Shown here: positions 1 to 64,000 of the stretch, piece after piece
How the letters are laid out: each line of letters begins with the position of its first letter
Position numbering within the stretch: position 1 is the first letter of the stretch
From: Podospora anserina
Taxonomy: Eukaryota
DNA: 64,000 bases
NCBI GenBank assembly: GCA_017654855.1
Contig: JAFMPO010000001.1
Span: 248,001 to 312,000, forward strand
Direction: 5' to 3'
Translations under genes and position numbers: made by a program
Notes under the pieces: model-generated
Told to the model about the DNA's origin: nothing
What the model saw: the letters and a program-made list of their open reading frames with translations, nothing else
The model's database searches: none

Positions 1-230
1 GGAACAACTGGCAACGGGCGCAACGAGGTGGTGAAGAAGAGCCGTTTTATTACAATGCGGATGGGTTTCATAGTGCCTTTTGGACGCTGACAGATGCCGG
101 GAGACGCATCTACGAAGAGAAATGGGGTCATAGAGGTTGTGACTTGGCGTCTGGCACATCCCTGACGCTCAAGGACCAGTGGCGTGTGGAGAAGGACTGG
201 GAAAAGAAGAAGGAGGACAAGAAAAATTAA
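1..230 (+). CDS. 3' end of an uncharacterised fungal protein (partial, runs off window)
   Basis: Frame 3 is open from the window edge: NNWQRAQRGGEEEPFYYNADGF...YEEKWGHRGCDL...KKN, TAA at 228-230; AT-rich 3' region follows. Confidence 0.7.
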   Translation, partial: NNWQRAQRGGEEEPFYYNADGFHSAFWTLTDAGRRIYEEKWGHRGCDLASGTSLTLKDQWRVEKDWEKKKEDKKN

Positions 231-440
231 TACCTTGGCTGATACAAAGGCCCTTAATGTTGGCGCATGATGGGAGTTCTTGCATTTGAAATGGAAAGTA
301 TCACAATGAAAATTGTTGCTTATTCCACATTGAAGTTAACTCAAGCGTAAAGGTCGAACAAACACGCCTCGAACGCCAGAACCATTATCAATGACCGATC
401 GCTCCCTTGCTTGACCCGCCGCCTTGCTTGACCCGCCGCT

Positions 441-713
441 CTATTTAGAATCCTTGCTGAAGAATGCACCCTCGCCACCAAGCTCCTCGAGCTTCTGCTT
501 GGAGTTTTCCTTGGACTGCTCGCTTGTGTCTTGGACTTTTGTTAGTACGAGGGTCTTGACGTGGACAGCTAACTTTGACTTACTTGGGTTGCTCAAATTG
601 GCCTTGTGGCCGCGGGCCTGGTTGCTAATCTCCTCGGGAGCCTGAAGGGCATTTTCCTGAGCCGCATCGCCGACGATGTCACGCTGCTTGGGGTTCTTGC
701 GGAGTTCAGGCAT
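441..713 (-). CDS. Conidiation protein 6 (Con-6) family small protein
   Basis: Removing a 54-nt intron at 583-530 (GTAAGT..CTAAC..AAG) gives ARGHKANLSNPNTSEQSKENSKQKLEEL, the Con-6 motif. Confidence 0.85.
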   Translation of the reverse strand: MPELRKNPKQRDIVGDAAQENALQAPEEISNQARGHKANLSNPSKSKLAVHVKTLVLTKVQDTSEQSKENSKQKLEELGGEGAFFSKDSK

Positions 714-1147
714 GGTGATTGGTTTGACGAAGACTTGTCAAATGTCCTTGTGTGTTGATTGATGTGCTAATGGGCTGTTCAATTGCTGAGTGGATTGGGT
801 TTCAACTCGTGTCAATGCGAAGGTGAAATTAAAAGACTCTGCGACTCGCGGCCTGGTCCGCTCTAAATAAGTAGGTAGGCACCTTGATATGAAGCATTGC
901 TTTATTTATGACTCGTGACGCCATCAGTACATCATGACCATTGCTGTGCACCTGGCATGACATCACCACTCCGTATCAAACGGTGAAAGCTCGGAACACA
1001 TCATTTGGCAGACAATGACAAACTCTTTGATGATTGGATGAATTTTTGACAATGAAACGCACAACAAACAAACAAACAAACACCAAAGTTCGTCATGACC
1101 ATCTGCGCCCAGAAGCCCATCCCTGCTTGCAGCTGTCTTCACCACTT

Positions 1148-3559
1148 CTAGGTACCCTGAACAACGCTTGCGGCTTCCTCATCATTGCCAGGGGAAGTCA
1201 GTTTGATGACCAGCTCGGGATCCCGCGAATAGACACGGAGTCCAACAACAGCAACAGCGTTCCAGAGCGAAGGTTGATCCTCATCATCCTCCTCTTCGTC
1301 CTCGTCATTGTCATTTTCTTGCCTTCCCTGCCCACCTTGTTGGATTTCTTCACGACCGGCCGCAGCAGCTTGTGCCTCATCAGACCCTCCAGGTGTCTCC
1401 TCGCCAGTCTCAGTAACACTCGCCTTTTCTGCCTCTTCGTCCTCCTGTTCGGTTTCCCACCCATCACTAGAATCACCCTTCTTCTCCTCCTCCTTCTTGA
1501 AGGCCTTGGCATGGGCGAGATCAAAGCTTAAACCGACCTGCCTCAGCTTTTCTGGGCGGCGCCGAGCTGAGGCCTTGACAATCGCCTCGACAGGAGGCTT
1601 GCTTGTGTCGCGCTCGGCAGTGATCTTGGGCAGGACCTCGTAGATGCCTGGCTCAAGATCAATCTCGCAGTTGATGGACCGATTGGCGCGAAAGAAGTTC
1701 TCAGCCTGCGGACGGACGCGGCAGAGGTAGTCCCCTGGCTCGGCACCTTGCTTCTGGAGGATGAAGTGCAGAAGAAACGAGTATTCTCCCTCAAGGCCGT
1801 TGAAGTAACGGGTATCCAGCTGTCAAATGTCAGTCGAAGGCACTGGAGAAAATGCGGAGGTCAAGTTACCTGTTGCAGAACAAAGACAGCAGTGGTGGCT
1901 GTTTTGACCTCGATAACGAACTTGCGTTGCAAGTACCCAGAAACCCAGGCAACATTGACGTTTGTCCATTCTTGAGCCACGGCCCACTCGTCATCGAAGA
2001 GACGAGTGCGGTATAAATTAGTGAATGTGTGAAGCATGTCGTTGTAGCTCATCCAGAACACGCCGTCGTCTTCGAAGCGGTAGTCAAGTTTGGTGAGCCA
2101 GTATGGAGTCCACTCTTTTGAGCCGTCCGACCACGGGCCGGTCCATTCGCCCATGCCGTCGCCACCGCGTGCACCCCAGGGGTTTCTACATCATCATTAG
2201 TATCAGGGTTTGATGCTATCTCGAAGTTCTAATGGAAAGAAAGGAAGAAGGAGAAAAAAAAGGGGGGGGGGAAGAAGACAAGACGAAACAGGACTTGGAG
2301 CGAGCAGAAAGATAAACAAACCTGATCTTGACCAGTCTAACGGTCTTGCCATCCTCTCCCTCCTCCTCTCTAGCGGCCAAAAGAGAGTAGGCGTGCGCGT
2401 TGGCCAGTCCGTTCTTGTCCGAGCCATTCCTGTCCAAGATATCCAGCCCAAAGACAAAGTTCCCATTCTCATTCACCAACTCCTTCCATAATTTCTCCTT
2501 GAAGAGGACATCCTCCAACGCCAGCTCCGAATTGACCCCCCCGGTCAAATCCTCCACGCCCTCACCAACCCACCCACCCCAAATAGCGTGATAGTCCCCA
2601 TGGGCCTTGGCATACGCCTTCTCCAACAACGGCAACCAAGTCTCGTTTTCCTCCCGACAGGCCGCAAAATACAACGCCTGGCTCCCCGTCTGCTTATCCC
2701 TCCTCCACTTCTTCACAATGGCGTTACTCGGATCATGCCCTCCCCCCTCATAATCCCCGTTCGTCAAACACAAGTGATCATCCACCACGGTATACACCCA
2801 CTCGCCATCCCGATAAAACACAAACCCATACACCCCGCACTCCTCATCCCTCGCGACGCAAATCTTGTCCATCAGCTCCCGCCGATGACAGATGGTAGCC
2901 ACGGCAGACAACCACCAGCAATCAAGGCTGTTGCTCCCCTGCATTATGTCCGAACTGCTAAACCCATCCACCTCGAACTTGGGGTCCTCAAAGATCCACC
3001 CAACTCTGTGCACCGCCTTCGGCTCGGGGTCATAGTCCTCATCATTGTCCCCTTCCTGCTCCTCGTCAAGCACTCTCTTCCCCATAATCTTCCTCAGCAC
3101 CGGCACCGTCAACTGAAGACAGTCCGTCCCGTCAAAGACTTGCATCCTCTCCAGCGTCCCGAGGGCATCCTCAACGGCGGCGGGGTTGCCCTTGGCAGGA
3201 GGGGACCGCCAGTTCAAACCCAGCAGACAGTCCCACTGGTTTCCCTTGAGGTCAAAGTCGGGGTCGGTGAACTTGGAGTTGGTGCGGTGGCAGTCCCGGA
3301 CGATGCGGGCGATTTTGGCGCGGCAGGCGTCTGCCGCGGCGGCGTAGGAGGCGCCAAAGTTGGTGGTGGTTGGGGAGGTTGTGGTGTCATATTTGGAGAG
3401 GGCTGAGGGGCGAGGGAGGAGGGAAGAATAGAGGGAGGGTGGGAAGATGGTGGTGACTTTGCCGGGGGATTTGGTGATGTACCTGTCCCAGAAATTATGG
3501 ACTTGCTGTTGGGGTGGTTTCTTGCTTTTGAAGGCTGCTGGGGAGTGCTCGCAGGACAT
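1148..3559 (-). CDS. Calpain-like cysteine protease (peptidase C2), two introns
   Basis: Catalytic motifs QGSNSLDCWWLSA, AHAYSLL and RNPWG (across the intron), plus WLPLLEKAYAKAHG and DDGVFWMS. The last exon translates openly to WNAVAVVGLRVYS...QGT, TAG at 1150-1148. Confidence 0.92.
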
Positions 3560-4222
3560 CTCGACGGTGGCGGTTGATGTTCTTCGGCGGGTTGAGGTTG
3601 ATGTCTCTAAGGAGGACGGTAGTTGTCGGGACAGAATTGCTGTCTCTTTTTATCTTGCCCATCTTTTTCTCAGCTGAGCCCAGATTCTGTCGTCTCTGCG
3701 GTGAGCATACCCAATACGCCCCCCTCCCCTCCCCTGTGCTGCATTTTCGATAGTGCCGTCTGGCCAATTACCATCTCCGAAGCGGCTGACTCAAGACGGT
3801 CAACTTGCAAGCCCGCTTTTGTCATCGCAATCCTTGGACTAAAACCACAGGATATCAGTAAGCGCAAAGTCTTGGTTGTCCAGAATTGGATATGTTGCGG
3901 TTTACGGAGCATGGTCCGTTGCAAAGTGGTCAAACAGAGGGCAGAATCGCAATGGTATCTGGATTTCGCTAAGGTAAAATAGCATAGCAAGAGCGCAAAG
4001 AAAAAGCTCTGTCCTGTCGCAGGAGGGCCCACCGGTCAGACAGCACCGAGGTCCTGTCGCCCCATCAATTCTTCCACCTCCTGCCCATCGTGCCCCCAAA
4101 ACTCCTTTCCGAAATCATGTCGCCCAATTCCATCAAAGTGACTCGCAATACACAGAAACACATCATCTCGTTCGGTTATTAATTCATCGGGCAGCGATCG
4201 TCGTTGTGGGGTGTCGGGCTGT

Positions 4223-4854
4223 TTAGAAGCAGCAGTCGAGGCACTCGAGGCAGCATTCGCAGGTCTCTCCGCAGAGCCAGCAGCAGCACATGGCAGCAAC
4301 GCTGTGATGAAGGTCAGTGATATGTCCATGTCTTGGCGGTCGAAAGTGGGTGGTGATCGGGATCTGCCATATCGCTGTCGGTTTGTAGGGCATGCTCGAA
4401 TCATAAAAAAGCGACCCTAGCCCTGCAGCACGATCTACAGGCTCTCGTCAACCACCCTGAGAGAAAAACTCACCAGGTGTAGAGGCAGCCGTGGCTCTTC
4501 TCCTCCTTGGGAGGGGGCGCTTGCTGGTACTGCATCTGCTGCTGGGGAGGGGGATAGCCCTGGGGAGGGTAGCCCTGTGGGGGGTACCCTCCATCCGGTG
4601 GGGGATAGCCCTGAGGAGGGTACCCCTGGGGAGGTGCTTGGGGGTAGTAGCCACTGTGTGTCGAATCTCGTCAGTCTCGTGTCGGTGGCGGACGGCCGTA
4701 GTTCATTGTCCAGGCTCATTTGGCAGTTTGCGACCAGTCACCCGCAGCGCAAACTCGAGTGCTTCAATCGCCGTCGGAAAACAAGGGCCACAGCCAAACG
4801 CAGGATCGTGGGGAGGATAGGCACATACCCCTGCTGAGGAGGATATCCAGACAT
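4223..4854 (-). CDS. CYSTM (cysteine-rich transmembrane module) protein with GYPPQ repeats, 94 aa
   Basis: Exons 4854-4829, 4653-4474 and 4301-4223 with canonical GT/AG give MSGYPPQQGGYYPQAPPQGYPPQ...[34 protein letters not shown]. Not shown in the correct frame by the ORF track. Confidence 0.9.
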
Positions 4855-5769
4855 GTTTTGGTTGCGGTTGCGACGGTGAAATTCACGGGGATCTCGCTGT
4901 TGACTTTGCAAAAGGAATCAACAGATGAAAGGGCGGTGGATGACCTTTTTGACAGTCGACGACACGCGGCGGGAACAGGCAGGTGGATTCACTGAGCGCT
5001 GCGTGTCGCCAGGATTGATTCATTAGGTCTGTGGTCGCGCCCAGGGGGCCAAGCTCCGCCAAGGAAGGTCATGATGCCGTCTCATCCGAGTGTCTGGCTG
5101 CAGTGCGCAATGATACCAGGAGGCCGCCCTGCGCACCTCCAAACAGTCAATTATGTTTCGATCGACGGGGCATATTTTGGCATACCTATAAATGCTCCGT
5201 ACAGCAATTCCCATTACTGAGTGTGGTGCCTTGTTGAGTCTGGTGTCCAAACCACTGCAAACAGGTTATTATTGGGTTTGGCGCGCGCCATCACAGATCG
5301 GCGCCACAGTCGGATCACAGTGGGGCCGTTCCCGGGTATCGGCCTTGGCAGAACTCAGGGTCCTCTTCCTCCCGGCTCACGGCACCTACAGAGGCCTGGA
5401 CCCTCCGGATCTGTGCAACGGAGATAAGGATAACCATCGACCACCAAAAAGAAACAAGACACCAGAAATCTCATAAATCCGCGACTTCATGAGGTCCATC
5501 CAATGCAGCATAGAGTAAATATGCGGATACTGAAGGGAAAATATCACAGGCGCCGTCAGTCGGTTTCTGATTTGGGTTCCATGACGATCATCGGACCCAC
5601 TGGCAATGCCGTTTTCTTTGAAGATGCCAAGAAACCGTGTAAACAAACCCCCCTGATCTAGCACGCTGTGCCCCTGAATGAGATAGATACACCACTGTGA
5701 CATAATGTCTGTACAGCGTTGGAGGACCTTGGAACAAGCCCTCTCCACCCCTTAACTATTCCTTTGTTA

Positions 5770-6360
5770 CAGCTTGAACAATATCGGAATCTGGACGTGG
5801 ACAATTTCCATTTCCGTTCTGGGACCTGAGCAGTCGCCGCTTTAACCTGACCAGAAGTGGAGATATCCTGAGCAGTGGGAGTAAGAGCCTGAGTAAGGCC
5901 TAAGCAGGGTGAGCAAAGTATGGAGCAGGGTGAGCAAACTCTAAGTACGGTAAGTAATAGTTAAATCTACCTAAGACTAGGCTAGAGGTAAACTATAGTA
6001 GAGCTATTTTTAAAGTATATACCTATTCTACGGTAATTATTAATAATATTATAGAGGGGTTTAAATAGAAGTGATTAAAAATTAAAGTAAATAAAGGAAG
6101 AAAGATTTATTATTTAGTATGTTTCTGGGTTAGAGATATCGGCAGACAGGTTTGTAAAGGTATTATAAAGGGAAAAATCCGCGAAGTTTATATAGTTATG
6201 AGGAATGCGAGATTTTCCGGGTCAAGATATATAAAAGGACGTATTTTAACTAGGGAAAAAAGCTATTAGAGTATGGGAAAAAGAAGTTAAGGGACACGGA
6301 AGGCATGTATTAAGCTTAGGAGGATATTCGTAATAGCTTCAGTTTTAACGGCAGTGTACT
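5770..6360 (+). mobile_element. RIP-degraded DNA transposon left end
   Basis: TA followed by CAGCTTGAACAATATCGGAAT, subterminal TGAGCA repeats, then TA-rich sequence typical of RIP. Confidence 0.6.
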
Positions 6361-6570
6361 GTCTGTGGGGGGGGGGGGTGGGGCGCCTGCAAGGCCCACC
6401 TCTTTCACCAGACCCACAGCTGGTGTTTGCTACTGGGGTATATTTCTGTTGGTTTTCCACACTCTGTAATTTTACCTGAAAAAAACCACAATAATATCAA
6501 TTTGTTGATCAATTCTCCTGCTTTTCTGGCCTCACTTTCGCGTGCAGCGACTTCACTAGGCCGCCGCCCT

Positions 6571-6655
6571 ACACAAGATGCCTCAATGTAAACACTCAGG
6601 ATACCGTGAATACAAGCTGTGATTGCATACTGCGGAAGTATCTACTCTAGCCAAC
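6571..6655 (-). mobile_element. Internal fragment of a crapaud-like LTR
   Basis: CTCAATGTAAACACT..GATACCGTGAATACAAGCTG..TTGCATACTGCGGAA matches the reverse complement of 31005-31080 in the solo LTR. Confidence 0.8.
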
Positions 6656-7326
6656 TAACCAAGTGTTGTCCACTGCTTTCGCGAGAATCCAAAAGCTTCT
6701 GGATCAAATTCTCAGACATTTACTGTAGCCCTCTGATGCCGTAGTACCCCGGTGTCAGGCTCTCGTCGGAAGACAACAGGGTCTTGTTTTGTCCTTCCTT
6801 TATTTTGATGTTAAATCGGGTGGCTTAGTAGGATTCCCTTTCTCCCTCTAAGATGGAGCCGATGAAGGGGTAAAGGTCAGCTTATCCTTTGGTCAAGTTC
6901 TCGCCACTTGATGTCTGGGTAGCATTTCGATCCCCAGATGTCTTGTGCAGAATGCTTCCTGTGTCTAATGCAGAACCTCTGCATGAACGGGACTGTTTGG
7001 CGGGGGTTGGCTTCTTGGTGTTCAGTGAGAAGGTCTCGGTCGACTTCTTTCTTACAAAGAGGGCAAACCGCTGGTTTGAGCGCGGGGAGATGTATGGGAG
7101 ACACTGGCGGTTCTGATAGAGAGCAGATGAATGGGTATTGAAGAGATTTGAGTTTTCCTTCTGAGAGCTTTTGTGCTTTTTGGGGCCGATCCCATTTGCC
7201 ACTCGGATTATCACTGAACTGTGAAGAGTCTTGCGCGGACTCCTGCGAGTCAGGTATAACAAACTGAGAGCTTAGAATGGCCCCCAGATCTTGACGGGGT
7301 GCTTCCCTGGTTGAGCTCGACATCAT
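6655..7326 (-). pseudogene. RTC4-like domain pseudogene
   Basis: CPLCKKEVD..MQRFCIRH..SAQDIW..YPDIKW..LDQRI, then in-frame stops, TPGYYGIRG and *MSENLI. These resemble fungal RTC4-domain proteins; the 3' end is cut by the LTR fragment. Confidence 0.65.
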
Positions 7327-8002
7327 CTGCTTCAGCCCAGGAGATCAGCCCTGCTCCTCGAGGGCTGTGTGGTGTTTGGGACCCAATTGCTGTGCCTGGC
7401 CTCGAGCTTGGAGTGAACAGAGTCAGACGGATGTGGGATAAATAAGGTACCATATATTTTCGGCTTCGCTCGGACTGCTCTGTGCTCTTTTTCAGTAAGG
7501 AGTGAAATTCGAGAGCTTCAAGAAAGGTGCAGAAAGTGCCCTAATATATTTCATCAGGCCAACTAGGATCAGCTTTTAGTAATCCGGGCCTCTCGGCTGC
7601 GAAGTCTGACCCCTGGAAGATACGGAGACATTGTGGATGAACGCTTTAGCTCGGTGGTGTTGCAGGATTCATAAGATCCTGCCGTCGGCTACGCCGGGTA
7701 TCCTGCGACATTGGGGTTGAACCGTGTAATCACTGTCGGGTGCTAGTAAGGTTAGTCGTCATGTCGGGTAGCTGTGGACAGCAGTGAGTGTCCATACCAC
7801 TGTGCACTTTGACGATTCCTGTGACAAGGGCTGGAGTTCAGGGCTTGGAACAACATAGGTTCAATTCATTTCAATAATCTTCAGTGGCCTCAAGATCCTT
7901 GATGAGGAATCTTTTCATGTGAGAAAATGCCACTGAGAAGGAAGCGCGATAACAGCGGCATTCGGTGGGACTGTGGGCTGTTGTGTTGATAATATCGGTA
8001 GA

Positions 8003-8933
8003 CATGTCAAAGCCTTGAAACCTGTCTTCTAGGAGGTGGCGAGAAGCCGCTGTCTTGAGACGGGCATGGGGTTAAGCGCTCAGGCCCCATGCGCGTCGAA
8101 CTGAACAGAAACACCCAAGTTGGCTGCCAGCTCTCTTTACATTTGCTTTGCAATTCTTCCTTTGAACGACACAAGGGAATATGTACAGAGCGAGGGCGAC
8201 AGTGCCAGGACATTCTACACGAAAATCTCTGGACTCATCAAGTTCGCCTTACCATTCATAGTCGAACGGTCAGAATCAGGACCTCTAGGCCCAACCAATG
8301 TCAACCAGACCATTGACTTTACTTGGGGATGCGGAAAGCGTCGCCTTACGATAGGAGATCCTAATAAGCCTGAGATGATTGATGCCGCAAAATGGATGGG
8401 AGGTGAAGGAAATCACAATTGGATATGGCTAGAAAAAGAGAAAAGAGGGTAAGTATAATCGCCTCATATCGATAGCTCCGTACTGATACGTATAATATAG
8501 ATACTGCCATAAATACAAATGCTTCGTTGGAGTAGTATATGACGGCCTGTCCCTCCTGATCCTTGTATTCCAAGCTCAGACGGTTCAGAATATCCGGGAG
8601 GAAAACTGCCAGGTTAGCGGCCTTCTTTTCTCAGGCAACAATGCATCATTACGCTATGGCCTCTTCCGGGCAGTGGCCCATCAGGTTCGAAGAATGCAAG
8701 CTGCCACAGCCCCGGCAGCGATAGTGGATGGTTATGTTCGCAGACACAATTGGTTGTCAGGGTATCCTTATTGGGTCAATGGACATGACGAAAATGAGGA
8801 ACACGAAGCGCATCCTAATGGCCATATACGGAAACTTAATCCGAGTGGCGCATGGTACTGGGCTGATACGAATGACAATCCCATCTTGGAGGAGAATGGT
8901 GAAACTGTTTGGGATACTTTTAGCCTCATGTGA
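8003..8933 (+). pseudogene. Decayed member of a fungal PD-(D/E)xK-like protein family
   Basis: Intron 8449-8500 joins ORFs 8120 and 8673 into one frame (SEGD..IDF..IGD..K..KRGYCHKYKC..YDG..LLILVFQA..LRYGLFR). Upstream in-frame stops at 8030 and 8102; the terminal TGA lies within the LTR end. Confidence 0.55.
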
Positions 8934-9015
8934 TGAACCACTCATCAGAACCTCTGAGAGGGAAACTGGTTGGAGGCTGCTTCTGAATGACGGTTCGGTG
9001 TAGCTAAAAGGTACA
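8929..9015 (-). mobile_element. 3' end fragment of a crapaud-like LTR
   Basis: TGTGATGAACC..CAGAACCTCTGAGAGGGAAACTGGTTG..GGTTCGGTGTAGCTAAA matches 10192-10272 and the reverse complement of the 31167 end. Confidence 0.85.
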
Positions 9016-9844
9016 TACAGTGTCACGGGTAGCACAGGTTGACAGGTTAATGACAGTATTATTCAGCTAAGCTACAGTCTGGGCTCTATTCCGTCGGTTA
9101 CAACTGGGACCTGGGACAATTGATTCATCTTTTTTGTATGCTTTCCGCAACTTCTTGCATATCTGGAACCTCGTACCCCGTGATCTCTTCCACCGTGCCC
9201 TTTCCCCCTCCAGGATGGCGACTTGATTCTCCAATCCCAGAGGATCTGGCCAACGCCCTCAAGCTCTTTCCCAAACATGCAATATTGTGTCTCGCCGGGA
9301 TACCGACCCTAACATCACCAGGCAAGTGCAGATTCTCGGCAGGATGTGAACTTGTGTTCGGCAGTGTGTCAGGTAAGGGTGCTTACATAGCTGCTATTGC
9401 GCTCGGGGAGTGCCGGCGTCCACTAGTGGCATGCAAATACAATCTGTACACTTGTTGCAAAATTCACCTCGCTCCAAAAGCATCCACGACATACTCGCCC
9501 GTGTTGGCGTCAGACATCTGGCTGCCCATTGTTCGTTGGTAAGAGATATGTTTGGGAAGCTGATTGTTTCCCGTCATTGCGGTAATTTTGAAGTGTGACA
9601 TATATATGCTACTTATCACCATAGCTGAGTCTCCCTGCCTCTCTGCCTTATGCTCTCTCATAGCTTGATCCAGCCGTTCCACAATCTTCGATGCGGAAAA
9701 GTGTGCCTTTCTTGGACTCGATGAAATGCTGGAGAAAATCGGGTGCTTTATCGTTATAGTTGTTGTTTTGACCTTGCATACGAGAACAATTTATGTTAGA
9801 TACGCTCGGCGATCTCAGAGTTATGAGTACTAACAGTTTAGATA

Positions 9845-10191
9845 CTAAGCGGAGGGAGGCATGGTTTTAGGGGGGCCGAAACGTTGCGCCGAGGTTCGGC
9901 AGGGAGGCTGCTGCCTGATACGAGTTCCCTGTGCCTCCCTTACCCGTCTCTTAATATCATCCTTTAAGGTCTCCAATCCATGCTCATTCGTTATTTTACT
10001 GGTAAGAGGCTCGGAAAGCTCAAAGTCGATAGCAACGATCCTCTGATGAACACGTAGGAAGTTGTGGAGCCTTGGATCCCCATGAAGAACCCCCTTTTCC
10101 GTAAGCAGGTCGTACATGTCCCGGAGTTCCTCAAGAAGGAGAGGATTATTTAGGTCTTTAATTGGGAGATTGTGTAGCGATACCTCTTTCA
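9845..10191 (-). pseudogene. C-terminal fragment of an atypical protein-kinase-like gene truncated by an LTR
   Basis: GVLHGDPRLHNFL (catalytic loop) and IDFE. The N-terminal part of the listed ORF is LTR sequence. Confidence 0.7.
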
Positions 10192-10586
10192 TGTGACGAA
10201 CCCCTCTCCAGAACCTCTGAAAGGGATACTGGTTGAAGGCACTTCTGAACAATCCTGGTTCGGTACAGCTAAACAGTGTACAACAAATGGCTTGTCTCAA
10301 TCACAATAGTCTTGATACCAACAACTGTGACCAGAATTGCATACTGCGGAACTGTCTATCTACACCAGCCAGTTCCTCCGTATATATAAAACTTAAGCCC
10401 CCAAGTACCTCCGTACCTGGCTCACTCCGGCTCCCTGGCTCACCTTTGCCAAGCAGTGAGCCTCCCCTCACCCTGCAGCCCTGCCGCTGTGTCTCTCTTC
10501 ACTGTTTAGCTATACCGAACCAGAATTGTTTAGAAGTGCCTTTAACTAGTATCACTTTTAGAGGTTCTGAATAGAGGTTCGTTACA
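10192..10586 (-). mobile_element. crapaud-like LTR with ~87-bp inverted termini
   Basis: TGTGAC...GTTACA ends, TATA box near 10381, homology to 30750-31167; no TSD (TTTCA vs TAATA). Confidence 0.9.
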
Positions 10587-11026
10587 TAATATAAAGGTAA
10601 AACGTAACTTATAATCTATATATTAATAAAAATATTAAAGTTAAATTCATAGATAAACTAGTATATATTTAATATTAAGTAAAAAGGAAGTTAGGTTACT
10701 AAGTATAAATTAACAATTTTTAAGAGCGTACCTTCTGAGGGATATTTACTTAACTAACGTTACGTAGTAAATAAATAAAATATACTCTAAATAATTCCCA
10801 AGTTAAGTAAGTAAATATTAAGTAATCTCTGAGTAGCGTAAATAGACCCTAAATAGTCCCTAATTCAGGTAAGTAAATCCTGAGCAATCTGTAAGCAAAG
10901 TAAGTAGAAAGTGAGCAGACTGGAGCCGAAGATGAGCCGGTCCTGAGCTCCGCTTGATTTAGTTTGGATAAAGCGGCGAGAAGTCACGTGGCAAATTGTG
11001 AGCACATTCCGGTGTTGTTACAGCTA
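10587..11026 (+). mobile_element. RIP-degraded DNA transposon right end
   Basis: AT-rich, TGAGCA subterminal repeats, ends ATTCCGGTGTTGTTACAGCTA then TA; inverse-similar to the 5770 end. Confidence 0.6.
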
Positions 11027-13285
11027 TATATAAACTCCATGAAGTATGCCCATGTAGGGTGGTACTGGTTATCATGGTACGTATGATCAGATAGATAGAT
11101 GCATTCTGGTTGAAACCCCGGTGGAAGACAGTAGGAACGCTTTTCGGCCAAATTCTGAGGAGATGTAAAGTGATTGGAGAAAGCTATTGGAGTGTAAAGA
11201 GATAATAATTACAAGGAAATACGCATATCCAGCTTCTCTGCCTACGTAATTATTCCAAACATTACCCCTTTATCCCCACAACTATATCCCTTTCCACCAT
11301 TAGCCCTGTTGAAAAATACATCCAATTATCTCCATCCTTTTGGGAACCTCGCAATCTGTGCCAACATAATTCATAGAAAACAAACAAAAGGTGTTAATCC
11401 TCTAACATGCCCCTCATGAATCGGTACCCTCAATTGGGTATCATCATCAGCGTTAACCTCATAATCATCCTCTTCATACACCTCCCGCCAAAAGTCGGCA
11501 CCGCACATTTTTGAGAGAGACGATCCTACTCGGGCAGACAGTTCCACCTGAGCTCAAGGAGATAGTGACGCAACCAATATTGCAACCGTCGTCGTCCACA
11601 TGAAATGCAAGGTGGTGGTGGTGTCATGGACACGCAACCAAGTGTCGACAGGTGAGACACGCCGGTAAGGGCTGCGTAGCAATGGATTCAACAGCCAGGG
11701 TAGGCGTGAGACGGTAGTATCGGGTGCAGCACCCGCCGATAGGTCGGACAGACGACTGGGTCGGTGCTGTTTATGTTGTAGTATCGGCTGTGAGTTTCAA
11801 GCAGTAGGTGGGATCGTGCATATGATACAAGAGGAGTCTGAATCAACACGCTCCCTTTTCGCAAGCATCGCAAAGCGAGACAGAGCTGGCTACGACTGCG
11901 CTACAGCCGTGCTTGAGGTTGTGGTCGCAGAGCTTGTCGGACATTGAGCGAGCGTGGTTGGTGTCTGGTAGATATAATGGTTCAGGACGCGCGAGGGTGT
12001 GATGTACGGTGGTATTGGTGGGCTGACAGACTCGAAGATCGACCAGGTCTTGGTTTGATATAAAACGAAAGTGTGTCGATCCCAACAGAGCGAGCTGAGG
12101 TTCGAGCCGGACTGGCGATGGAGAAATGAAGGAGGGTGGACCTGCGATGATCATCCACCGGCTTTATATTCACCTCTATACCTCGCAGCGAATTACTCAA
12201 CCCACCCTTCTCACAGCCTTCCGCCAACACAAAATCACCCTTCTTCTTCGTCACATCTCATGCACGATTGCAGTCTTTAGTCGGGGGTACTCTGACTTCA
12301 CTTCGCCGTCCAGCTGCGTCAACCTGCACTGTATCGACCTATTCGTCCAACTGCATGACGAGATGGAAGGGATGGGATGTGGAAGGAGTCAGGAAATAGC
12401 GGTCCAAGATAGGTACCCCACCTTGGCTATCCAGACGCAATCTAAACCGCGCGATGATACCACCCCTCCTCGATGCACTCGGCCCTTCCAGGCTTTTCGT
12501 TACCCCCAGCTTGCGCCACAAGTCAAGCGTTGGTTTCTGGCTCGTGTCTCCTAATTCTCGATAGGGCTCGTCCTACTTGCTCGTATTCGCATCATGTTGT
12601 AAGCTCCATGTTCTATGCAGATGATCGGACATTCTGATGTGCTGAGAACTGGGTATTTTGGCATGCGGCCGCCCTCCCGCTTCCTGGTAACGAGAGAATG
12701 TTGTTGTGACTGGTCTGTGATATGATGCATCGCCCATTGCGGCCAATGGCCCGGTTATAGAGTGGACGGCGCATTTCTCTGCCCCCAAGGGTGGGATGAG
12801 GTTCCTTCTATGCAATGTCGGTGGTGATGGAGTTTAGGGTAGGATAGCGCCTCGACAATACCAACCTGGAAGGTACCTAAGCTGTGCGATTCATACCATC
12901 AGGATGCACGTTGTTAATGTCTTTCATCTGGAAAGATCCATGAAAAGAAAGAGACTGTTGTCAGGTATGTCCGGCCGTTCCCGAGCACCCAGGCAACCTT
13001 GGCAGCTGGCTTCCATTGTCATACCTGACACTAAGCGGAGAACTGCCGAGAATTGCTTGGGATGTATGGGTTTCTGCAAGAAATATTAGAGAGATATCAT
13101 GCTCACAGCAGAATCGTGGGGGTCATGCGGGTCCCATATTCCAACAGCAATTGGCCAGAAAAGACCGAAAACAGGGGAATATTCTAATCAATTGGGTAGA
13201 AGCGTTTTGCTTGGGTTGAATCGTGGATCCCTGAGCAAAACCCAAAACCAAATGAAGGCAGAAATAAAAACTGTGAAAAAGGAGA

Positions 13286-13377
13286 CTCGGATACCGGGAG
13301 TCGAACCCGGGGCTGTTGAGAGAACAGACACTTCTGAGAAGTGAGAGTCAACGATGTTACCGCTACACCATACCCGA
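13286..13377 (-). tRNA. tRNA-Glu(CTC) with ~21-nt intron
   Basis: Acceptor stem TCGGGTA/TATCCGA, D-arm TGGTGTAGCGGTAACA, anticodon stem GTTGA-CTCTCA-intron-C-TCAAC, T-loop GGTTCGACTCC, downstream T-run. Confidence 0.95.
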
Positions 13378-14661
13378 CGAGGATGGTCCCGATTGGATTA
13401 CGATAATTGTGGGTGGAACCCAGGCCTATCTATGCCCATGACTCGCAACTTTCACCCACTGCAAGTCCCGCAAGCCAATGGCGCTGACGAACCATCAAAG
13501 AGCAACAACATGTCTGCGAACCTTAAAGGATAGCTCTCAGAGAGACTGGGGAGTCCATGGGACAATCTGACCTCCACCTTGGCACGCATCAGAAATGAGC
13601 GAGAGGGTGTGATTCCTGTGTAGAATGTGATATTACATATGCTACTTAAGACCTTGCTGACCATAGAACAAGATGTGGTTGTCCCGCCCCTCCACTTCTC
13701 GATCCCATCCTGCACAATGCACTGGTGGTGGCGTGTGGCTCTCGACTCTGGTTGGTGTTGCCCCCAAGTATCAACTTCGTGGGTTGAGCGTGGGTGATGG
13801 TTGACTTGAATGCGACTTTGATGGGCATCCCATTGCTCCGAGGAAGCGTGTGGTATTCCCGCTGGCATGTTTTCTTGACTCGAGAAAAAGATTGAGCGCT
13901 ATGACTAGCGGGTGGCAGCCGAGTCGAGCTTATAGCCTGGCGTTGGCATCGGAATTCTTGAGAGTTTACAAGCTCGAATTGCCCTCCCTTCTTCGCGTCC
14001 TTTCTGTATAGTAGAAGACAAAGGTGCGTCTTTGACTGATTCCGGAGGTTGTGCGTCGAAAGATGCCAGGTAAACCAAAGCTATAGCCCATAAGCCGAGA
14101 AACAAGAAAAGAGGAGCGGCGCGGGTTATGAACAAAGTCAGGCGTTGAGACCGAGTTAAATCTATCGTACGTGCGAAGTTGACCGCTTCTGACGAAAGAT
14201 ATCTGGCAGGGGCATTCATGGTCGTGGTGACGGGCAAAAGGTGCTGGTGTTGTGCCAAAAATGAGGGTTCTCTTCCAATGACGGCAAGGTGCAGGGCTCA
14301 ATAATAGAATTTGGTCGAAGCCGCAGCATATTTAAGAACTCTTACTTGGGACGGGGTCGGCTCAACAGCTGACAGCCATCAGAGAGATTAGCTTCATGTT
14401 GTGGTCAAGAAGTGGCTCCTGAACCACCGGAATCTACAACGGTAGGCAGCTTCCACTGCGAAATTTGCACACTGGAGACCGATTGGCTCTGAAGCTAACG
14501 ACTCGTGAACGAATTTGTCTGAGAAATGCCGCAGGGACAACGAATAACATCCCATGCGTCTGGTTCTGCTCCAAGGTTCCCTTCTCACTGCCCCTGAACC
14601 GGTTTTCGCTATCCCTGGTTATCAGACTCGCCTTCGACGCAGTAAGCCACCATCATTGCCG

Positions 14662-15938
14662 CTAAAGAGCTGGTGACGCTGTTGGTGCAGCATACGCCAG
14701 TGACCAAGAAGCCGTGTATCGCGATGTGGCGACGGGAACCGGCGAGCCGGCTTGGTCATAAGTCGCCGTCGTAACTACGGATTGTTGGATCCTATCTCCT
14801 TGATCAGAACCATCCCAAACCATGATAAGAGTGCAACTAGTACTCACCAACTGCTCCAACGTGTTGCAGTTGTTGGTCCGGTGACTGGACCCAGTGCGAC
14901 TTGAGTAGTCTCAGGCCACGCACCCGACCAGACGGTAGGCCCTAATTAAAAAATGGTCAGCACCTGACAGTGAAAGCTGGAACTGTAGATATTGACTGAC
15001 CTGGGATTTTATAGGTGCTAGCATCGGTGCACGGGGCGAGGGGGGCGCGTTCAGTCGAGCAATAAATCTGAACCGAGCGTCAGTGAGTTCATGTGTTCAG
15101 AATTACTTTGAAACATACGTTGTAATGAACTCCTGGATCATCGTATTTGTAGGCTCCTGGGAAGGAGACTCCTTCCGGGAGCTCCACGGTGCCATCACCA
15201 ACCACTTCGATTTGGACGCAGTTTGGATAGAACTGAGCACCACGCCGCGAGTTCTGGTCAAACCGAGCGTCCGCCTCATGGAGACCAACCATCTCAGCAC
15301 GAATCAGATAGCTGCCAAAGTCAGCATCGGCTTGCATCACTGCTATGAGGCCAAGACTCACAAACCAGCCTTCAAGTTTGCCGGAATACGGAAGTTCATG
15401 AGTCCATTGTTGGCCTTGATGTCCCATGTCGTTGCCCACTTTCCTGGGGAGAAAGGTGTGGGCCCAAGCTCATACAGTCCCTTCTCCCAAATCTTGACAA
15501 AAGAGTTCTCGGTTGGCGGATCAGGTGTGAGATAGACAAGCGCAGGGCCATGGTGACTGAAGTCAATCACGTCGTCCGCAATCGTGCGATTGTTGTGATG
15601 CCAATCGAGGGTGATGTTGTCTCCTGGGGCCACCTTGATAGTGTGAGGGACTTGGTTGTCTCCCAAAACATTGCAGCGCATGTCGATGGAGTTCAGGTCC
15701 TTGACTGGGGAATTGGAGTACCCCCTCGGAGGAGGACCGTTATATGCTGGTGTGCGAATGCCGTTGAAGGTCCCCTGGTCCACACCATTGACGAACACAC
15801 CCTGCATTGGTTAGTCTCCTGGTTATGTCGAGTGCGAAGGGGCGGGGGCCATACCCAGATGAACACATGAGCCTGAGCCACGCCCACATTGCTCACTGCC
15901 ACTGCAGCCGCGAGAACGGCTTGAGACTTGAACTTCAT
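14662..15938 (-). CDS. AA9 lytic polysaccharide monooxygenase with C-terminal extension (5 introns)
   Basis: Signal peptide then N-terminal His (AQA/HVFIW), NSPVKDL..MRCN, SHHGP, YLIRAEMVGLHEAD, GAQFYPNCVQ, YKIPGP. Confidence 0.92.
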
Positions 15939-17018
15939 GATTCAGAGTTGCAGCTAGGACCTTGATACTCAACAAGATACCCCGATGGATCCAAACAAGA
16001 AAGCAGCGCCCTCGTCATTTACATATACACGGCATCAACACAGCCAGGGAGACCCCCTTCACGCAACGGGTGCAGCATCTTCCGTCGCTTTACGCCGAGA
16101 GCTTCTTAATATCGAGCGGGCCGTGGTAGCCGAGGGTGTTTAGCCGGATGGTCAACCTCAAGCTTCTCACAAAGTATGCTGGCCAGCAACAACCCGATAA
16201 GCTCCCAGCTCATCATTTCAACAGCAGGTAGATGTCGAGGGCCAGTGGGGCCATATTGGGTGTCGTGGTAGGTGTGAGGTCCTCAGATATCAGAATGTAT
16301 CTTGGAGGGGTATACTTGACTTCAACAAAGGCCTCAGACCGATATGTCCCAGGAAGCTTATCTCTCAACCAAGGCCAGCTACCCATCACGGTAGGAGCAA
16401 TCCTATGAAGCGGAACGAGATGGGACCGAAAGAGCGGTGCGTGCCGCGGCTGGCAAATCGTTGTGACGAGAGGTATTCGTAACTGAGTCCGTATGGCCCA
16501 CCGGGCTTTAAGACACCGAATGTAAAGTCAAGAACCCGTTTGCATGGCCAAACAGTGAAATACCGGGTGGGGCTTACGCGCTTCGACTGACATGGGGTGT
16601 GGGGTGTTGGAAACAGTCGGCATCGGCTCCGACACCGTCAACCTGAAGAGGAAACGGGGTTGTCCAAGCGGCCCGTTCTACGGGAGCACCCCGCCCATGG
16701 AAGAGCTGTTGAATCCCAGGTGCGGGGGAATTTGCACACCGAGCTTCGGCCACTAACGGCACCGAGTGCGTGATGCTTAGCAAGCTCCATTTGTCACCCG
16801 GATGGTGTTCTCGATAGCGCCATATGACGAAATCCGTTCCCTTTTGTCAGCAACCAGGACCTTTGCGCCAATTCGAATGACTTCAAAAAGTGGTTTGGGC
16901 GCCTTGAACCAAGAATCGGCAAAATCACCAACGTCTCCACCTCTCAAACCCTACTTTGACGACGAGCCCCTGATACCGGCAGCCAGCAGCAAGACAACAA
17001 CCACAGAATATATACAAA

Positions 17019-17782
17019 ATGGGTTCTACCGACGCCAAGCTCATCCTGTACACCAACCACAGATGCCCATGGGCACACCGGGCTCACATCATCTTGGAGG
17101 AGCTCAAGGTTCCCTTTGAAGAAGTCATCATCGACCTTGACACCCCTCGCACACCGGAGTACTTGAAGATCAACCCGAGAGGCCTGGTCCCTGCACTCTC
17201 TTACAACGGCGAGATCATCATCGAGTCTGCCATTGTCGCGAACTTCCTGGCGGACGCCTACCCATCTCATCTCCTGCCGCCCTCCAACACACCCGAGGGT
17301 GCGCTGCGCCGTGCACGTGTTGCATTATTTGTAGACGCCTTCATCTCCAAGTTCAACAGCCAGCTGTTTGCCCTCTACACAGCAGAGGGCGAAGCTGCGA
17401 GAGCCGAGATCGCAGACAAGGCCGTCGCCGCCCTTGTGAAGGAAGTTGAGCCGTTGCTTGCAGACGCCAGCCCTTATTTCGGTGGCAGTGACAAGCTCAC
17501 ACAGGCTGAGGTGAGTTCGGCGTTTTGGCGAGTAGAGGAAGTCCACTAACAGCTCTCCAGGTTTTGACTGGGTCATTCGTCATCCGTCACAAGAGCTTGT
17601 CCAAGACGGATCTCTACCCCTCCAACCTGTGGCCATCGATTGTCGAGAAGGCTCCCAACTTTGCCAAATGGGCCGAAGTTGTCGCTGTACACCCGAGCGT
17701 GACTTCCATCTTTAAGGAGCAAGAGATCATTGACGGGACCCGGGCCAGGATTGCGAAGCTCAAGGCTCAGAAGCAACAGTAA
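17019..17782 (+). CDS. Glutathione S-transferase (Cys-type, CPWAHR)
   Basis: CPWAHR, INPRGLVPAL, ESAIV, YFGGSDKLT; intron ~17511-17560. Confidence 0.9.
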
Positions 17783-18336
17783 GGAGCTTGAGCTCTCGGT
17801 GTTTTGGAGAGGCGGGGCCGGTGGGGTTGAGCAGCATGTGAAGTCATCCAGACAATGGCAGCTATGAATTGTGAAATAAACAAGCAGTCGCTCTGCTGTT
17901 GCTTATGTCTGTAAAGAAAATGCTGTTCCCGTGACGCTTCATGTCTCAACGAACAAAGACACGCGAAAGACGCGTTCACGAGTTGGAATTCATATTCCCC
18001 TGTACCTGAATCCCTGCTGCTTGGCAGATCCCCCGGATTCAAGATTGCGTCAGGAGCTCGGACCACCACAGGCCGGCCCCAGCACCCAGCACCCAGGGCA
18101 GTTTGCAGCGGCAGCCGAGGCATGGACTCTCCTCTGGCACTGCCCTGAACGCCAACGCCAAAGCCAATTCATTCAAACGCTCAACATTCCATCACTCTGG
18201 CAAACTTGCGAAAGCCCTCGATCGAGATACTCCGTACCCTTGATATAGCGATCCCGACTGCGACCGACGCCGTTTTTCGTCAGTCTCGCTGCTCTCGTTT
18301 TCGCACATGCCGCGCCTTTTGTAATCGCCGAATGCG

Positions 18337-19598
18337 ATGTCCAAGCCATCCGACAAACAGGACCTGGCCGCTGCGCCAGGGAGCTCCGGCGTGAAGCGCG
18401 CCTTTTCGCTCCCACCCCAATGGCTCCATATGTATGATGACTTTATCACCAAGAACTCCCACCAGGTGTCGCAGATAGAGTCGACGTTGCGATCACTGAC
18501 GTACATCATACCTGGTAATTGCTCCCCCTGTTTCTTCGAACCCGGGCATCCTGGCGACCGCAGAAACTGATCGTAAACTGTTATCTAGGTCGTTTTCGCG
18601 ATGCCGAGATAGCCTCCGAGTCCATTCACAGCGGTGTTCAATTGCTTTCCTTGTATCATGATACCCTTCTCTCCCGAGCGGCCACCCTCTCGAAGCTCCC
18701 CCTTTCTTCCCTCCCCCGCGCCCCCTCGCCGCAAAGCCGTTACACAAAGTTCTGGACCCTCAAGAGCGCCTTCTACCGGCGCGTCGCCTACGTGCTGCAG
18801 ATTGTCAACTACGTCCAGCTTCTTTGCGAAATGTCCGCCAAGCGCCGCGGCGAGCGCGTGCGCTGGAATGTCGTGGTTCTCCTTGAGGCCATCAAAGCAT
18901 TCTGCAAACTTTTACTACTTCGGATAACCAAGTCGCGGCCGCTTTTGACGCCGGTCTTGCCCGAACGAGAACCGATACCTGACGAGGCACCCGAAGACCC
19001 GGAGGAGGCCGAGCTCCGCGCGCTCGGGGAAGACGATGAGGATAGGAAACCATTCGGCAAGGGGTCTGTTGGTGCGCCCCAGAGGAAGGGCGTTGGCCCC
19101 AACGGGGAGTGGACCATGCCCCGCACCGGCATGTCTCTTCCTACGCTTCCCGCGCCTGGGGATACGAGTGGGTATCTTCTTTCAAGGGTGCTCACGGCGG
19201 ATGACATCAAGCCGGCGTCAAACCTGCTCAACAGACTCCAGGGTAGCGCGCAGTTGGCTGAGGTGCTACACATCCTGGCACCTCTTGTCTTTGCCATCGC
19301 GCTGGCGCGCAGCAAGGACAAGCGGAAGTCCTGGACACCTTGGCTGTTGGGTGTGGGAACTGAGCTCGCGGCCAGGCAACTGCGGGACAGGGGCTTGCAG
19401 ACGACGCCGCTGGAGCGCGAGGAATGGAGCCGTCGCGGTTGGGCGATGGGCTGGTGGGCTATGCGCGGGGCCTTTTACGAGAACGTCACAAAGGGGGTTG
19501 TGGGTGGCGTACGAAGCCGCATGCCAGGGTTGCTGGCTGGTATCATTGAAGACTACGAATACCTGTGGGAGAACTACTACTTTAGCACCAGCGCGTAA
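18337..19598 (+). CDS. PEX16: Peroxin PEX16
   Basis: YDDFITKN..VSQIESTLRSLTYIIPG/RFRDAEIASE, WWAMRGAFYENVTK, IIEDYEYLW; one intron. Confidence 0.92.
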
Positions 19599-20005
19599 TG
19601 GAGGGGGTTTGCCAAGGCATGGTTATGGGCCGAGGTTTAATAACGAGCGTGGAGGATTTGGTTGTACATATTCTTTAGCACTTTTTTCTAGTTGTATTAC
19701 CGTCTTGGAAGTGTACGAATGTAACGACGTTGCTTTATCGAGGCTGTTTGGGGTTCTGGGCGTGAGGATTGGGAAGATCGTCGGCGATAAGACAATCCAA
19801 GAGGTCCGGCTAATGTGCCCCTGAGCCGTACCAAACAATGCCGGCACTGCCAAAATGCAGTACCCTTGGCAACGGCAAGGACATGATCAAGACACGACAC
19901 GGTAGTTCTTCATACTTGGAGGTTACTTATCATGTCTCTTCAGACTTTCACGTCATCAAGAAGGCGCCGCTGGCTTTATCTCAGTCGCCGGCCACATCTT
20001 ACAAC

Positions 20006-21498
20006 ATGTTCCCACTCATATCTGCCCTTGCCGTCCTCCTCGGCAGTCAAAGAGCCCTGGCAGCCTCAGATCCCATTCCACCAACAGCCAGCTCATGCCC
20101 AAACAACAGCCACCTCAGCCCTCTCACCCACAAACGGTCTTGCCCACGGCTTGTTGATGACGAGACGGCCATCCTGACCAACAGCTGGTACCCCTGGTCC
20201 ATTCCCCCAACCTGTTTCGACCCCACAAAACAAAAGGGCAAACGCCCCAGAGTCAAGCTATCGAAACTATGCACCTTCACCACCCTCAACACATGGGCCG
20301 GCACCCCCCTGAGTATCATCACCACCCCAGAAACGGCCGCTGATGTCGCCTCGTTCATTCATTCGCCATATCTCTCCTGGCTGGAGAACGACCGGGGTGG
20401 TGTCCCCTTCAGGCCTACCCACTACCCCAAGAACCCTTTCAAAGTGGAGAAGCTACCCAACAGAGGCTATGGTGTTCTTGCCACGGAGCCCATCAAAAAA
20501 GGGACAGTCTTGATGGCGCAGCTGCCGGTTATGCTGCAGTTGTTGGAGAGCGCTGAGCAAAATGACAAGTGGGAGACGAGGGACGTGTTAAGACTTTTGC
20601 AGAGGGCGGGGAATCAACTTCCCAAGGAGCAGCAAAGGGAGGTGATGGGGCTGGCGGCGCAGGGAAAGGGGTATATCGTTGATGACATCATGAAGACGAA
20701 CACGTTCGATGTGACGGTGGGGGTGTTGGAGGGTTCGACGGGGCAGATGGGGTGGGGGAGTCATTCCGGGTTGTATCCTGAGATTGCGGTCGGTTTCCTC
20801 TTTTTGTGACGGGTGAGGATGGGGTGGTTGTGCTGACAATGTGGGTGGCAGAGGATTAATCATGCTTGCAAGCCGAAGTGAGTGTTGTCTAGTGGGCTCT
20901 CGAAAAGATGGATGACTAACCTGACCAGCTGCTTCACACGTTTCTCTCCTTCCACCCTGATCATGGAGATCGTAGCCTACAAGGACATTTCTCCTGGCGA
21001 GGAGCTTTCCATCTCTTGTCTGCCCACCACTCATACCCCCTTCCCAACCACCGCCTGTACTAACAGCAGCCAGACGCCCCCCTAAACATCCTCTCGGCCG
21101 ACCGCTCCGAACTTCTCAAATGGTGGGGCTTCACCTGCACCTGTGCCCTCTGCCAGAACCCCACCGCCATCAAAAAGTCGGACAAGCAACGTAACCGGAT
21201 CCAGGCGCTACTGGAAGAGTTCGACACCCCGTCCAGACTGACAGAGGAAAAGATCGCCGAGATCGAACAACTGGTAAGAGAGGAAGGGATGGAAGGGCAA
21301 ATGGGCGACTTGTACAATATTATCGGGAATGTCTATGCTCAAAGGGGGGAAATTGAGAGGGCAAAGGAGTACGGGAAGAAGGGTGTTGTATGGCTGAAGC
21401 AGTATGCCGGGGCGGATAGTGAGAGGACCGAGATGGCGAAGGGGTTTGTGAAGAGGTTGGAGGACTTTGAGAGGGGGAGGAGGGATTGGAGGCCTTAA
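20006..21498 (+). CDS. SET-domain protein with predicted signal peptide
   Basis: MFPLISALAVLLGSQRALA; RGYGVLATEPIKKG; RINHACKPN across introns; GEELSISY; WGFTCTCALC post-SET; TPR-like tail. Confidence 0.85.
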
Positions 21499-22359
21499 TG
21501 ATAGGTAGGCATGTTGTGGACAGAATAAATGGCACCCTAAGTAGAAGAAGTTAGCGCGGGATAAAATGCTGGTTACACCTACGTAAAAAGAGGATCGAAA
21601 CTCTTTGAAGGCACTTGTAGCCCTATTATCTTTGAAATAGACCTACCTATGTTAGCCAGCTACCTAAGAGGGCTACTTACCACCAAATAAAATAAACAGG
21701 CCAGCCTTACACGTTTTCTTGGCTTGCATTCCCAGTTGTTTCATCCAGCGCTTGGTGACTGGATGCTTGTGCTCTGCGACTCGAGTCCATTATCTTCTCG
21801 ACTGCCCTGGAAAAGACCTTGGAAGCTGAAAGAGAACCCCGTTGCGGTAATATCGTGAAATTCCAGTGCACAAAGTACGGCACCCAAATTGCACTATTGT
21901 TGTCCTTGGACAACAAAAATAATAGAACAAAACCGCAGTACGTGTACCCTAAACGATGGCCGGAAGATATTCAAGGATAAGATACCTAGTCAATAAGCCT
22001 TACAGGTTATTAAGAAGATTATAAACGCTCTGCTCACTCAGCTTACCTAACGCCCATTTCCCCACAAGAAACGCACCAGAAGGACTCCCCAAGGAAAAGA
22101 AGGACGACGTCGAGGAGAAGCCAGAGGGGCGAAAGGAAAAGGTCCTGAAAGTGGGAAACATCGAAGAAAAAACATGTTTTGCAATCTTCCCAATCTCGTC
22201 CATCTAACATTCCTCATCATTAAATTGCATTCTATCACATACACCAATAGGGTTCTCCTACTCGTTATCAAGCGTAACTTTCGCAGGTTTGATGGCAATT
22301 CATCCCCGTATATTTACTCCCTTCGATCTCCCCAAGAACTCTCCGTTAGAAGGAATTGG

Positions 22360-22640
22360 GCTATCTTGTAAGACGTGTTGACCAAGGTGTATGTTAAGGC
22401 CTAGTATGTGAGGTGTTCTTTAAGGCCTGGGAATTTGTCTAGTGAAAGGACATTGAGCAACTTGTCAAGGTCATATTATGTTTTCGTATCTATTGACTAT
22501 TTTTTTAAAGCGTATTAATTATGTTTCGTGGCCTGTGGGCTATCTTTTAAGGCAATGATCATTATCTTGTAATGCCAGTTAACTATCTTTCAAGGCCCAT
22601 TGACTATTTTTAGAACGTACTGGCCATCTCTTCGGGCCTT
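22360..22640 (+). repeat. Degenerate 21-bp minisatellite array A
   Basis: Units resembling TTGACTATCTTNNAAGGCCTG, e.g. ttaactatctttcaaggccca. Confidence 0.75.
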
Positions 22641-22715
22641 TCAGGAGATAAAGAGGTGCATCTTCTTTTCACACAGTATTCTATTAGTTAGATAGGCGGC
22701 CAGTGCTGTAGGGCT

Positions 22716-25162
22716 TCACCTCTCATGAAAGAAAGTTCCAGCATCATCAAACCCAGCCCCAAACATATCAGGTCCAACCCCCATCGTCAGCTCTGAGCTG
22801 AAAAGGCCCGAATCCATCAGCTGCGCCACCCAGGCACCCGATGGCGAAAGGTTTACCAAGTCAGAAGTCCCAGATTGCCCCGTGCTATCAACCGCTTTCA
22901 GCATCTGGGAAAGCGCATCTCGGCAACGAGCGATAGTCTCATTTCCTCCGTCTAAGCCGTGCAATGTCTCGAGTGCGGTATCCATCATCTTTCTCAACTC
23001 TGCAGTGGATATTGCTGAGAGGATGGTGCTGTTCGGTAATGGCATCCTCTTGATGGAGATAACACCCAAGAGAGCCAAAGAGGCGTTGAAGGCTGAAAGG
23101 CACGTCAGTATAACGCCAAAGGTAGAAGCAACGGACCGGCCAGACATACTGTAATAGCAAGAGAACCACCAGGCCCCGAGGAGATTCTGATTCGTGGTTT
23201 CGGATGCCTTGAGGAGCTCTTTGCTGATGTGGAGCACATCTCCTGCTGTCTTGACCAGATCAGAAAGAATTGTTGCTCCACAGCTGTGAAGCCACCGGGA
23301 AGTGTGCTCGTGTGAAGATGACTCCGAGCCTGTTGTATCAAGGAACAGGTTGATGACGGGTCTCATCGCTAGTATACGTATCCCGAGGTAACGGAGAGAG
23401 AGAAGAACCCTGAGACGCGTGCTCTCCAACATCAGTGGAGCAACAGCGTCGATTGTATCGTGACAGGTCATTATCTTGAGGTTGGAAGGGAGCGTATCTT
23501 GCCATTGAGCCAATCCAAAGCAAACTTTTGTCGTTTGCTCAAGAATTTGGCTTGGTTCTGGATTCGGGTTTGAGCCAAGATTATTGTCGTAAAGGCGCTC
23601 AAGGATGTCACCCATCAGATGTGTTACTGACCTGGCTCTAATGTTAACAGACAAGTACTAAAGCTGAAGGAAGGAAAGGTCTCGCATTAAAGAGTCAATA
23701 TATGCTATACTTGATCTTGTCACACTGCTGGAGACGTTGCTGAATGCAATTCGGGCTCCCGGTTTGGGATTGACATGCGCCAGTGGTATGAGCGGCGGCC
23801 GGCCATATGTAACGCTCAGCCAACTGCCACGATGTTAGCTCACTGACAAAAAAAGACTTACATTGCCTGAGCCACGTACCGGTCATTCATGACACACCAA
23901 TACCATTGCCTTCTTCGAATCTCAGCGTCCAACGGAGAAAGACTGTGACATCCTGTGACGTGGAGTCCCAGTTGATACGAGCCCTTGACGGACAGGCTGT
24001 GGAATGTCCATGCAAGAGAGGAGTAACTGGTGCCTTCGAGATAGATCACCATCAACAGAAACAATTGGACTACGCAAAACGTGTGTAAGTAGGCTCGCCG
24101 CGTTGAAGATACGGGCGAAAGAAACCGTACCTAATTCCAGAGAGGGATTACCCAGCATGTATGGTTTTACCAACTCTAGTGCTCGCTGAAAGCACATGTC
24201 TGACAGTGCAGCTCGGTCTTGGGGTGGTGATCTGACACCGACCACATTGGAAGCTAGTGCGAAAACCATGTTGATAATCCCAAGCCAGGGTTTTGACAGC
24301 TTTTCTGGGCTCTCTGATTTGGCAATGAACCACATCGAACGAAATCTGTCTTCGTGAATACACGGCAGCATTAGATTGACGGTGTTGAAGTAGAGATGTA
24401 GGAGATGCTCAGACTGTTCCAGAGCTGGGAGGACATAGACATCCACAGCCCTCTTCTGCAAAGTGTTATTTCCTCTCATGATCGGCCGACTTGATACAAA
24501 TGTGCCTGAACGGGTTCGCCTAGCTTGGTGGCCCGAGGAACTGTCCCGAAAGCTGGTGGCCCCTCCTAGCGCACGCATGATGAAGCGGAGAAACGCAACA
24601 TTTGAAGACGGTCCTGGTAGGAAATGCTCAATCACCATGGCCGAGAACAGGACCTTTTATGGTTATTCTTACCAATGTACTCCTGTTCCGCTGAATCTTC
24701 CCGAAGTGACACAGCCCCCATTCCGTCCACAACGTCACCCTCATCTTCAATAAGACTCGTCCCCGGTGTGCTCGCATCGCATTGAAGACTTCGATCGTCC
24801 AGCCTACTCGCGGAGGGTGATGTCGCCTGAAATGTTTCGTTCTGTCTGCCCTTCTCCTGCAGTGCAGCAAGCTGTTGCTCCAATACACGGAGCCTCTCTT
24901 CTAGCTGGCTGACGTCTTTGTCCTGAGCGGGCTTGTAAGAAGGGTCGTCGTACTCGCAGACCAACCCCACATCACTACAGGTGGAGCAAGGAAGGCGACC
25001 GTCGCATCTAGACTTGCGAGTTCTGCATGTCTTGCAGGCAACTGAGATTCTGGTGCGTTTTCGTGTTTTGGGCTGGGCTGACTGTTCTGCTTCATCCGTG
25101 ACATTGAGATTACTGACTGGGGTAGTGAACCACGGTGGCTGCGTGAGGCCATTGTTGGCCAT
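22716..25162 (-). CDS. Zn(II)2Cys6 transcription factor with fungal-specific TF domain
   Basis: ACKTCRTRKSRCDGRLPCSTCSDVGLVC; YFNTVNLMLPCIH; QLGLH..EIRRRQWYWCVMNDR; multiple introns. Confidence 0.92.
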
Positions 25163-25604
25163 GATGCTGTGGGCGACGAGGTGAGGAAAGGTTCTTGATC
25201 CAATCAGAAGGACAGGATCAAAATGAGTAATGAGAAAGAGGAGATGTAAACAAGCTTTCCCCGTGGGGTTTGATGTTGCGGGGTACTTTGACTGCAAGCT
25301 CCATCGGCTCAACAGAAGGCATCCCTGCTCCACTGGTTTTCTCTCCAACCATGATCTCTAGTCGTTGTTTCTCTAACAGACCTATCTAAGATAACTTCGA
25401 AAGATCAATGTCCCAACTCGAGCAAGCCCATGCTCTAGACATGCGTCGATGTGGCAGTCTTGCTGCCTTCTGGATCTCGAGGTCAGGGGTAAAAGTGGGG
25501 CATTCAGGGGTAATGTTTTCCGAGCCACACTGCACCTCCATCCAGCCCAGCACATCTCAGACAGAGTAGCTGGTACAAATGAGCATATAACATAGCTCAG
25601 GATG

Positions 25605-25822
25605 CTTTTTAATATGTTGCAAGGCCTCTTAATGAGATCTGATGACTTCACAAGGCATCCTGACTATCTTTCAGGGCCTAGTGACTGCTTTTACGCCCTG
25701 GTGGTTGCTTTTTACAGCCTCTTAACTGCTTTTTCAAGACTTGTTGATTATATTATGAGGCCTGATAGTTTATCACTTGAGGTCTGTTGACTATTCTTTG
25801 ATGCGTGTTGAATATCTTTTAC
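25605..25822 (+). repeat. Degenerate 21-bp minisatellite array B
   Basis: ctgactatctttcagggccta, ttgattatattatgaggcctg, ttgactattctttgatgcgtg. Confidence 0.75.
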
Positions 25823-25993
25823 CTTATCCGCGGCATATTAGCATTATCTTGATTCACATGCAGTTATAGAAGCAGTTATGTCTTAACTTATTTTTGAGTA
25901 TCAATCTTTGTATCCAGAACATTCTATAGAGGATTCGCGAATCTATTTTACTACCTAGGCATTTTATAGGCTAAAAAGCATCATGTTTCCACA

Positions 25994-27617
25994 TCATGGT
26001 TTATCATTGTCTACCCAGTTCCCATGCAACCCTTGCCTCAACCGCACGGGCAACAAGATGACAGCTTGCGCTTTGGTAAAGTTCTTCGTGTCAAGCAAGT
26101 GTAGCTCACTCGACATCGTGGCGTAGTTGTTTACAAGCGCAAGCAAATACCCATCTCCTTCCTCACCAGATCCCCGACGGGGAATGAATACTGGCTCCTG
26201 AACCATGTGCGTTCGTCCAGGGAAATACACTTCCACCTTACGAGTTTGGAGGTCAAGATGTCCCAGCGAGTTATACAGAGGGTATCCCCCACCGAGCTGG
26301 TGGGCAATCCCTGGGAAGTCGGTCCCCAACGCCGGATTCAACATGTCGTAGAAGCAGTGCCTGTATGGTTGAGTGGCAAATCGGTCGTCGATTCGGTAAA
26401 ACTCCGAGTTGTCCTCTTGAAGCACCTCTGGGTCGGCAAGATGGAGGTTTGAAGACTTTGGATCAATCACAAAACGCTTCAACTGGGAGACAATTGAACT
26501 TGGCTCCGGGGCATTCCCCTGGGCATCCGGCCACCAAAAGAAGACGTTCTTGTCACTGAGCGCAATGTCCATGACGAGATTGCCCGATGAGTCCTCGAAG
26601 GCGTTGCTAACGTGGCCGGGGAATGAGTTGCGGTATTGATACCACTGACATGGATATTAGCGACGTCCCATAACTTTGGAGAAGAAGTTTGCCAGAGTCG
26701 CTCACCTTAACATCTTCCGGCTTCGCGCCTGTTCGAGGCAAAACGCCGACATAAAACGGTGTCTCGGGGCTCCACTGCCAGTGCTCGCCACCCTGCTTCA
26801 GCCTCTCGAGATCACAAACCTGCGGCATGATGGGGAAGAGCACAAAGTTTTCAGTCACAGCAAAGTCGTGAATCATTCCCACAACTGGCGCAACGAGCCA
26901 CACCACCTCGAGGAACTTGCCATCAGGAGCTACTCGGTAATAGCACACATCAGGCGTCCCATCTCCTTTGGCCTCATACCCAAAGCAAATCATCTCGCCC
27001 GTCTTGGGGTCGAACTTGGGATGGGCTGTGAACGTCAAACTGGGAAGCTGCCCATCAAAAGTGTGCAGGCCCAAGGTCTCGAGGGTTTCTGGGTCCAATG
27101 CGTACGGCGGGGCGTCTTCCTTGAGGGCGAGCAGCTTGCCGTTGAAGTGGATGATGTTGGTGTTGGCTGTGGTGCGGACTTTGAACTCTACCGCATCGGT
27201 GTACTTGTTGCGGTACTTTCCCAACAGGGCCCGCTTGGCCTCGCGTTCTCGTTTCAGCTTCTCAGTCTGGACATATTTTTGCTTGAAAGAGACTTTGCCG
27301 TCTTTGATCCGGAAAGCGCTGATGGAGCCATCTCCGTTGAACCACTATGGCGGATGATGAGCTTCTTGACCTCGGGCAAAATATGGAGCACTTACTGGGT
27401 CATCTTGGATGAAAGGAGGCAGCTGGGGATCTGGCATGACACGGTAAAACGTACCGTCAATGTCATCTGGAATTGCCCCATGGACCTCCAGGTGTGAAAC
27501 CTCGCCTTCAAGGCGGCATGGCTTCATAAACCCAGAGAACTGAGGGCGATCGGGAAAGTGAGTTGGTGCTTGTGCTGCCATGACTACGGTTGTCTGAGGC
27601 GAGGTGGAAGAGGTCAT
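25994..27617 (-). CDS. Lignostilbene/aromatic alkene cleavage dioxygenase (carotenoid oxygenase family)
   Basis: GTFYRVMPDP, FNGDG, GKYRNKYTD, TANTN; four Fe-ligand His motifs TAHPK, MIHDF, PGHVSN and GLHGNW; two introns. Confidence 0.93.
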
Positions 27618-27639
27618 CGTAGGAGATCTAAATACTTTC

Positions 27640-27830
27640 CCGTCTTGGACGTTACCCCGATCCGGGGAGACATGGAGGCTTGCTCCCCGTTCCCGGTTCT
27701 TCCCCGGATTTTATGCATTCGGATGTGTCGGGGGGGGGTGCTAGCAGATCTTGGCAACCTGGAAAGTGGGTTTCCCTGGAATCTGGGGCTCAAAATGGGT
27801 GGAGCTTGCCCGGATGTTCCCCGATCAAAC
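27640..27830. promoter_or_regulatory. Bidirectional promoter with CGG-N7-CCG sites
   Basis: CCCGGTTCTTCCCCG at 27692 and CCCGGATGTTCCCCG at 27809, with a degenerate copy near 27645. Confidence 0.55.
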
Positions 27831-27975
27831 ACACCTCAGACCAACAAAACTGTGCTGTGGTTATGCAGACGAGCCAAATATCAAGTACAAAAGAAATGGT
27901 CGCGATACCGCGGAAATCTTCGCTCATCATGTCGTTCCGGAATCTGTCTTACTCATTTTCCCCTCCACCGCCGTC

Positions 27976-29703
27976 ATGCCGCCAACAATTTCTTTGACGC
28001 CTGCCACGCTGAAAGCCTTTTTTGATGAAGTTGCCCTTCTTATCGGTGAGGACAATGTCTCACGAGATCACTCAAGTGGTGCCTTGACAGGTGTGGCAAC
28101 TTCCCTAGCGAGACGACATCTTCCATACTGACAAGAAGAACAGGAGCTCTGGGGCAAACCACATACGGCGATGCATTCTCAAAAGCCGACACAAATCTTC
28201 CAGCGGGTGCTGTGCGACCCGAAACCGTCCAGGAAGTTCAGGAAATTGTCAAGCTCGCTAACAAGCACCAGGTCTATCTTTGGACAGTATCAAGAGGCAA
28301 GAACCTTGGCTACGGTGGTACTGGACCCGTCGTCAAAGGGACCGTGGTGCTGGACCTGCATCGCATGACCCAGATTATCGAAATCAATGAGGAGTATGGC
28401 TATGCCATCGTGGAGCCTGGAGTATCATTTTTCGACCTCTATGAAGAGATCCAGAGGAGGGGACTGAAGCTTTGGCCTTCGGTTCCTGCGATCGGCTGGG
28501 GCTCCGTCGTGGGCAACACCCTCGACCGAGGATTTGGCTACACGCCCAATGGCGAGCATTCACAGTCTCAGTGCGGCATGGAGGTTGTGTTGCCAGATGG
28601 GACTCTCATTCGCACTGGCTCTGGAGCGATGTCCGATAACGCCACGTGGGCGCTGTACAAAGGGTAAGTCTTAACATTGCCTCGCTGTCCTCTTCGCCAT
28701 CAACGATACTGACACGACTCCTCACAGCGGCTTCGGCCCCAGTCTGGACGGCTTGTTCTATCAGTCAAACCTCGGAATTGTCACCAAGATTGGAATCCAC
28801 ATCACCCCTGCCCCCGAAGCCTACGCCACTGTCGAAGTCGATGTACCGCTCGAGTCAGACCTCATCCCCTTGGTCGGCACCCTCTCTGATCTCATGCGCC
28901 GCTCCATTATTCTCAACAGTCCCTCCATAGCCAACATCTTCCGCATCGCCCTCACCTCTGAGAAGCCCGAAGTCCTCAGTCAGATTGGTCCCTACATGAA
29001 GGCAGACTCGTATGTGCCCTACGACCTCCTCGAGAGGATTCGGGTTGAGGAGAGGTGGGGTTTCTGGCGGGCGTATTTCTCGCTCTACGGCTCAGTGGAA
29101 ATGCTTTCCGCGCTCAAAGCAACAGTAGAGCGTGCCTTCAGACAAGCCGTCCCCGGTGTGCAGTTCAAATATCGCGAATGGGCCGGATTGCCTGGTGCTG
29201 CCATCTCGGCCGCGGAGGATATCAAGACCGAGGTGGTTCCTCACAGCGGTATCCCAACGGTGGAACCTTTGGGGATTGTTGACTCGAGAGGTGAACGGGG
29301 CGGTGGGCATATCTGTTTCAGCCCGGTGATACCGCCTTCGGGCAGGGAGCTGTACGATTGGTACCTCGCGGCCAAGAAGAGGACCGCGGACGCCAAGTTT
29401 GACTTCTTTGCCGACTTTCATGTCTACCCTCGATATGTCATTGCTATTGATCTGGTAATTTACACGATGGGTGAGGAGCAGAGGCTGCATGAGCTGTACA
29501 AACAGTTGCTGCACGACGCGGGAGAGCAGAGGTTCATGGAGTATAGAACTCACGTGGGGTATATGGACACAGTCGCCTCGAAGCTCGATTTCAATGACTT
29601 CGCTTTTGGGAAGTTTGTCCAGACACTCAAGGATACGTTTGATCCAAACGGAGTACTTTCGCCGGGAAAGTCAGGAATCTGGGTGACGGGACAGAATATG
29701 TAG
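27976..29703 (+). CDS. Vanillyl-alcohol oxidase/PCMH (4-phenol oxidising) family flavoprotein
   Basis: SRGKNLGYGG, VEPGVSF, GNTLDRGFGYTP, CGMEVVL, QSNLGIVTK, EYRTH, DPNGVLSPGKSGIW; two introns. Confidence 0.92.
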
Positions 29704-29869
29704 ATGTCTTGTGAACTCTATCAAATACCTAGGTGGTAATAGCATTTCTCAGTATTTGGCACACTTACTCAATTCAAATCAAATGAAACCAAATAGGCCC
29801 TCAAATTTGACTTGTTTGATTTGCGTGATGCCTTGTTGTTGCGTACTGGGATCGGCGCTTTAGCGATGA

Positions 29870-30358
29870 GATACTGCTTATTGAGTACCTAATTTAAGTC
29901 TGGTTCAGGCTATCTTCTGAACCACCTGTAAATACCTTAGAATATTTAGGACGTCGAACTTTTACTTGGCTAGCTTATCGATTTAACAACGGGACTAATA
30001 ACCTCATAATATATAGTGGTCGACCGAGCTTTCCGGTCTTAACTTTAAATAGTATAAAACTAAGTATTAGCAGAATAAAGTTTTCTATAAAAAATATTGA
30101 AAAGTATTTTACATATTTATTCCTTACTTATACTTATTTACCTCGCTTTAATATATTTTTTATTACTAAAAACGGGCAGAAAAGTATAAGGAAAAAAGGA
30201 TATACAAGACAGTCGAAGGAATATTGATACCCAAACAGAAGGTTCATTAATTTGATAAAGTTGTTAGATTAGATAAGGCTCTAGCTTCAGTTCTAAGAGC
30301 AAGCACAAGCCAAGTCACATGACCGGGTCCTGCCATTTACCCGCCCCACTCAGGGTGT
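29870..30358. mobile_element. RIP-degraded transposon relic
   Basis: TA-rich sequence ending in a GC-rich terminus CCCGCCCCACTCAGGGTG followed by TA. Confidence 0.45.
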
Positions 30359-30496
30359 AGGTCCTGCACTTCTTGAAGTAAGATGCTTGTTCTCCAGGAC
30401 CCTCTTAATTTTATCATCTTTTTATACACTTTTATTGCCAACTCCAACGTTGAGTAATAAATATAATAGGTATTAACTTTTAATTTATAAATATAA

Positions 30497-30720
30497 AAAA
30501 AAAGTTAATAGACGTTTAAAGATAGTTAATAGGCTTTAAAAAACTGTTATTAAGTGTTTAGAAATATTGATTGTACGTTCAAAGATAATTAATATACACT
30601 TAAAAATAAATAATATATATTTAAATATAACTAATATATATTTAAATATAACTAATATATATTTAATTATAACTAATATATATTTAAATATAACTAATAT
30701 ATATTTAAAATACTATTAAA
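30497..30720 (-). repeat. 21-bp minisatellite array C (reverse orientation, AT-converted)
   Basis: aaagatagttaataggcttta, then about 4 near-perfect TATATATTTAAATATAACTAA units. Confidence 0.8.
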
Positions 30721-30749
30721 TATATAATGTGTAAATTATATAGCTTATA

Positions 30750-31167
30750 TGTCACAGACCAACCATATAGCAAGGCAGAGTGGGGACTGCAGCAGGCCGT
30801 GGTGACCAGTCAAGTAACAGATAACAGCGGGGCTGCAGGATAGTGGGGCGCTCACCTCTTGGCAGAGGTGAGCCGGCTCGCCAGGAGCGCTGGGTGAGCG
30901 AGGTGAGCCAGGATGGATCACCAGGAGCGCTTGGTGATCGAGGTGATCCAGGTACGGAGGTACCTGGAGGATTGAGGTCTATATATACGGAGGAACTGGC
31001 CGGTGTAGATAGACAGTTCCGCAGTATGCAATTCAGCTTGTATTCACGGTATCTAGTGTTTACATTGAGACTTCTTGTTGTGCACTGTTTAGCTGCACCG
31101 AACCAATTGTCAGAAGTTACCTTCAACCAGTATCCCTTTCAGAGGTTCTGTACAGGGGTTCGTCACA
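30750..31167 (+). mobile_element. Solo LTR, crapaud-like, 418 bp
   Basis: TGTCACA...GTCACA termini, perfect 5-bp TSD TTATA on both sides, internal TATATATA box, little RIP. Confidence 0.93.
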
Positions 31168-31254
31168 TTATAACTTTCTTTTATTATACTAGTATTTTTC
31201 TCCTAAGTTTATAAGTACTTAACTTGTAGTTTCTATACCTGGTCCATAAACTAA

Positions 31255-32365
31255 TGGCTAAACAACCACCAGCCGGAGCGAGGAAAAGGATGTGGGCTTG
31301 GAAGAAGCCTGGGCCAGAGAGTGAGCCCACACAATACACACTTCCAAGCTCATAGACTGACTGAGGCTCTCACGGACTTACCTATCTTGGCATGCTAAGT
31401 ATACCCTTCGTCGAGGAGGACAACCATATGACCTGTGGAGAAGCCAAGCGTGAAAAAGACCTTTAACTGTGGGTGCCGCTGGTACCCACAGTCCTTCGCT
31501 CCTCACTCGCCCTTTACCTATATATCCGTCGCCTTGTAGAAAGGGAGGAATACGTATGGACAAAGACTTTGAACGCTAACCCACAGAGAGGTTTTGGTCC
31601 CTAGGAATACCACGTTTGGAGGATTTCAGTTACAGTACGGTACCTAGGTAAGTAGAGCGAAGTTCCAGCCACACCTTACATCAAGAGATTCCAGACCAGG
31701 TTACTCGATGGAGCTCCGCTCCGATAAAAACCAGCCGTGCTATCTACATTAGAGCCTCCCCTGCCAAATACACCCTCAACCATCTGGCATGTTACATGAA
31801 GCTTGTCCCAGACCGAAATACCTCTTGTGAACAACGAGTCCATGTTGATTGTCAGAACCATCGGTCACAAAAATTAGGTCAGCGACGTCGGTGGCAGCAG
31901 AATTTTGCTATTGGACTCCCTCTCCAGGCCCAACATCTGCTCAATGACTGATTTGGACCATGGGCCGAGTGCGGCTTAGGTAAAGGATACGAGAGAGATG
32001 AGATAGGGTCAACCATTACGATACAAGATGGCTTCACTCGTGTATATAGGTAGGTTGCTGAGCAAGTCTCGAATACATTCAGCAGACTTGTTCTCTTCCC
32101 TTCTGCTTCAATCAATGCCAATCCTCTTCTACAAGGCTTCTTGGAGAACAGATCGAAAGTCGTTAAGAGCGGGGAATGTGAAGTCAGAACATGACGTGTA
32201 ACAGAGCAGCAAATACCTTACTTTAGCATGCCAAGATAGGTAGTCCGTGGGAGCCTCAGTCAGTCTGTGAGCTTGGAAGTGTGTGTTGTGTGGGCTCACT
32301 CTCTGGCCCAGGCTTTTTCCAAGCCCACATCCTTTTCCTCGCTCCGGCTGGTGGCTGCTTGGCTA
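31255..32365. repeat. 143-bp inverted repeat pair around an 824-bp spacer
   Basis: 31255-31398 versus the reverse complement of 32223-32365: about 8 transitions and 1 indel. Confidence 0.93.
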
Positions 32366-34249
32366 CGGGACCAATTTCTCACCTTCTTTTCTCGAGATTA
32401 GTTCGCGCCGTGATGTGCATTTTCGCTTGCGGTTCTTCTATCCACTGTTTGTGTCCGTTCGAAGCATAAGCCGGTTCTGTACGCTTATCATGTGTAGTTT
32501 GGGGCCAGTTGAAGGATTCAATGAGAACCAGACATGGCTAAATTCAAGAGGGTGGTCTCAGCTGTGTAATAAGAGGCCTTCTGCTTTGAGCAAGACCTGC
32601 GAGACTATTGATTTTGGAGACACACTCCATGGTAGTATCAAAAGCTAGCTGTCTTGACGGAGATTTCTCGGTTTTAAGTAGTGTGTGGATGAATCGGAAG
32701 GTCTGATTCGTCAATGGGTTTTGGTTGACATTTGCGGGCACCATCTCGTGTGGATTGGTGGAAAGAGACAGAGGAGTGTGAGGGGAAGCTGCAGTCAATA
32801 CCAGACTTGGACAGCCAGTGACTGCTGTGTAGGTGTCTGGAAATTTTGACGAGGTTGTCCATCATTTGCCGGTTCTCGGGTTCAAGACCATGTGAGGGTA
32901 AATGATGATGATTTCGGCAGGCCAAGCCGTTCATCTACCCCTCCTTCATGCACAGCATGGGCGGTGTCCAGTGGCTTTGCATCCTGTCGAAGTGCCAGGT
33001 GACAAAGCTATCATCATCGATACGAACGCCTGGACTGTTCCTCCAATCCAGCAGAGCTCTTTGCTGGCTACCTGAGCTTGGCTCTGTGGATATAAGACGG
33101 ACTGTAGTCAAACGTTGGCATGTGACCTTCCCTTGATGGCTGGGCAACGGTACCTAAGTACGTCTGTAGCATGAGATGTATTAGGTACCTATTCTTGGAT
33201 CAACTCGCTGATTATCACGCCTCGTTGATGGTTCGTCGAGTTTACCCCGCCCAGATGCTTTCATTGAAGTCCCCCCGCAAGCACCAGACAGCATATCGTC
33301 TGAAGGTTATTGTAAGAAAATCGATTGGCATACGCTTTTCAAGGCATTACATAGTTATTTGGTTGTCTTTAACCGGTCATTGACAGTCTCTGAAGGCGCT
33401 GGTTTGCCAACTGCGGTGCCCACTTTTCAGTCCCCAGCGTGCATGCTGTGGAACAACGGGGATATTTAGATGCAGCATCCTAATTGCTTGCCCGCTCCAC
33501 GTCCCCTTCAAGCTCAGGGCGGTCCTGACGCCACCCCGTTTCAAGGAACCCCAACCCAGTGTGGAGCAGTGATCAAGTGGCGTCTGGAGCTAAGGATTAC
33601 GCTAATGTAGGTCAAGTTGGCGCTAAAGTCCGGGGAATGTGGAGAAGGTCAACGTCACCTTGATCAACGTCTTGAACGGTGAACAGACAGGGCCAGGTTT
33701 GATGACTGAACCAGCGTCGTGTCCGATTCCAGTCAATTACAAACCGTGTGCAATAGATCGGATAAAGATGACCTGTCAAGAGACGGACGATGCAGGGCTC
33801 GTCGGCCATCCCATGACATCTCGAACTGGTAGGAGATCCCGGTGTCCAGTTGTGTGTCCCGACACGTTTCACAGCTTCTGATAACGTCCTGTTATGATTT
33901 ATCTGCAGGTGGGATGCCCTTGATGCAGTCAAAACCACCAAATTAGGCGAGTTCTGGTCTCCTGGGTGGCCGACCACAGCTGCTGGTTGAGTGAAAGGCA
34001 TGCCTACCGTAGTACGAATACACGTTCGGAAACTCTGAGTGCGAGATGGCTGTACAGCCTGTCTTCCAGGCTTTATCACCCGTCCAAGATAGCAACTTGA
34101 CTATGCAACTTGAAAGGCGCGGGCTCCAATCACATTTCACCGATCGTCTCCAACATGCAGCATCGTCTTGGACTTCAACCCTCTCTCATCCTGCAAAAGC
34201 ACCTGAACTCTCGTCATAAACAAAATAATCAAGAGGGAAACATAAAATC

Positions 34250-34400
34250 AGGGCGTTAAAAGATAGTAACTACGCCTCTTGACCATCTTCAAAGACCTCG
34301 AGGAAATAGTTCAGGTGTGCGAAGTATCTTCAAAGGCATATGGACTATCTTTAATGCTCTTCAGCTATCTTTTAGCACCCATTGACCTTCTTTCTGTGCG
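34250..34400 (+). repeat. Degenerate 21-bp minisatellite array D
   Basis: ttgaccatcttcaaagacctc, tggactatctttaatgctctt, cagctatcttttagcaccca. Confidence 0.65.
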
Positions 34401-34823
34401 TTTGCCAAGTATCTCGCCTATCGTCTGATTATCATCGCCACCTGGGTGAGGGGTTCCCAAATCCAAATATGCATCCAAGCAACTTTAGTATCAGCAGGAC
34501 TCGGCCTGGAGCAAGGATCATGCAGGACGATGTACCCTCGGTCCTGAGGCATTGACCACTTGTAGTTGCAGGATGGGAGATTTGGGCGTGTCAGCCAGGT
34601 ATTGAGGAGAGGGGAAAATGCAATCCCCGGGCGCCTTGATTGCCAAAAGGGGTCATAGAAGGCGGGGGTCGTTCGGCAGGTACCAAAGCACTAGCTCTGC
34701 TTCACGGGAACATAAAGAGACGGTGGTTTTCCCTCCAGTTTGTGCTTTTCATGAAGAGTTCGTCGAGCAGTCTTCCGGGACTGGGACCAAGATCATCCTC
34801 GACTGGATACTGGAAACGCCAAC

Positions 34824-37477
34824 ATGTCGCCTCTACCTGAGGAGTTTGACATTATTGTGTGTGGAGGGGGCTCGACGGGATGTGTTGTGGCGGGAAGGCA
34901 AGTCCTCTTCTTTCTCGTGCTTCTTTTTGCCGTTTTCTTTTTTTTTCCCCTCTTTATTTCTTCTTTTGATTCTGTCTCTTCTGTGGAACCAAAAGAACAT
35001 CCTACCCACAGAGTAGGCCGGGTGGTATATGTCTCTACATTATCGTTTCGTTTTCTGAGATGCTCCCGCTCCCTTTACTTTTAGTTTACACTGTCTGCCG
35101 ATAACTAATACTGTTGTCTAGATTGGCGAATCTCGACCACAATCTCAAGGTGTTGCTGATCGAGGCAGGGGAAAACAACCTCAACAATCCCTGGGTGTTC
35201 AGGCCAGGAATCTTCCCGCGGAACATGAAGTTGGACTCCAAAACGGCTACTTTCTATGAGTCTAACCCTTCACCATCACTCTCTGGTAGAGGTGCCATCG
35301 TTCCGGCAGCAAATATACTTGGAGGTGGCAGCTCTATCAACTTTATGGTAAGATAGTCTATCCAACTCCATGATGGGAGTGCTTCGCTGACGCTGTGTAC
35401 CTACCTTAGATGTACACGAGAGCATCTGCCTCCGACTATGATGACTTCCAAGCCAAAGGGTGGTCAGCCGAGGAACTCCTCCCTTTCATGAAGAAGTTCG
35501 AGACCTACCAGCGCGCCTCCCACAATCGTGAGACACACGGCTTTGAGGGACCAATCAAGGTCTCTTTTGGAAACTACCAGTATCCGATCAAGGACGACTT
35601 TCTTCGCGCTGCGGAGTCTCAAGGTATCCCAATCGTTGATGATCTTCAAGACCTGAAGACTGGTCATGGCGCTGAACAGTGGCTCAAGTGGATCAATCGT
35701 GATGTAAGTCTGCTGTCAGCGTCGTGGTCCCAACTGTTTATGATTGACATGGGGATCCTTGCAGACTGGCCGTCGAAGTGATGCCGCCCACGCCTACATC
35801 CACGCCACCCGTGCGGTCCACTCGAACCTGTACCTTGCTTGCAATACCAAGGTTGACAAGGTCATCATCGAGAACGGGAGGGCTGTGGCAGTTCAGACTG
35901 TTCCGACCAAGCCGTTGGGCAACGTGAGTACTTCAAGCGGTCATCGACCAGTTCCGAAGCTAACCCCCCGAGCAGAGCCCAGGCACTCGTATCTTCAAGG
36001 CGCGTAAGCAGATCGTGGTGTCAGGCGGAACCATGAGTTCACCCTTGATCCTCCAGCGCTCCGGTATTGGCGACCCTGCCAAGCTCCGCGCCGCCGGCGT
36101 CAAGCCGATTGTCGATCTTCCTGGCGTTGGTCTTAATTTCCAAGATCATTACTTGACCTTTAGTCTCTATCGAGCCAAACCCGGAGTGGAGAGTTTTGAT
36201 GATTTTGCCCGTGGTGATCCTGCTACTCAGAAGCGTACGCTTGTTCCCGAGACGTCGATGCTCAGTGATGACCCGGCTGACATAAAATCCAGGTGTCTTT
36301 GAGGAATGGAACCTCAAGGGAACCGGCCCCTTGGCAACCAATGGCATCGAAGCAGGGGTGAAAATCAGGCCCACGCTTGAGGAATTGAAGGAGTTTGAGT
36401 CGTGGCCAACACCGAACTTCAAGGAGGGCTGGGAGTCGTACTTCAAGAACAAACCCGACAAGCCCGTCATGCACTATTCGGTCATCGCTGGCTGGTTTGG
36501 CGACCACATGCTGGTGCCTCCTGGGAATTATTTCACAATGTCGGTGACCATTTCACTCTCGGAATCACACAGCCTCATGAGTCCAGTCTAACATGCATAC
36601 CTTTTAGGTTCCACTTCCTTGAGTATCCCTTCAGTCGTGGAAAGACTCACATCACGTCTCCCGATCCGTACGCCGTCCCAGACTTTGATGCCGGATTCAT
36701 GAATGACCCTCGCGATATGGGCAAGTCCGAATCTCCAGCTCCATCTGAAGACGGATATGCTAACATAACCGCCATGGAATAGTACCTATGGTCTGGGGCT
36801 ACATTAAGTCTCGCGAGACCGCCAGACGTATGGATGCCTACGCAGGCGAGTGCCAGAGTATGCATCCCGTCTTTGACTACGACTCGGAAGCTCGCGCTCA
36901 TGACCTCAACTTGGCCGGTGAGTCCAAAACCTTGAACCATCCCAGGCAAGAAACTGACACCCGATGACCAGACACAAACGCTTACGCGCTTCCTGGCAAC
37001 ATCACTGCCGGTATCCAACACGGCAGCTGGAGCGTCCCGCTCCCAGAGCCCGAAGACAAGCTCACACCGGAGAACATCAAACGCATCGTCTCCAGCAACC
37101 GCAAGGACAAGAGAAGGGAGCTCAAGTATACCAAAAAGGACATCCAAGCCATCGAAGAATGGGTCAAGCGCCACGTGGAGACCACCTGGCACTGCCTGGG
37201 CACGTGCTCCATGGCTCCCAGGGAGGGGAACAGCATCGTGAAGCATGGCGTCCTCGATGAACGCCTCAACGTCCACGGTGTCAAGGGCCTCAAAGTAGCA
37301 GACCTTTCCATCGCACCAGACAACGTGGGAGCGAATACCTTCACAGTGGCCCTTACAATTGGAGAGAAAGCGGCGGCTCTCGTGGCAGAGGATCTCGGAT
37401 ACTCTGGTGAGGCTCTGGAGATGAAGGTGCCGGATTATCACGCACCGGGCGAGAACCGGCTTGCCAGTCGACTTTGA
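34824..37477 (+). CDS. AOX1: Alcohol (methanol) oxidase, GMC AA3_3, peroxisomal
   Basis: EEFDIIVCGGGSTGCVVAGRLANLD, GGGSSINFMMYTRASASDYDD, ETTWHCLGT, DNVGANT, C-terminal SRL (PTS1); many introns. Confidence 0.93.
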
Positions 37478-37959
37478 GCGAGGATCGTGCACTGGCCTCT
37501 TCAGAAAAGCGTAAAAGGCAACAGGACGCAAGCTGGAAAGCAATGGAGCGGAAGGGAGGGAGGGAGGTGGAAGAAGGGGCCCAGACATGAATCTCAAGAA
37601 AAGTGGATCCAATCCAGGGGCTTGATAGGGGCAACACAACTCGGACACTGGGGACACTCCTTTGAGTTACGTATTCTTTTGACGGTCTTCGTGGGAAGCT
37701 TGGGTATGAGTTTCTATTTGTTTTATGGATATCAAACTTACTTGAATCAATACCTGAATGGTTACGGGATATCTTTAGCACCCCGGCCGTTCTCAGTACC
37801 GTAGGGGTCAATGGCAACCACACACACGTGCGTTTATGGACCTGTCCTTCTCATTAGACACTCGGTAGCCAGGAATACATGACAAGATCAACCACTCAGC
37901 GGCATCAAATGACATTTAATATGCCGAAAAGACCAGAAAACAAGCCCTTAAATGCAACT

Positions 37960-38165
37960 CCAAGACCTATCAACCATCTTAAGAGGCCTGTTGATATCTT
38001 AAAGGGCCTATTAACTATCTCAAGAGGGCTGCTTACTATCTTAAAAGACCTGTTGACTATCCCAAAAGGCCTGTTTACTATTTAACGAGGCCTATTGACC
38101 GTATTCCAATGCACATTGATTACCTAGCTTGCAACACATATTGAGTATCTGGCAATGCATCTAGA
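37960..38165 (+). repeat. 21-bp minisatellite array E (clearest copy)
   Basis: Consecutive 21-mers ttaactatctcaagagggctg/cttactatcttaaaagacctg/ttgactatcccaaaaggcctg/tttactatttaacgaggccta. Confidence 0.88.
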
Positions 38166-39412
38166 TTATGAATAAGAGCCCAGTCGATTATGTTTCGACA
38201 CATAATCACATCACATCAAGTCAATCAATCAACAAATATCAAAGAACCTTTCCCCGAGCATGCTCCCCAAGTACTGCCAGGCTTGCTCCTAAATGTTTTT
38301 TCCTAGGTACTTGAAGATTTGTGACAGCTACCCGCCGAATTGGCGATGACTCCAGTACCGAAACAATATCATCACCAGCTGTGAGGAATGAGTGCCTTTA
38401 CCTCGTGCTCTTTACAGACGAACAGATGCAGTACGTGCGTGTTCAAGATCAGGTTGAGTTCGTCCCTGAGTCAATCCCGCGCAGCCCAAGTCACTTTCAT
38501 CAAAGTTGCCGGTGATCTAACTAGGTAACATGCGCCCACAACTGGCCAGGTCCAGGTCCAGGGTTCGATTAGGAAAGTCGAATTGATAGGCAAAAATAAG
38601 ATAATAAAGAGAAAAAGAACAGAGGAGAAAAAAGAATTGACAGAGGAGAGGAAATCCCTGGGCTCTGAAAGTCTTCTCATGCGTAAAATCCCAGCAAAAC
38701 TCGGGGACTTCGTCTTCCTCCAAGCCCTCCCGTGAAAAGGAAACGAAACCTGCATGGTGGATTCACGAATCCTAACCTGGATGGATGTCTTCTATCATGC
38801 CCTGGCCCAATCGCGGCTTTCCTTGGGCTTCAAAAGTCGCAGGAATCTGCATTCCTCCAACAGATCACGATAAACAAGCACAAGAAATCCCAATGGGACA
38901 ATAAAAACACGTGAAAGTGAACTTCAATTCATGCTCAATTTGAACGCAGCGTGCTACGCTTCCAGAGCTTCCCAAATCAACGCCAGGTCCCAGCCCTCCA
39001 CCATTATGTGAGCCTTTTGTTGAACCCCAATGCACCCGACCAAGCCAAAATATTTCATACAAATCGTCACTCAAAGCGATGTCGCTTCCGGTCGCCCTCA
39101 AGGGAATCCGGTTTTCTCTTGGATACTACGGTCAAGACATAGTGTCTTGCCTGGTTATTAATTGTTGGTGTCACTGTCTTGGGGACACACGAGTTGCTTC
39201 CGAGTTTGGGCGAGACTTGTTGGCGGATTTCTAGTCTCCGCTCCTCAACCTTGAGGACCCACAGTAATGTGAGTAGGACCTCCTTCGACGGTAGTGGTAC
39301 TCCTGTCGGCCATGTAGCTGGCCTACCGCTTTGCTGCTGCTGCTGCTCCTTTCCATCAGCTGCTGCCGCCGCCGAAGCGTCGCCTGCCTTAACCCGGTCA
39401 ACTGTGAATCCA

Positions 39413-40819
39413 TCAGAGGACACCAACCGCAAGGCCGCCATCGTCGCATCCATCAAGGGACGCGCCAGACTGGGGCTGCAGGTAAGGATCTTCCGAAGAA
39501 GTCTCAGTCTCAGGGAGGAGGGACGAGTCTGCGACCGCGCAGGAGGTAGGTTGCTGCGGCTGCTGCTCGTGGCTGGGGGCGAGGTTGGCGTCGTCGGAGA
39601 GGAAGTCATTGAAGTCAAAGTCGAGGTTGTTGACCTGGAACGGGAAGGCTTCGGTGTCGTCACCAGCCAGATGATCGTAGTCAAAAGTGCTGGAACCGGG
39701 GGAAGAGAGAAGCCCGCTTTCAAGGACATAGCGATCTGCATCAAAGGCCTCTGACAGAGAGAAATCAGGGCCGAGGTCGAAGTGAGAAGGAATTGGAGCT
39801 GTAAGTAGAGAGCCAGCGCTGGGCGCAACTGTTGTTGCGAGTTCTCCAACCACGCCGATGGTGGTGCTTCCGCCGACCGACACTGCAGGTCTTGGCACAA
39901 CATCTCAGCAGGATGTTGTGTCGCATCGGGGGAAGCCTTCACCACGGGGGCAGAGTCCGCAACAGGCGTTGAGACCGTCGCTGGGAGCTCGTGCTCTTCA
40001 TCAACCTCGGAAATAGGCGTCAGGGCCGCTGGGTCAACGGTAGTGTTGTTTTGTGTGTTGTGAAGTGTTGAGAGGGAATCTGGCTTGGCCAGAGTGCTGT
40101 GCCCATCTTGTGAGCTGAATAATGGTTGTGAGAAGCTGAGTTGCGATGAGAGTCTGAGGGCGTCGAAGGTCTCTGGTGACCCGGCCCCAGCACCGAGCCT
40201 GGCGGCGTTGCGGAGTTGTTCGAGAAGAAACTCGTTGGTTTGGGTGGCCTTGGCGAGAGCGGCCTCCAACTCCTGGTTGCGCTTCTCAAGACCCTCCACC
40301 TCCAAGCGCTTGCGCTCCCGAGAGGACTGGGCCGCGCGACGGTTGCGTAGGACGCGCTCCACGCGGCGCTGCTCCTTCTCATCTTCAGTCTTGGCACGTT
40401 TCCTAAAAGCTGGTGTTAGCTCCATGATTTGTTGTGGGGAAAGACCCCCGATGGGTCCACATGATTGCATCATCGTACCTTGGTGGGAGGTTGGTCTTGG
40501 GCTCTGGCAGCACCTGACCCCATGATTTCCTCTTCTTGACCGGCTTCTTCTCTGGCTCTGGGGTGCCGGCAGTCGAGGAAGGGGTCACGGGCGTCGGAGA
40601 CTGTGTGTTGGCTTGGGTGAGAGCGGCGAGGCTGGCCAGCATCGCGACGTCGGATGTCGGGTCCGCCATAACGGAAGGAGCGGGGGATGACTCGGCGCCA
40701 AAGAGCGAAGGGTACATCTCGCCAGGGGTCGACAGGAGAGAATCGTTTGGCGAGTTCTCAAACTTGATTGTCGGCGACGGGGTGTGCGTCTGGGTGTGGG
40801 CGGTGGACCAGGACTCCAT
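39413..40819 (-). CDS. HAC1: UPR bZIP transcription factor HAC1 (spliced form; the unspliced frame ends at 39067)
   Basis: KKRKSWGQVLPEPKTNLPPRKRAKTEDEKEQRRVERVLRNRRAAQSSRERKR; spliceosomal intron 40478-40403; Ire1 intron 39908-39886. Confidence 0.96.
39886..39908 (-). other. Unconventional 23-nt Ire1-cleaved intron
   Basis: CACAACATC-CTG^CTGA-GATGTTGTG hairpin and GAC-CTG^CAGT-GTC; removal shifts the frame to HPAVSVGG...DDGGLAVGVL. Confidence 0.93.
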
Positions 40820-43800
40820 TTTGAATTGCTGGTGGGGATGGGTATCTGGGTATTTGCACCACGAAGGAGGACTTGTAGGTTTGTCGTGTTGTTTCTGTAG
40901 GATTATGTCGCGTCGTATGCTTTGTCAATTCGGTGGAGCCGGGTTTGACAAAGAAGCGGGTGGTAACAGAAAGAGTTGACTGTAAGGAGGTGCCGTCCTG
41001 AAGCCTCAATACAAATATGTCAAAGAAGGAAATTGCTAAGGATTACGCATTGCGTGTAATGACGAGGCCATCAGAAAGTGGAAGCCTTGTTCGTGACTCA
41101 AGGCTGCGGTGGAGCTGGATGGCTGCGTTGCGTGGTCAAAAGGACAGAGTGTCTTTTTTGGAAAAGAGGGTGGTCTGCTGGGGAGACGCTGTCAGACGTT
41201 GGGGCCAGGACGTGCTTTTATCTTTTGGCCACGTCGCCTGTAAAAGGGGTCGGGCTGCCTGAGGCACACATGGCCTCTGCGGTGTCTTATTGAGGGCCCC
41301 ACACATCCAGGAGTGACAAAGAATTGCGACATCCGCATCCCAAACAGGGAAGAGCCCACAATATTCAGACGGAAGCCTGTCAGGGGCACGTCCGACGTGC
41401 ATCCACCAGTGGCTCCACCATCGACTTCAGCAACACCGATCAGGGAGGAGCAATGCTCACACAACGCACTGGAACATGCGAGGAGGCGGGGGCGTATTGG
41501 CAGCAGTAGCAGCCCTTCGATTCCATCAGCCATTGAGCCTTTTCCATCAGCCCTCGCTCCGTCGAGTCGTGGGTTGACACACGCCCGTTCAGGGGGTGCC
41601 GACGGCTGAGCCAACGTCAAATGGAAGGTGGAAACGTTCCTCCCGCACTCCGGCCGCCGTACGTCTATCGCTCCACCAGATAAGCCTCGTGGTGGTGGCA
41701 GATAGGTCTCGCCAAACTTAGCACCATCCACTGTGGGTTTAACTTGGACTGATTGGGATAGCGACGCTTCAACGGTCTGTTGATCCGAAAGCACATGCTT
41801 GAGGCATTCTTGCTCTCTGCATCAACTGGCGAGTTTCCGTGGTTCAACCGATGTCTCATGCATTGATGGACAGGCGGGGGTGGCACTGAGAGCAACAACA
41901 ATGTGTAGAAGACCGCCTGTACGGAGCAGCATGTCATCCGATTGCTATGGCGGAGACTTTTGGAGCAACTACGGAGTTCCCATTCGCCATGCTCCATTTG
42001 GTGATAAAGAGAATGGAGTCGCTATCTCGCCACTGCCATACGCCGCGGTCAATCTAGAGATTATTAGCAACACATATGACTGCGGTGCCACCAGCTGCAA
42101 CCTGCGCCGTTTGATCGGGAGCAAATGCACAGAAAAATCGGGTCATTCGGGACGACTGTTGAAAGGTTGAGCCAGCCTCCGTCCAGAATCATATCACACG
42201 GTGGTACGCAATCTGGAATGGGAGAGCGACGGCATGGCAAAACCTGGAGAAGTGGATCTCGAACAGGCTGAATGACCCTGGATCCAAACACCAATAAAGC
42301 GAGCACCTGCAGCAAAGCCTTGAGAGAAGCATTGCGGAGGAAGCTGCCGAGGAGCTTCTCTTAGATTGGAGTTCATGGCCATTTACCAGGTGCGGTACTT
42401 CTAGAAACTGCCCTCATTAATCAATTCCACCCTCTTGGCCTGCTTCTCGTAACGCGGGAGCTCTTCGGCATTGTACCGGGCCGTCTGGGCGACAGATATG
42501 TCAATTGAAGTCTGGATGAGTACTTTCAGTGAGAATATTGAAAGCATCGATGAGTATCTGATGCTTCGATACGCATGGTGTTTGACTCCACCCAGCAATT
42601 ATCAGGCAGTGATCAAGATGGTACCGGCAACGGAGTCCTCGGCCGTATTCCAGGTTGTGTACGGCAATTGCTTTGTACGGCCTTTTGTACAACCTCAGCC
42701 TCCTCCCCAGGTGTAACTCCATTGTTGCTTCTCAATGGTTGCCTGCACTATCATGGCGGGGTTGTAGGACAACGGCTGACTGCCTGGTGCATTGCTGATG
42801 GGTGAGAGGCATAAGCGTTGGTGCTGACGAAGTGCACTGCATCCACTTGAAGCTGACACTGCCGCATTTCTATCCAACAGCCCCCAGAAGGATCACTATT
42901 CCTGCGGTCACGGGTATTCGGGGCGCTTGGCTGTGGTTACGACGTCTGCATTCGTGAGGCCGTATAATTGTCGTATCTACCTACACAAGCCCAGTTAAGC
43001 CCCGCTTCCCACCCAGTATTTTACTCGAAGATTATCATGCCGCCCTTTGTCAAAAAGATCAGCATGAATAAGTCCATCATCAGCGGGGAGAATGTGCGTT
43101 CCAGAGTCTAGAGACAATATTCTGCAAGAGGGGCAACTGATTCCGATTCTGGGTATGCCGATAATAGGCCCAAATAGGAAAGGCGTGGTATCGGAATAGA
43201 AACGCCAAGGATCATGGTCTCCCTCTGGACTCGGGCGAAGGAGCCTTCGGTGCGGCAGAGGGAGGGTTCTTCCCAAGGGCAGGGAGTTGCTTGCACCAGA
43301 AAATTGTTTGATCGATCGCTTGGACGATCAGCGGTTGATCCAAAACCCCCTTCTTGCCACGCGCTGGTGATGAATCCACAAGTTTCCCGTTGGGGAGAGG
43401 ACGGAAATCAATGGGAGTCTGCCATTTTCTTTTTTTTTGTGCTTACTACCTTGCTCGCCTCGTTACACAAAATCTGCCCTGTCAAATAAATATTTCCATT
43501 TAACCCCAATTTCTTTTTTTGTTCCTGCTTCAAAGAATAACGACTCTTTGCTATTAGGCGCGCCATATACCACCGCCCAGAGGTTTTCGGACGACAATTC
43601 GGCCCTCCACCGGACCTTTCCAACAGAAGCTGCATAACATCCGGTCTATTCAAGGATGGATTGGGAACGGCCCTCCCGGTGAGGGGAATAAGGAGGAGAG
43701 CAATGAGAAGGGCGGCGAAACTCACGGTTGCAGGCCGGGTGGAGTGGCCCGACCTCCCTTCGCTTTCCCAGGGGTTTCTTTGCAACCATCATCCACATGC

Positions 43801-44948
43801 TTTGGAACCGCCACCCTTGGAACTGCCAACACTAGCAATGGAAGCGAGCGAAGGGGTTCACCAACCGACAACCGGTCGCTTGTTTCCGCTCCCTCTCGCT
43901 CCCCCGCATAACAATCAATCGCCAAGTCGCCTCCGCGGGACGCCATTCCCCCAGACTCCTCCAGCCTTCCAATATCCCAACCCCAAAGGCGGCTCTGTGA
44001 TCCGTGCCTGCTTGCTGCATGAGACGCACACTTTTTGGAGACGAAGCACAAACGGGACGACGGGCAAGCAAACCACAAAACCCACAACTCCACAGGCCTT
44101 AACTCCAATCGAACGAATCCATCCGTGATCGTCCCTCTTTTTCCCACCCACAGCACTCCATCCTGTGGAGCAAACTCTTTATTATGGAACCTGGGGTAAA
44201 AACCAAACGGGCCTCGAATGGAGGGATGGAGCTGGATCGGGTTGGATCCCCCCAGTTCCCCAGATTCTCCAGGTGCCACTCATCGGTAGTGATCTTCCGC
44301 ATCTTGTCCACCTATCGATCCGTTCCTTCCTTGTTCTCATTCCCCCGTTTTCTGTCATGGCGCTGGGGCTGCCTGTCACACCAATGTCAACCATGTGGAT
44401 GCCCCCCAGAAGTCTGGGGTAAAGTCATGTCAAGCGGCAGGAACTCGCATGGGTAGAGCGTTGGTCCGCACATGAAGAGTGGACGGCACGCTTGTTGGTG
44501 ACGGCGCCAAAGCATACAATGTCATGATGGCCCCCGGACCCTCGGTCCTCTGAAGAGAGGTATATTATGTGCTGGATGTCGCGACATCTGAGCCATACCA
44601 CCGTCCCCCGATCTCTTCACGTTCCCAACATCACGTCCTGTATGTACATGCAAGATCTCTTTCTCTTGATCACCCATCCAGACGCACAAATTTTGAAAAG
44701 GCCTGTTTATGTACAATATAATACTGGCTGCTCTATGTTCAAGTCCCCCGTCTATCAATGCTTGCCACCCAATCGCCAGATCCCTAATGCCCCCAATGTT
44801 CCCTCCCCCTTTTTTATTTTTGCAGACCCCAAACGCCTGACACTAAACATGCTGACCGCTCAGACGCCATTATGTCTTCAGAGTTGAGCATAAAACCCCC
44901 TCAAAACAGACACACCGATGTCTGGAACTCGTTCGATTGATTGCTCCT

Positions 44949-45720
44949 CTAGAACTGCTCGTGGCCCCAGGGGGGGGGAACGCCCCAAGGATGAGGAGCC
45001 TTGTTGATGCCTTCAATATCGCTCGTGACCCACCCGCCGTAGAAGTCTTGCGGGGGAGACTGGGCGCGTTCGCCGTCGACATAGCACTCCCAAGGACCCG
45101 CAAAGAAGGCCAGATAGCCCTTGATGGCCTCAAAATCTTTTGGAGGCTCGTTGAACGACCAGATGCGGTTGCTCACCGTGTCAGCCGCGTTGATGGGGCT
45201 CATCATGGCGTAGTAGGTTATGGGACCTCTGAACTCGTCAAAGGAGGTACGAGGAGTCGTCGAGAGAGGAAGTCTGACGCGGGAGGGTGGGATGAAGTAA
45301 GCTACACGCGGCAAAAAGGTCAAGGTTAGCGGTTGGCCATGATGAGTCTGCCATTGAAATCGAGCGTCGGGTCCCTGCATATCACCGCCAGATGGGAGCT
45401 CGAAGAGTGGATTGAGACCCCGATCTGGATGGAGCTCAACGGCCTGGCCGGGTCGCCGGAGGGAAATGGCGGGAAGACGGTGGACCGACTGACTCCATCT
45501 CCGGACTCGACCTGGCGGAACTTGTCGACTAGAAGGGGCGCAACCTACTGGGCGCGTGATGGGTCTCCAGACACCAGTAAGCCTCACCGGGCGGGCAATC
45601 GGCTATAAGTTGGCCATGCCACTTGATCTGGATGTGTCTCTGGACTCGGTCCACCACGGGGGGACGCGGAAATGTCGTGACGTTGTGTTTCCGCATCGCC
45701 GACATGTTGTAGTTACTCAT
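44949..45720 (-). CDS. DUF427 (NTP_transf_9) protein
   Basis: FPRPP, LETHHAP/YFIP joined by a ~250-nt intron, IKGYLAFFAGPWECYVDGE, DFYGGWVTSDIEG. Confidence 0.8.
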
Positions 45721-46443
45721 GTGGATGGTGTTTTGGGGAGAGATGCCGTCTAAGAGTGTCTTTTCGTGGTAATCAAATGTCTCACTGGTTCAGATCCGAG
45801 GACGAGGACTGGAAGAAAATTGTCTTTCGATGCCTGAAAAGTCAAAACTAGCAGCATCCATGTGCTCCTCGCAGTGGGACCAAAGTTTTGGCTTGACGTA
45901 GACCCACTTTCACCTTTCCACGGTTCACTGTTCGTTCACCCGAGGGGGCAGGCTCAATCCCGTATCCGCCTTCCATTGCCGAGCGTGTTTTTGTGCACCT
46001 TCCGTCCGTGTAGACAGTGGCTCGGGTCCTCGGTATCCATTATTCACGGGTTGCCCCTTTCCCTTGAGGCCAAAAAAAAAAAAACACAGCACAAGCCACA
46101 ACGTGCCACTGAATAGGGTGAGCGGTGAAGAGGCCCCTGTCACCCAACTGCGTCATGCTTTGTGGCGTTGGATTTGACCCCCCTGAGAACCCCACCATTT
46201 TCTCGGCCAGAGCCCCGCACTCTGCCAGCCGAGCCAACTGCGGCCGGCAGCTGGGACGCAAGGCAGCTGACGTTACCTAACAACCTTGCGCCTCGCCAAA
46301 TCAATCAATCCACTGCCTTGCAACGACAACGATATCACCACCTCGAAACGCTCGCGCAAACCTCACCGTCCCCCTCGACGACGTCCTTCTTTTCGGGCCA
46401 AACCCTTTTGTACAAACAACATTCTAGAATCACAGCCGCCACC

Positions 46444-47232
46444 ATGGCAAATCGACAACTCGCTCGGGATATGCAAACCGAGTTTCAGGCGCGAGTAGGC
46501 ACCCCACGATTCCCTTGTCGCCGACAGCAGTGGCAACTATCATCATGCTCCTCTGCTAACATTCCCTCCCCTCTCAGTTCAACGCCAAGCAAGCCCGCCG
46601 CGAAGCCCAAAAGGCGGCCAAACAAGACAACGAGCTAAAGAAGCAAATCCAAAACGTATCTCTCCCCTTCTTCCCCCGCTTGGCCATTATCTGCCCCCCC
46701 CCCTCTAACCTCCCATCTCGAAATCTAGCTCCTCAAAAAAGGCGAAACCGCCCAAGCCGCCCAAAAAGCCCGCATGCTCCTTGCCAAACAAGCCATCGCC
46801 GCCCAAATGGACCAAGCCGCCGACATGGCCGAGCTCTCCCTCGCCCAGATCCAGGCCAACAACGCAATGAACCGCATGACGCACATGATGGCCCAGTCCT
46901 CCCGCACGATGCAGCGCGCCCAGCGCCAGGCCAACCCCGAAAAGACGCTCCTGACCCTCGAGCAGTTCCGCAGCCAGAACGAAGAGTACGCCATGTCCAA
47001 TGGGATTTATCAGGACGCCATGACGCAGAACACTTCGGTGCAGGTCAGCGATGATGCTGTGCATGAGCTGTTGGGCAAGTTGGCGGATGATGCGGGGTTG
47101 GAGTTGAACCAGGAGCTGGCAAAGGCGAATGCGAGCAAGGTTGATCCGGTGAAGGAGCCGGCGCAGGCCGTGGAGCCGACGGCGGAGGAGGAGGATGCGC
47201 TGCAGCAGAGGTTGAGGGCTTTGCGGGCATAG
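46444..47232 (+). CDS. Snf7/ESCRT-III family protein, Did2/CHMP1-like
   Basis: Basic helical N-terminus (FNAKQARREAQKAAK), VHELLGKLADDAGLEL, C-terminal MIM1-like EDALQQRLRALRA; two introns. Confidence 0.85.
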
Positions 47233-47746
47233 ATTTTTGGGAAGGGTAGTGGATGGGAAGGGAACGACGAACACGAGATTACGAAATGAGGTATATTTGG
47301 TTTCCTGGGTTAAGGAGGAAGAATTTCTATTTTTCGTTTTGGCGTTTTGGCGTTTATCGGGTTTGATACTGCCAGGCATGATGCTTTGGAAGTCCCAAGA
47401 GGACTTTACCATGGGTTATGATCCTTGTGGTTGGGGGAAAGTGTTGGAATAGATCACACGTCATAGTCAATTTGGGTCACATGTGGCCAAGATATATCAA
47501 GACATTGCAAGAGCTTGTATTTCAAGCCGCCACCAACGCTCAAACTCATGATTCCCACCAGAGAAGCTCTCATGCTTATATGTCGCTCAACTTTGAAGCA
47601 TTCCTTCGTTGAAGTAAACGAGCCATATTCTCCTCCAGAGCTAACCTTCATCTTGCCAAATCAGCGCCTGCCATATGACCCCATAACTCCCAACTGGCCA
47701 CCAAATAACCCATAACATCATGCAAATCGCTAGCAGTCAGCCGCGT

Positions 47747-50700
47747 TTACATGTAAAGACTAGCCACAGCAGTAATATCCCTCCTGATCAACTCCTGCGC
47801 CACCGTCATCTTCTGATACAACTCGGGATCACCGATAATCCTAGCCGCATTCTTCACCTCCCTGCACGTCTCATCCAACCGGGAAATCGTCCGCACAATC
47901 GTTCCCTCCAACACATCCGTCAGATTCGTGATATTCTTGAAGCTGACACCCTTGGCCCACTCATACACCACCTCCATCAACCCAAACCTAGGCTTGCTGA
48001 CAAAGTCGTTGGACTCCTCTGATGTCTGGATAACCTGGTGGAGAGTCTGCACCGCATTGACCTTTTCGGAGAGCTCGACAATAGTCTTCATGCCCTTCTC
48101 TAGGTTGTGCGTCAGCTTTGGGATGGACTCTGTCTTCTCCTGAAAGACAAACGCCGAGAGCAGAGCGGCGATTTCGGCGGGCTCGTAGTCGGCGAGGACG
48201 TTCTCGAGGATGAGCTCGGTAAGGACAAGCTCGTCGCCAGAGTGAATCTCACAGGCTACCTTGCCCTTGAGCTGGATCCGGGTTTCTTCGTCAATGAAGC
48301 GAAGGTCCTTGAGAACCTGGATACGCTGCTCGTAGTCGGGGAGGAGCTGCAGGTTTTGGTTGGAGAGGGCCTGGCGGAGCTGGTCGATGTTGGTCTTGAT
48401 GAGCCACTGATCGTGGCACATGGCGTAGTGCTTCAAGAAGAACGTGCAAAGCGGAGCGGCGGATTTTGTGAGCTTGACCTCCGCCTCACGGCGCTTGTTA
48501 ATGATGTCGTGAATAGCCAGGCTCTTGATGCGGCCCAGATCCATCTCATCCCAGTGATCAGAGGCCCAGGTGCGGCAGATGGTATGAAGCTTGTCCTTGG
48601 CTTTTTGGTAGCCTTCGCCGCTGCCAAAGATGTCTGGCAGGATGCCCTTGGTGACATACTTTGTCAAGCATACCAAGTCACTCAGGGGGATGTGCAATGT
48701 CTTGGTCCCGATATGCTTCTTGGCCTGGGGAAGTGACGTGTAGTACTTGCGTAGACTGGGCACAAAGGGCAGCAAGTCCGTGTCATTGCGAATTTCTCGA
48801 TTCGTCCTAATTTCGAGAACATGCAACATTGGAACCGTCGCGCTGCTTTTGGTGCTGGCGCCTTCAGCGAGCAACAAACCAGGAGTGCGGACACCTTCCT
48901 TCATCCAGACGATGAGACGACCAGGCGTAAACATCTTCCGGCCAATCGGAATGTTCAGCAACGCGCGATACAGCTCCTCTGTCAACTGCTTGAAGTCCTC
49001 ACCCGCCTGGTGACATTCGTCCATATGAACGTCACAAATCTGACAAGAATCCCTCTTGACCTTTGCCAAATCTGCCTCGGATAGTTTGACCGCCTTCTCG
49101 TGCTCGGGTAAGAGCTGTTGAGTGGCGTGTTCTGAGAAACTACGCTTAATCATTTCCTCGATCTTCAGAGCTTCGACGCGTAGTAGGTTCAAGATCATAT
49201 TGTAGGTCAGGCGGAATTGAGACCGGAGCTTGCTAGGCTCTCCGAGAATCATTTGCCGGAGATCAGTGACAGGGGGGGCTTCATCGCCACCAGGAGGCAC
49301 AATGATGACGGAACCGACAGTATCGAGACCGCGTCTACCGGCCCGACCAGCCATCTGTGTGTATTCACCAGGAAGGAGATTGCGGAAAGAATGGCCGTCA
49401 TGCTTGCGGTATCCCGAGAAGACAACTGTTCTCGTGGGCAAGTTCAGGCCCATGGCGAAGGTCTCAGTCGCGAAAAGAACCTTGACCAGAGTCTGGGCGA
49501 AAAGAATTTCCACCAACTCCTTGACGATAGGGAGCAAACCACCATGATGGACTGCGATACCTCGCGAGAGCAGCTCTCGAAGGCGCACAATCTGGGGCAG
49601 AGTTCTGTCCTCGGGCTTCAAACGAGCAATCGACTTCTCAATCGTCATATGAATCGCACTCTTTTCTTGAGCGGTGCAGAAGTCCTGGTTGCTCAGAGCA
49701 TCTGCATTCTCCTCACATCTCTTCTTGGAAAAGACGAAGATACAGGCCGGAAGAAGAGTCTGCTTCTTGAGGAACTGGACGAGGTGAACCCACAAGTTCT
49801 TGTCCTGAGCAGCAGATGTAAACCCTCCTGGTCGGCCTGTCCGGCCCATATGTCCGGGATTGTGGCTCGCGCGTGGTGGTCCACCTCTCCCACGCTGCTG
49901 TTGTCCGCCACCCCGACCGCCGCCACGTTGCTGATTGCCCCCTCTTTGCTGGCCTCCACGGCCACCACCTCTCTGGTTGCCACCACCCCGAGCTGGTGCG
50001 GCCTCGATGGCCTTTGGTGGCTTGTCCTTGCCCTGCATAGCCGCATTCGCATCCTTCCACCCCTTCTCGACGAACCTCTTCTCAGAGTCGACGATTTTGT
50101 AGATGTTTTTGTTGGCCCAGAGATAGTGCTCTAACGGCACAGGTCTCTTCGGCGTAGAAATGACGTAAATATCTTTCTGCTTTGTGCGTCCTACCCACGA
50201 GGCGAACTCATGAGTGTTGGGGACGGTAGCAGAAAGAAGAATCAAGGACACATGCTCTGGTAGCATAATGATGACCTCTTCCCAGACAACACCACGCTCA
50301 AAGTCGTTTACATAGTGGACCTCGTCGAAGATGACGAACTCGACATCGCGGATGATATCGGCTCCACGGTAAAGCATACTGCGCAGAATCTCCGTAGTCA
50401 TGATGAGACAGCTGGCCTCTGGGTTGATCTGAACATCACCAGTCAGAATACCAACCTCGTCGAACGTCCGTCTGAAGTCACGGAACTTTTGGTTGCTGAG
50501 CGCCTTGATCGGGGATGTGTAAATAGCCTTCGTCATGTGTTTTGCCGCAAGAGCAATGGCGTATTCAGCCACCACTGTCTTGCCTGCAGAAGTATGGGCT
50601 GCGACGAACACCGAGTCGCCATTTTCAAGATGATAGACGGCTTCCTTTTGGAAGTTGTCAAGTTCGAATGGCCATTCTCTGGCTGGATCTGGCACCAGCT

Positions 50701-51604
50701 CCTGGAAGTTGGGCATTGGTCTGTTGATATCCACCATGTGCGCCCATTCGCGGCCTGCCTTTCTAGCGCTGGATGCTGCAAGTTTGCCATGGGGTTCCAG
50801 AGCTGGGAACTCCACTGGAAGAATGGAGTCGATATCCTCGAGATCCTCCTCTTCCTCGTTCTCGTCAGAAGCACCATTCGTTGGGGCTTTGTCGGCGTCC
50901 TCATCCTCTTGGTCAGGAGCTGCCTCGGGCTCCTGATCCAAGACCTCTTCGACTTCCTTCGCCTGTTTTTCCGCCTCTTCATCCGCAACCTTTCTCCTTT
51001 TCGTAAAGTCGATACCTCTGGAGACACCCGGAGCAACCTCAAGCAGACCACCGGATCCAAGCTTGATAACACGTTCTAGTTTCTTCCTGCTGTCAGCTTC
51101 CTCAATGGCAGCCGAAGCTCGCAGCTGATCCTCCAACGCAGCTGTTGACTCGATACCCTCCAAACCACCAGGAGCGAAAGGGAAGAACCCGGCGCCACCC
51201 CGGACAAATTCAGATCTGCTGGCGGGTTTCCTAGTCATGGACGTGCTGTTCTTCGCCGTGGCATGCGAGGCCGGAACGGTGACATTTCTGTAGCCTGTGA
51301 CCCGACCCTCAAGCCCATGACGCACGAAGCGGGTGACGGTGCGGGTTTGGCTGGGCGCAATGTTGAAGAGCAGGGAGTAGTCAATCGGGGTGTCCCATCG
51401 TTGCTGAAGCTTGTCGAGCCACTCGTCCGAGAATGTGGTCGATGGCGACAGGAAGTTCCGCTCGAGTTCGGCGCGCAGCTCATCAGGGTCTTGCTTCTTG
51501 GGCGGCTTAACTACCTTGTGGTCAAGGATGTCGTCAATTGCATCGAATGTGGAATTGTTGTCCAGGTGAAGCCGTTGTATGGCATCATGGAGATCGGTCT
51601 CCAT
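47747..51604 (-). CDS. SKI2: SKI2 DExH RNA helicase
   Basis: AHTSAGKT, TSPIKALSNQK, DEVH, SAT, QMAGRAGRRG, DSHCT tail; intronless; start METDL at 51604. Confidence 0.96.
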   Translation of the reverse strand: METDLHDAIQRLHLDNNSTFDAIDDILDHKVVKPPKKQDPDELRAELERNFLSPSTTFSDEWLDKLQQRWDTPIDYSLLFNIAPSQTRTVTRFVRHGLEGRVTGYRNVTVPASHATAKNSTSMTRKPASRSEFVRGGAGFFPFAPGGLEGIESTAALEDQLRASAAIEEADSRKKLERVIKLGSGGLLEVAPGVSRGIDFTKRRKVADEEAEKQAKEVEEVLDQEPEAAPDQEDEDADKAPTNGASDENEEEEDLEDIDSILPVEFPALEPHGKLAASSARKAGREWAHMVDINRPMPNFQELVPDPAREWPFELDNFQKEAVYHLENGDSVFVAAHTSAGKTVVAEYAIALAAKHMTKAIYTSPIKALSNQKFRDFRRTFDEVGILTGDVQINPEASCLIMTTEILRSMLYRGADIIRDVEFVIFDEVHYVNDFERGVVWEEVIIMLPEHVSLILLSATVPNTHEFASWVGRTKQKDIYVISTPKRPVPLEHYLWANKNIYKIVDSEKRFVEKGWKDANAAMQGKDKPPKAIEAAPARGGGNQRGGGRGGQQRGGNQQRGGGRGGGQQQRGRGGPPRASHNPGHMGRTGRPGGFTSAAQDKNLWVHLVQFLKKQTLLPACIFVFSKKRCEENADALSNQDFCTAQEKSAIHMTIEKSIARLKPEDRTLPQIVRLRELLSRGIAVHHGGLLPIVKELVEILFAQTLVKVLFATETFAMGLNLPTRTVVFSGYRKHDGHSFRNLLPGEYTQMAGRAGRRGLDTVGSVIIVPPGGDEAPPVTDLRQMILGEPSKLRSQFRLTYNMILNLLRVEALKIEEMIKRSFSEHATQQLLPEHEKAVKLSEADLAKVKRDSCQICDVHMDECHQAGEDFKQLTEELYRALLNIPIGRKMFTPGRLIVWMKEGVRTPGLLLAEGASTKSSATVPMLHVLEIRTNREIRNDTDLLPFVPSLRKYYTSLPQAKKHIGTKTLHIPLSDLVCLTKYVTKGILPDIFGSGEGYQKAKDKLHTICRTWASDHWDEMDLGRIKSLAIHDIINKRREAEVKLTKSAAPLCTFFLKHYAMCHDQWLIKTNIDQLRQALSNQNLQLLPDYEQRIQVLKDLRFIDEETRIQLKGKVACEIHSGDELVLTELILENVLADYEPAEIAALLSAFVFQEKTESIPKLTHNLEKGMKTIVELSEKVNAVQTLHQVIQTSEESNDFVSKPRFGLMEVVYEWAKGVSFKNITNLTDVLEGTIVRTISRLDETCREVKNAARIIGDPELYQKMTVAQELIRRDITAVASLYM

Positions 51605-51975
51605 TTCGGCGGTAATGGTAGTGTGATGGTCTCGTCCACTGCTTGCAAAAATCAAGTGATATTTTCGACCGAGTTCAAGGTGTGATGTTGTGCCCAAACA
51701 TGGACGACTCCAGCCTGGAAGACAGCAAGGTCGCAGCTTCATCGACTTGCCCCGCCAAATCATTTGTGGGGTAGCCTGACAAGGATGCACCTTTGTGACA
51801 GCTCGACAGGCACGCAGGGGTTAGGGTTGCATCATATCTTTAAAGGGGGCCCAGAAACATAGCGCCGTCTTCGTCTTCAAGGATACTGTTTGAATGGTGA
51901 CACAGTTGTTTAAACTAGTGTCTCTAAAATAAATGAACATTTGGCTCTTGCCGCATACGGAGTACCACTGGCCTT

Positions 51976-53310
51976 TTACCACAACCCATCCATCTCTGCC
52001 ATTGCCGCCTCATCATCGTCAAAGCTGGTGTCTTTTTTGGCCCCAGCCTCCTTCTGGGTTTCAGGAACAGGCTTAGAAGACGCTCCCTCTGCCTCTGCTT
52101 CTGCCATCAGAGCGTCAAGATCGTCCTCCTCATCATTAACCTTCGTAGGCTCCGTAGACTTGGGCGCGCTCGGTGCCTTCGTAGGTGGCTGGGCCTCAAC
52201 CTCGGCCATAAGCGCATCCAAATCGTCATCATCAAAGTCATCCACTTCTTTCCTTTGCGGGGCAGATGGTTTGGAATTGCCATCGCCAAGTATGCTCTTG
52301 GTTGACTGGTTCGGTCTAGTGGACAATGTTTCCGCTTCTGCCTCGGCCATCAGAGCGTCCAGATCGTCATCCTCTGGTATGTTATTCGCCTGTGGTTTTG
52401 GTGGTGCCGCTGCCGTGCTGTTACTTGTCCCATTCCCAAATATGCTCTCCGACCCGTTCCCAAATATGCTTCTTGGTGGCTGCCCAGAGTTAGCCTCTGC
52501 CTCTGCCATCAGCGCATCCAAATCATCATCGTCCGGAACGCCTTCACCCCTAGCCCCCTTGGTCGCAGCTCTTGGCGTGGCATTGTAGATGTCATCGTCT
52601 CCAAACAAATCATCCCCATCGGGTGTCTTCGGTCGTTCCTTGGCCTTATCGAACACAGGCGCAATCCTTCCTGTATCTTTTGGTGTCTTATCATGTTCGT
52701 AAATCGGAAACGGGTCTACGTCGTTCGGACCCTCCTCTCCCTCGCCTCTGGGTTTCAACTCATCAATCCATTTCATCCTGGCGTTCCGCAACGAGGTCTT
52801 GTGTCCAGCCTTTTCCACCATTGCCAATGCGTCAAGGAAGCTGGCTTTGGGAAAGAGTTCGTCAAGCCATTCCTGGTAGAACGATAACATTCGGGCAGCG
52901 TCGGAAAATTCGTGGCCTTTGCCTTTGAGCTTTAGTCTGGATTGGGCGTTTTTTCGGAGCCATGGGATGCCTTTGTCTGATAGTAGTCTAGTCATGATAT
53001 TAGCATACATACCAGATCAGGCGGGGGCTAGGCGAAGTGTATACCGGGCATCGTCAAGCTTGACTCTGGGAACACGAGCTTTCTTCTTGTCGACTTCTGT
53101 TTCTAACCCGAGAACATCGGTCCCTTTTCTCTTTTTACTACTGGCGTCGGTCTTCTTGTCATCGGTCTTCTTGGATTTGTCGCCTTTCGGGGAACCGAAC
53201 GGGTCTTCCTCGTCAAAGTCGCTCCATCCTTCTAGAAAACTATCGACAAAAGCACCGCTGTCCTTTTTGTTGCCATTGGTGACTTTGCTTGGACCTGCTG
53301 CGGCGGGCAT
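51976..53310 (-). CDS. CSM3: Replication fork protection subunit Csm3/Swi3 (Tipin)
   Basis: [54 protein letters not shown]; intron 53044-52988. Confidence 0.93.
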
Positions 53311-53398
53311 TGTGAGAATACTTCGTGGTCGACTATCGCAACTTTTGTTGCTTCAACTGGTGTTGTTGGGTTTGGGGGTAGACAAGACCATTTAAAAG

Positions 53399-53435
53399 AG
53401 ACGCGACTTTGAGATGGTTGGCGCGTCGCGCGTCA
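53399..53435. promoter_or_regulatory. MCB-like (ACGCG) cluster in the divergent CSM3/NUXM promoter
   Basis: GACGCGA at 53400 and CGCGTCGCGCGTC at 53422, about 100 bp upstream of CSM3. Confidence 0.55.
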
Positions 53436-53671
53436 AGCTGTGTAAGTGGTTGTGGCTTGCCCCGCAGCGCACAAGCCACATTGAATTCCCGCCAAGACTT
53501 GTTGACATGATATTTGCCTCAGGCATCAATCCACTGCTGGAGCTTCAACGGCCTGGGTCCAGCAAGCTTCAAGGAACGAGCCAATCCAGACGACCTCAAT
53601 TCGCTTGCCTGCGCCCGCCCTGCTCGACGACGACGACGACGGAAATCGCCGGCCAGGCCCAGTCAGTCAAA

Positions 53672-54519
53672 ATGTCGACCACTCCCGGAAACACGTATAC
53701 CATCAGCAAGCAGATCAAGACTGAGTACCCAGTGAGTTTTGCGGTGCCGTGAAACCCAATTGAAGGGGACCAAGCTAACTGGGGTTTGCACACAGCTCAT
53801 CGATAATGATCCGTATGGTCCCCCCCTTACTAGATGTCAAAGTTCTCGAGCACGGAGATGGACAGGAATTAACATCGATTGGTAACAATCCAGGCACTTC
53901 AAGCGTGTAATTCGGTACGCCCGGCCGTCCGATTACGTCCACGGCATCGTCGCTGCCGCCGCCGGCCCCAGTCTTCTCTACGCCATGGAGAGATTTGCTC
54001 CCTCATATGTCGGAAAGGGTGGTGTCGCCCAGACCATGCGGTTGGGTGGTGCCATGGGGTTGTGTGGTGGTTTCATCTACTTCTACCAGCGGTCTATTCG
54101 TACGTCATCGCTCCATCACAGCATATCGAGGCAACAGTCGGGCTTCGGGCCGGGTTTAGAAGAATTCGGATAATGTGGGAGGGTGCAGGCGGTACTAGAG
54201 ACAGGAACTGACGGCTCTGATAGTGCGCTTCTACGGTATGAGCGAAAACGCCCGGGAAGTCCAGATGGACATGCGCGAGATGGTCGACAAGGTCAAGCGC
54301 GGCGAGCCTATCTACGGCGAAAGTCAGCTTACTCCCGCCATGCAGGGTGTTGCCGCCCGCCAGTCTAGATATTCCGCTCTCTTCATGGCTGTGCTCCCCT
54401 GGTTCAACTTTGTCAACCACAGCCAGCACGGTGTTGACACCGCCAAGTATTACAGACAAGCCGAGAGGGAGCTGGAGGCTGAGCGTCTTGCGCGGGAGGG
54501 TGGGAACCCTAGCCAGTAA
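53672..54519 (+). CDS. NADH:ubiquinone oxidoreductase 20.9/21 kDa subunit (NUXM)
   Basis: TEYP/LIDNDP/HFKRVIRYARPSDY, RFYGMSENARE, QSRYSALF, PWFNFVNHSQHGVDTAKYY; includes a 17-nt microexon. Confidence 0.92.
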
Positions 54520-55003
54520 AAGGAAAAGGAACGAAAAGAACGATTGCATGTGCGGGGAGGGGTGCTGGACTGCGGGTGCCAGGTTGTATATACCAATGCT
54601 AGAAGGCTGGCCAACAGACATTTTTTTTGATGAACACATTGCTAAGTATCTATCTTGGGTTGATGTGCTCACCGGCTTCCAGCTCTTACACCGAATATTA
54701 GCGCTCAAACGACGTTGGATTGGATGTTTCTATGGGCTTGAGGGGTAGAGTTAGATCAATGCGTGTATACTTTAGCCCTACTACGCAACACGGCAGCGGG
54801 TATCTCATGTACGTTTGAATGGTTTACTTGGAGTTAAAGATGATTTTGACGTAGCTGACAATGGTCATACCCAGATAGTTACTCATATATACGAATGCTA
54901 TGCATACAAATCTCGCACTCACCACCACGCCACCCGTGCCCACCACCTTGATTCAACTATCCTCAATCTACCCTCCGGACCTCCCAATCAAGCCACCAGT
55001 ATT

Positions 55004-56154
55004 TTAAGCGCACTGCGAGTAGTAAGGAGGCGAAACAGCCTTGCAAGATCCGCTCTGTCGAAGGGTCAGCATTGATGCCACTTTGGAAAAAGGGTTCACT
55101 CATAACAACTTACAGCGCAGTTCGTGCATCCAGTATACCCGTTACCGCCACACTGCCCATACATGGCAACACTGCAACCGGAGTTGCCGCCGCCAGCATC
55201 ACTACCACCGCCAGCAGCAGGAGAAGAACCACCGCCTCCTGGAGCAATCGCGGAAGGAGAAGAGCCAACCTTGCAGGTTGACGCACACCCAGTGCAAGCC
55301 CCACCAGGAGTTCTAGTCTCACCACCAGAATAAACCGCCGGTCCAGGGGCGGTGTAAGAAGTAAGCGCAGCGTGGATGTTCACCTGCCCTTCACTGGCAC
55401 CATAGGCACCGGGGAGCCTCACCGTCGCGGGGCTAGCGTTGCCACCACCGGAGACGGTGATCTGGTAGCAGGTCATGTAAAACTGACCGCCACCGCTTGG
55501 ACCAGCAGCGTGGAGAGCTAGCGACTCGGCACGGAGGAGGTAGTCGCCCGAGGGGATGTCAGCGGGGATCTTGACGTCCATCTTGCCGCAGCAGGCGTTG
55601 AGATCCTTGCTGCCCCAGTTGTCATCGTCACCAACGCGGCCGCCAGCCTTTTTGGACCACGAGTTGGAAAGGATCTTGAACCAGCCGGTGGAGGTGCCGT
55701 CGGCGGTGGAGGCGTCTGGGACCTTGGAGAGGTAGACCTGGACGGGGCCGTAGTGGGCGCCGCCGATGGCTTCTTGAGAGCAGGACCGGTCACCAGTTTG
55801 CTGTGGGTAGGGTTTCAGTGACGGTGCGGAAGGAAACCATGGGGTAGAGGCATACCTGGTGCATCTCGACAGTCACGGTGCCGCCGGCGCGAACAGGGCA
55901 CTTGCCAGCGACGCCACGAGTACCGGCATTGCACACAAAGTCACGGCCTCCGACGTTGGTGACGGGCGAGTTGGAAGGGGGGAGACGAGCGCAGGAGGAG
56001 CCGTGCTGAAAAGGTCAGTCACAGGTCCAGGTCAACACCAGGAGAGAAGACTTATATAATCGGTACCGTCAACCCAGAGTTGCTGGAAGGTGGCATGGGC
56101 AGCAATCTCTTTGGCGGCCAGTGCCGTCAAGGCAGCAAAGAATGTCGACTTCAT
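55004..56154 (-). CDS. AA9 LPMO with CBM1
   Basis: Signal peptide then HATFQQLW, AHYGP, YLLRAESLALH, QFYMTCYQ; CBM1 YGQCGGNGYTGCTNC..YYSQC. Confidence 0.94.
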
Positions 56155-57503
56155 TTTGAACTGAAACCCGGATGGAGTCAAGATGGAAGAATGGAAGCAA
56201 GCCACTGACGAAGCAACGGGCAGAGAGAGGGGGAGGGGAGGACAACCGCTTTTTTTTCGGTGATATATACCTCTCACTGTTTGGCTGCTTCCACTCTACC
56301 CCAGATGTAGGGGGTGGCTGGCCAGGTTCTCACTCGCGCCCACTCGTCATACTCGACCGTTGGGCTGTCAAAGCTATGCATGCATACGGGGGCGTTCCAA
56401 CCGAGCTCACTTACCGGCCCTCGATTCCTTGACTTGTCAAATCTCACCCTGTCCAAGCCAGGACAGGAGGCTCAATCAGGAGTATACTACCGTGATCACT
56501 CTTTGGTCGAGTGGCTGCATTTGCCGAAGGCAACATGTCTGCACCCCAGCCGGGGTCCCCAGACTGGTGTGGGTTGGTGTGTGGTGGAACACGCTCTATC
56601 CGCTCGAGAAATCTGGGGTATAGTGTTCCACGGCATGATTGAGGTTTAATATGGACCGAACGGGCACGCGGACGAGCAGCGACAAATGAGGTTTGTGAGC
56701 GCATATTGGAGAGGTGCTGCGGGATCAATATCAACAGAGTATTTACCCGGGCCTTCTCACGGCAGCGCTGGGCCCGCAGCACCCGGCTTTCCGCAATTGG
56801 TGCGGACACAACAGACAGAAGTGGACTGGATGATCCGTTCCGGTTATTTTGGTTGGGTTGTTTATTGAGGGTGGTGAATCTGCTGTAGAGCGGCTACGAT
56901 GCCAACCAAGTCGGTGCATGGTATCTAACTGGTGAGAGAGTCGCACATCAAAAATCAGGAACAACCCCTCGGACGGTTTTCATCCTCTGTGATAGTCAAA
57001 GCCCGCACCTACACGGGTCTCAAGCAGGGGCATTTCAAGATCTGAATTGTCTGTATAGCAACCATTGTGACCGGGTTTTCATCATGCTGCGATTCGTTTC
57101 GGGGGTCAGCCTGCATCGGCCTTATCCCGGAACTTACTGCCACACAAATGAATCTTCCATGGGCTCCTAATCTCTCACCACTTTCCCGACTGGCATGACT
57201 TGTCTGAATTCCTGATGATGGTCAAACACAGCCCTTGGCAGAAGCGGGTGGCCTTCTAAGACCTCGCTGAAGGATCTCAGGCAATCTAAGAAAATACATG
57301 GGAATGGTGGGATTATATGGCCTGGAGTACAGCACGGCTCGTCATTCAAATCCCGAGAGCTCTTTACGTCATAGGACTGCTACGGTCTGACTTATTTGTG
57401 TGTAAAGGCTTGGTGAGCCGTGGCATCTGGTAACATCCTGCGAAAATCATTCAATCTAGTGAGTCGGAAGTTTCGATCTTGACATGAGCAACACGCCCGT
57501 CTA

Positions 57504-58278
57504 TCAAACTGCGTCTCCAGATGCCCAAGCTCTCAACTCCACATCCATCTCCTTGCTATAATCTCCAAACCTTGCCCACAGACCATGAATCCAATCGTTG
57601 TACCTCTTTGGCCAGCTTCGCCCTTCAAACATGGCCTTTGTATACTCCCAATATTCACGGATTGAATCCTTCCATTTCCCAATCAATTATCCCAGTGACC
57701 ATCCACCCTCTGGTCCCGTCAGGCCGTTTGAACTGATCCACTAGAATGTTTCTCGGGTTCAGATCTGCGTTCGTGAACACAATTTCATGACCTTGTCGAC
57801 CTGGGTCGTCAGAGCACCTCATGAGCTTGCTGAAGTCTGCTTCGTCACGAAACGGCCCCAACGGTTTCCCACCACGAAGTCGCATGTCAGCAATGGAACC
57901 CCCGAGGGTGTTTCATATGGCCATGGTCTCGCTGGCGGTAGTCGGGATCCCGCAAATTTATGACATGTAATTTTCAAGTTGCCCGATAATCTGCCTCGCG
58001 TCCCTGTTGGATGACGCATTGAGGGATTGAACAAGTTGAAAGCCCGGAAGCCCCGTCATGAGAATGAATGCAACTTGGCGGCCGCCCGGTCGATAGACGA
58101 TATCGAGTGGACGCGGGACTGGCACATCAGTGTGCTGTTGAACCAATCTGAGAGCCTCTGCCTCATTTCGAATACGGTCTAGCTCATCGACCAAGTTTGA
58201 CTCTTTAAGATAAAGGCCAAAAGGTAAGCGGGTGACACTGGCTGATTGTATGGGGTAAATGCCAAATCGAAGTAACAT
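57504..58278 (-). pseudogene. APH/choline-kinase-like phosphotransferase pseudogene
   Basis: RLPFGLYLK, NEAEAL, VPVPRPLD, GPF, FTNADLNPRNILV, IIDWE and YWEYTKA spread over several ORFs, with a TAA at 57958 and frameshifts. Confidence 0.85.
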
Positions 58279-59403
58279 TTATGTTTATTCAGGGTGCCTG
58301 AATTTGTGGGCTGAGAATCACGGGAATTGCAGCCATATTGGCTACCTTGTGTTGAAAATAACGCTTGGAACTAAATTCCTTTGTATCTTGGATACTCCCG
58401 AGTCGTCTCTGGGCTTGATACGTACTGGTAACAAAAAATTAACAAAGGAATTACGAACGAGAGATCTACGGCTTTGAGTTTGTCGAGGCTACACATGAAC
58501 ACATTTGAAACTACCAGCATCAATCTCTTCCCTGGGAAGATTTCTCACATCTATGAGGAGTGTTGACTAGAACTAGCTTGTGTCAAAACGACTCATCATA
58601 CCTTGTGCCTATTGTCTGCACAATGCTAGGTAGCAGTCCTCTTAACAAAGCAAAAGTGCTACAGACTGGGTCAACATAACGTCAAGATGTGACTCATTAC
58701 AATATCCACAGTTGAGAAGCTGCATGGCGCAAGAGAAGCGCGCCAGGCTCATAACCCGGAGGTCACTTGATCGAAACAAGTTGCAGCTAAACTTCTTCAT
58801 TCCCCCCCCCCTCCCCCCCTTTATTTTGGGGTTCATCCCATTCTTTGTTTTAAGCTTCATGTCCTTGAAGTCAAGCGTATGTTTTGTCTCATCAAGCCCT
58901 GGTATACCTCTCGGTAGGAATGCTTAAGCAGAAAGAATCATCACCAACAGCCAGAGAGTATAACAAGTCATGAGGAGGATTTCCCGAATAAGGTCCTAAA
59001 CCAACTTCGGTCCTGCAACAGGTTTCCGTGGAACGTACAATGCAGCAACGGACCTCTGCTATCCAAGGATGCCACTCGTGGTGATGACTTTCTCGTCGGC
59101 GGATACACCACAGGCAAACAACAGCTAACCGCTATCAATCATCGTGTGACTATGGGTAGAGATCAAGAAGACGACCCCACGTTCTCGCCGTCTGATGGAG
59201 CTGCCCACCTCAAACTCAACCAGGTAATATATGCTACCGACGTGCAGAAGATGAGAAGAGAGCTGCAATTCACAACGATCGGACCCCAAGATCTGATATG
59301 TTTCGTCGACAACTTCGACATGCAAATGTTGACTCGAGAGTGTGAGGCCATTGCGTCTGCACAAGGCTCCAGAGATAGTCACTAGACAGGAAAACATACC
59401 CAC

Positions 59404-59575
59404 AAGGCGTTCAAAGATGGTCATCAGGCGTTAAAGGATTGTGGTTAGGCGCGCAAGGACAGTCGATAGGCCTAGAAATATAGTTGATAGGCATTCAAAT
59501 GTGCTTGATAGGCCTTCAATAACGGCCAAGGGGTTCCAACTGATAGTCGACAGACATTCAAAAATTGCTGATACA
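59404..59575 (-). repeat. 21-bp minisatellite array F (reverse orientation)
   Basis: aaggacagtcgataggcctag/aaatatagttgataggcattc/aaatgtgcttgataggccttc. Confidence 0.8.
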
Positions 59576-59693
59576 CGGTGTCTGTGGATATTAATGCCAA
59601 TAATCCACAGCAATACAGCCACATTCCATCCTGCCTCCCCGGGCCAGAAGATGATCCCCGTATATAGTACCTGCTCAACCCTCGACAGCCTTC

Positions 59694-61910
59694 TCAAAAA
59701 GCCAACTTGCTCACCACCCTCGCCTTCTCCCACCCTTCCTCCGTCCGAAACACATCCACCACCCTCTCCTGCCAAAACTCCTCCGCTGCCTCCCTCGCCG
59801 TCAACCCATTATACACATCCAACACCTCCCTATCCGCCCCCTCCCTGAGCAGCATCAGCACCGTCTCTGCGTGTCCATGCCTGGCAGCAATCCACAGCGC
59901 CGTCTGCCCATAGTGTCCCGAAGAATTAATATCCATCCCAAACCCAATCAGCTGCTGCGCCACGCTCGTGTGCCCGTTCCTCGCCGCGATCCAGAGCGCA
60001 CTAGTCTGGTTCTCGGAGTCCCTCTCCTGCTGCAAGACCTCGTGCACAACCCCCTTTTGCTGGAAATACATCGTCAGCGCCTTGACGGCGTTGCCGTGCC
60101 CCATCGATGCTGCCTTCCATAGCACGGTTCTATTCTCGCTTGATGCCCCGGGCCCGTAGTCGGCCTTTTCATCGAGAAGCATCCTCACGCAGTAGGGGTG
60201 ATTGGCAACGGCCGCCATCCAGAGCGGTGTCCGTCCTGACGAGTCCTTTGCGTCGATTTTGGCGCCGCGGGAGACGAGGGTTTTGGCGATGGGTTGGTGT
60301 CCCTGGTTGCAGGCTACCCACAGGGCGGTAGAAGCGTTTTCGTTGCAGGGAGTCTCCAGTTCGGCGCCCCGGTCGAGGAGCTTGTTCACATAGGTGGATT
60401 TGTTGTCTTCGCAGGCTATGTACAGGGGGGTAAAGGGGATGCCGTTGAGGCCGGAGGGGAGGTTGATGTCGATGTCGGGCCGGGCGAGGAGCATGTCGAC
60501 GATGAGATGGTGTCCGTACATGAGGGCGGAGCCGAGGGGGGTTTGCCCTCCGCGGCCTTTGTGGTTGACGTTGACGTCGTTGCAGTTGAGGAGGAGTTTG
60601 GCCATTTCGAGGTGGCCCTGGAGGGCGATGATGTTGAGCGCCGTGTCACCGTTGCAATCCTTCACGTTGGTGTTGCAGTGAGGAAGGACGAGGAGGCAAG
60701 AGAAGAGGGACTCGTAGCCTGGTTTGTCGGCTAGGAAGACCAACGGTGGTCCTCGAGAGGTGTGCCAGGCGTTGACGTGGAAGCTTGGCCTGGCGACGAC
60801 TGCTGCCGCCGCTGCTTGGTTTCCTTGTCTGATTGCCCATTGAAAGGCTTGACTGGGGATCTGGTCCAGTTGATTTAGTAGATGCTTCAAGTCCCACTTC
60901 GTAGACGGCTCAGGGCCTGGGATGCTCGGTATTTGTCGATATTTCAGATACAAAATCGTGTTTTCAATCACTTGGTGCAGGGACATGTTGTAGTCTGGCT
61001 GCAGTATCCCATCAGCATTTGCATCCGACGCTATCCCGATCAGCGCATAAATATTATCGCGTGGATCGGTGGCCTTGCTTGCACCGAACCGCCCCAGGAG
61101 TGAACACAGATCCGGTGCGTCTTTCCACCATGACTTTTGCCGCAAGTATCCGGGCATGATATCCAAGACAGCTTGGGTGTGCGCGTCAACTTCTAACCCC
61201 ATTAGCTTGGGCATGAGAACAAACACCCGTGTCGGAATGGTGTTGAGACCACAGCTGATAACAGCGCTCCTGGCGCTGAAAACCTCTTGGAGGATCCATA
61301 CCCTCTTGAACCATGGCCGGCTTAACATATCTTTCAAGGCGTTGACCCGGCATGTTTTGATGCTGGTCTCGCCCGTCCCGTCTCTCTTCACGAATATTGA
61401 CCACTCCTTAACCCAAGCATCTGGCGAATTCCTTCGATAGTTCTTCCTTTTAGTTGCTCGCTTGTCCAGCTGACTCATCAAAGCCATGAGAAGATCGATG
61501 TCGTCCGTACCTGGCCCAAGCCATATGTGCACATTCTGGGCGTTGGAATAAACCAGCCTCATTTGCTTCACCTGGTGGTTCTTTTCTCGATGGCTCCTTT
61601 GGTCGATACACAGGGCGTCAACCCATAGGATTCGATCCTCGTCTGGCTGCCTCAGACAACTCAAGGCCAAGTAGAGATTTTCTGTCACCGCAGCCTTCTT
61701 CCCGCATAGTTCAATTTCCTTTGATATTGGCGCATCACCCCACGCATAGGAGAGAGACTCGTAAGGGACACCATCAACCTGGTGGAGAAAGGTCTCAAAC
61801 AGTTCACATCGAACCGGTTCGTCCACGCGGCCTCTGAGAAGACGTATGAGACGGATTGCATCGGTATTGAGGTCGATAGGTGTGTATGTGTAGTGAGAAT
61901 CAGGCGACAT
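59694..61910 (-). CDS. HET domain-ankyrin repeat protein
   Basis: YESLSYAWG, LWVDALCIDQ, QVKQMRLVYSNA, WFKRVWILQEV, DPRDNIYAL; about 8-9 ankyrin repeats (TALWIAA..GH). Confidence 0.93.
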   Translation of the reverse strand: MSPDSHYTYTPIDLNTDAIRLIRLLRGRVDEPVRCELFETFLHQVDGVPYESLSYAWGDAPISKEIELCGKKAAVTENLYLALSCLRQPDEDRILWVDALCIDQRSHREKNHQVKQMRLVYSNAQNVHIWLGPGTDDIDLLMALMSQLDKRATKRKNYRRNSPDAWVKEWSIFVKRDGTGETSIKTCRVNALKDMLSRPWFKRVWILQEVFSARSAVISCGLNTIPTRVFVLMPKLMGLEVDAHTQAVLDIMPGYLRQKSWWKDAPDLCSLLGRFGASKATDPRDNIYALIGIASDANADGILQPDYNMSLHQVIENTILYLKYRQIPSIPGPEPSTKWDLKHLLNQLDQIPSQAFQWAIRQGNQAAAAAVVARPSFHVNAWHTSRGPPLVFLADKPGYESLFSCLLVLPHCNTNVKDCNGDTALNIIALQGHLEMAKLLLNCNDVNVNHKGRGGQTPLGSALMYGHHLIVDMLLARPDIDINLPSGLNGIPFTPLYIACEDNKSTYVNKLLDRGAELETPCNENASTALWVACNQGHQPIAKTLVSRGAKIDAKDSSGRTPLWMAAVANHPYCVRMLLDEKADYGPGASSENRTVLWKAASMGHGNAVKALTMYFQQKGVVHEVLQQERDSENQTSALWIAARNGHTSVAQQLIGFGMDINSSGHYGQTALWIAARHGHAETVLMLLREGADREVLDVYNGLTAREAAEEFWQERVVDVFRTEEGWEKARVVSKLAF

Positions 61911-62688
61911 GATGTTGCGCGTCCGATCTCCGGCTCCTGAGGGGCAAAAATTATAAAATGAGACGTTGTTGAAGCTGGAACGTGAATTACGCGCCGAGGG
62001 CTGCAAAGGTGCTGCGGGGTCAATCCAGCTCTCGATCAATCATCGACGAGACAGCAAAAGCGCTCACTGCCGCAGGCGCACTGTTGTGTGACTTGATGGG
62101 ACACATTTTTTGTTGCTTGTGGCTCAGAATCCGGCCCTGTCAGTGGTCGTCAACTGTGCTTGCTGCAATCGAGGTTGCCTTGACAGGACAATATTGACCA
62201 ATCACCTTCGTCTGCTTCCGATAGATAGTTGGACGTGATTTGATCAAGGGCCTGACATGCTTGGAAGAAAGAGGGCATGTTGCCTGGACAGTATTGTTTG
62301 ACACACACGGCCAAGGATGGGAATGCTCAATCCGAGCAGAGCTCATGGTTCGAACGAAGCGCTGTCCTGTATAAGAACCGGCTGATGGCCCAAGCTTCTC
62401 GATCCTCAGCGGCAGCCCCTACTCGGGCTCGCGTTCCGGTTCCGCGGGTTTTGGGTGATCCCCTCACTGCACATCCCACGGCCACTTTCTCTATCGAACA
62501 GTGCAACATCAACCGTCGTACAGGCGAAGCACCCACCCGACGAATTGTCCTGGGCCCGGAGATCTGTTTCTTATCACTGCATTCGCCTTGTGAAAGTCCC
62601 CTTATCAGAGGTAATCGTCTTAGACCCCCGCTTAACACACGCCAGCAGCGTGTGTGTTAAGCAGCGGATTGCTGGACTGTCCGCAAAT

Positions 62689-64000
62689 ATGGAGGAACTG
62701 CCTGAGCTGGCCGATAATAATGATCACTCGGCAAAGAGAGCCGTAGGTAGCACGTCCCTCACTACATGATGGTTGAAGAACGGTCGATAATTTCGCCGTG
62801 TCAGACTTTTGGTGATATCGAAGTTAACACTGACAAATATGTTTCGGACAGTGTGACCAGTGTCGGCAGCGGAAGGTGTGTATATTCACTTCCACCATCA
62901 ATGTTCGACAGAAGTGCTAAGTCGAAGTGCCGGGTAGATTCGTTGTGATAGAGAGTTGCCTGTATGTTCAAACTGTAGAACTGCCAGTCGAAGTTGTAGC
63001 TCGACCGGCCTCGGCCAGAAGCCTCGCGAACCCAGGCAGAGAGTTCTCATCACCCATCAATAGTGAGGAAATGCCCGTCTTCATTGTTGCCCATGTCTGT
63101 CGGTACCCCCTTCTGGGAAGACTAACACCCACCCATTTGGTTGTTTGCAGTGAGAGAAAGATCGATAGTCTCGACTCCCGCCTGGGAACCATCGAGAAGA
63201 TGCTGCACAACTTGACCGTCTCCCTCAACAACCGAGGCCCACCAACAGCATCCTCGAGTATCTCTCCTACACTCGAGTCAGCAGCAGCAGCCTCGTCATC
63301 AGCCCCTCGTGAGAATAGTGCAGATGCCTTGTTTGGTGCTGACAAAGACAACGAGAGCGATGACTTCGAGGCTACCGCTTTGATGAAGGAGCATACCGCA
63401 TTTGCGACTCAATTCATCGAAAACACCACATTTCCATTCCTCGATCCAGAGATGCGGGCGGCATTCTTGTCCCTGCAGGAGCTTGTCAAACTCCAAAACA
63501 TCGAGAATGCCCGCCATGATGCGCGGTTCACCACTGCGAAACCTCTCCCAAAAGGCGGCTGGGCTGAACTGCCTATGCCGTCTGCTGATATAGTTCTCAG
63601 TGTCCTGCGCGAGATCAAACGTTTGTCAATACGTTATCCCTCTCCTGAAGGTCTTGTAAGTACTGACTCGAGCACAGAACACCCTCCTATGGGCTTTCCA
63701 GCAATTGCCACATTCACCGGCATCGAGGACTTTCCCGACAACGTTCGCAGGGTCTATTTTGCGACTGAAGAGTACAGTTTAATGCAATGGGGGATCGTGA
63801 ATTTGGGCTTGTACTTCACCCTGCAAGAGAGAGGGGCTGCGTCAGAAGGGGATCGTCAAGTTCAACTGTTCGAGGCTTCGTTTCTTTGCCGGGATAACAT
63901 CGAAACCGCGCTTACAAATCTCCCTCTTTTGTTACCGCAGCGCAGAGAGAGTGTCGAGCTTCTAATAATGGCTGTATGTATCAGCAGTGTCCTATCCTGT
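62689..64000 (+). CDS. Zn(II)2Cys6 transcription factor (5' part, runs off window)
   Basis: Spliced short exons give KRA/CDQCRQRK/IRCDRELPVCSNCRTASRSC; not visible in the ORF track. Confidence 0.88.

Follow-up and report, generated by a model that had tools for sequence, protein, structure and literature searches.

The six arrays of a degenerate 21-bp repeat found in the window, i.e., the whole stretch of 64,000 nucleotides of Podospora anserina DNA that was analysed, are very probably interior remnants of old MITEs, non-autonomous cut-and-paste transposons that belong to discodeles and mantella, two catalogued families, and most likely they are not a new structural DNA signal. The earlier note on this DNA had left room for a cryptic mobile repeat, and it had stated that a match between the arrays and the inside of a known transposable element family would count against its reading. 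Such a match was found, since the unit forms the interior of the annotated discodeles and mantella elements; the mobile-repeat option is supported by elements with TIRs and TSDs that carry the unit inside. The established value of this result lies in repeat annotation: it adds old copies that the annotation of the two MITE families lacks, a further subfamily of CAC type, TSD lengths that hint at superfamilies, and an internal minisatellite shared between families.

Arrays and relics in the window

The features of the window are listed below; gene limits are those of the published gene table, with coordinates shifted by 7,832,529.

21510..21754, no strand given: seventh relic, a MITE of CAC type (subfamily C) that keeps both TIRs but whose interior array has decayed past detection, without TSD
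22472..22640, strand +: array A22 with 8 units, preceded by looser unit-like sequence from about 22357 on, TIR not significant, 3' of the Zn2Cys6 gene
22716..25162, strand -: Zn2Cys6 transcription-factor gene (Pfam Zn_clus)
25551..25923, strand +: A25 element of 373 bp with a decayed CAC-type TIR at each end, without TSD
25994..27617, strand -: stilbene/carotenoid-cleavage dioxygenase gene (Pfam RPE65; best PDB match carotenoid oxygenase 5u8x, E=1.3e-111)
27976..29703, strand +: vanillyl-alcohol-oxidase-like gene (E=7e-44)
30467..30697, strand -: array A30, 11 units, 13% GC, TIR not significant
30754..31168, no strand given: crapaud solo LTR beside A30, repeat match to L022 (table row 7863283-7863697)
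34210..34427, strand +: A34 element of 218 bp whose CAC-type TIR is significant on the left and weak on the right, aligns to subfamily C
34825..37478, strand +: alcohol oxidase (GMC family) gene (E=5e-57; spliced contigs)
37970..38115, strand +: array A38 with 7 units and a weak continuation as far as about 38204, TIR not significant
59362..59571, strand -: array A59 with 10 units, all spaced by exactly 21 bp, TIR not significant, 3' of the HET-ankyrin gene
59698..61914, strand -: HET-ankyrin gene (Pfam HET and Ank)

All six arrays reported in the earlier note were recovered. Scored with a matrix built from 174 units of loci outside the window, they reach 50-105, while no score in 20 shuffles exceeds 16. 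A matrix seeded on A38 alone recovers the other five; their 3-unit scores are 23.7-37.6, and the highest value in 30 local shuffles is 20.3. Tandem Repeats Finder by itself detects just three of the six. As had been described, the arrays occur in both orientations (four on the forward strand and two, at 30.5 and 59.4 kb, on the reverse strand), and all six are housed in gene gaps, none being genic. Of 42 steps between units, 33 measure exactly 21 or 42 bp and nine deviate from these values, and the 48 units show 66% identity to their own consensus. The list of six had overlooked the relic at 21510-21754, which begins 12 bp past the stop of the gene at 19838-21498 and matches the whole-element HMM with E=7.8e-5 (model positions 1-230) and the TIR HMM with E=3.9e-4, its array score being 4.

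The statement that the arrays lack TIRs has to be abandoned. The 21.5-kb relic has both ends, and A25 keeps decayed CAC-type TIRs on both sides (at 25551, p=0.004, and at 25923, p=0.002) of an inner array of 7-8 units at 25639-25828 (+). A34, some 400 bp before the start of the alcohol oxidase gene, keeps one (left TIR at 34210, p=0.003; right, p=0.22, or 0.027 under an earlier model), and its array at 34279-34402 (+) consists of five units plus an inverted unit near 34250. The absence of TSDs stands, none surviving at any window copy (the flanking 5-mers of A25, A34, and the 21.5-kb relic do not match). A30 lies about 60 bp from the crapaud solo LTR, where contig depth is high and loose ends occur at about 30750 and 31167.

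A22, A30, A38, and A59 show no end at p<0.05 and no TSD. Since these four keep neither TIR, we infer from the identity of their unit that they are probably MITE relics, and no family assignment is possible for them, because a generic tandem model does at least as well on them as every family model. A30 has a RIP-like C>T/G>A excess (CG>TA rate of 0.44 vs 0.06 for TA>CG) and holds four near-identical AT-rich units, which may derive from recent slippage. A38 is located in the convergent gap between the alcohol oxidase gene and a bZIP gene.

Five of the window relics are present, essentially unchanged, in one other sample. No orthologous site lacking the insertion turned up in the data, all of which come from a single species. 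In contigs from three runs guessed to be RNA, A30 is uncovered, and the contigs of the dioxygenase stop at 25921-25941, before A25; neither observation bears on expression. A contig joint between 22612 and 34325, one side of which has 25 bases, was read as a contig of another MITE copy.

Anatomy of the copies elsewhere in the genome

The 21-bp unit is spread over eight contigs, with 55 exact core matches, and thus it is not restricted to the oxidative gene cluster. Based on the 4-5 unselected arrays that ~597 kb contain, the genome is estimated to have a total of about 240-300. Two scans of metagenome contigs with two-unit patterns yielded no matches.

Intact copies outside the window consist of a TIR, a short subterminal stretch, a 21-bp array with a variable number of units, and a second TIR, with the TSD outside; at family level they combine TIRs and a TSD with the short, non-coding, multicopy character of MITEs. 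An array scoring at least 20 lies on the inner side of 48 of 56 TIR-pattern matches, some of which are the two ends of one element, and on the outer side of one. After removal of duplicates there are 55 TIR pairs (38 CAC-type and 17 GAG-type; two within the window), with lengths of 130-505 bp. An exact 5-bp TSD accompanies 20 of the 38 CAC-type pairs, compared with a fraction of 0.007 for mismatched flanks, so that 18 of the 38 lack it genome-wide. For the GAG-type pairs, the 8-bp TSD is exact in 5/17 and within one mismatch in 9/17, the corresponding fractions for mismatched flanks being 0.000 and 0.004.

Picking arrays by their unit, and not by their ends, also leads to these elements. Among 32 arrays outside the window, both TIRs were found in 19, one in six, and none in seven, two of which have a borderline TIR (p=0.054). 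This count leaves out L001 (the window itself), the duplicates L008, L017, L024, and L034, and L013, where no array was called; the weak end calls at the left of L002 and the right of L134 are probably misassigned. The decay series includes truncated examples (L095, L100, and L103). By eye, over ~0.4-0.8 kb, the lone TIRs of L093, L094, L095, L100, and L103 resemble truncated MITEs.

Correspondence with discodeles and mantella

Of the sites predicted with the help of the published MITE table of P. anserina (Carlier et al., 2021, Table S3; PMC8105982), 7/7 contained the expected family. Family A corresponds to discodeles at 4/4 sites (192 bp vs 192 bp for L044, and 236 vs 237 bp for L010) and family B to mantella at 3/3 sites (370 vs 372 bp for L081, and 324 vs 323 bp for L069), the names being based on positions and lengths and not on a library consensus. 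In the supplement of PMC10787394, discodeles amounts to 28.7-32.7 kb and mantella to 13.5-14.2 kb, near-constant in the four of seven species seen. At the two sites found of altiphrynoides, the third annotated MITE, the array is absent.

The likeness of the window to discodeles resides in the related CAC-type ends of A25, A34, and the 21.5-kb relic. However, the published table lists none of the window copies, having no MITE row between 7,694,767 and 8,186,535, and the ends of these copies resemble those of subfamily C, whose member L143 (2648-2865) is likewise unannotated. The likeness to mantella is the unit itself, carried by family B in all 17 TIR pairs, but mantella has GAGAG ends and an AT-rich 8-bp TSD, and no mantella-type TIR was found at any window array. 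In line with the MITE origin, the consensus unit of the window and those of families A, B, and C are alike at 19-20 of 21 positions. A literature search with the Podospora MITE names found no papers, the short-motif matches listed were unrelated, and no description of the 21-bp repeat appeared among the papers listed by further searches.

It is an oddity that families as different in appearance as discodeles and mantella carry the same repeat. In addition, L012, a mantella-type element, coincides with a 106-bp discodeles row, a cross-annotation that arises because the internal minisatellite is common to both families.

Proposed origin and decay

We propose that transposases supplied in trans, and probably lost since, would have spread these MITEs before the Podospora species separated, while slippage or unequal exchange would have altered the length of the arrays. 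In the active elements the unit would most likely have served as a repeated protein-binding site, and it most likely passed between MITE lineages by capture, through nested insertion or template switching. Once transposition ended, the copies would have decayed in such a way that the TSD and the TIRs became unrecognisable first and the redundant array could still be detected, and decayed copies would have remained chiefly in intergenic gaps. The window would then contain older copies: two with visible CAC-type ends, one with ends but an unreadable array, and four bare arrays.

Period, crowding, and chromatin

The earlier note had argued for a structural cis-element because the period seemed better conserved than the sequence. 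Indels amount to 0.005-0.010 events per base in the arrays, counts that are lower bounds because the chain finder favours 21-bp steps, and to 0.008 in the non-array ends of the MITEs when these are pooled (23 events over 2866 bases). With about 0.01 indels per base in both, the period does not stand out from the MITE ends, and neither this rate nor the chromatin of annotated copies supports the structural option. The units of well-preserved MITEs are already 23-25% divergent, and identity to the consensus is 66% in the window units vs 75-77% in families A, B, and C.

The crowding of arrays around the oxidative genes looks real. Six arrays scoring at least 20 occur in 64 kb vs none in the flanking 228 kb, and thus random insertion at the mean rate does not account for them. 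The probability of six or more arrays in 64 kb is 6e-6 to 2e-5, although about one such window per genome would be expected if the background rate stood at its upper 95% bound. An island of five genes, rich in H3K27me3 and poor in H3K4me3 (K27 17-33, K4 5-8) and bordered by genes with K4 values of 71 and 58, has five arrays and the 21.5-kb relic inside it or at its edge. Each window array has two to five HGATAR words, which we take to be GATA-factor binding words.

These observations would fit a MITE origin followed by co-option, in which copies such as A34, upstream of the alcohol oxidase gene, or A38, at the border of the H3K27me3 island, were kept as regulatory or boundary elements, and PMC5950925 provides a precedent for binding sites spread by MITEs. 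We consider this unlikely. A consistent chromatin signature, which the earlier note had looked to, does not appear at the copies: 14 of 66 annotated copies have a K27 peak, no enrichment over the 18% genome coverage (K9 in six, K4 in none), and the larger K27 block of about 42 kb just upstream contains no array scoring at least 20. Furthermore, the window copies are more decayed, and they accumulate indels as the MITE ends do. If the clustered copies did regulate genes for the oxidation of aromatic compounds and alcohols, the significance of the arrays would be larger.

It is quite improbable that the host possessed the 21-bp array earlier, as a minisatellite or independent chromosomal element, that two unrelated MITE lineages captured it separately, and that the bare arrays never formed part of a MITE. 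Two end types with different TSD classes (5 and 8 bp) do carry one unit, and a significant TIR is absent from 7/32 arrays outside the window and 4/6 within it. Nevertheless, the series from two TIRs to none is continuous, including the two borderline cases among the seven end-less arrays, the bare arrays match the MITE interiors in size range, and no dispersal route other than transposons was found. By eye, unit-like words appear to run into the inner TIRs of both families.

A relic of heptad-repeat coding sequence deserves practically no credence: 21 bp equal seven codons and one consensus frame is open, but stops are frequent, the 9/42 spacings off 21 or 42 bp shift the frame, and the TIR/TSD anatomy, with intact copies of 130-440 bp, refutes it.

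Superfamily hints

The ends of the MITEs were compared with known superfamilies. Families A and C have CAC ends and 5-bp GC-rich TSDs (62% GC), as do elements of the Transib/CMCT clade (PMC1131882 and PMC12730594); a 5-bp TSD is produced by hAT5 elements too. In 2005, fungal Transib was on record from soybean rust only. Family B, with a TSD of 8 bp (once 10 bp), falls within the 8-11 bp range given for Mutator-like elements in PMC6446971, and 8 bp is also the hAT length.

Profile searches of the genome found no partner transposase with the same TIRs for families A, B, or C. RAG1, Transposase_21, Plavaka, and KDZ profiles gave no matches, with uninformative controls (none over the cut-off for RAG1, Transposase_21, and Plavaka). 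Of three MULE domain matches, one lies in an element that has other TIRs of its own, and the family B TIR was found at none of these loci (10 kb examined) and at neither of two hAT loci (only 3 kb, with 1.5 kb of flank per side). A Transib-like transposase as the CAC/5-bp partner in an ascomycete would, if true, give the finding larger significance.

A more far-reaching idea, which we hold to be a long shot, is that the unit is a portable protein-binding module of two helical turns adopted by two unrelated transposon lineages, one Transib/CMCT-like, little reported in ascomycetes, and the other MULE- or hAT-like. Some copies would have outlived their TIRs through co-option by the host, serving to regulate or delimit the H3K27me3 island in which the genes for the stilbene dioxygenase, the vanillyl-alcohol oxidase, and the alcohol oxidase lie.

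MITEs with tandem interiors are known from DTC84 of Donax trunculus (PMC3879986). It shares with the Podospora elements a centre made of core repeats that vary in copy number, a palindrome close to where units join, and flanks that behave as a cassette. Its sequence, TSD (AA), and host differ from those of the Podospora arrays, where one unit serves two end types.

Recovery of the 21-bp arrays

The earlier note had reported six 21-bp arrays, named here by their window kb (A22, A25, A30, A34, A38, and A59), and matrix scoring against shuffled sequence recovered all of them at the reported positions. A seed matrix from the 38-kb array alone found the remaining five, all above 30/30 local shuffles. 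With a matrix of 174 units taken from non-window loci only, the six arrays scored 69, 50, 105, 52, 84, and 82, and the highest score of the same matrix in 20 shuffles was 16. Together, they contain 48 units that share 66% identity with the consensus, spaced exactly 21 or 42 bp in 33 of 42 cases. Both orientations do occur, with four arrays on + and two on -. The following features accompany them:

21510-21754: CAC-type element overlooked in the first reading (21.5-kb relic), both ends present, array unreadable
22716-29703 and 34825-37478: Zn2Cys6 factor, stilbene/carotenoid-cleavage dioxygenase (stilbene-type), divergent vanillyl-alcohol-oxidase-like gene, and then alcohol oxidase, beside arrays
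HET-ankyrin gene, beside an array

The group running from the Zn2Cys6 factor to the alcohol oxidase resembles a cluster for aromatic catabolism; it has low wild-type expression in the published table, and three runs guessed to be RNA show it spliced. A lag-21 periodicity at 5806-5986 comes from other short repeats and does not match the 21-bp unit.

The arrays are probably the interior of MITEs

The window corresponds to G000:C2:248001-312000 of a 35.96-Mb assembly in 9 contigs. The repeat occurs throughout the genome: an 18-letter core pattern had 55 exact matches in this assembly, spread over 8 contigs, and the reversed pattern, used as control, had none. When the arrays were masked, the locus flanks still aligned to one another, including inverted matches either side of one array. 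Loci were then chosen by terminal motifs alone (30/32 and 26/26 matches fetched), and 48 of the 56 matches, which include some paired ends of single elements, had an array scoring ≥20 on their inner side; one match had such an array on its outer side.

De-duplication left 38 CAC-ended pairs of 130-505 bp (families A and C), two of them inside the window, and 17 GAGAG-ended pairs of 254-439 bp (family B). Of the CAC-type pairs, 20/38 are flanked by an exact 5-bp target-site duplication (TSD) and 27/38 by one with at most one mismatch (GC 62%), the proportions in mismatched flanks being 0.007 and 0.044. In the GAG type the TSD is 8 bp long, exact in 5/17 and with at most one mismatch in 9/17 (GC 19%; control 0.000 and 0.004). 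An array lies inside the terminal inverted repeat (TIR) pair in 32/38 and 17/17 elements, respectively, and these elements are MITEs. A cryptic mobile repeat, one of the options proposed earlier, is supported by TIR pairs, TSDs, and named families: the repeat family is real and very probably represents the inner part of MITEs that are already known.

Two discodeles-type TIR pairs enclose a foreign interior without array, L040 1501-1749 (249 bp, exact 5-bp TSD) and L053/L099 8909-9413 (505 bp), and may represent captured sequence or derivatives of a parent element that arose by deletion. L004 1364-1649 carries back-to-back arrays in opposite orientations, with locally expanded 22-23-bp unit variants.

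Families A and B correspond to named elements

The MITEs discodeles, mantella, and altiphrynoides are annotated in Table S3 of Carlier et al. 2021 (PMC8105982), whose MITE rows agree in spacing and length with the loci already found by motif. Of seven sites predicted from these rows, family A was found at 4/4 discodeles and family B at 3/3 mantella; two altiphrynoides sites hold a different element without the 21-bp array. By position and length, families A and B are the already named discodeles and mantella. The altiphrynoides copies (L136 5544-5945, L137 9143-9582) have TIRs starting GAGA, as in mantella, and internal duplications. L143 holds an annotated discodeles copy (4725 onward) and, ~1.9 kb away, a subfamily-C MITE (2648-2865) that is missing from the annotation and has an exact 5-bp TSD.

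The PMC10787394 supplement lists 28.7-32.7 kb of discodeles and 13.5-14.2 kb of mantella per genome in each of four species, and this near-equal abundance suggests old, fixed copies. A description of the internal repeat may already exist in the repeat table of Espagne et al. 2008 (PMC2441463); the available text of the bioRxiv Enterprise preprint deals, as to repeats, only with construction of a repeat library. The literature searched on the repeat gave no account of one unit common to discodeles and mantella, and here one 21-bp unit occurs across two TSD classes.

Tandem-array MITEs (PMC3879986), binding sites spread by MITEs (PMC5950925), and degenerate MITEs in fungi (PMC3227409) have precedents in the cited texts. 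With their CAC ends and GC-rich 5-bp TSD, families A and C resemble Transib or the wider CMCT clade, although hAT5 likewise produces 5-bp TSDs (PMC1131882, PMC12730594); the 8-bp class of family B is compatible with MULE or hAT (PMC6446971). Neither class can be assigned to a superfamily, since no partner transposase was found with the domain profiles searched (MULE, hAT, RAG1, Transposase_21, Plavaka, and KDZ). The 3.2-kb Mutator-like element at L116 2958-6170 (G000:C1), probably dendrobates, has perfect 47-bp TIR arms holding a ~21-22-bp tandem duplication, unrelated in sequence to the array unit.

The window copies are probably decayed relics

The copies in the window probably add new members, all decayed, to known MITEs. 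None of the MITE rows of the Carlier table (PMC8105982) falls within the window interval, placed on its chromosome 1 at offset 7,832,529 by LTR fragments and gene starts. By TIR models trained on other loci, 19 of 32 non-window arrays chosen by unit alone have both TIRs, 6 have one, and 7 have none. The window arrays had been described as lacking TIRs and TSDs. Under these models, the first statement fails for A25 (both ends, p=0.004 and 0.002) and A34 (one end, p=0.003; second end, p=0.22) and stands for A22, A30, A38, and A59, whose flanks gave no significant end; the absence of TSDs holds for every window copy. Since no family model fits these four bare arrays better than a generic tandem model does, we infer their putative MITE origin from unit identity (the unit consensuses have 19-20/21 positions in common) and the decay series.

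A30 adjoins a crapaud solo LTR and has a RIP-like substitution spectrum. In one other sample, X13, two long contigs span five relics and differ by 4 bases and 1 gap over ~17 kb; they span A30 in part only. Among the runs guessed to be RNA, X17 has contigs over A38 and the greater part of A34, and X18 has one that reaches over the left part of the 21.5-kb relic. Between this relic and A22 lies a weak unit-like stretch (21938-22025, - strand, E ~0.1); if real, a single 1.2-kb convergent gap holds three relics. LTR-like fragments are scattered at 6573-6649, 8923-9008, 10192-10586, and 30754-31168, those at 6573, 10192-10586, and 30754 coinciding with crapaud rows of the published table.

Period, clustering, and chromatin

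The proposal that the period is conserved better than the sequence was not upheld. Arrays accumulate 0.005 (family A), 0.007 (family B), and 0.010 (window) indel events per base, similar to four non-array end segments (0 to 0.014; pooled 0.008), and already in well-preserved MITEs the units are 23-25% off their own consensus vs 10-16% for the ends. Most of the contrast thus goes back to master arrays that were already divergent, together with the usual scarcity of indels. The 21-bp phase may have had a role while the elements were active.

A general chromatin element, as had also been suggested, finds no support in the published annotation, where a K27 peak lies on 14/66 annotated discodeles and mantella copies vs 18% of the genome. 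Unselected DNA (~597 kb) contains 4-5 arrays, and the 228 kb flanking the window have none scoring ≥20. Six arrays in 64 kb give P = 6e-6 to 2e-5, which becomes 0.003-0.012 when 560 windows are considered. The local crowding is probably real, but it is not secure, because a background rate at its upper 95% bound would yield about one window of this kind.

Five arrays and the 21.5-kb relic lie inside an H3K27me3 island of five genes or at its edge. The larger K27 block upstream is free of arrays, which likewise speaks against a general chromatin role. Taking column identity from the header order of the published table, coverage of the island is 17-33 for H3K27me3 (third column) and 5-8 for H3K4me3 (first column), the bracketing genes having H3K4me3 values of 71 and 58. 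As candidate causes of the cluster, we favor local hopping or insertion tolerance in silent intergenic gaps.
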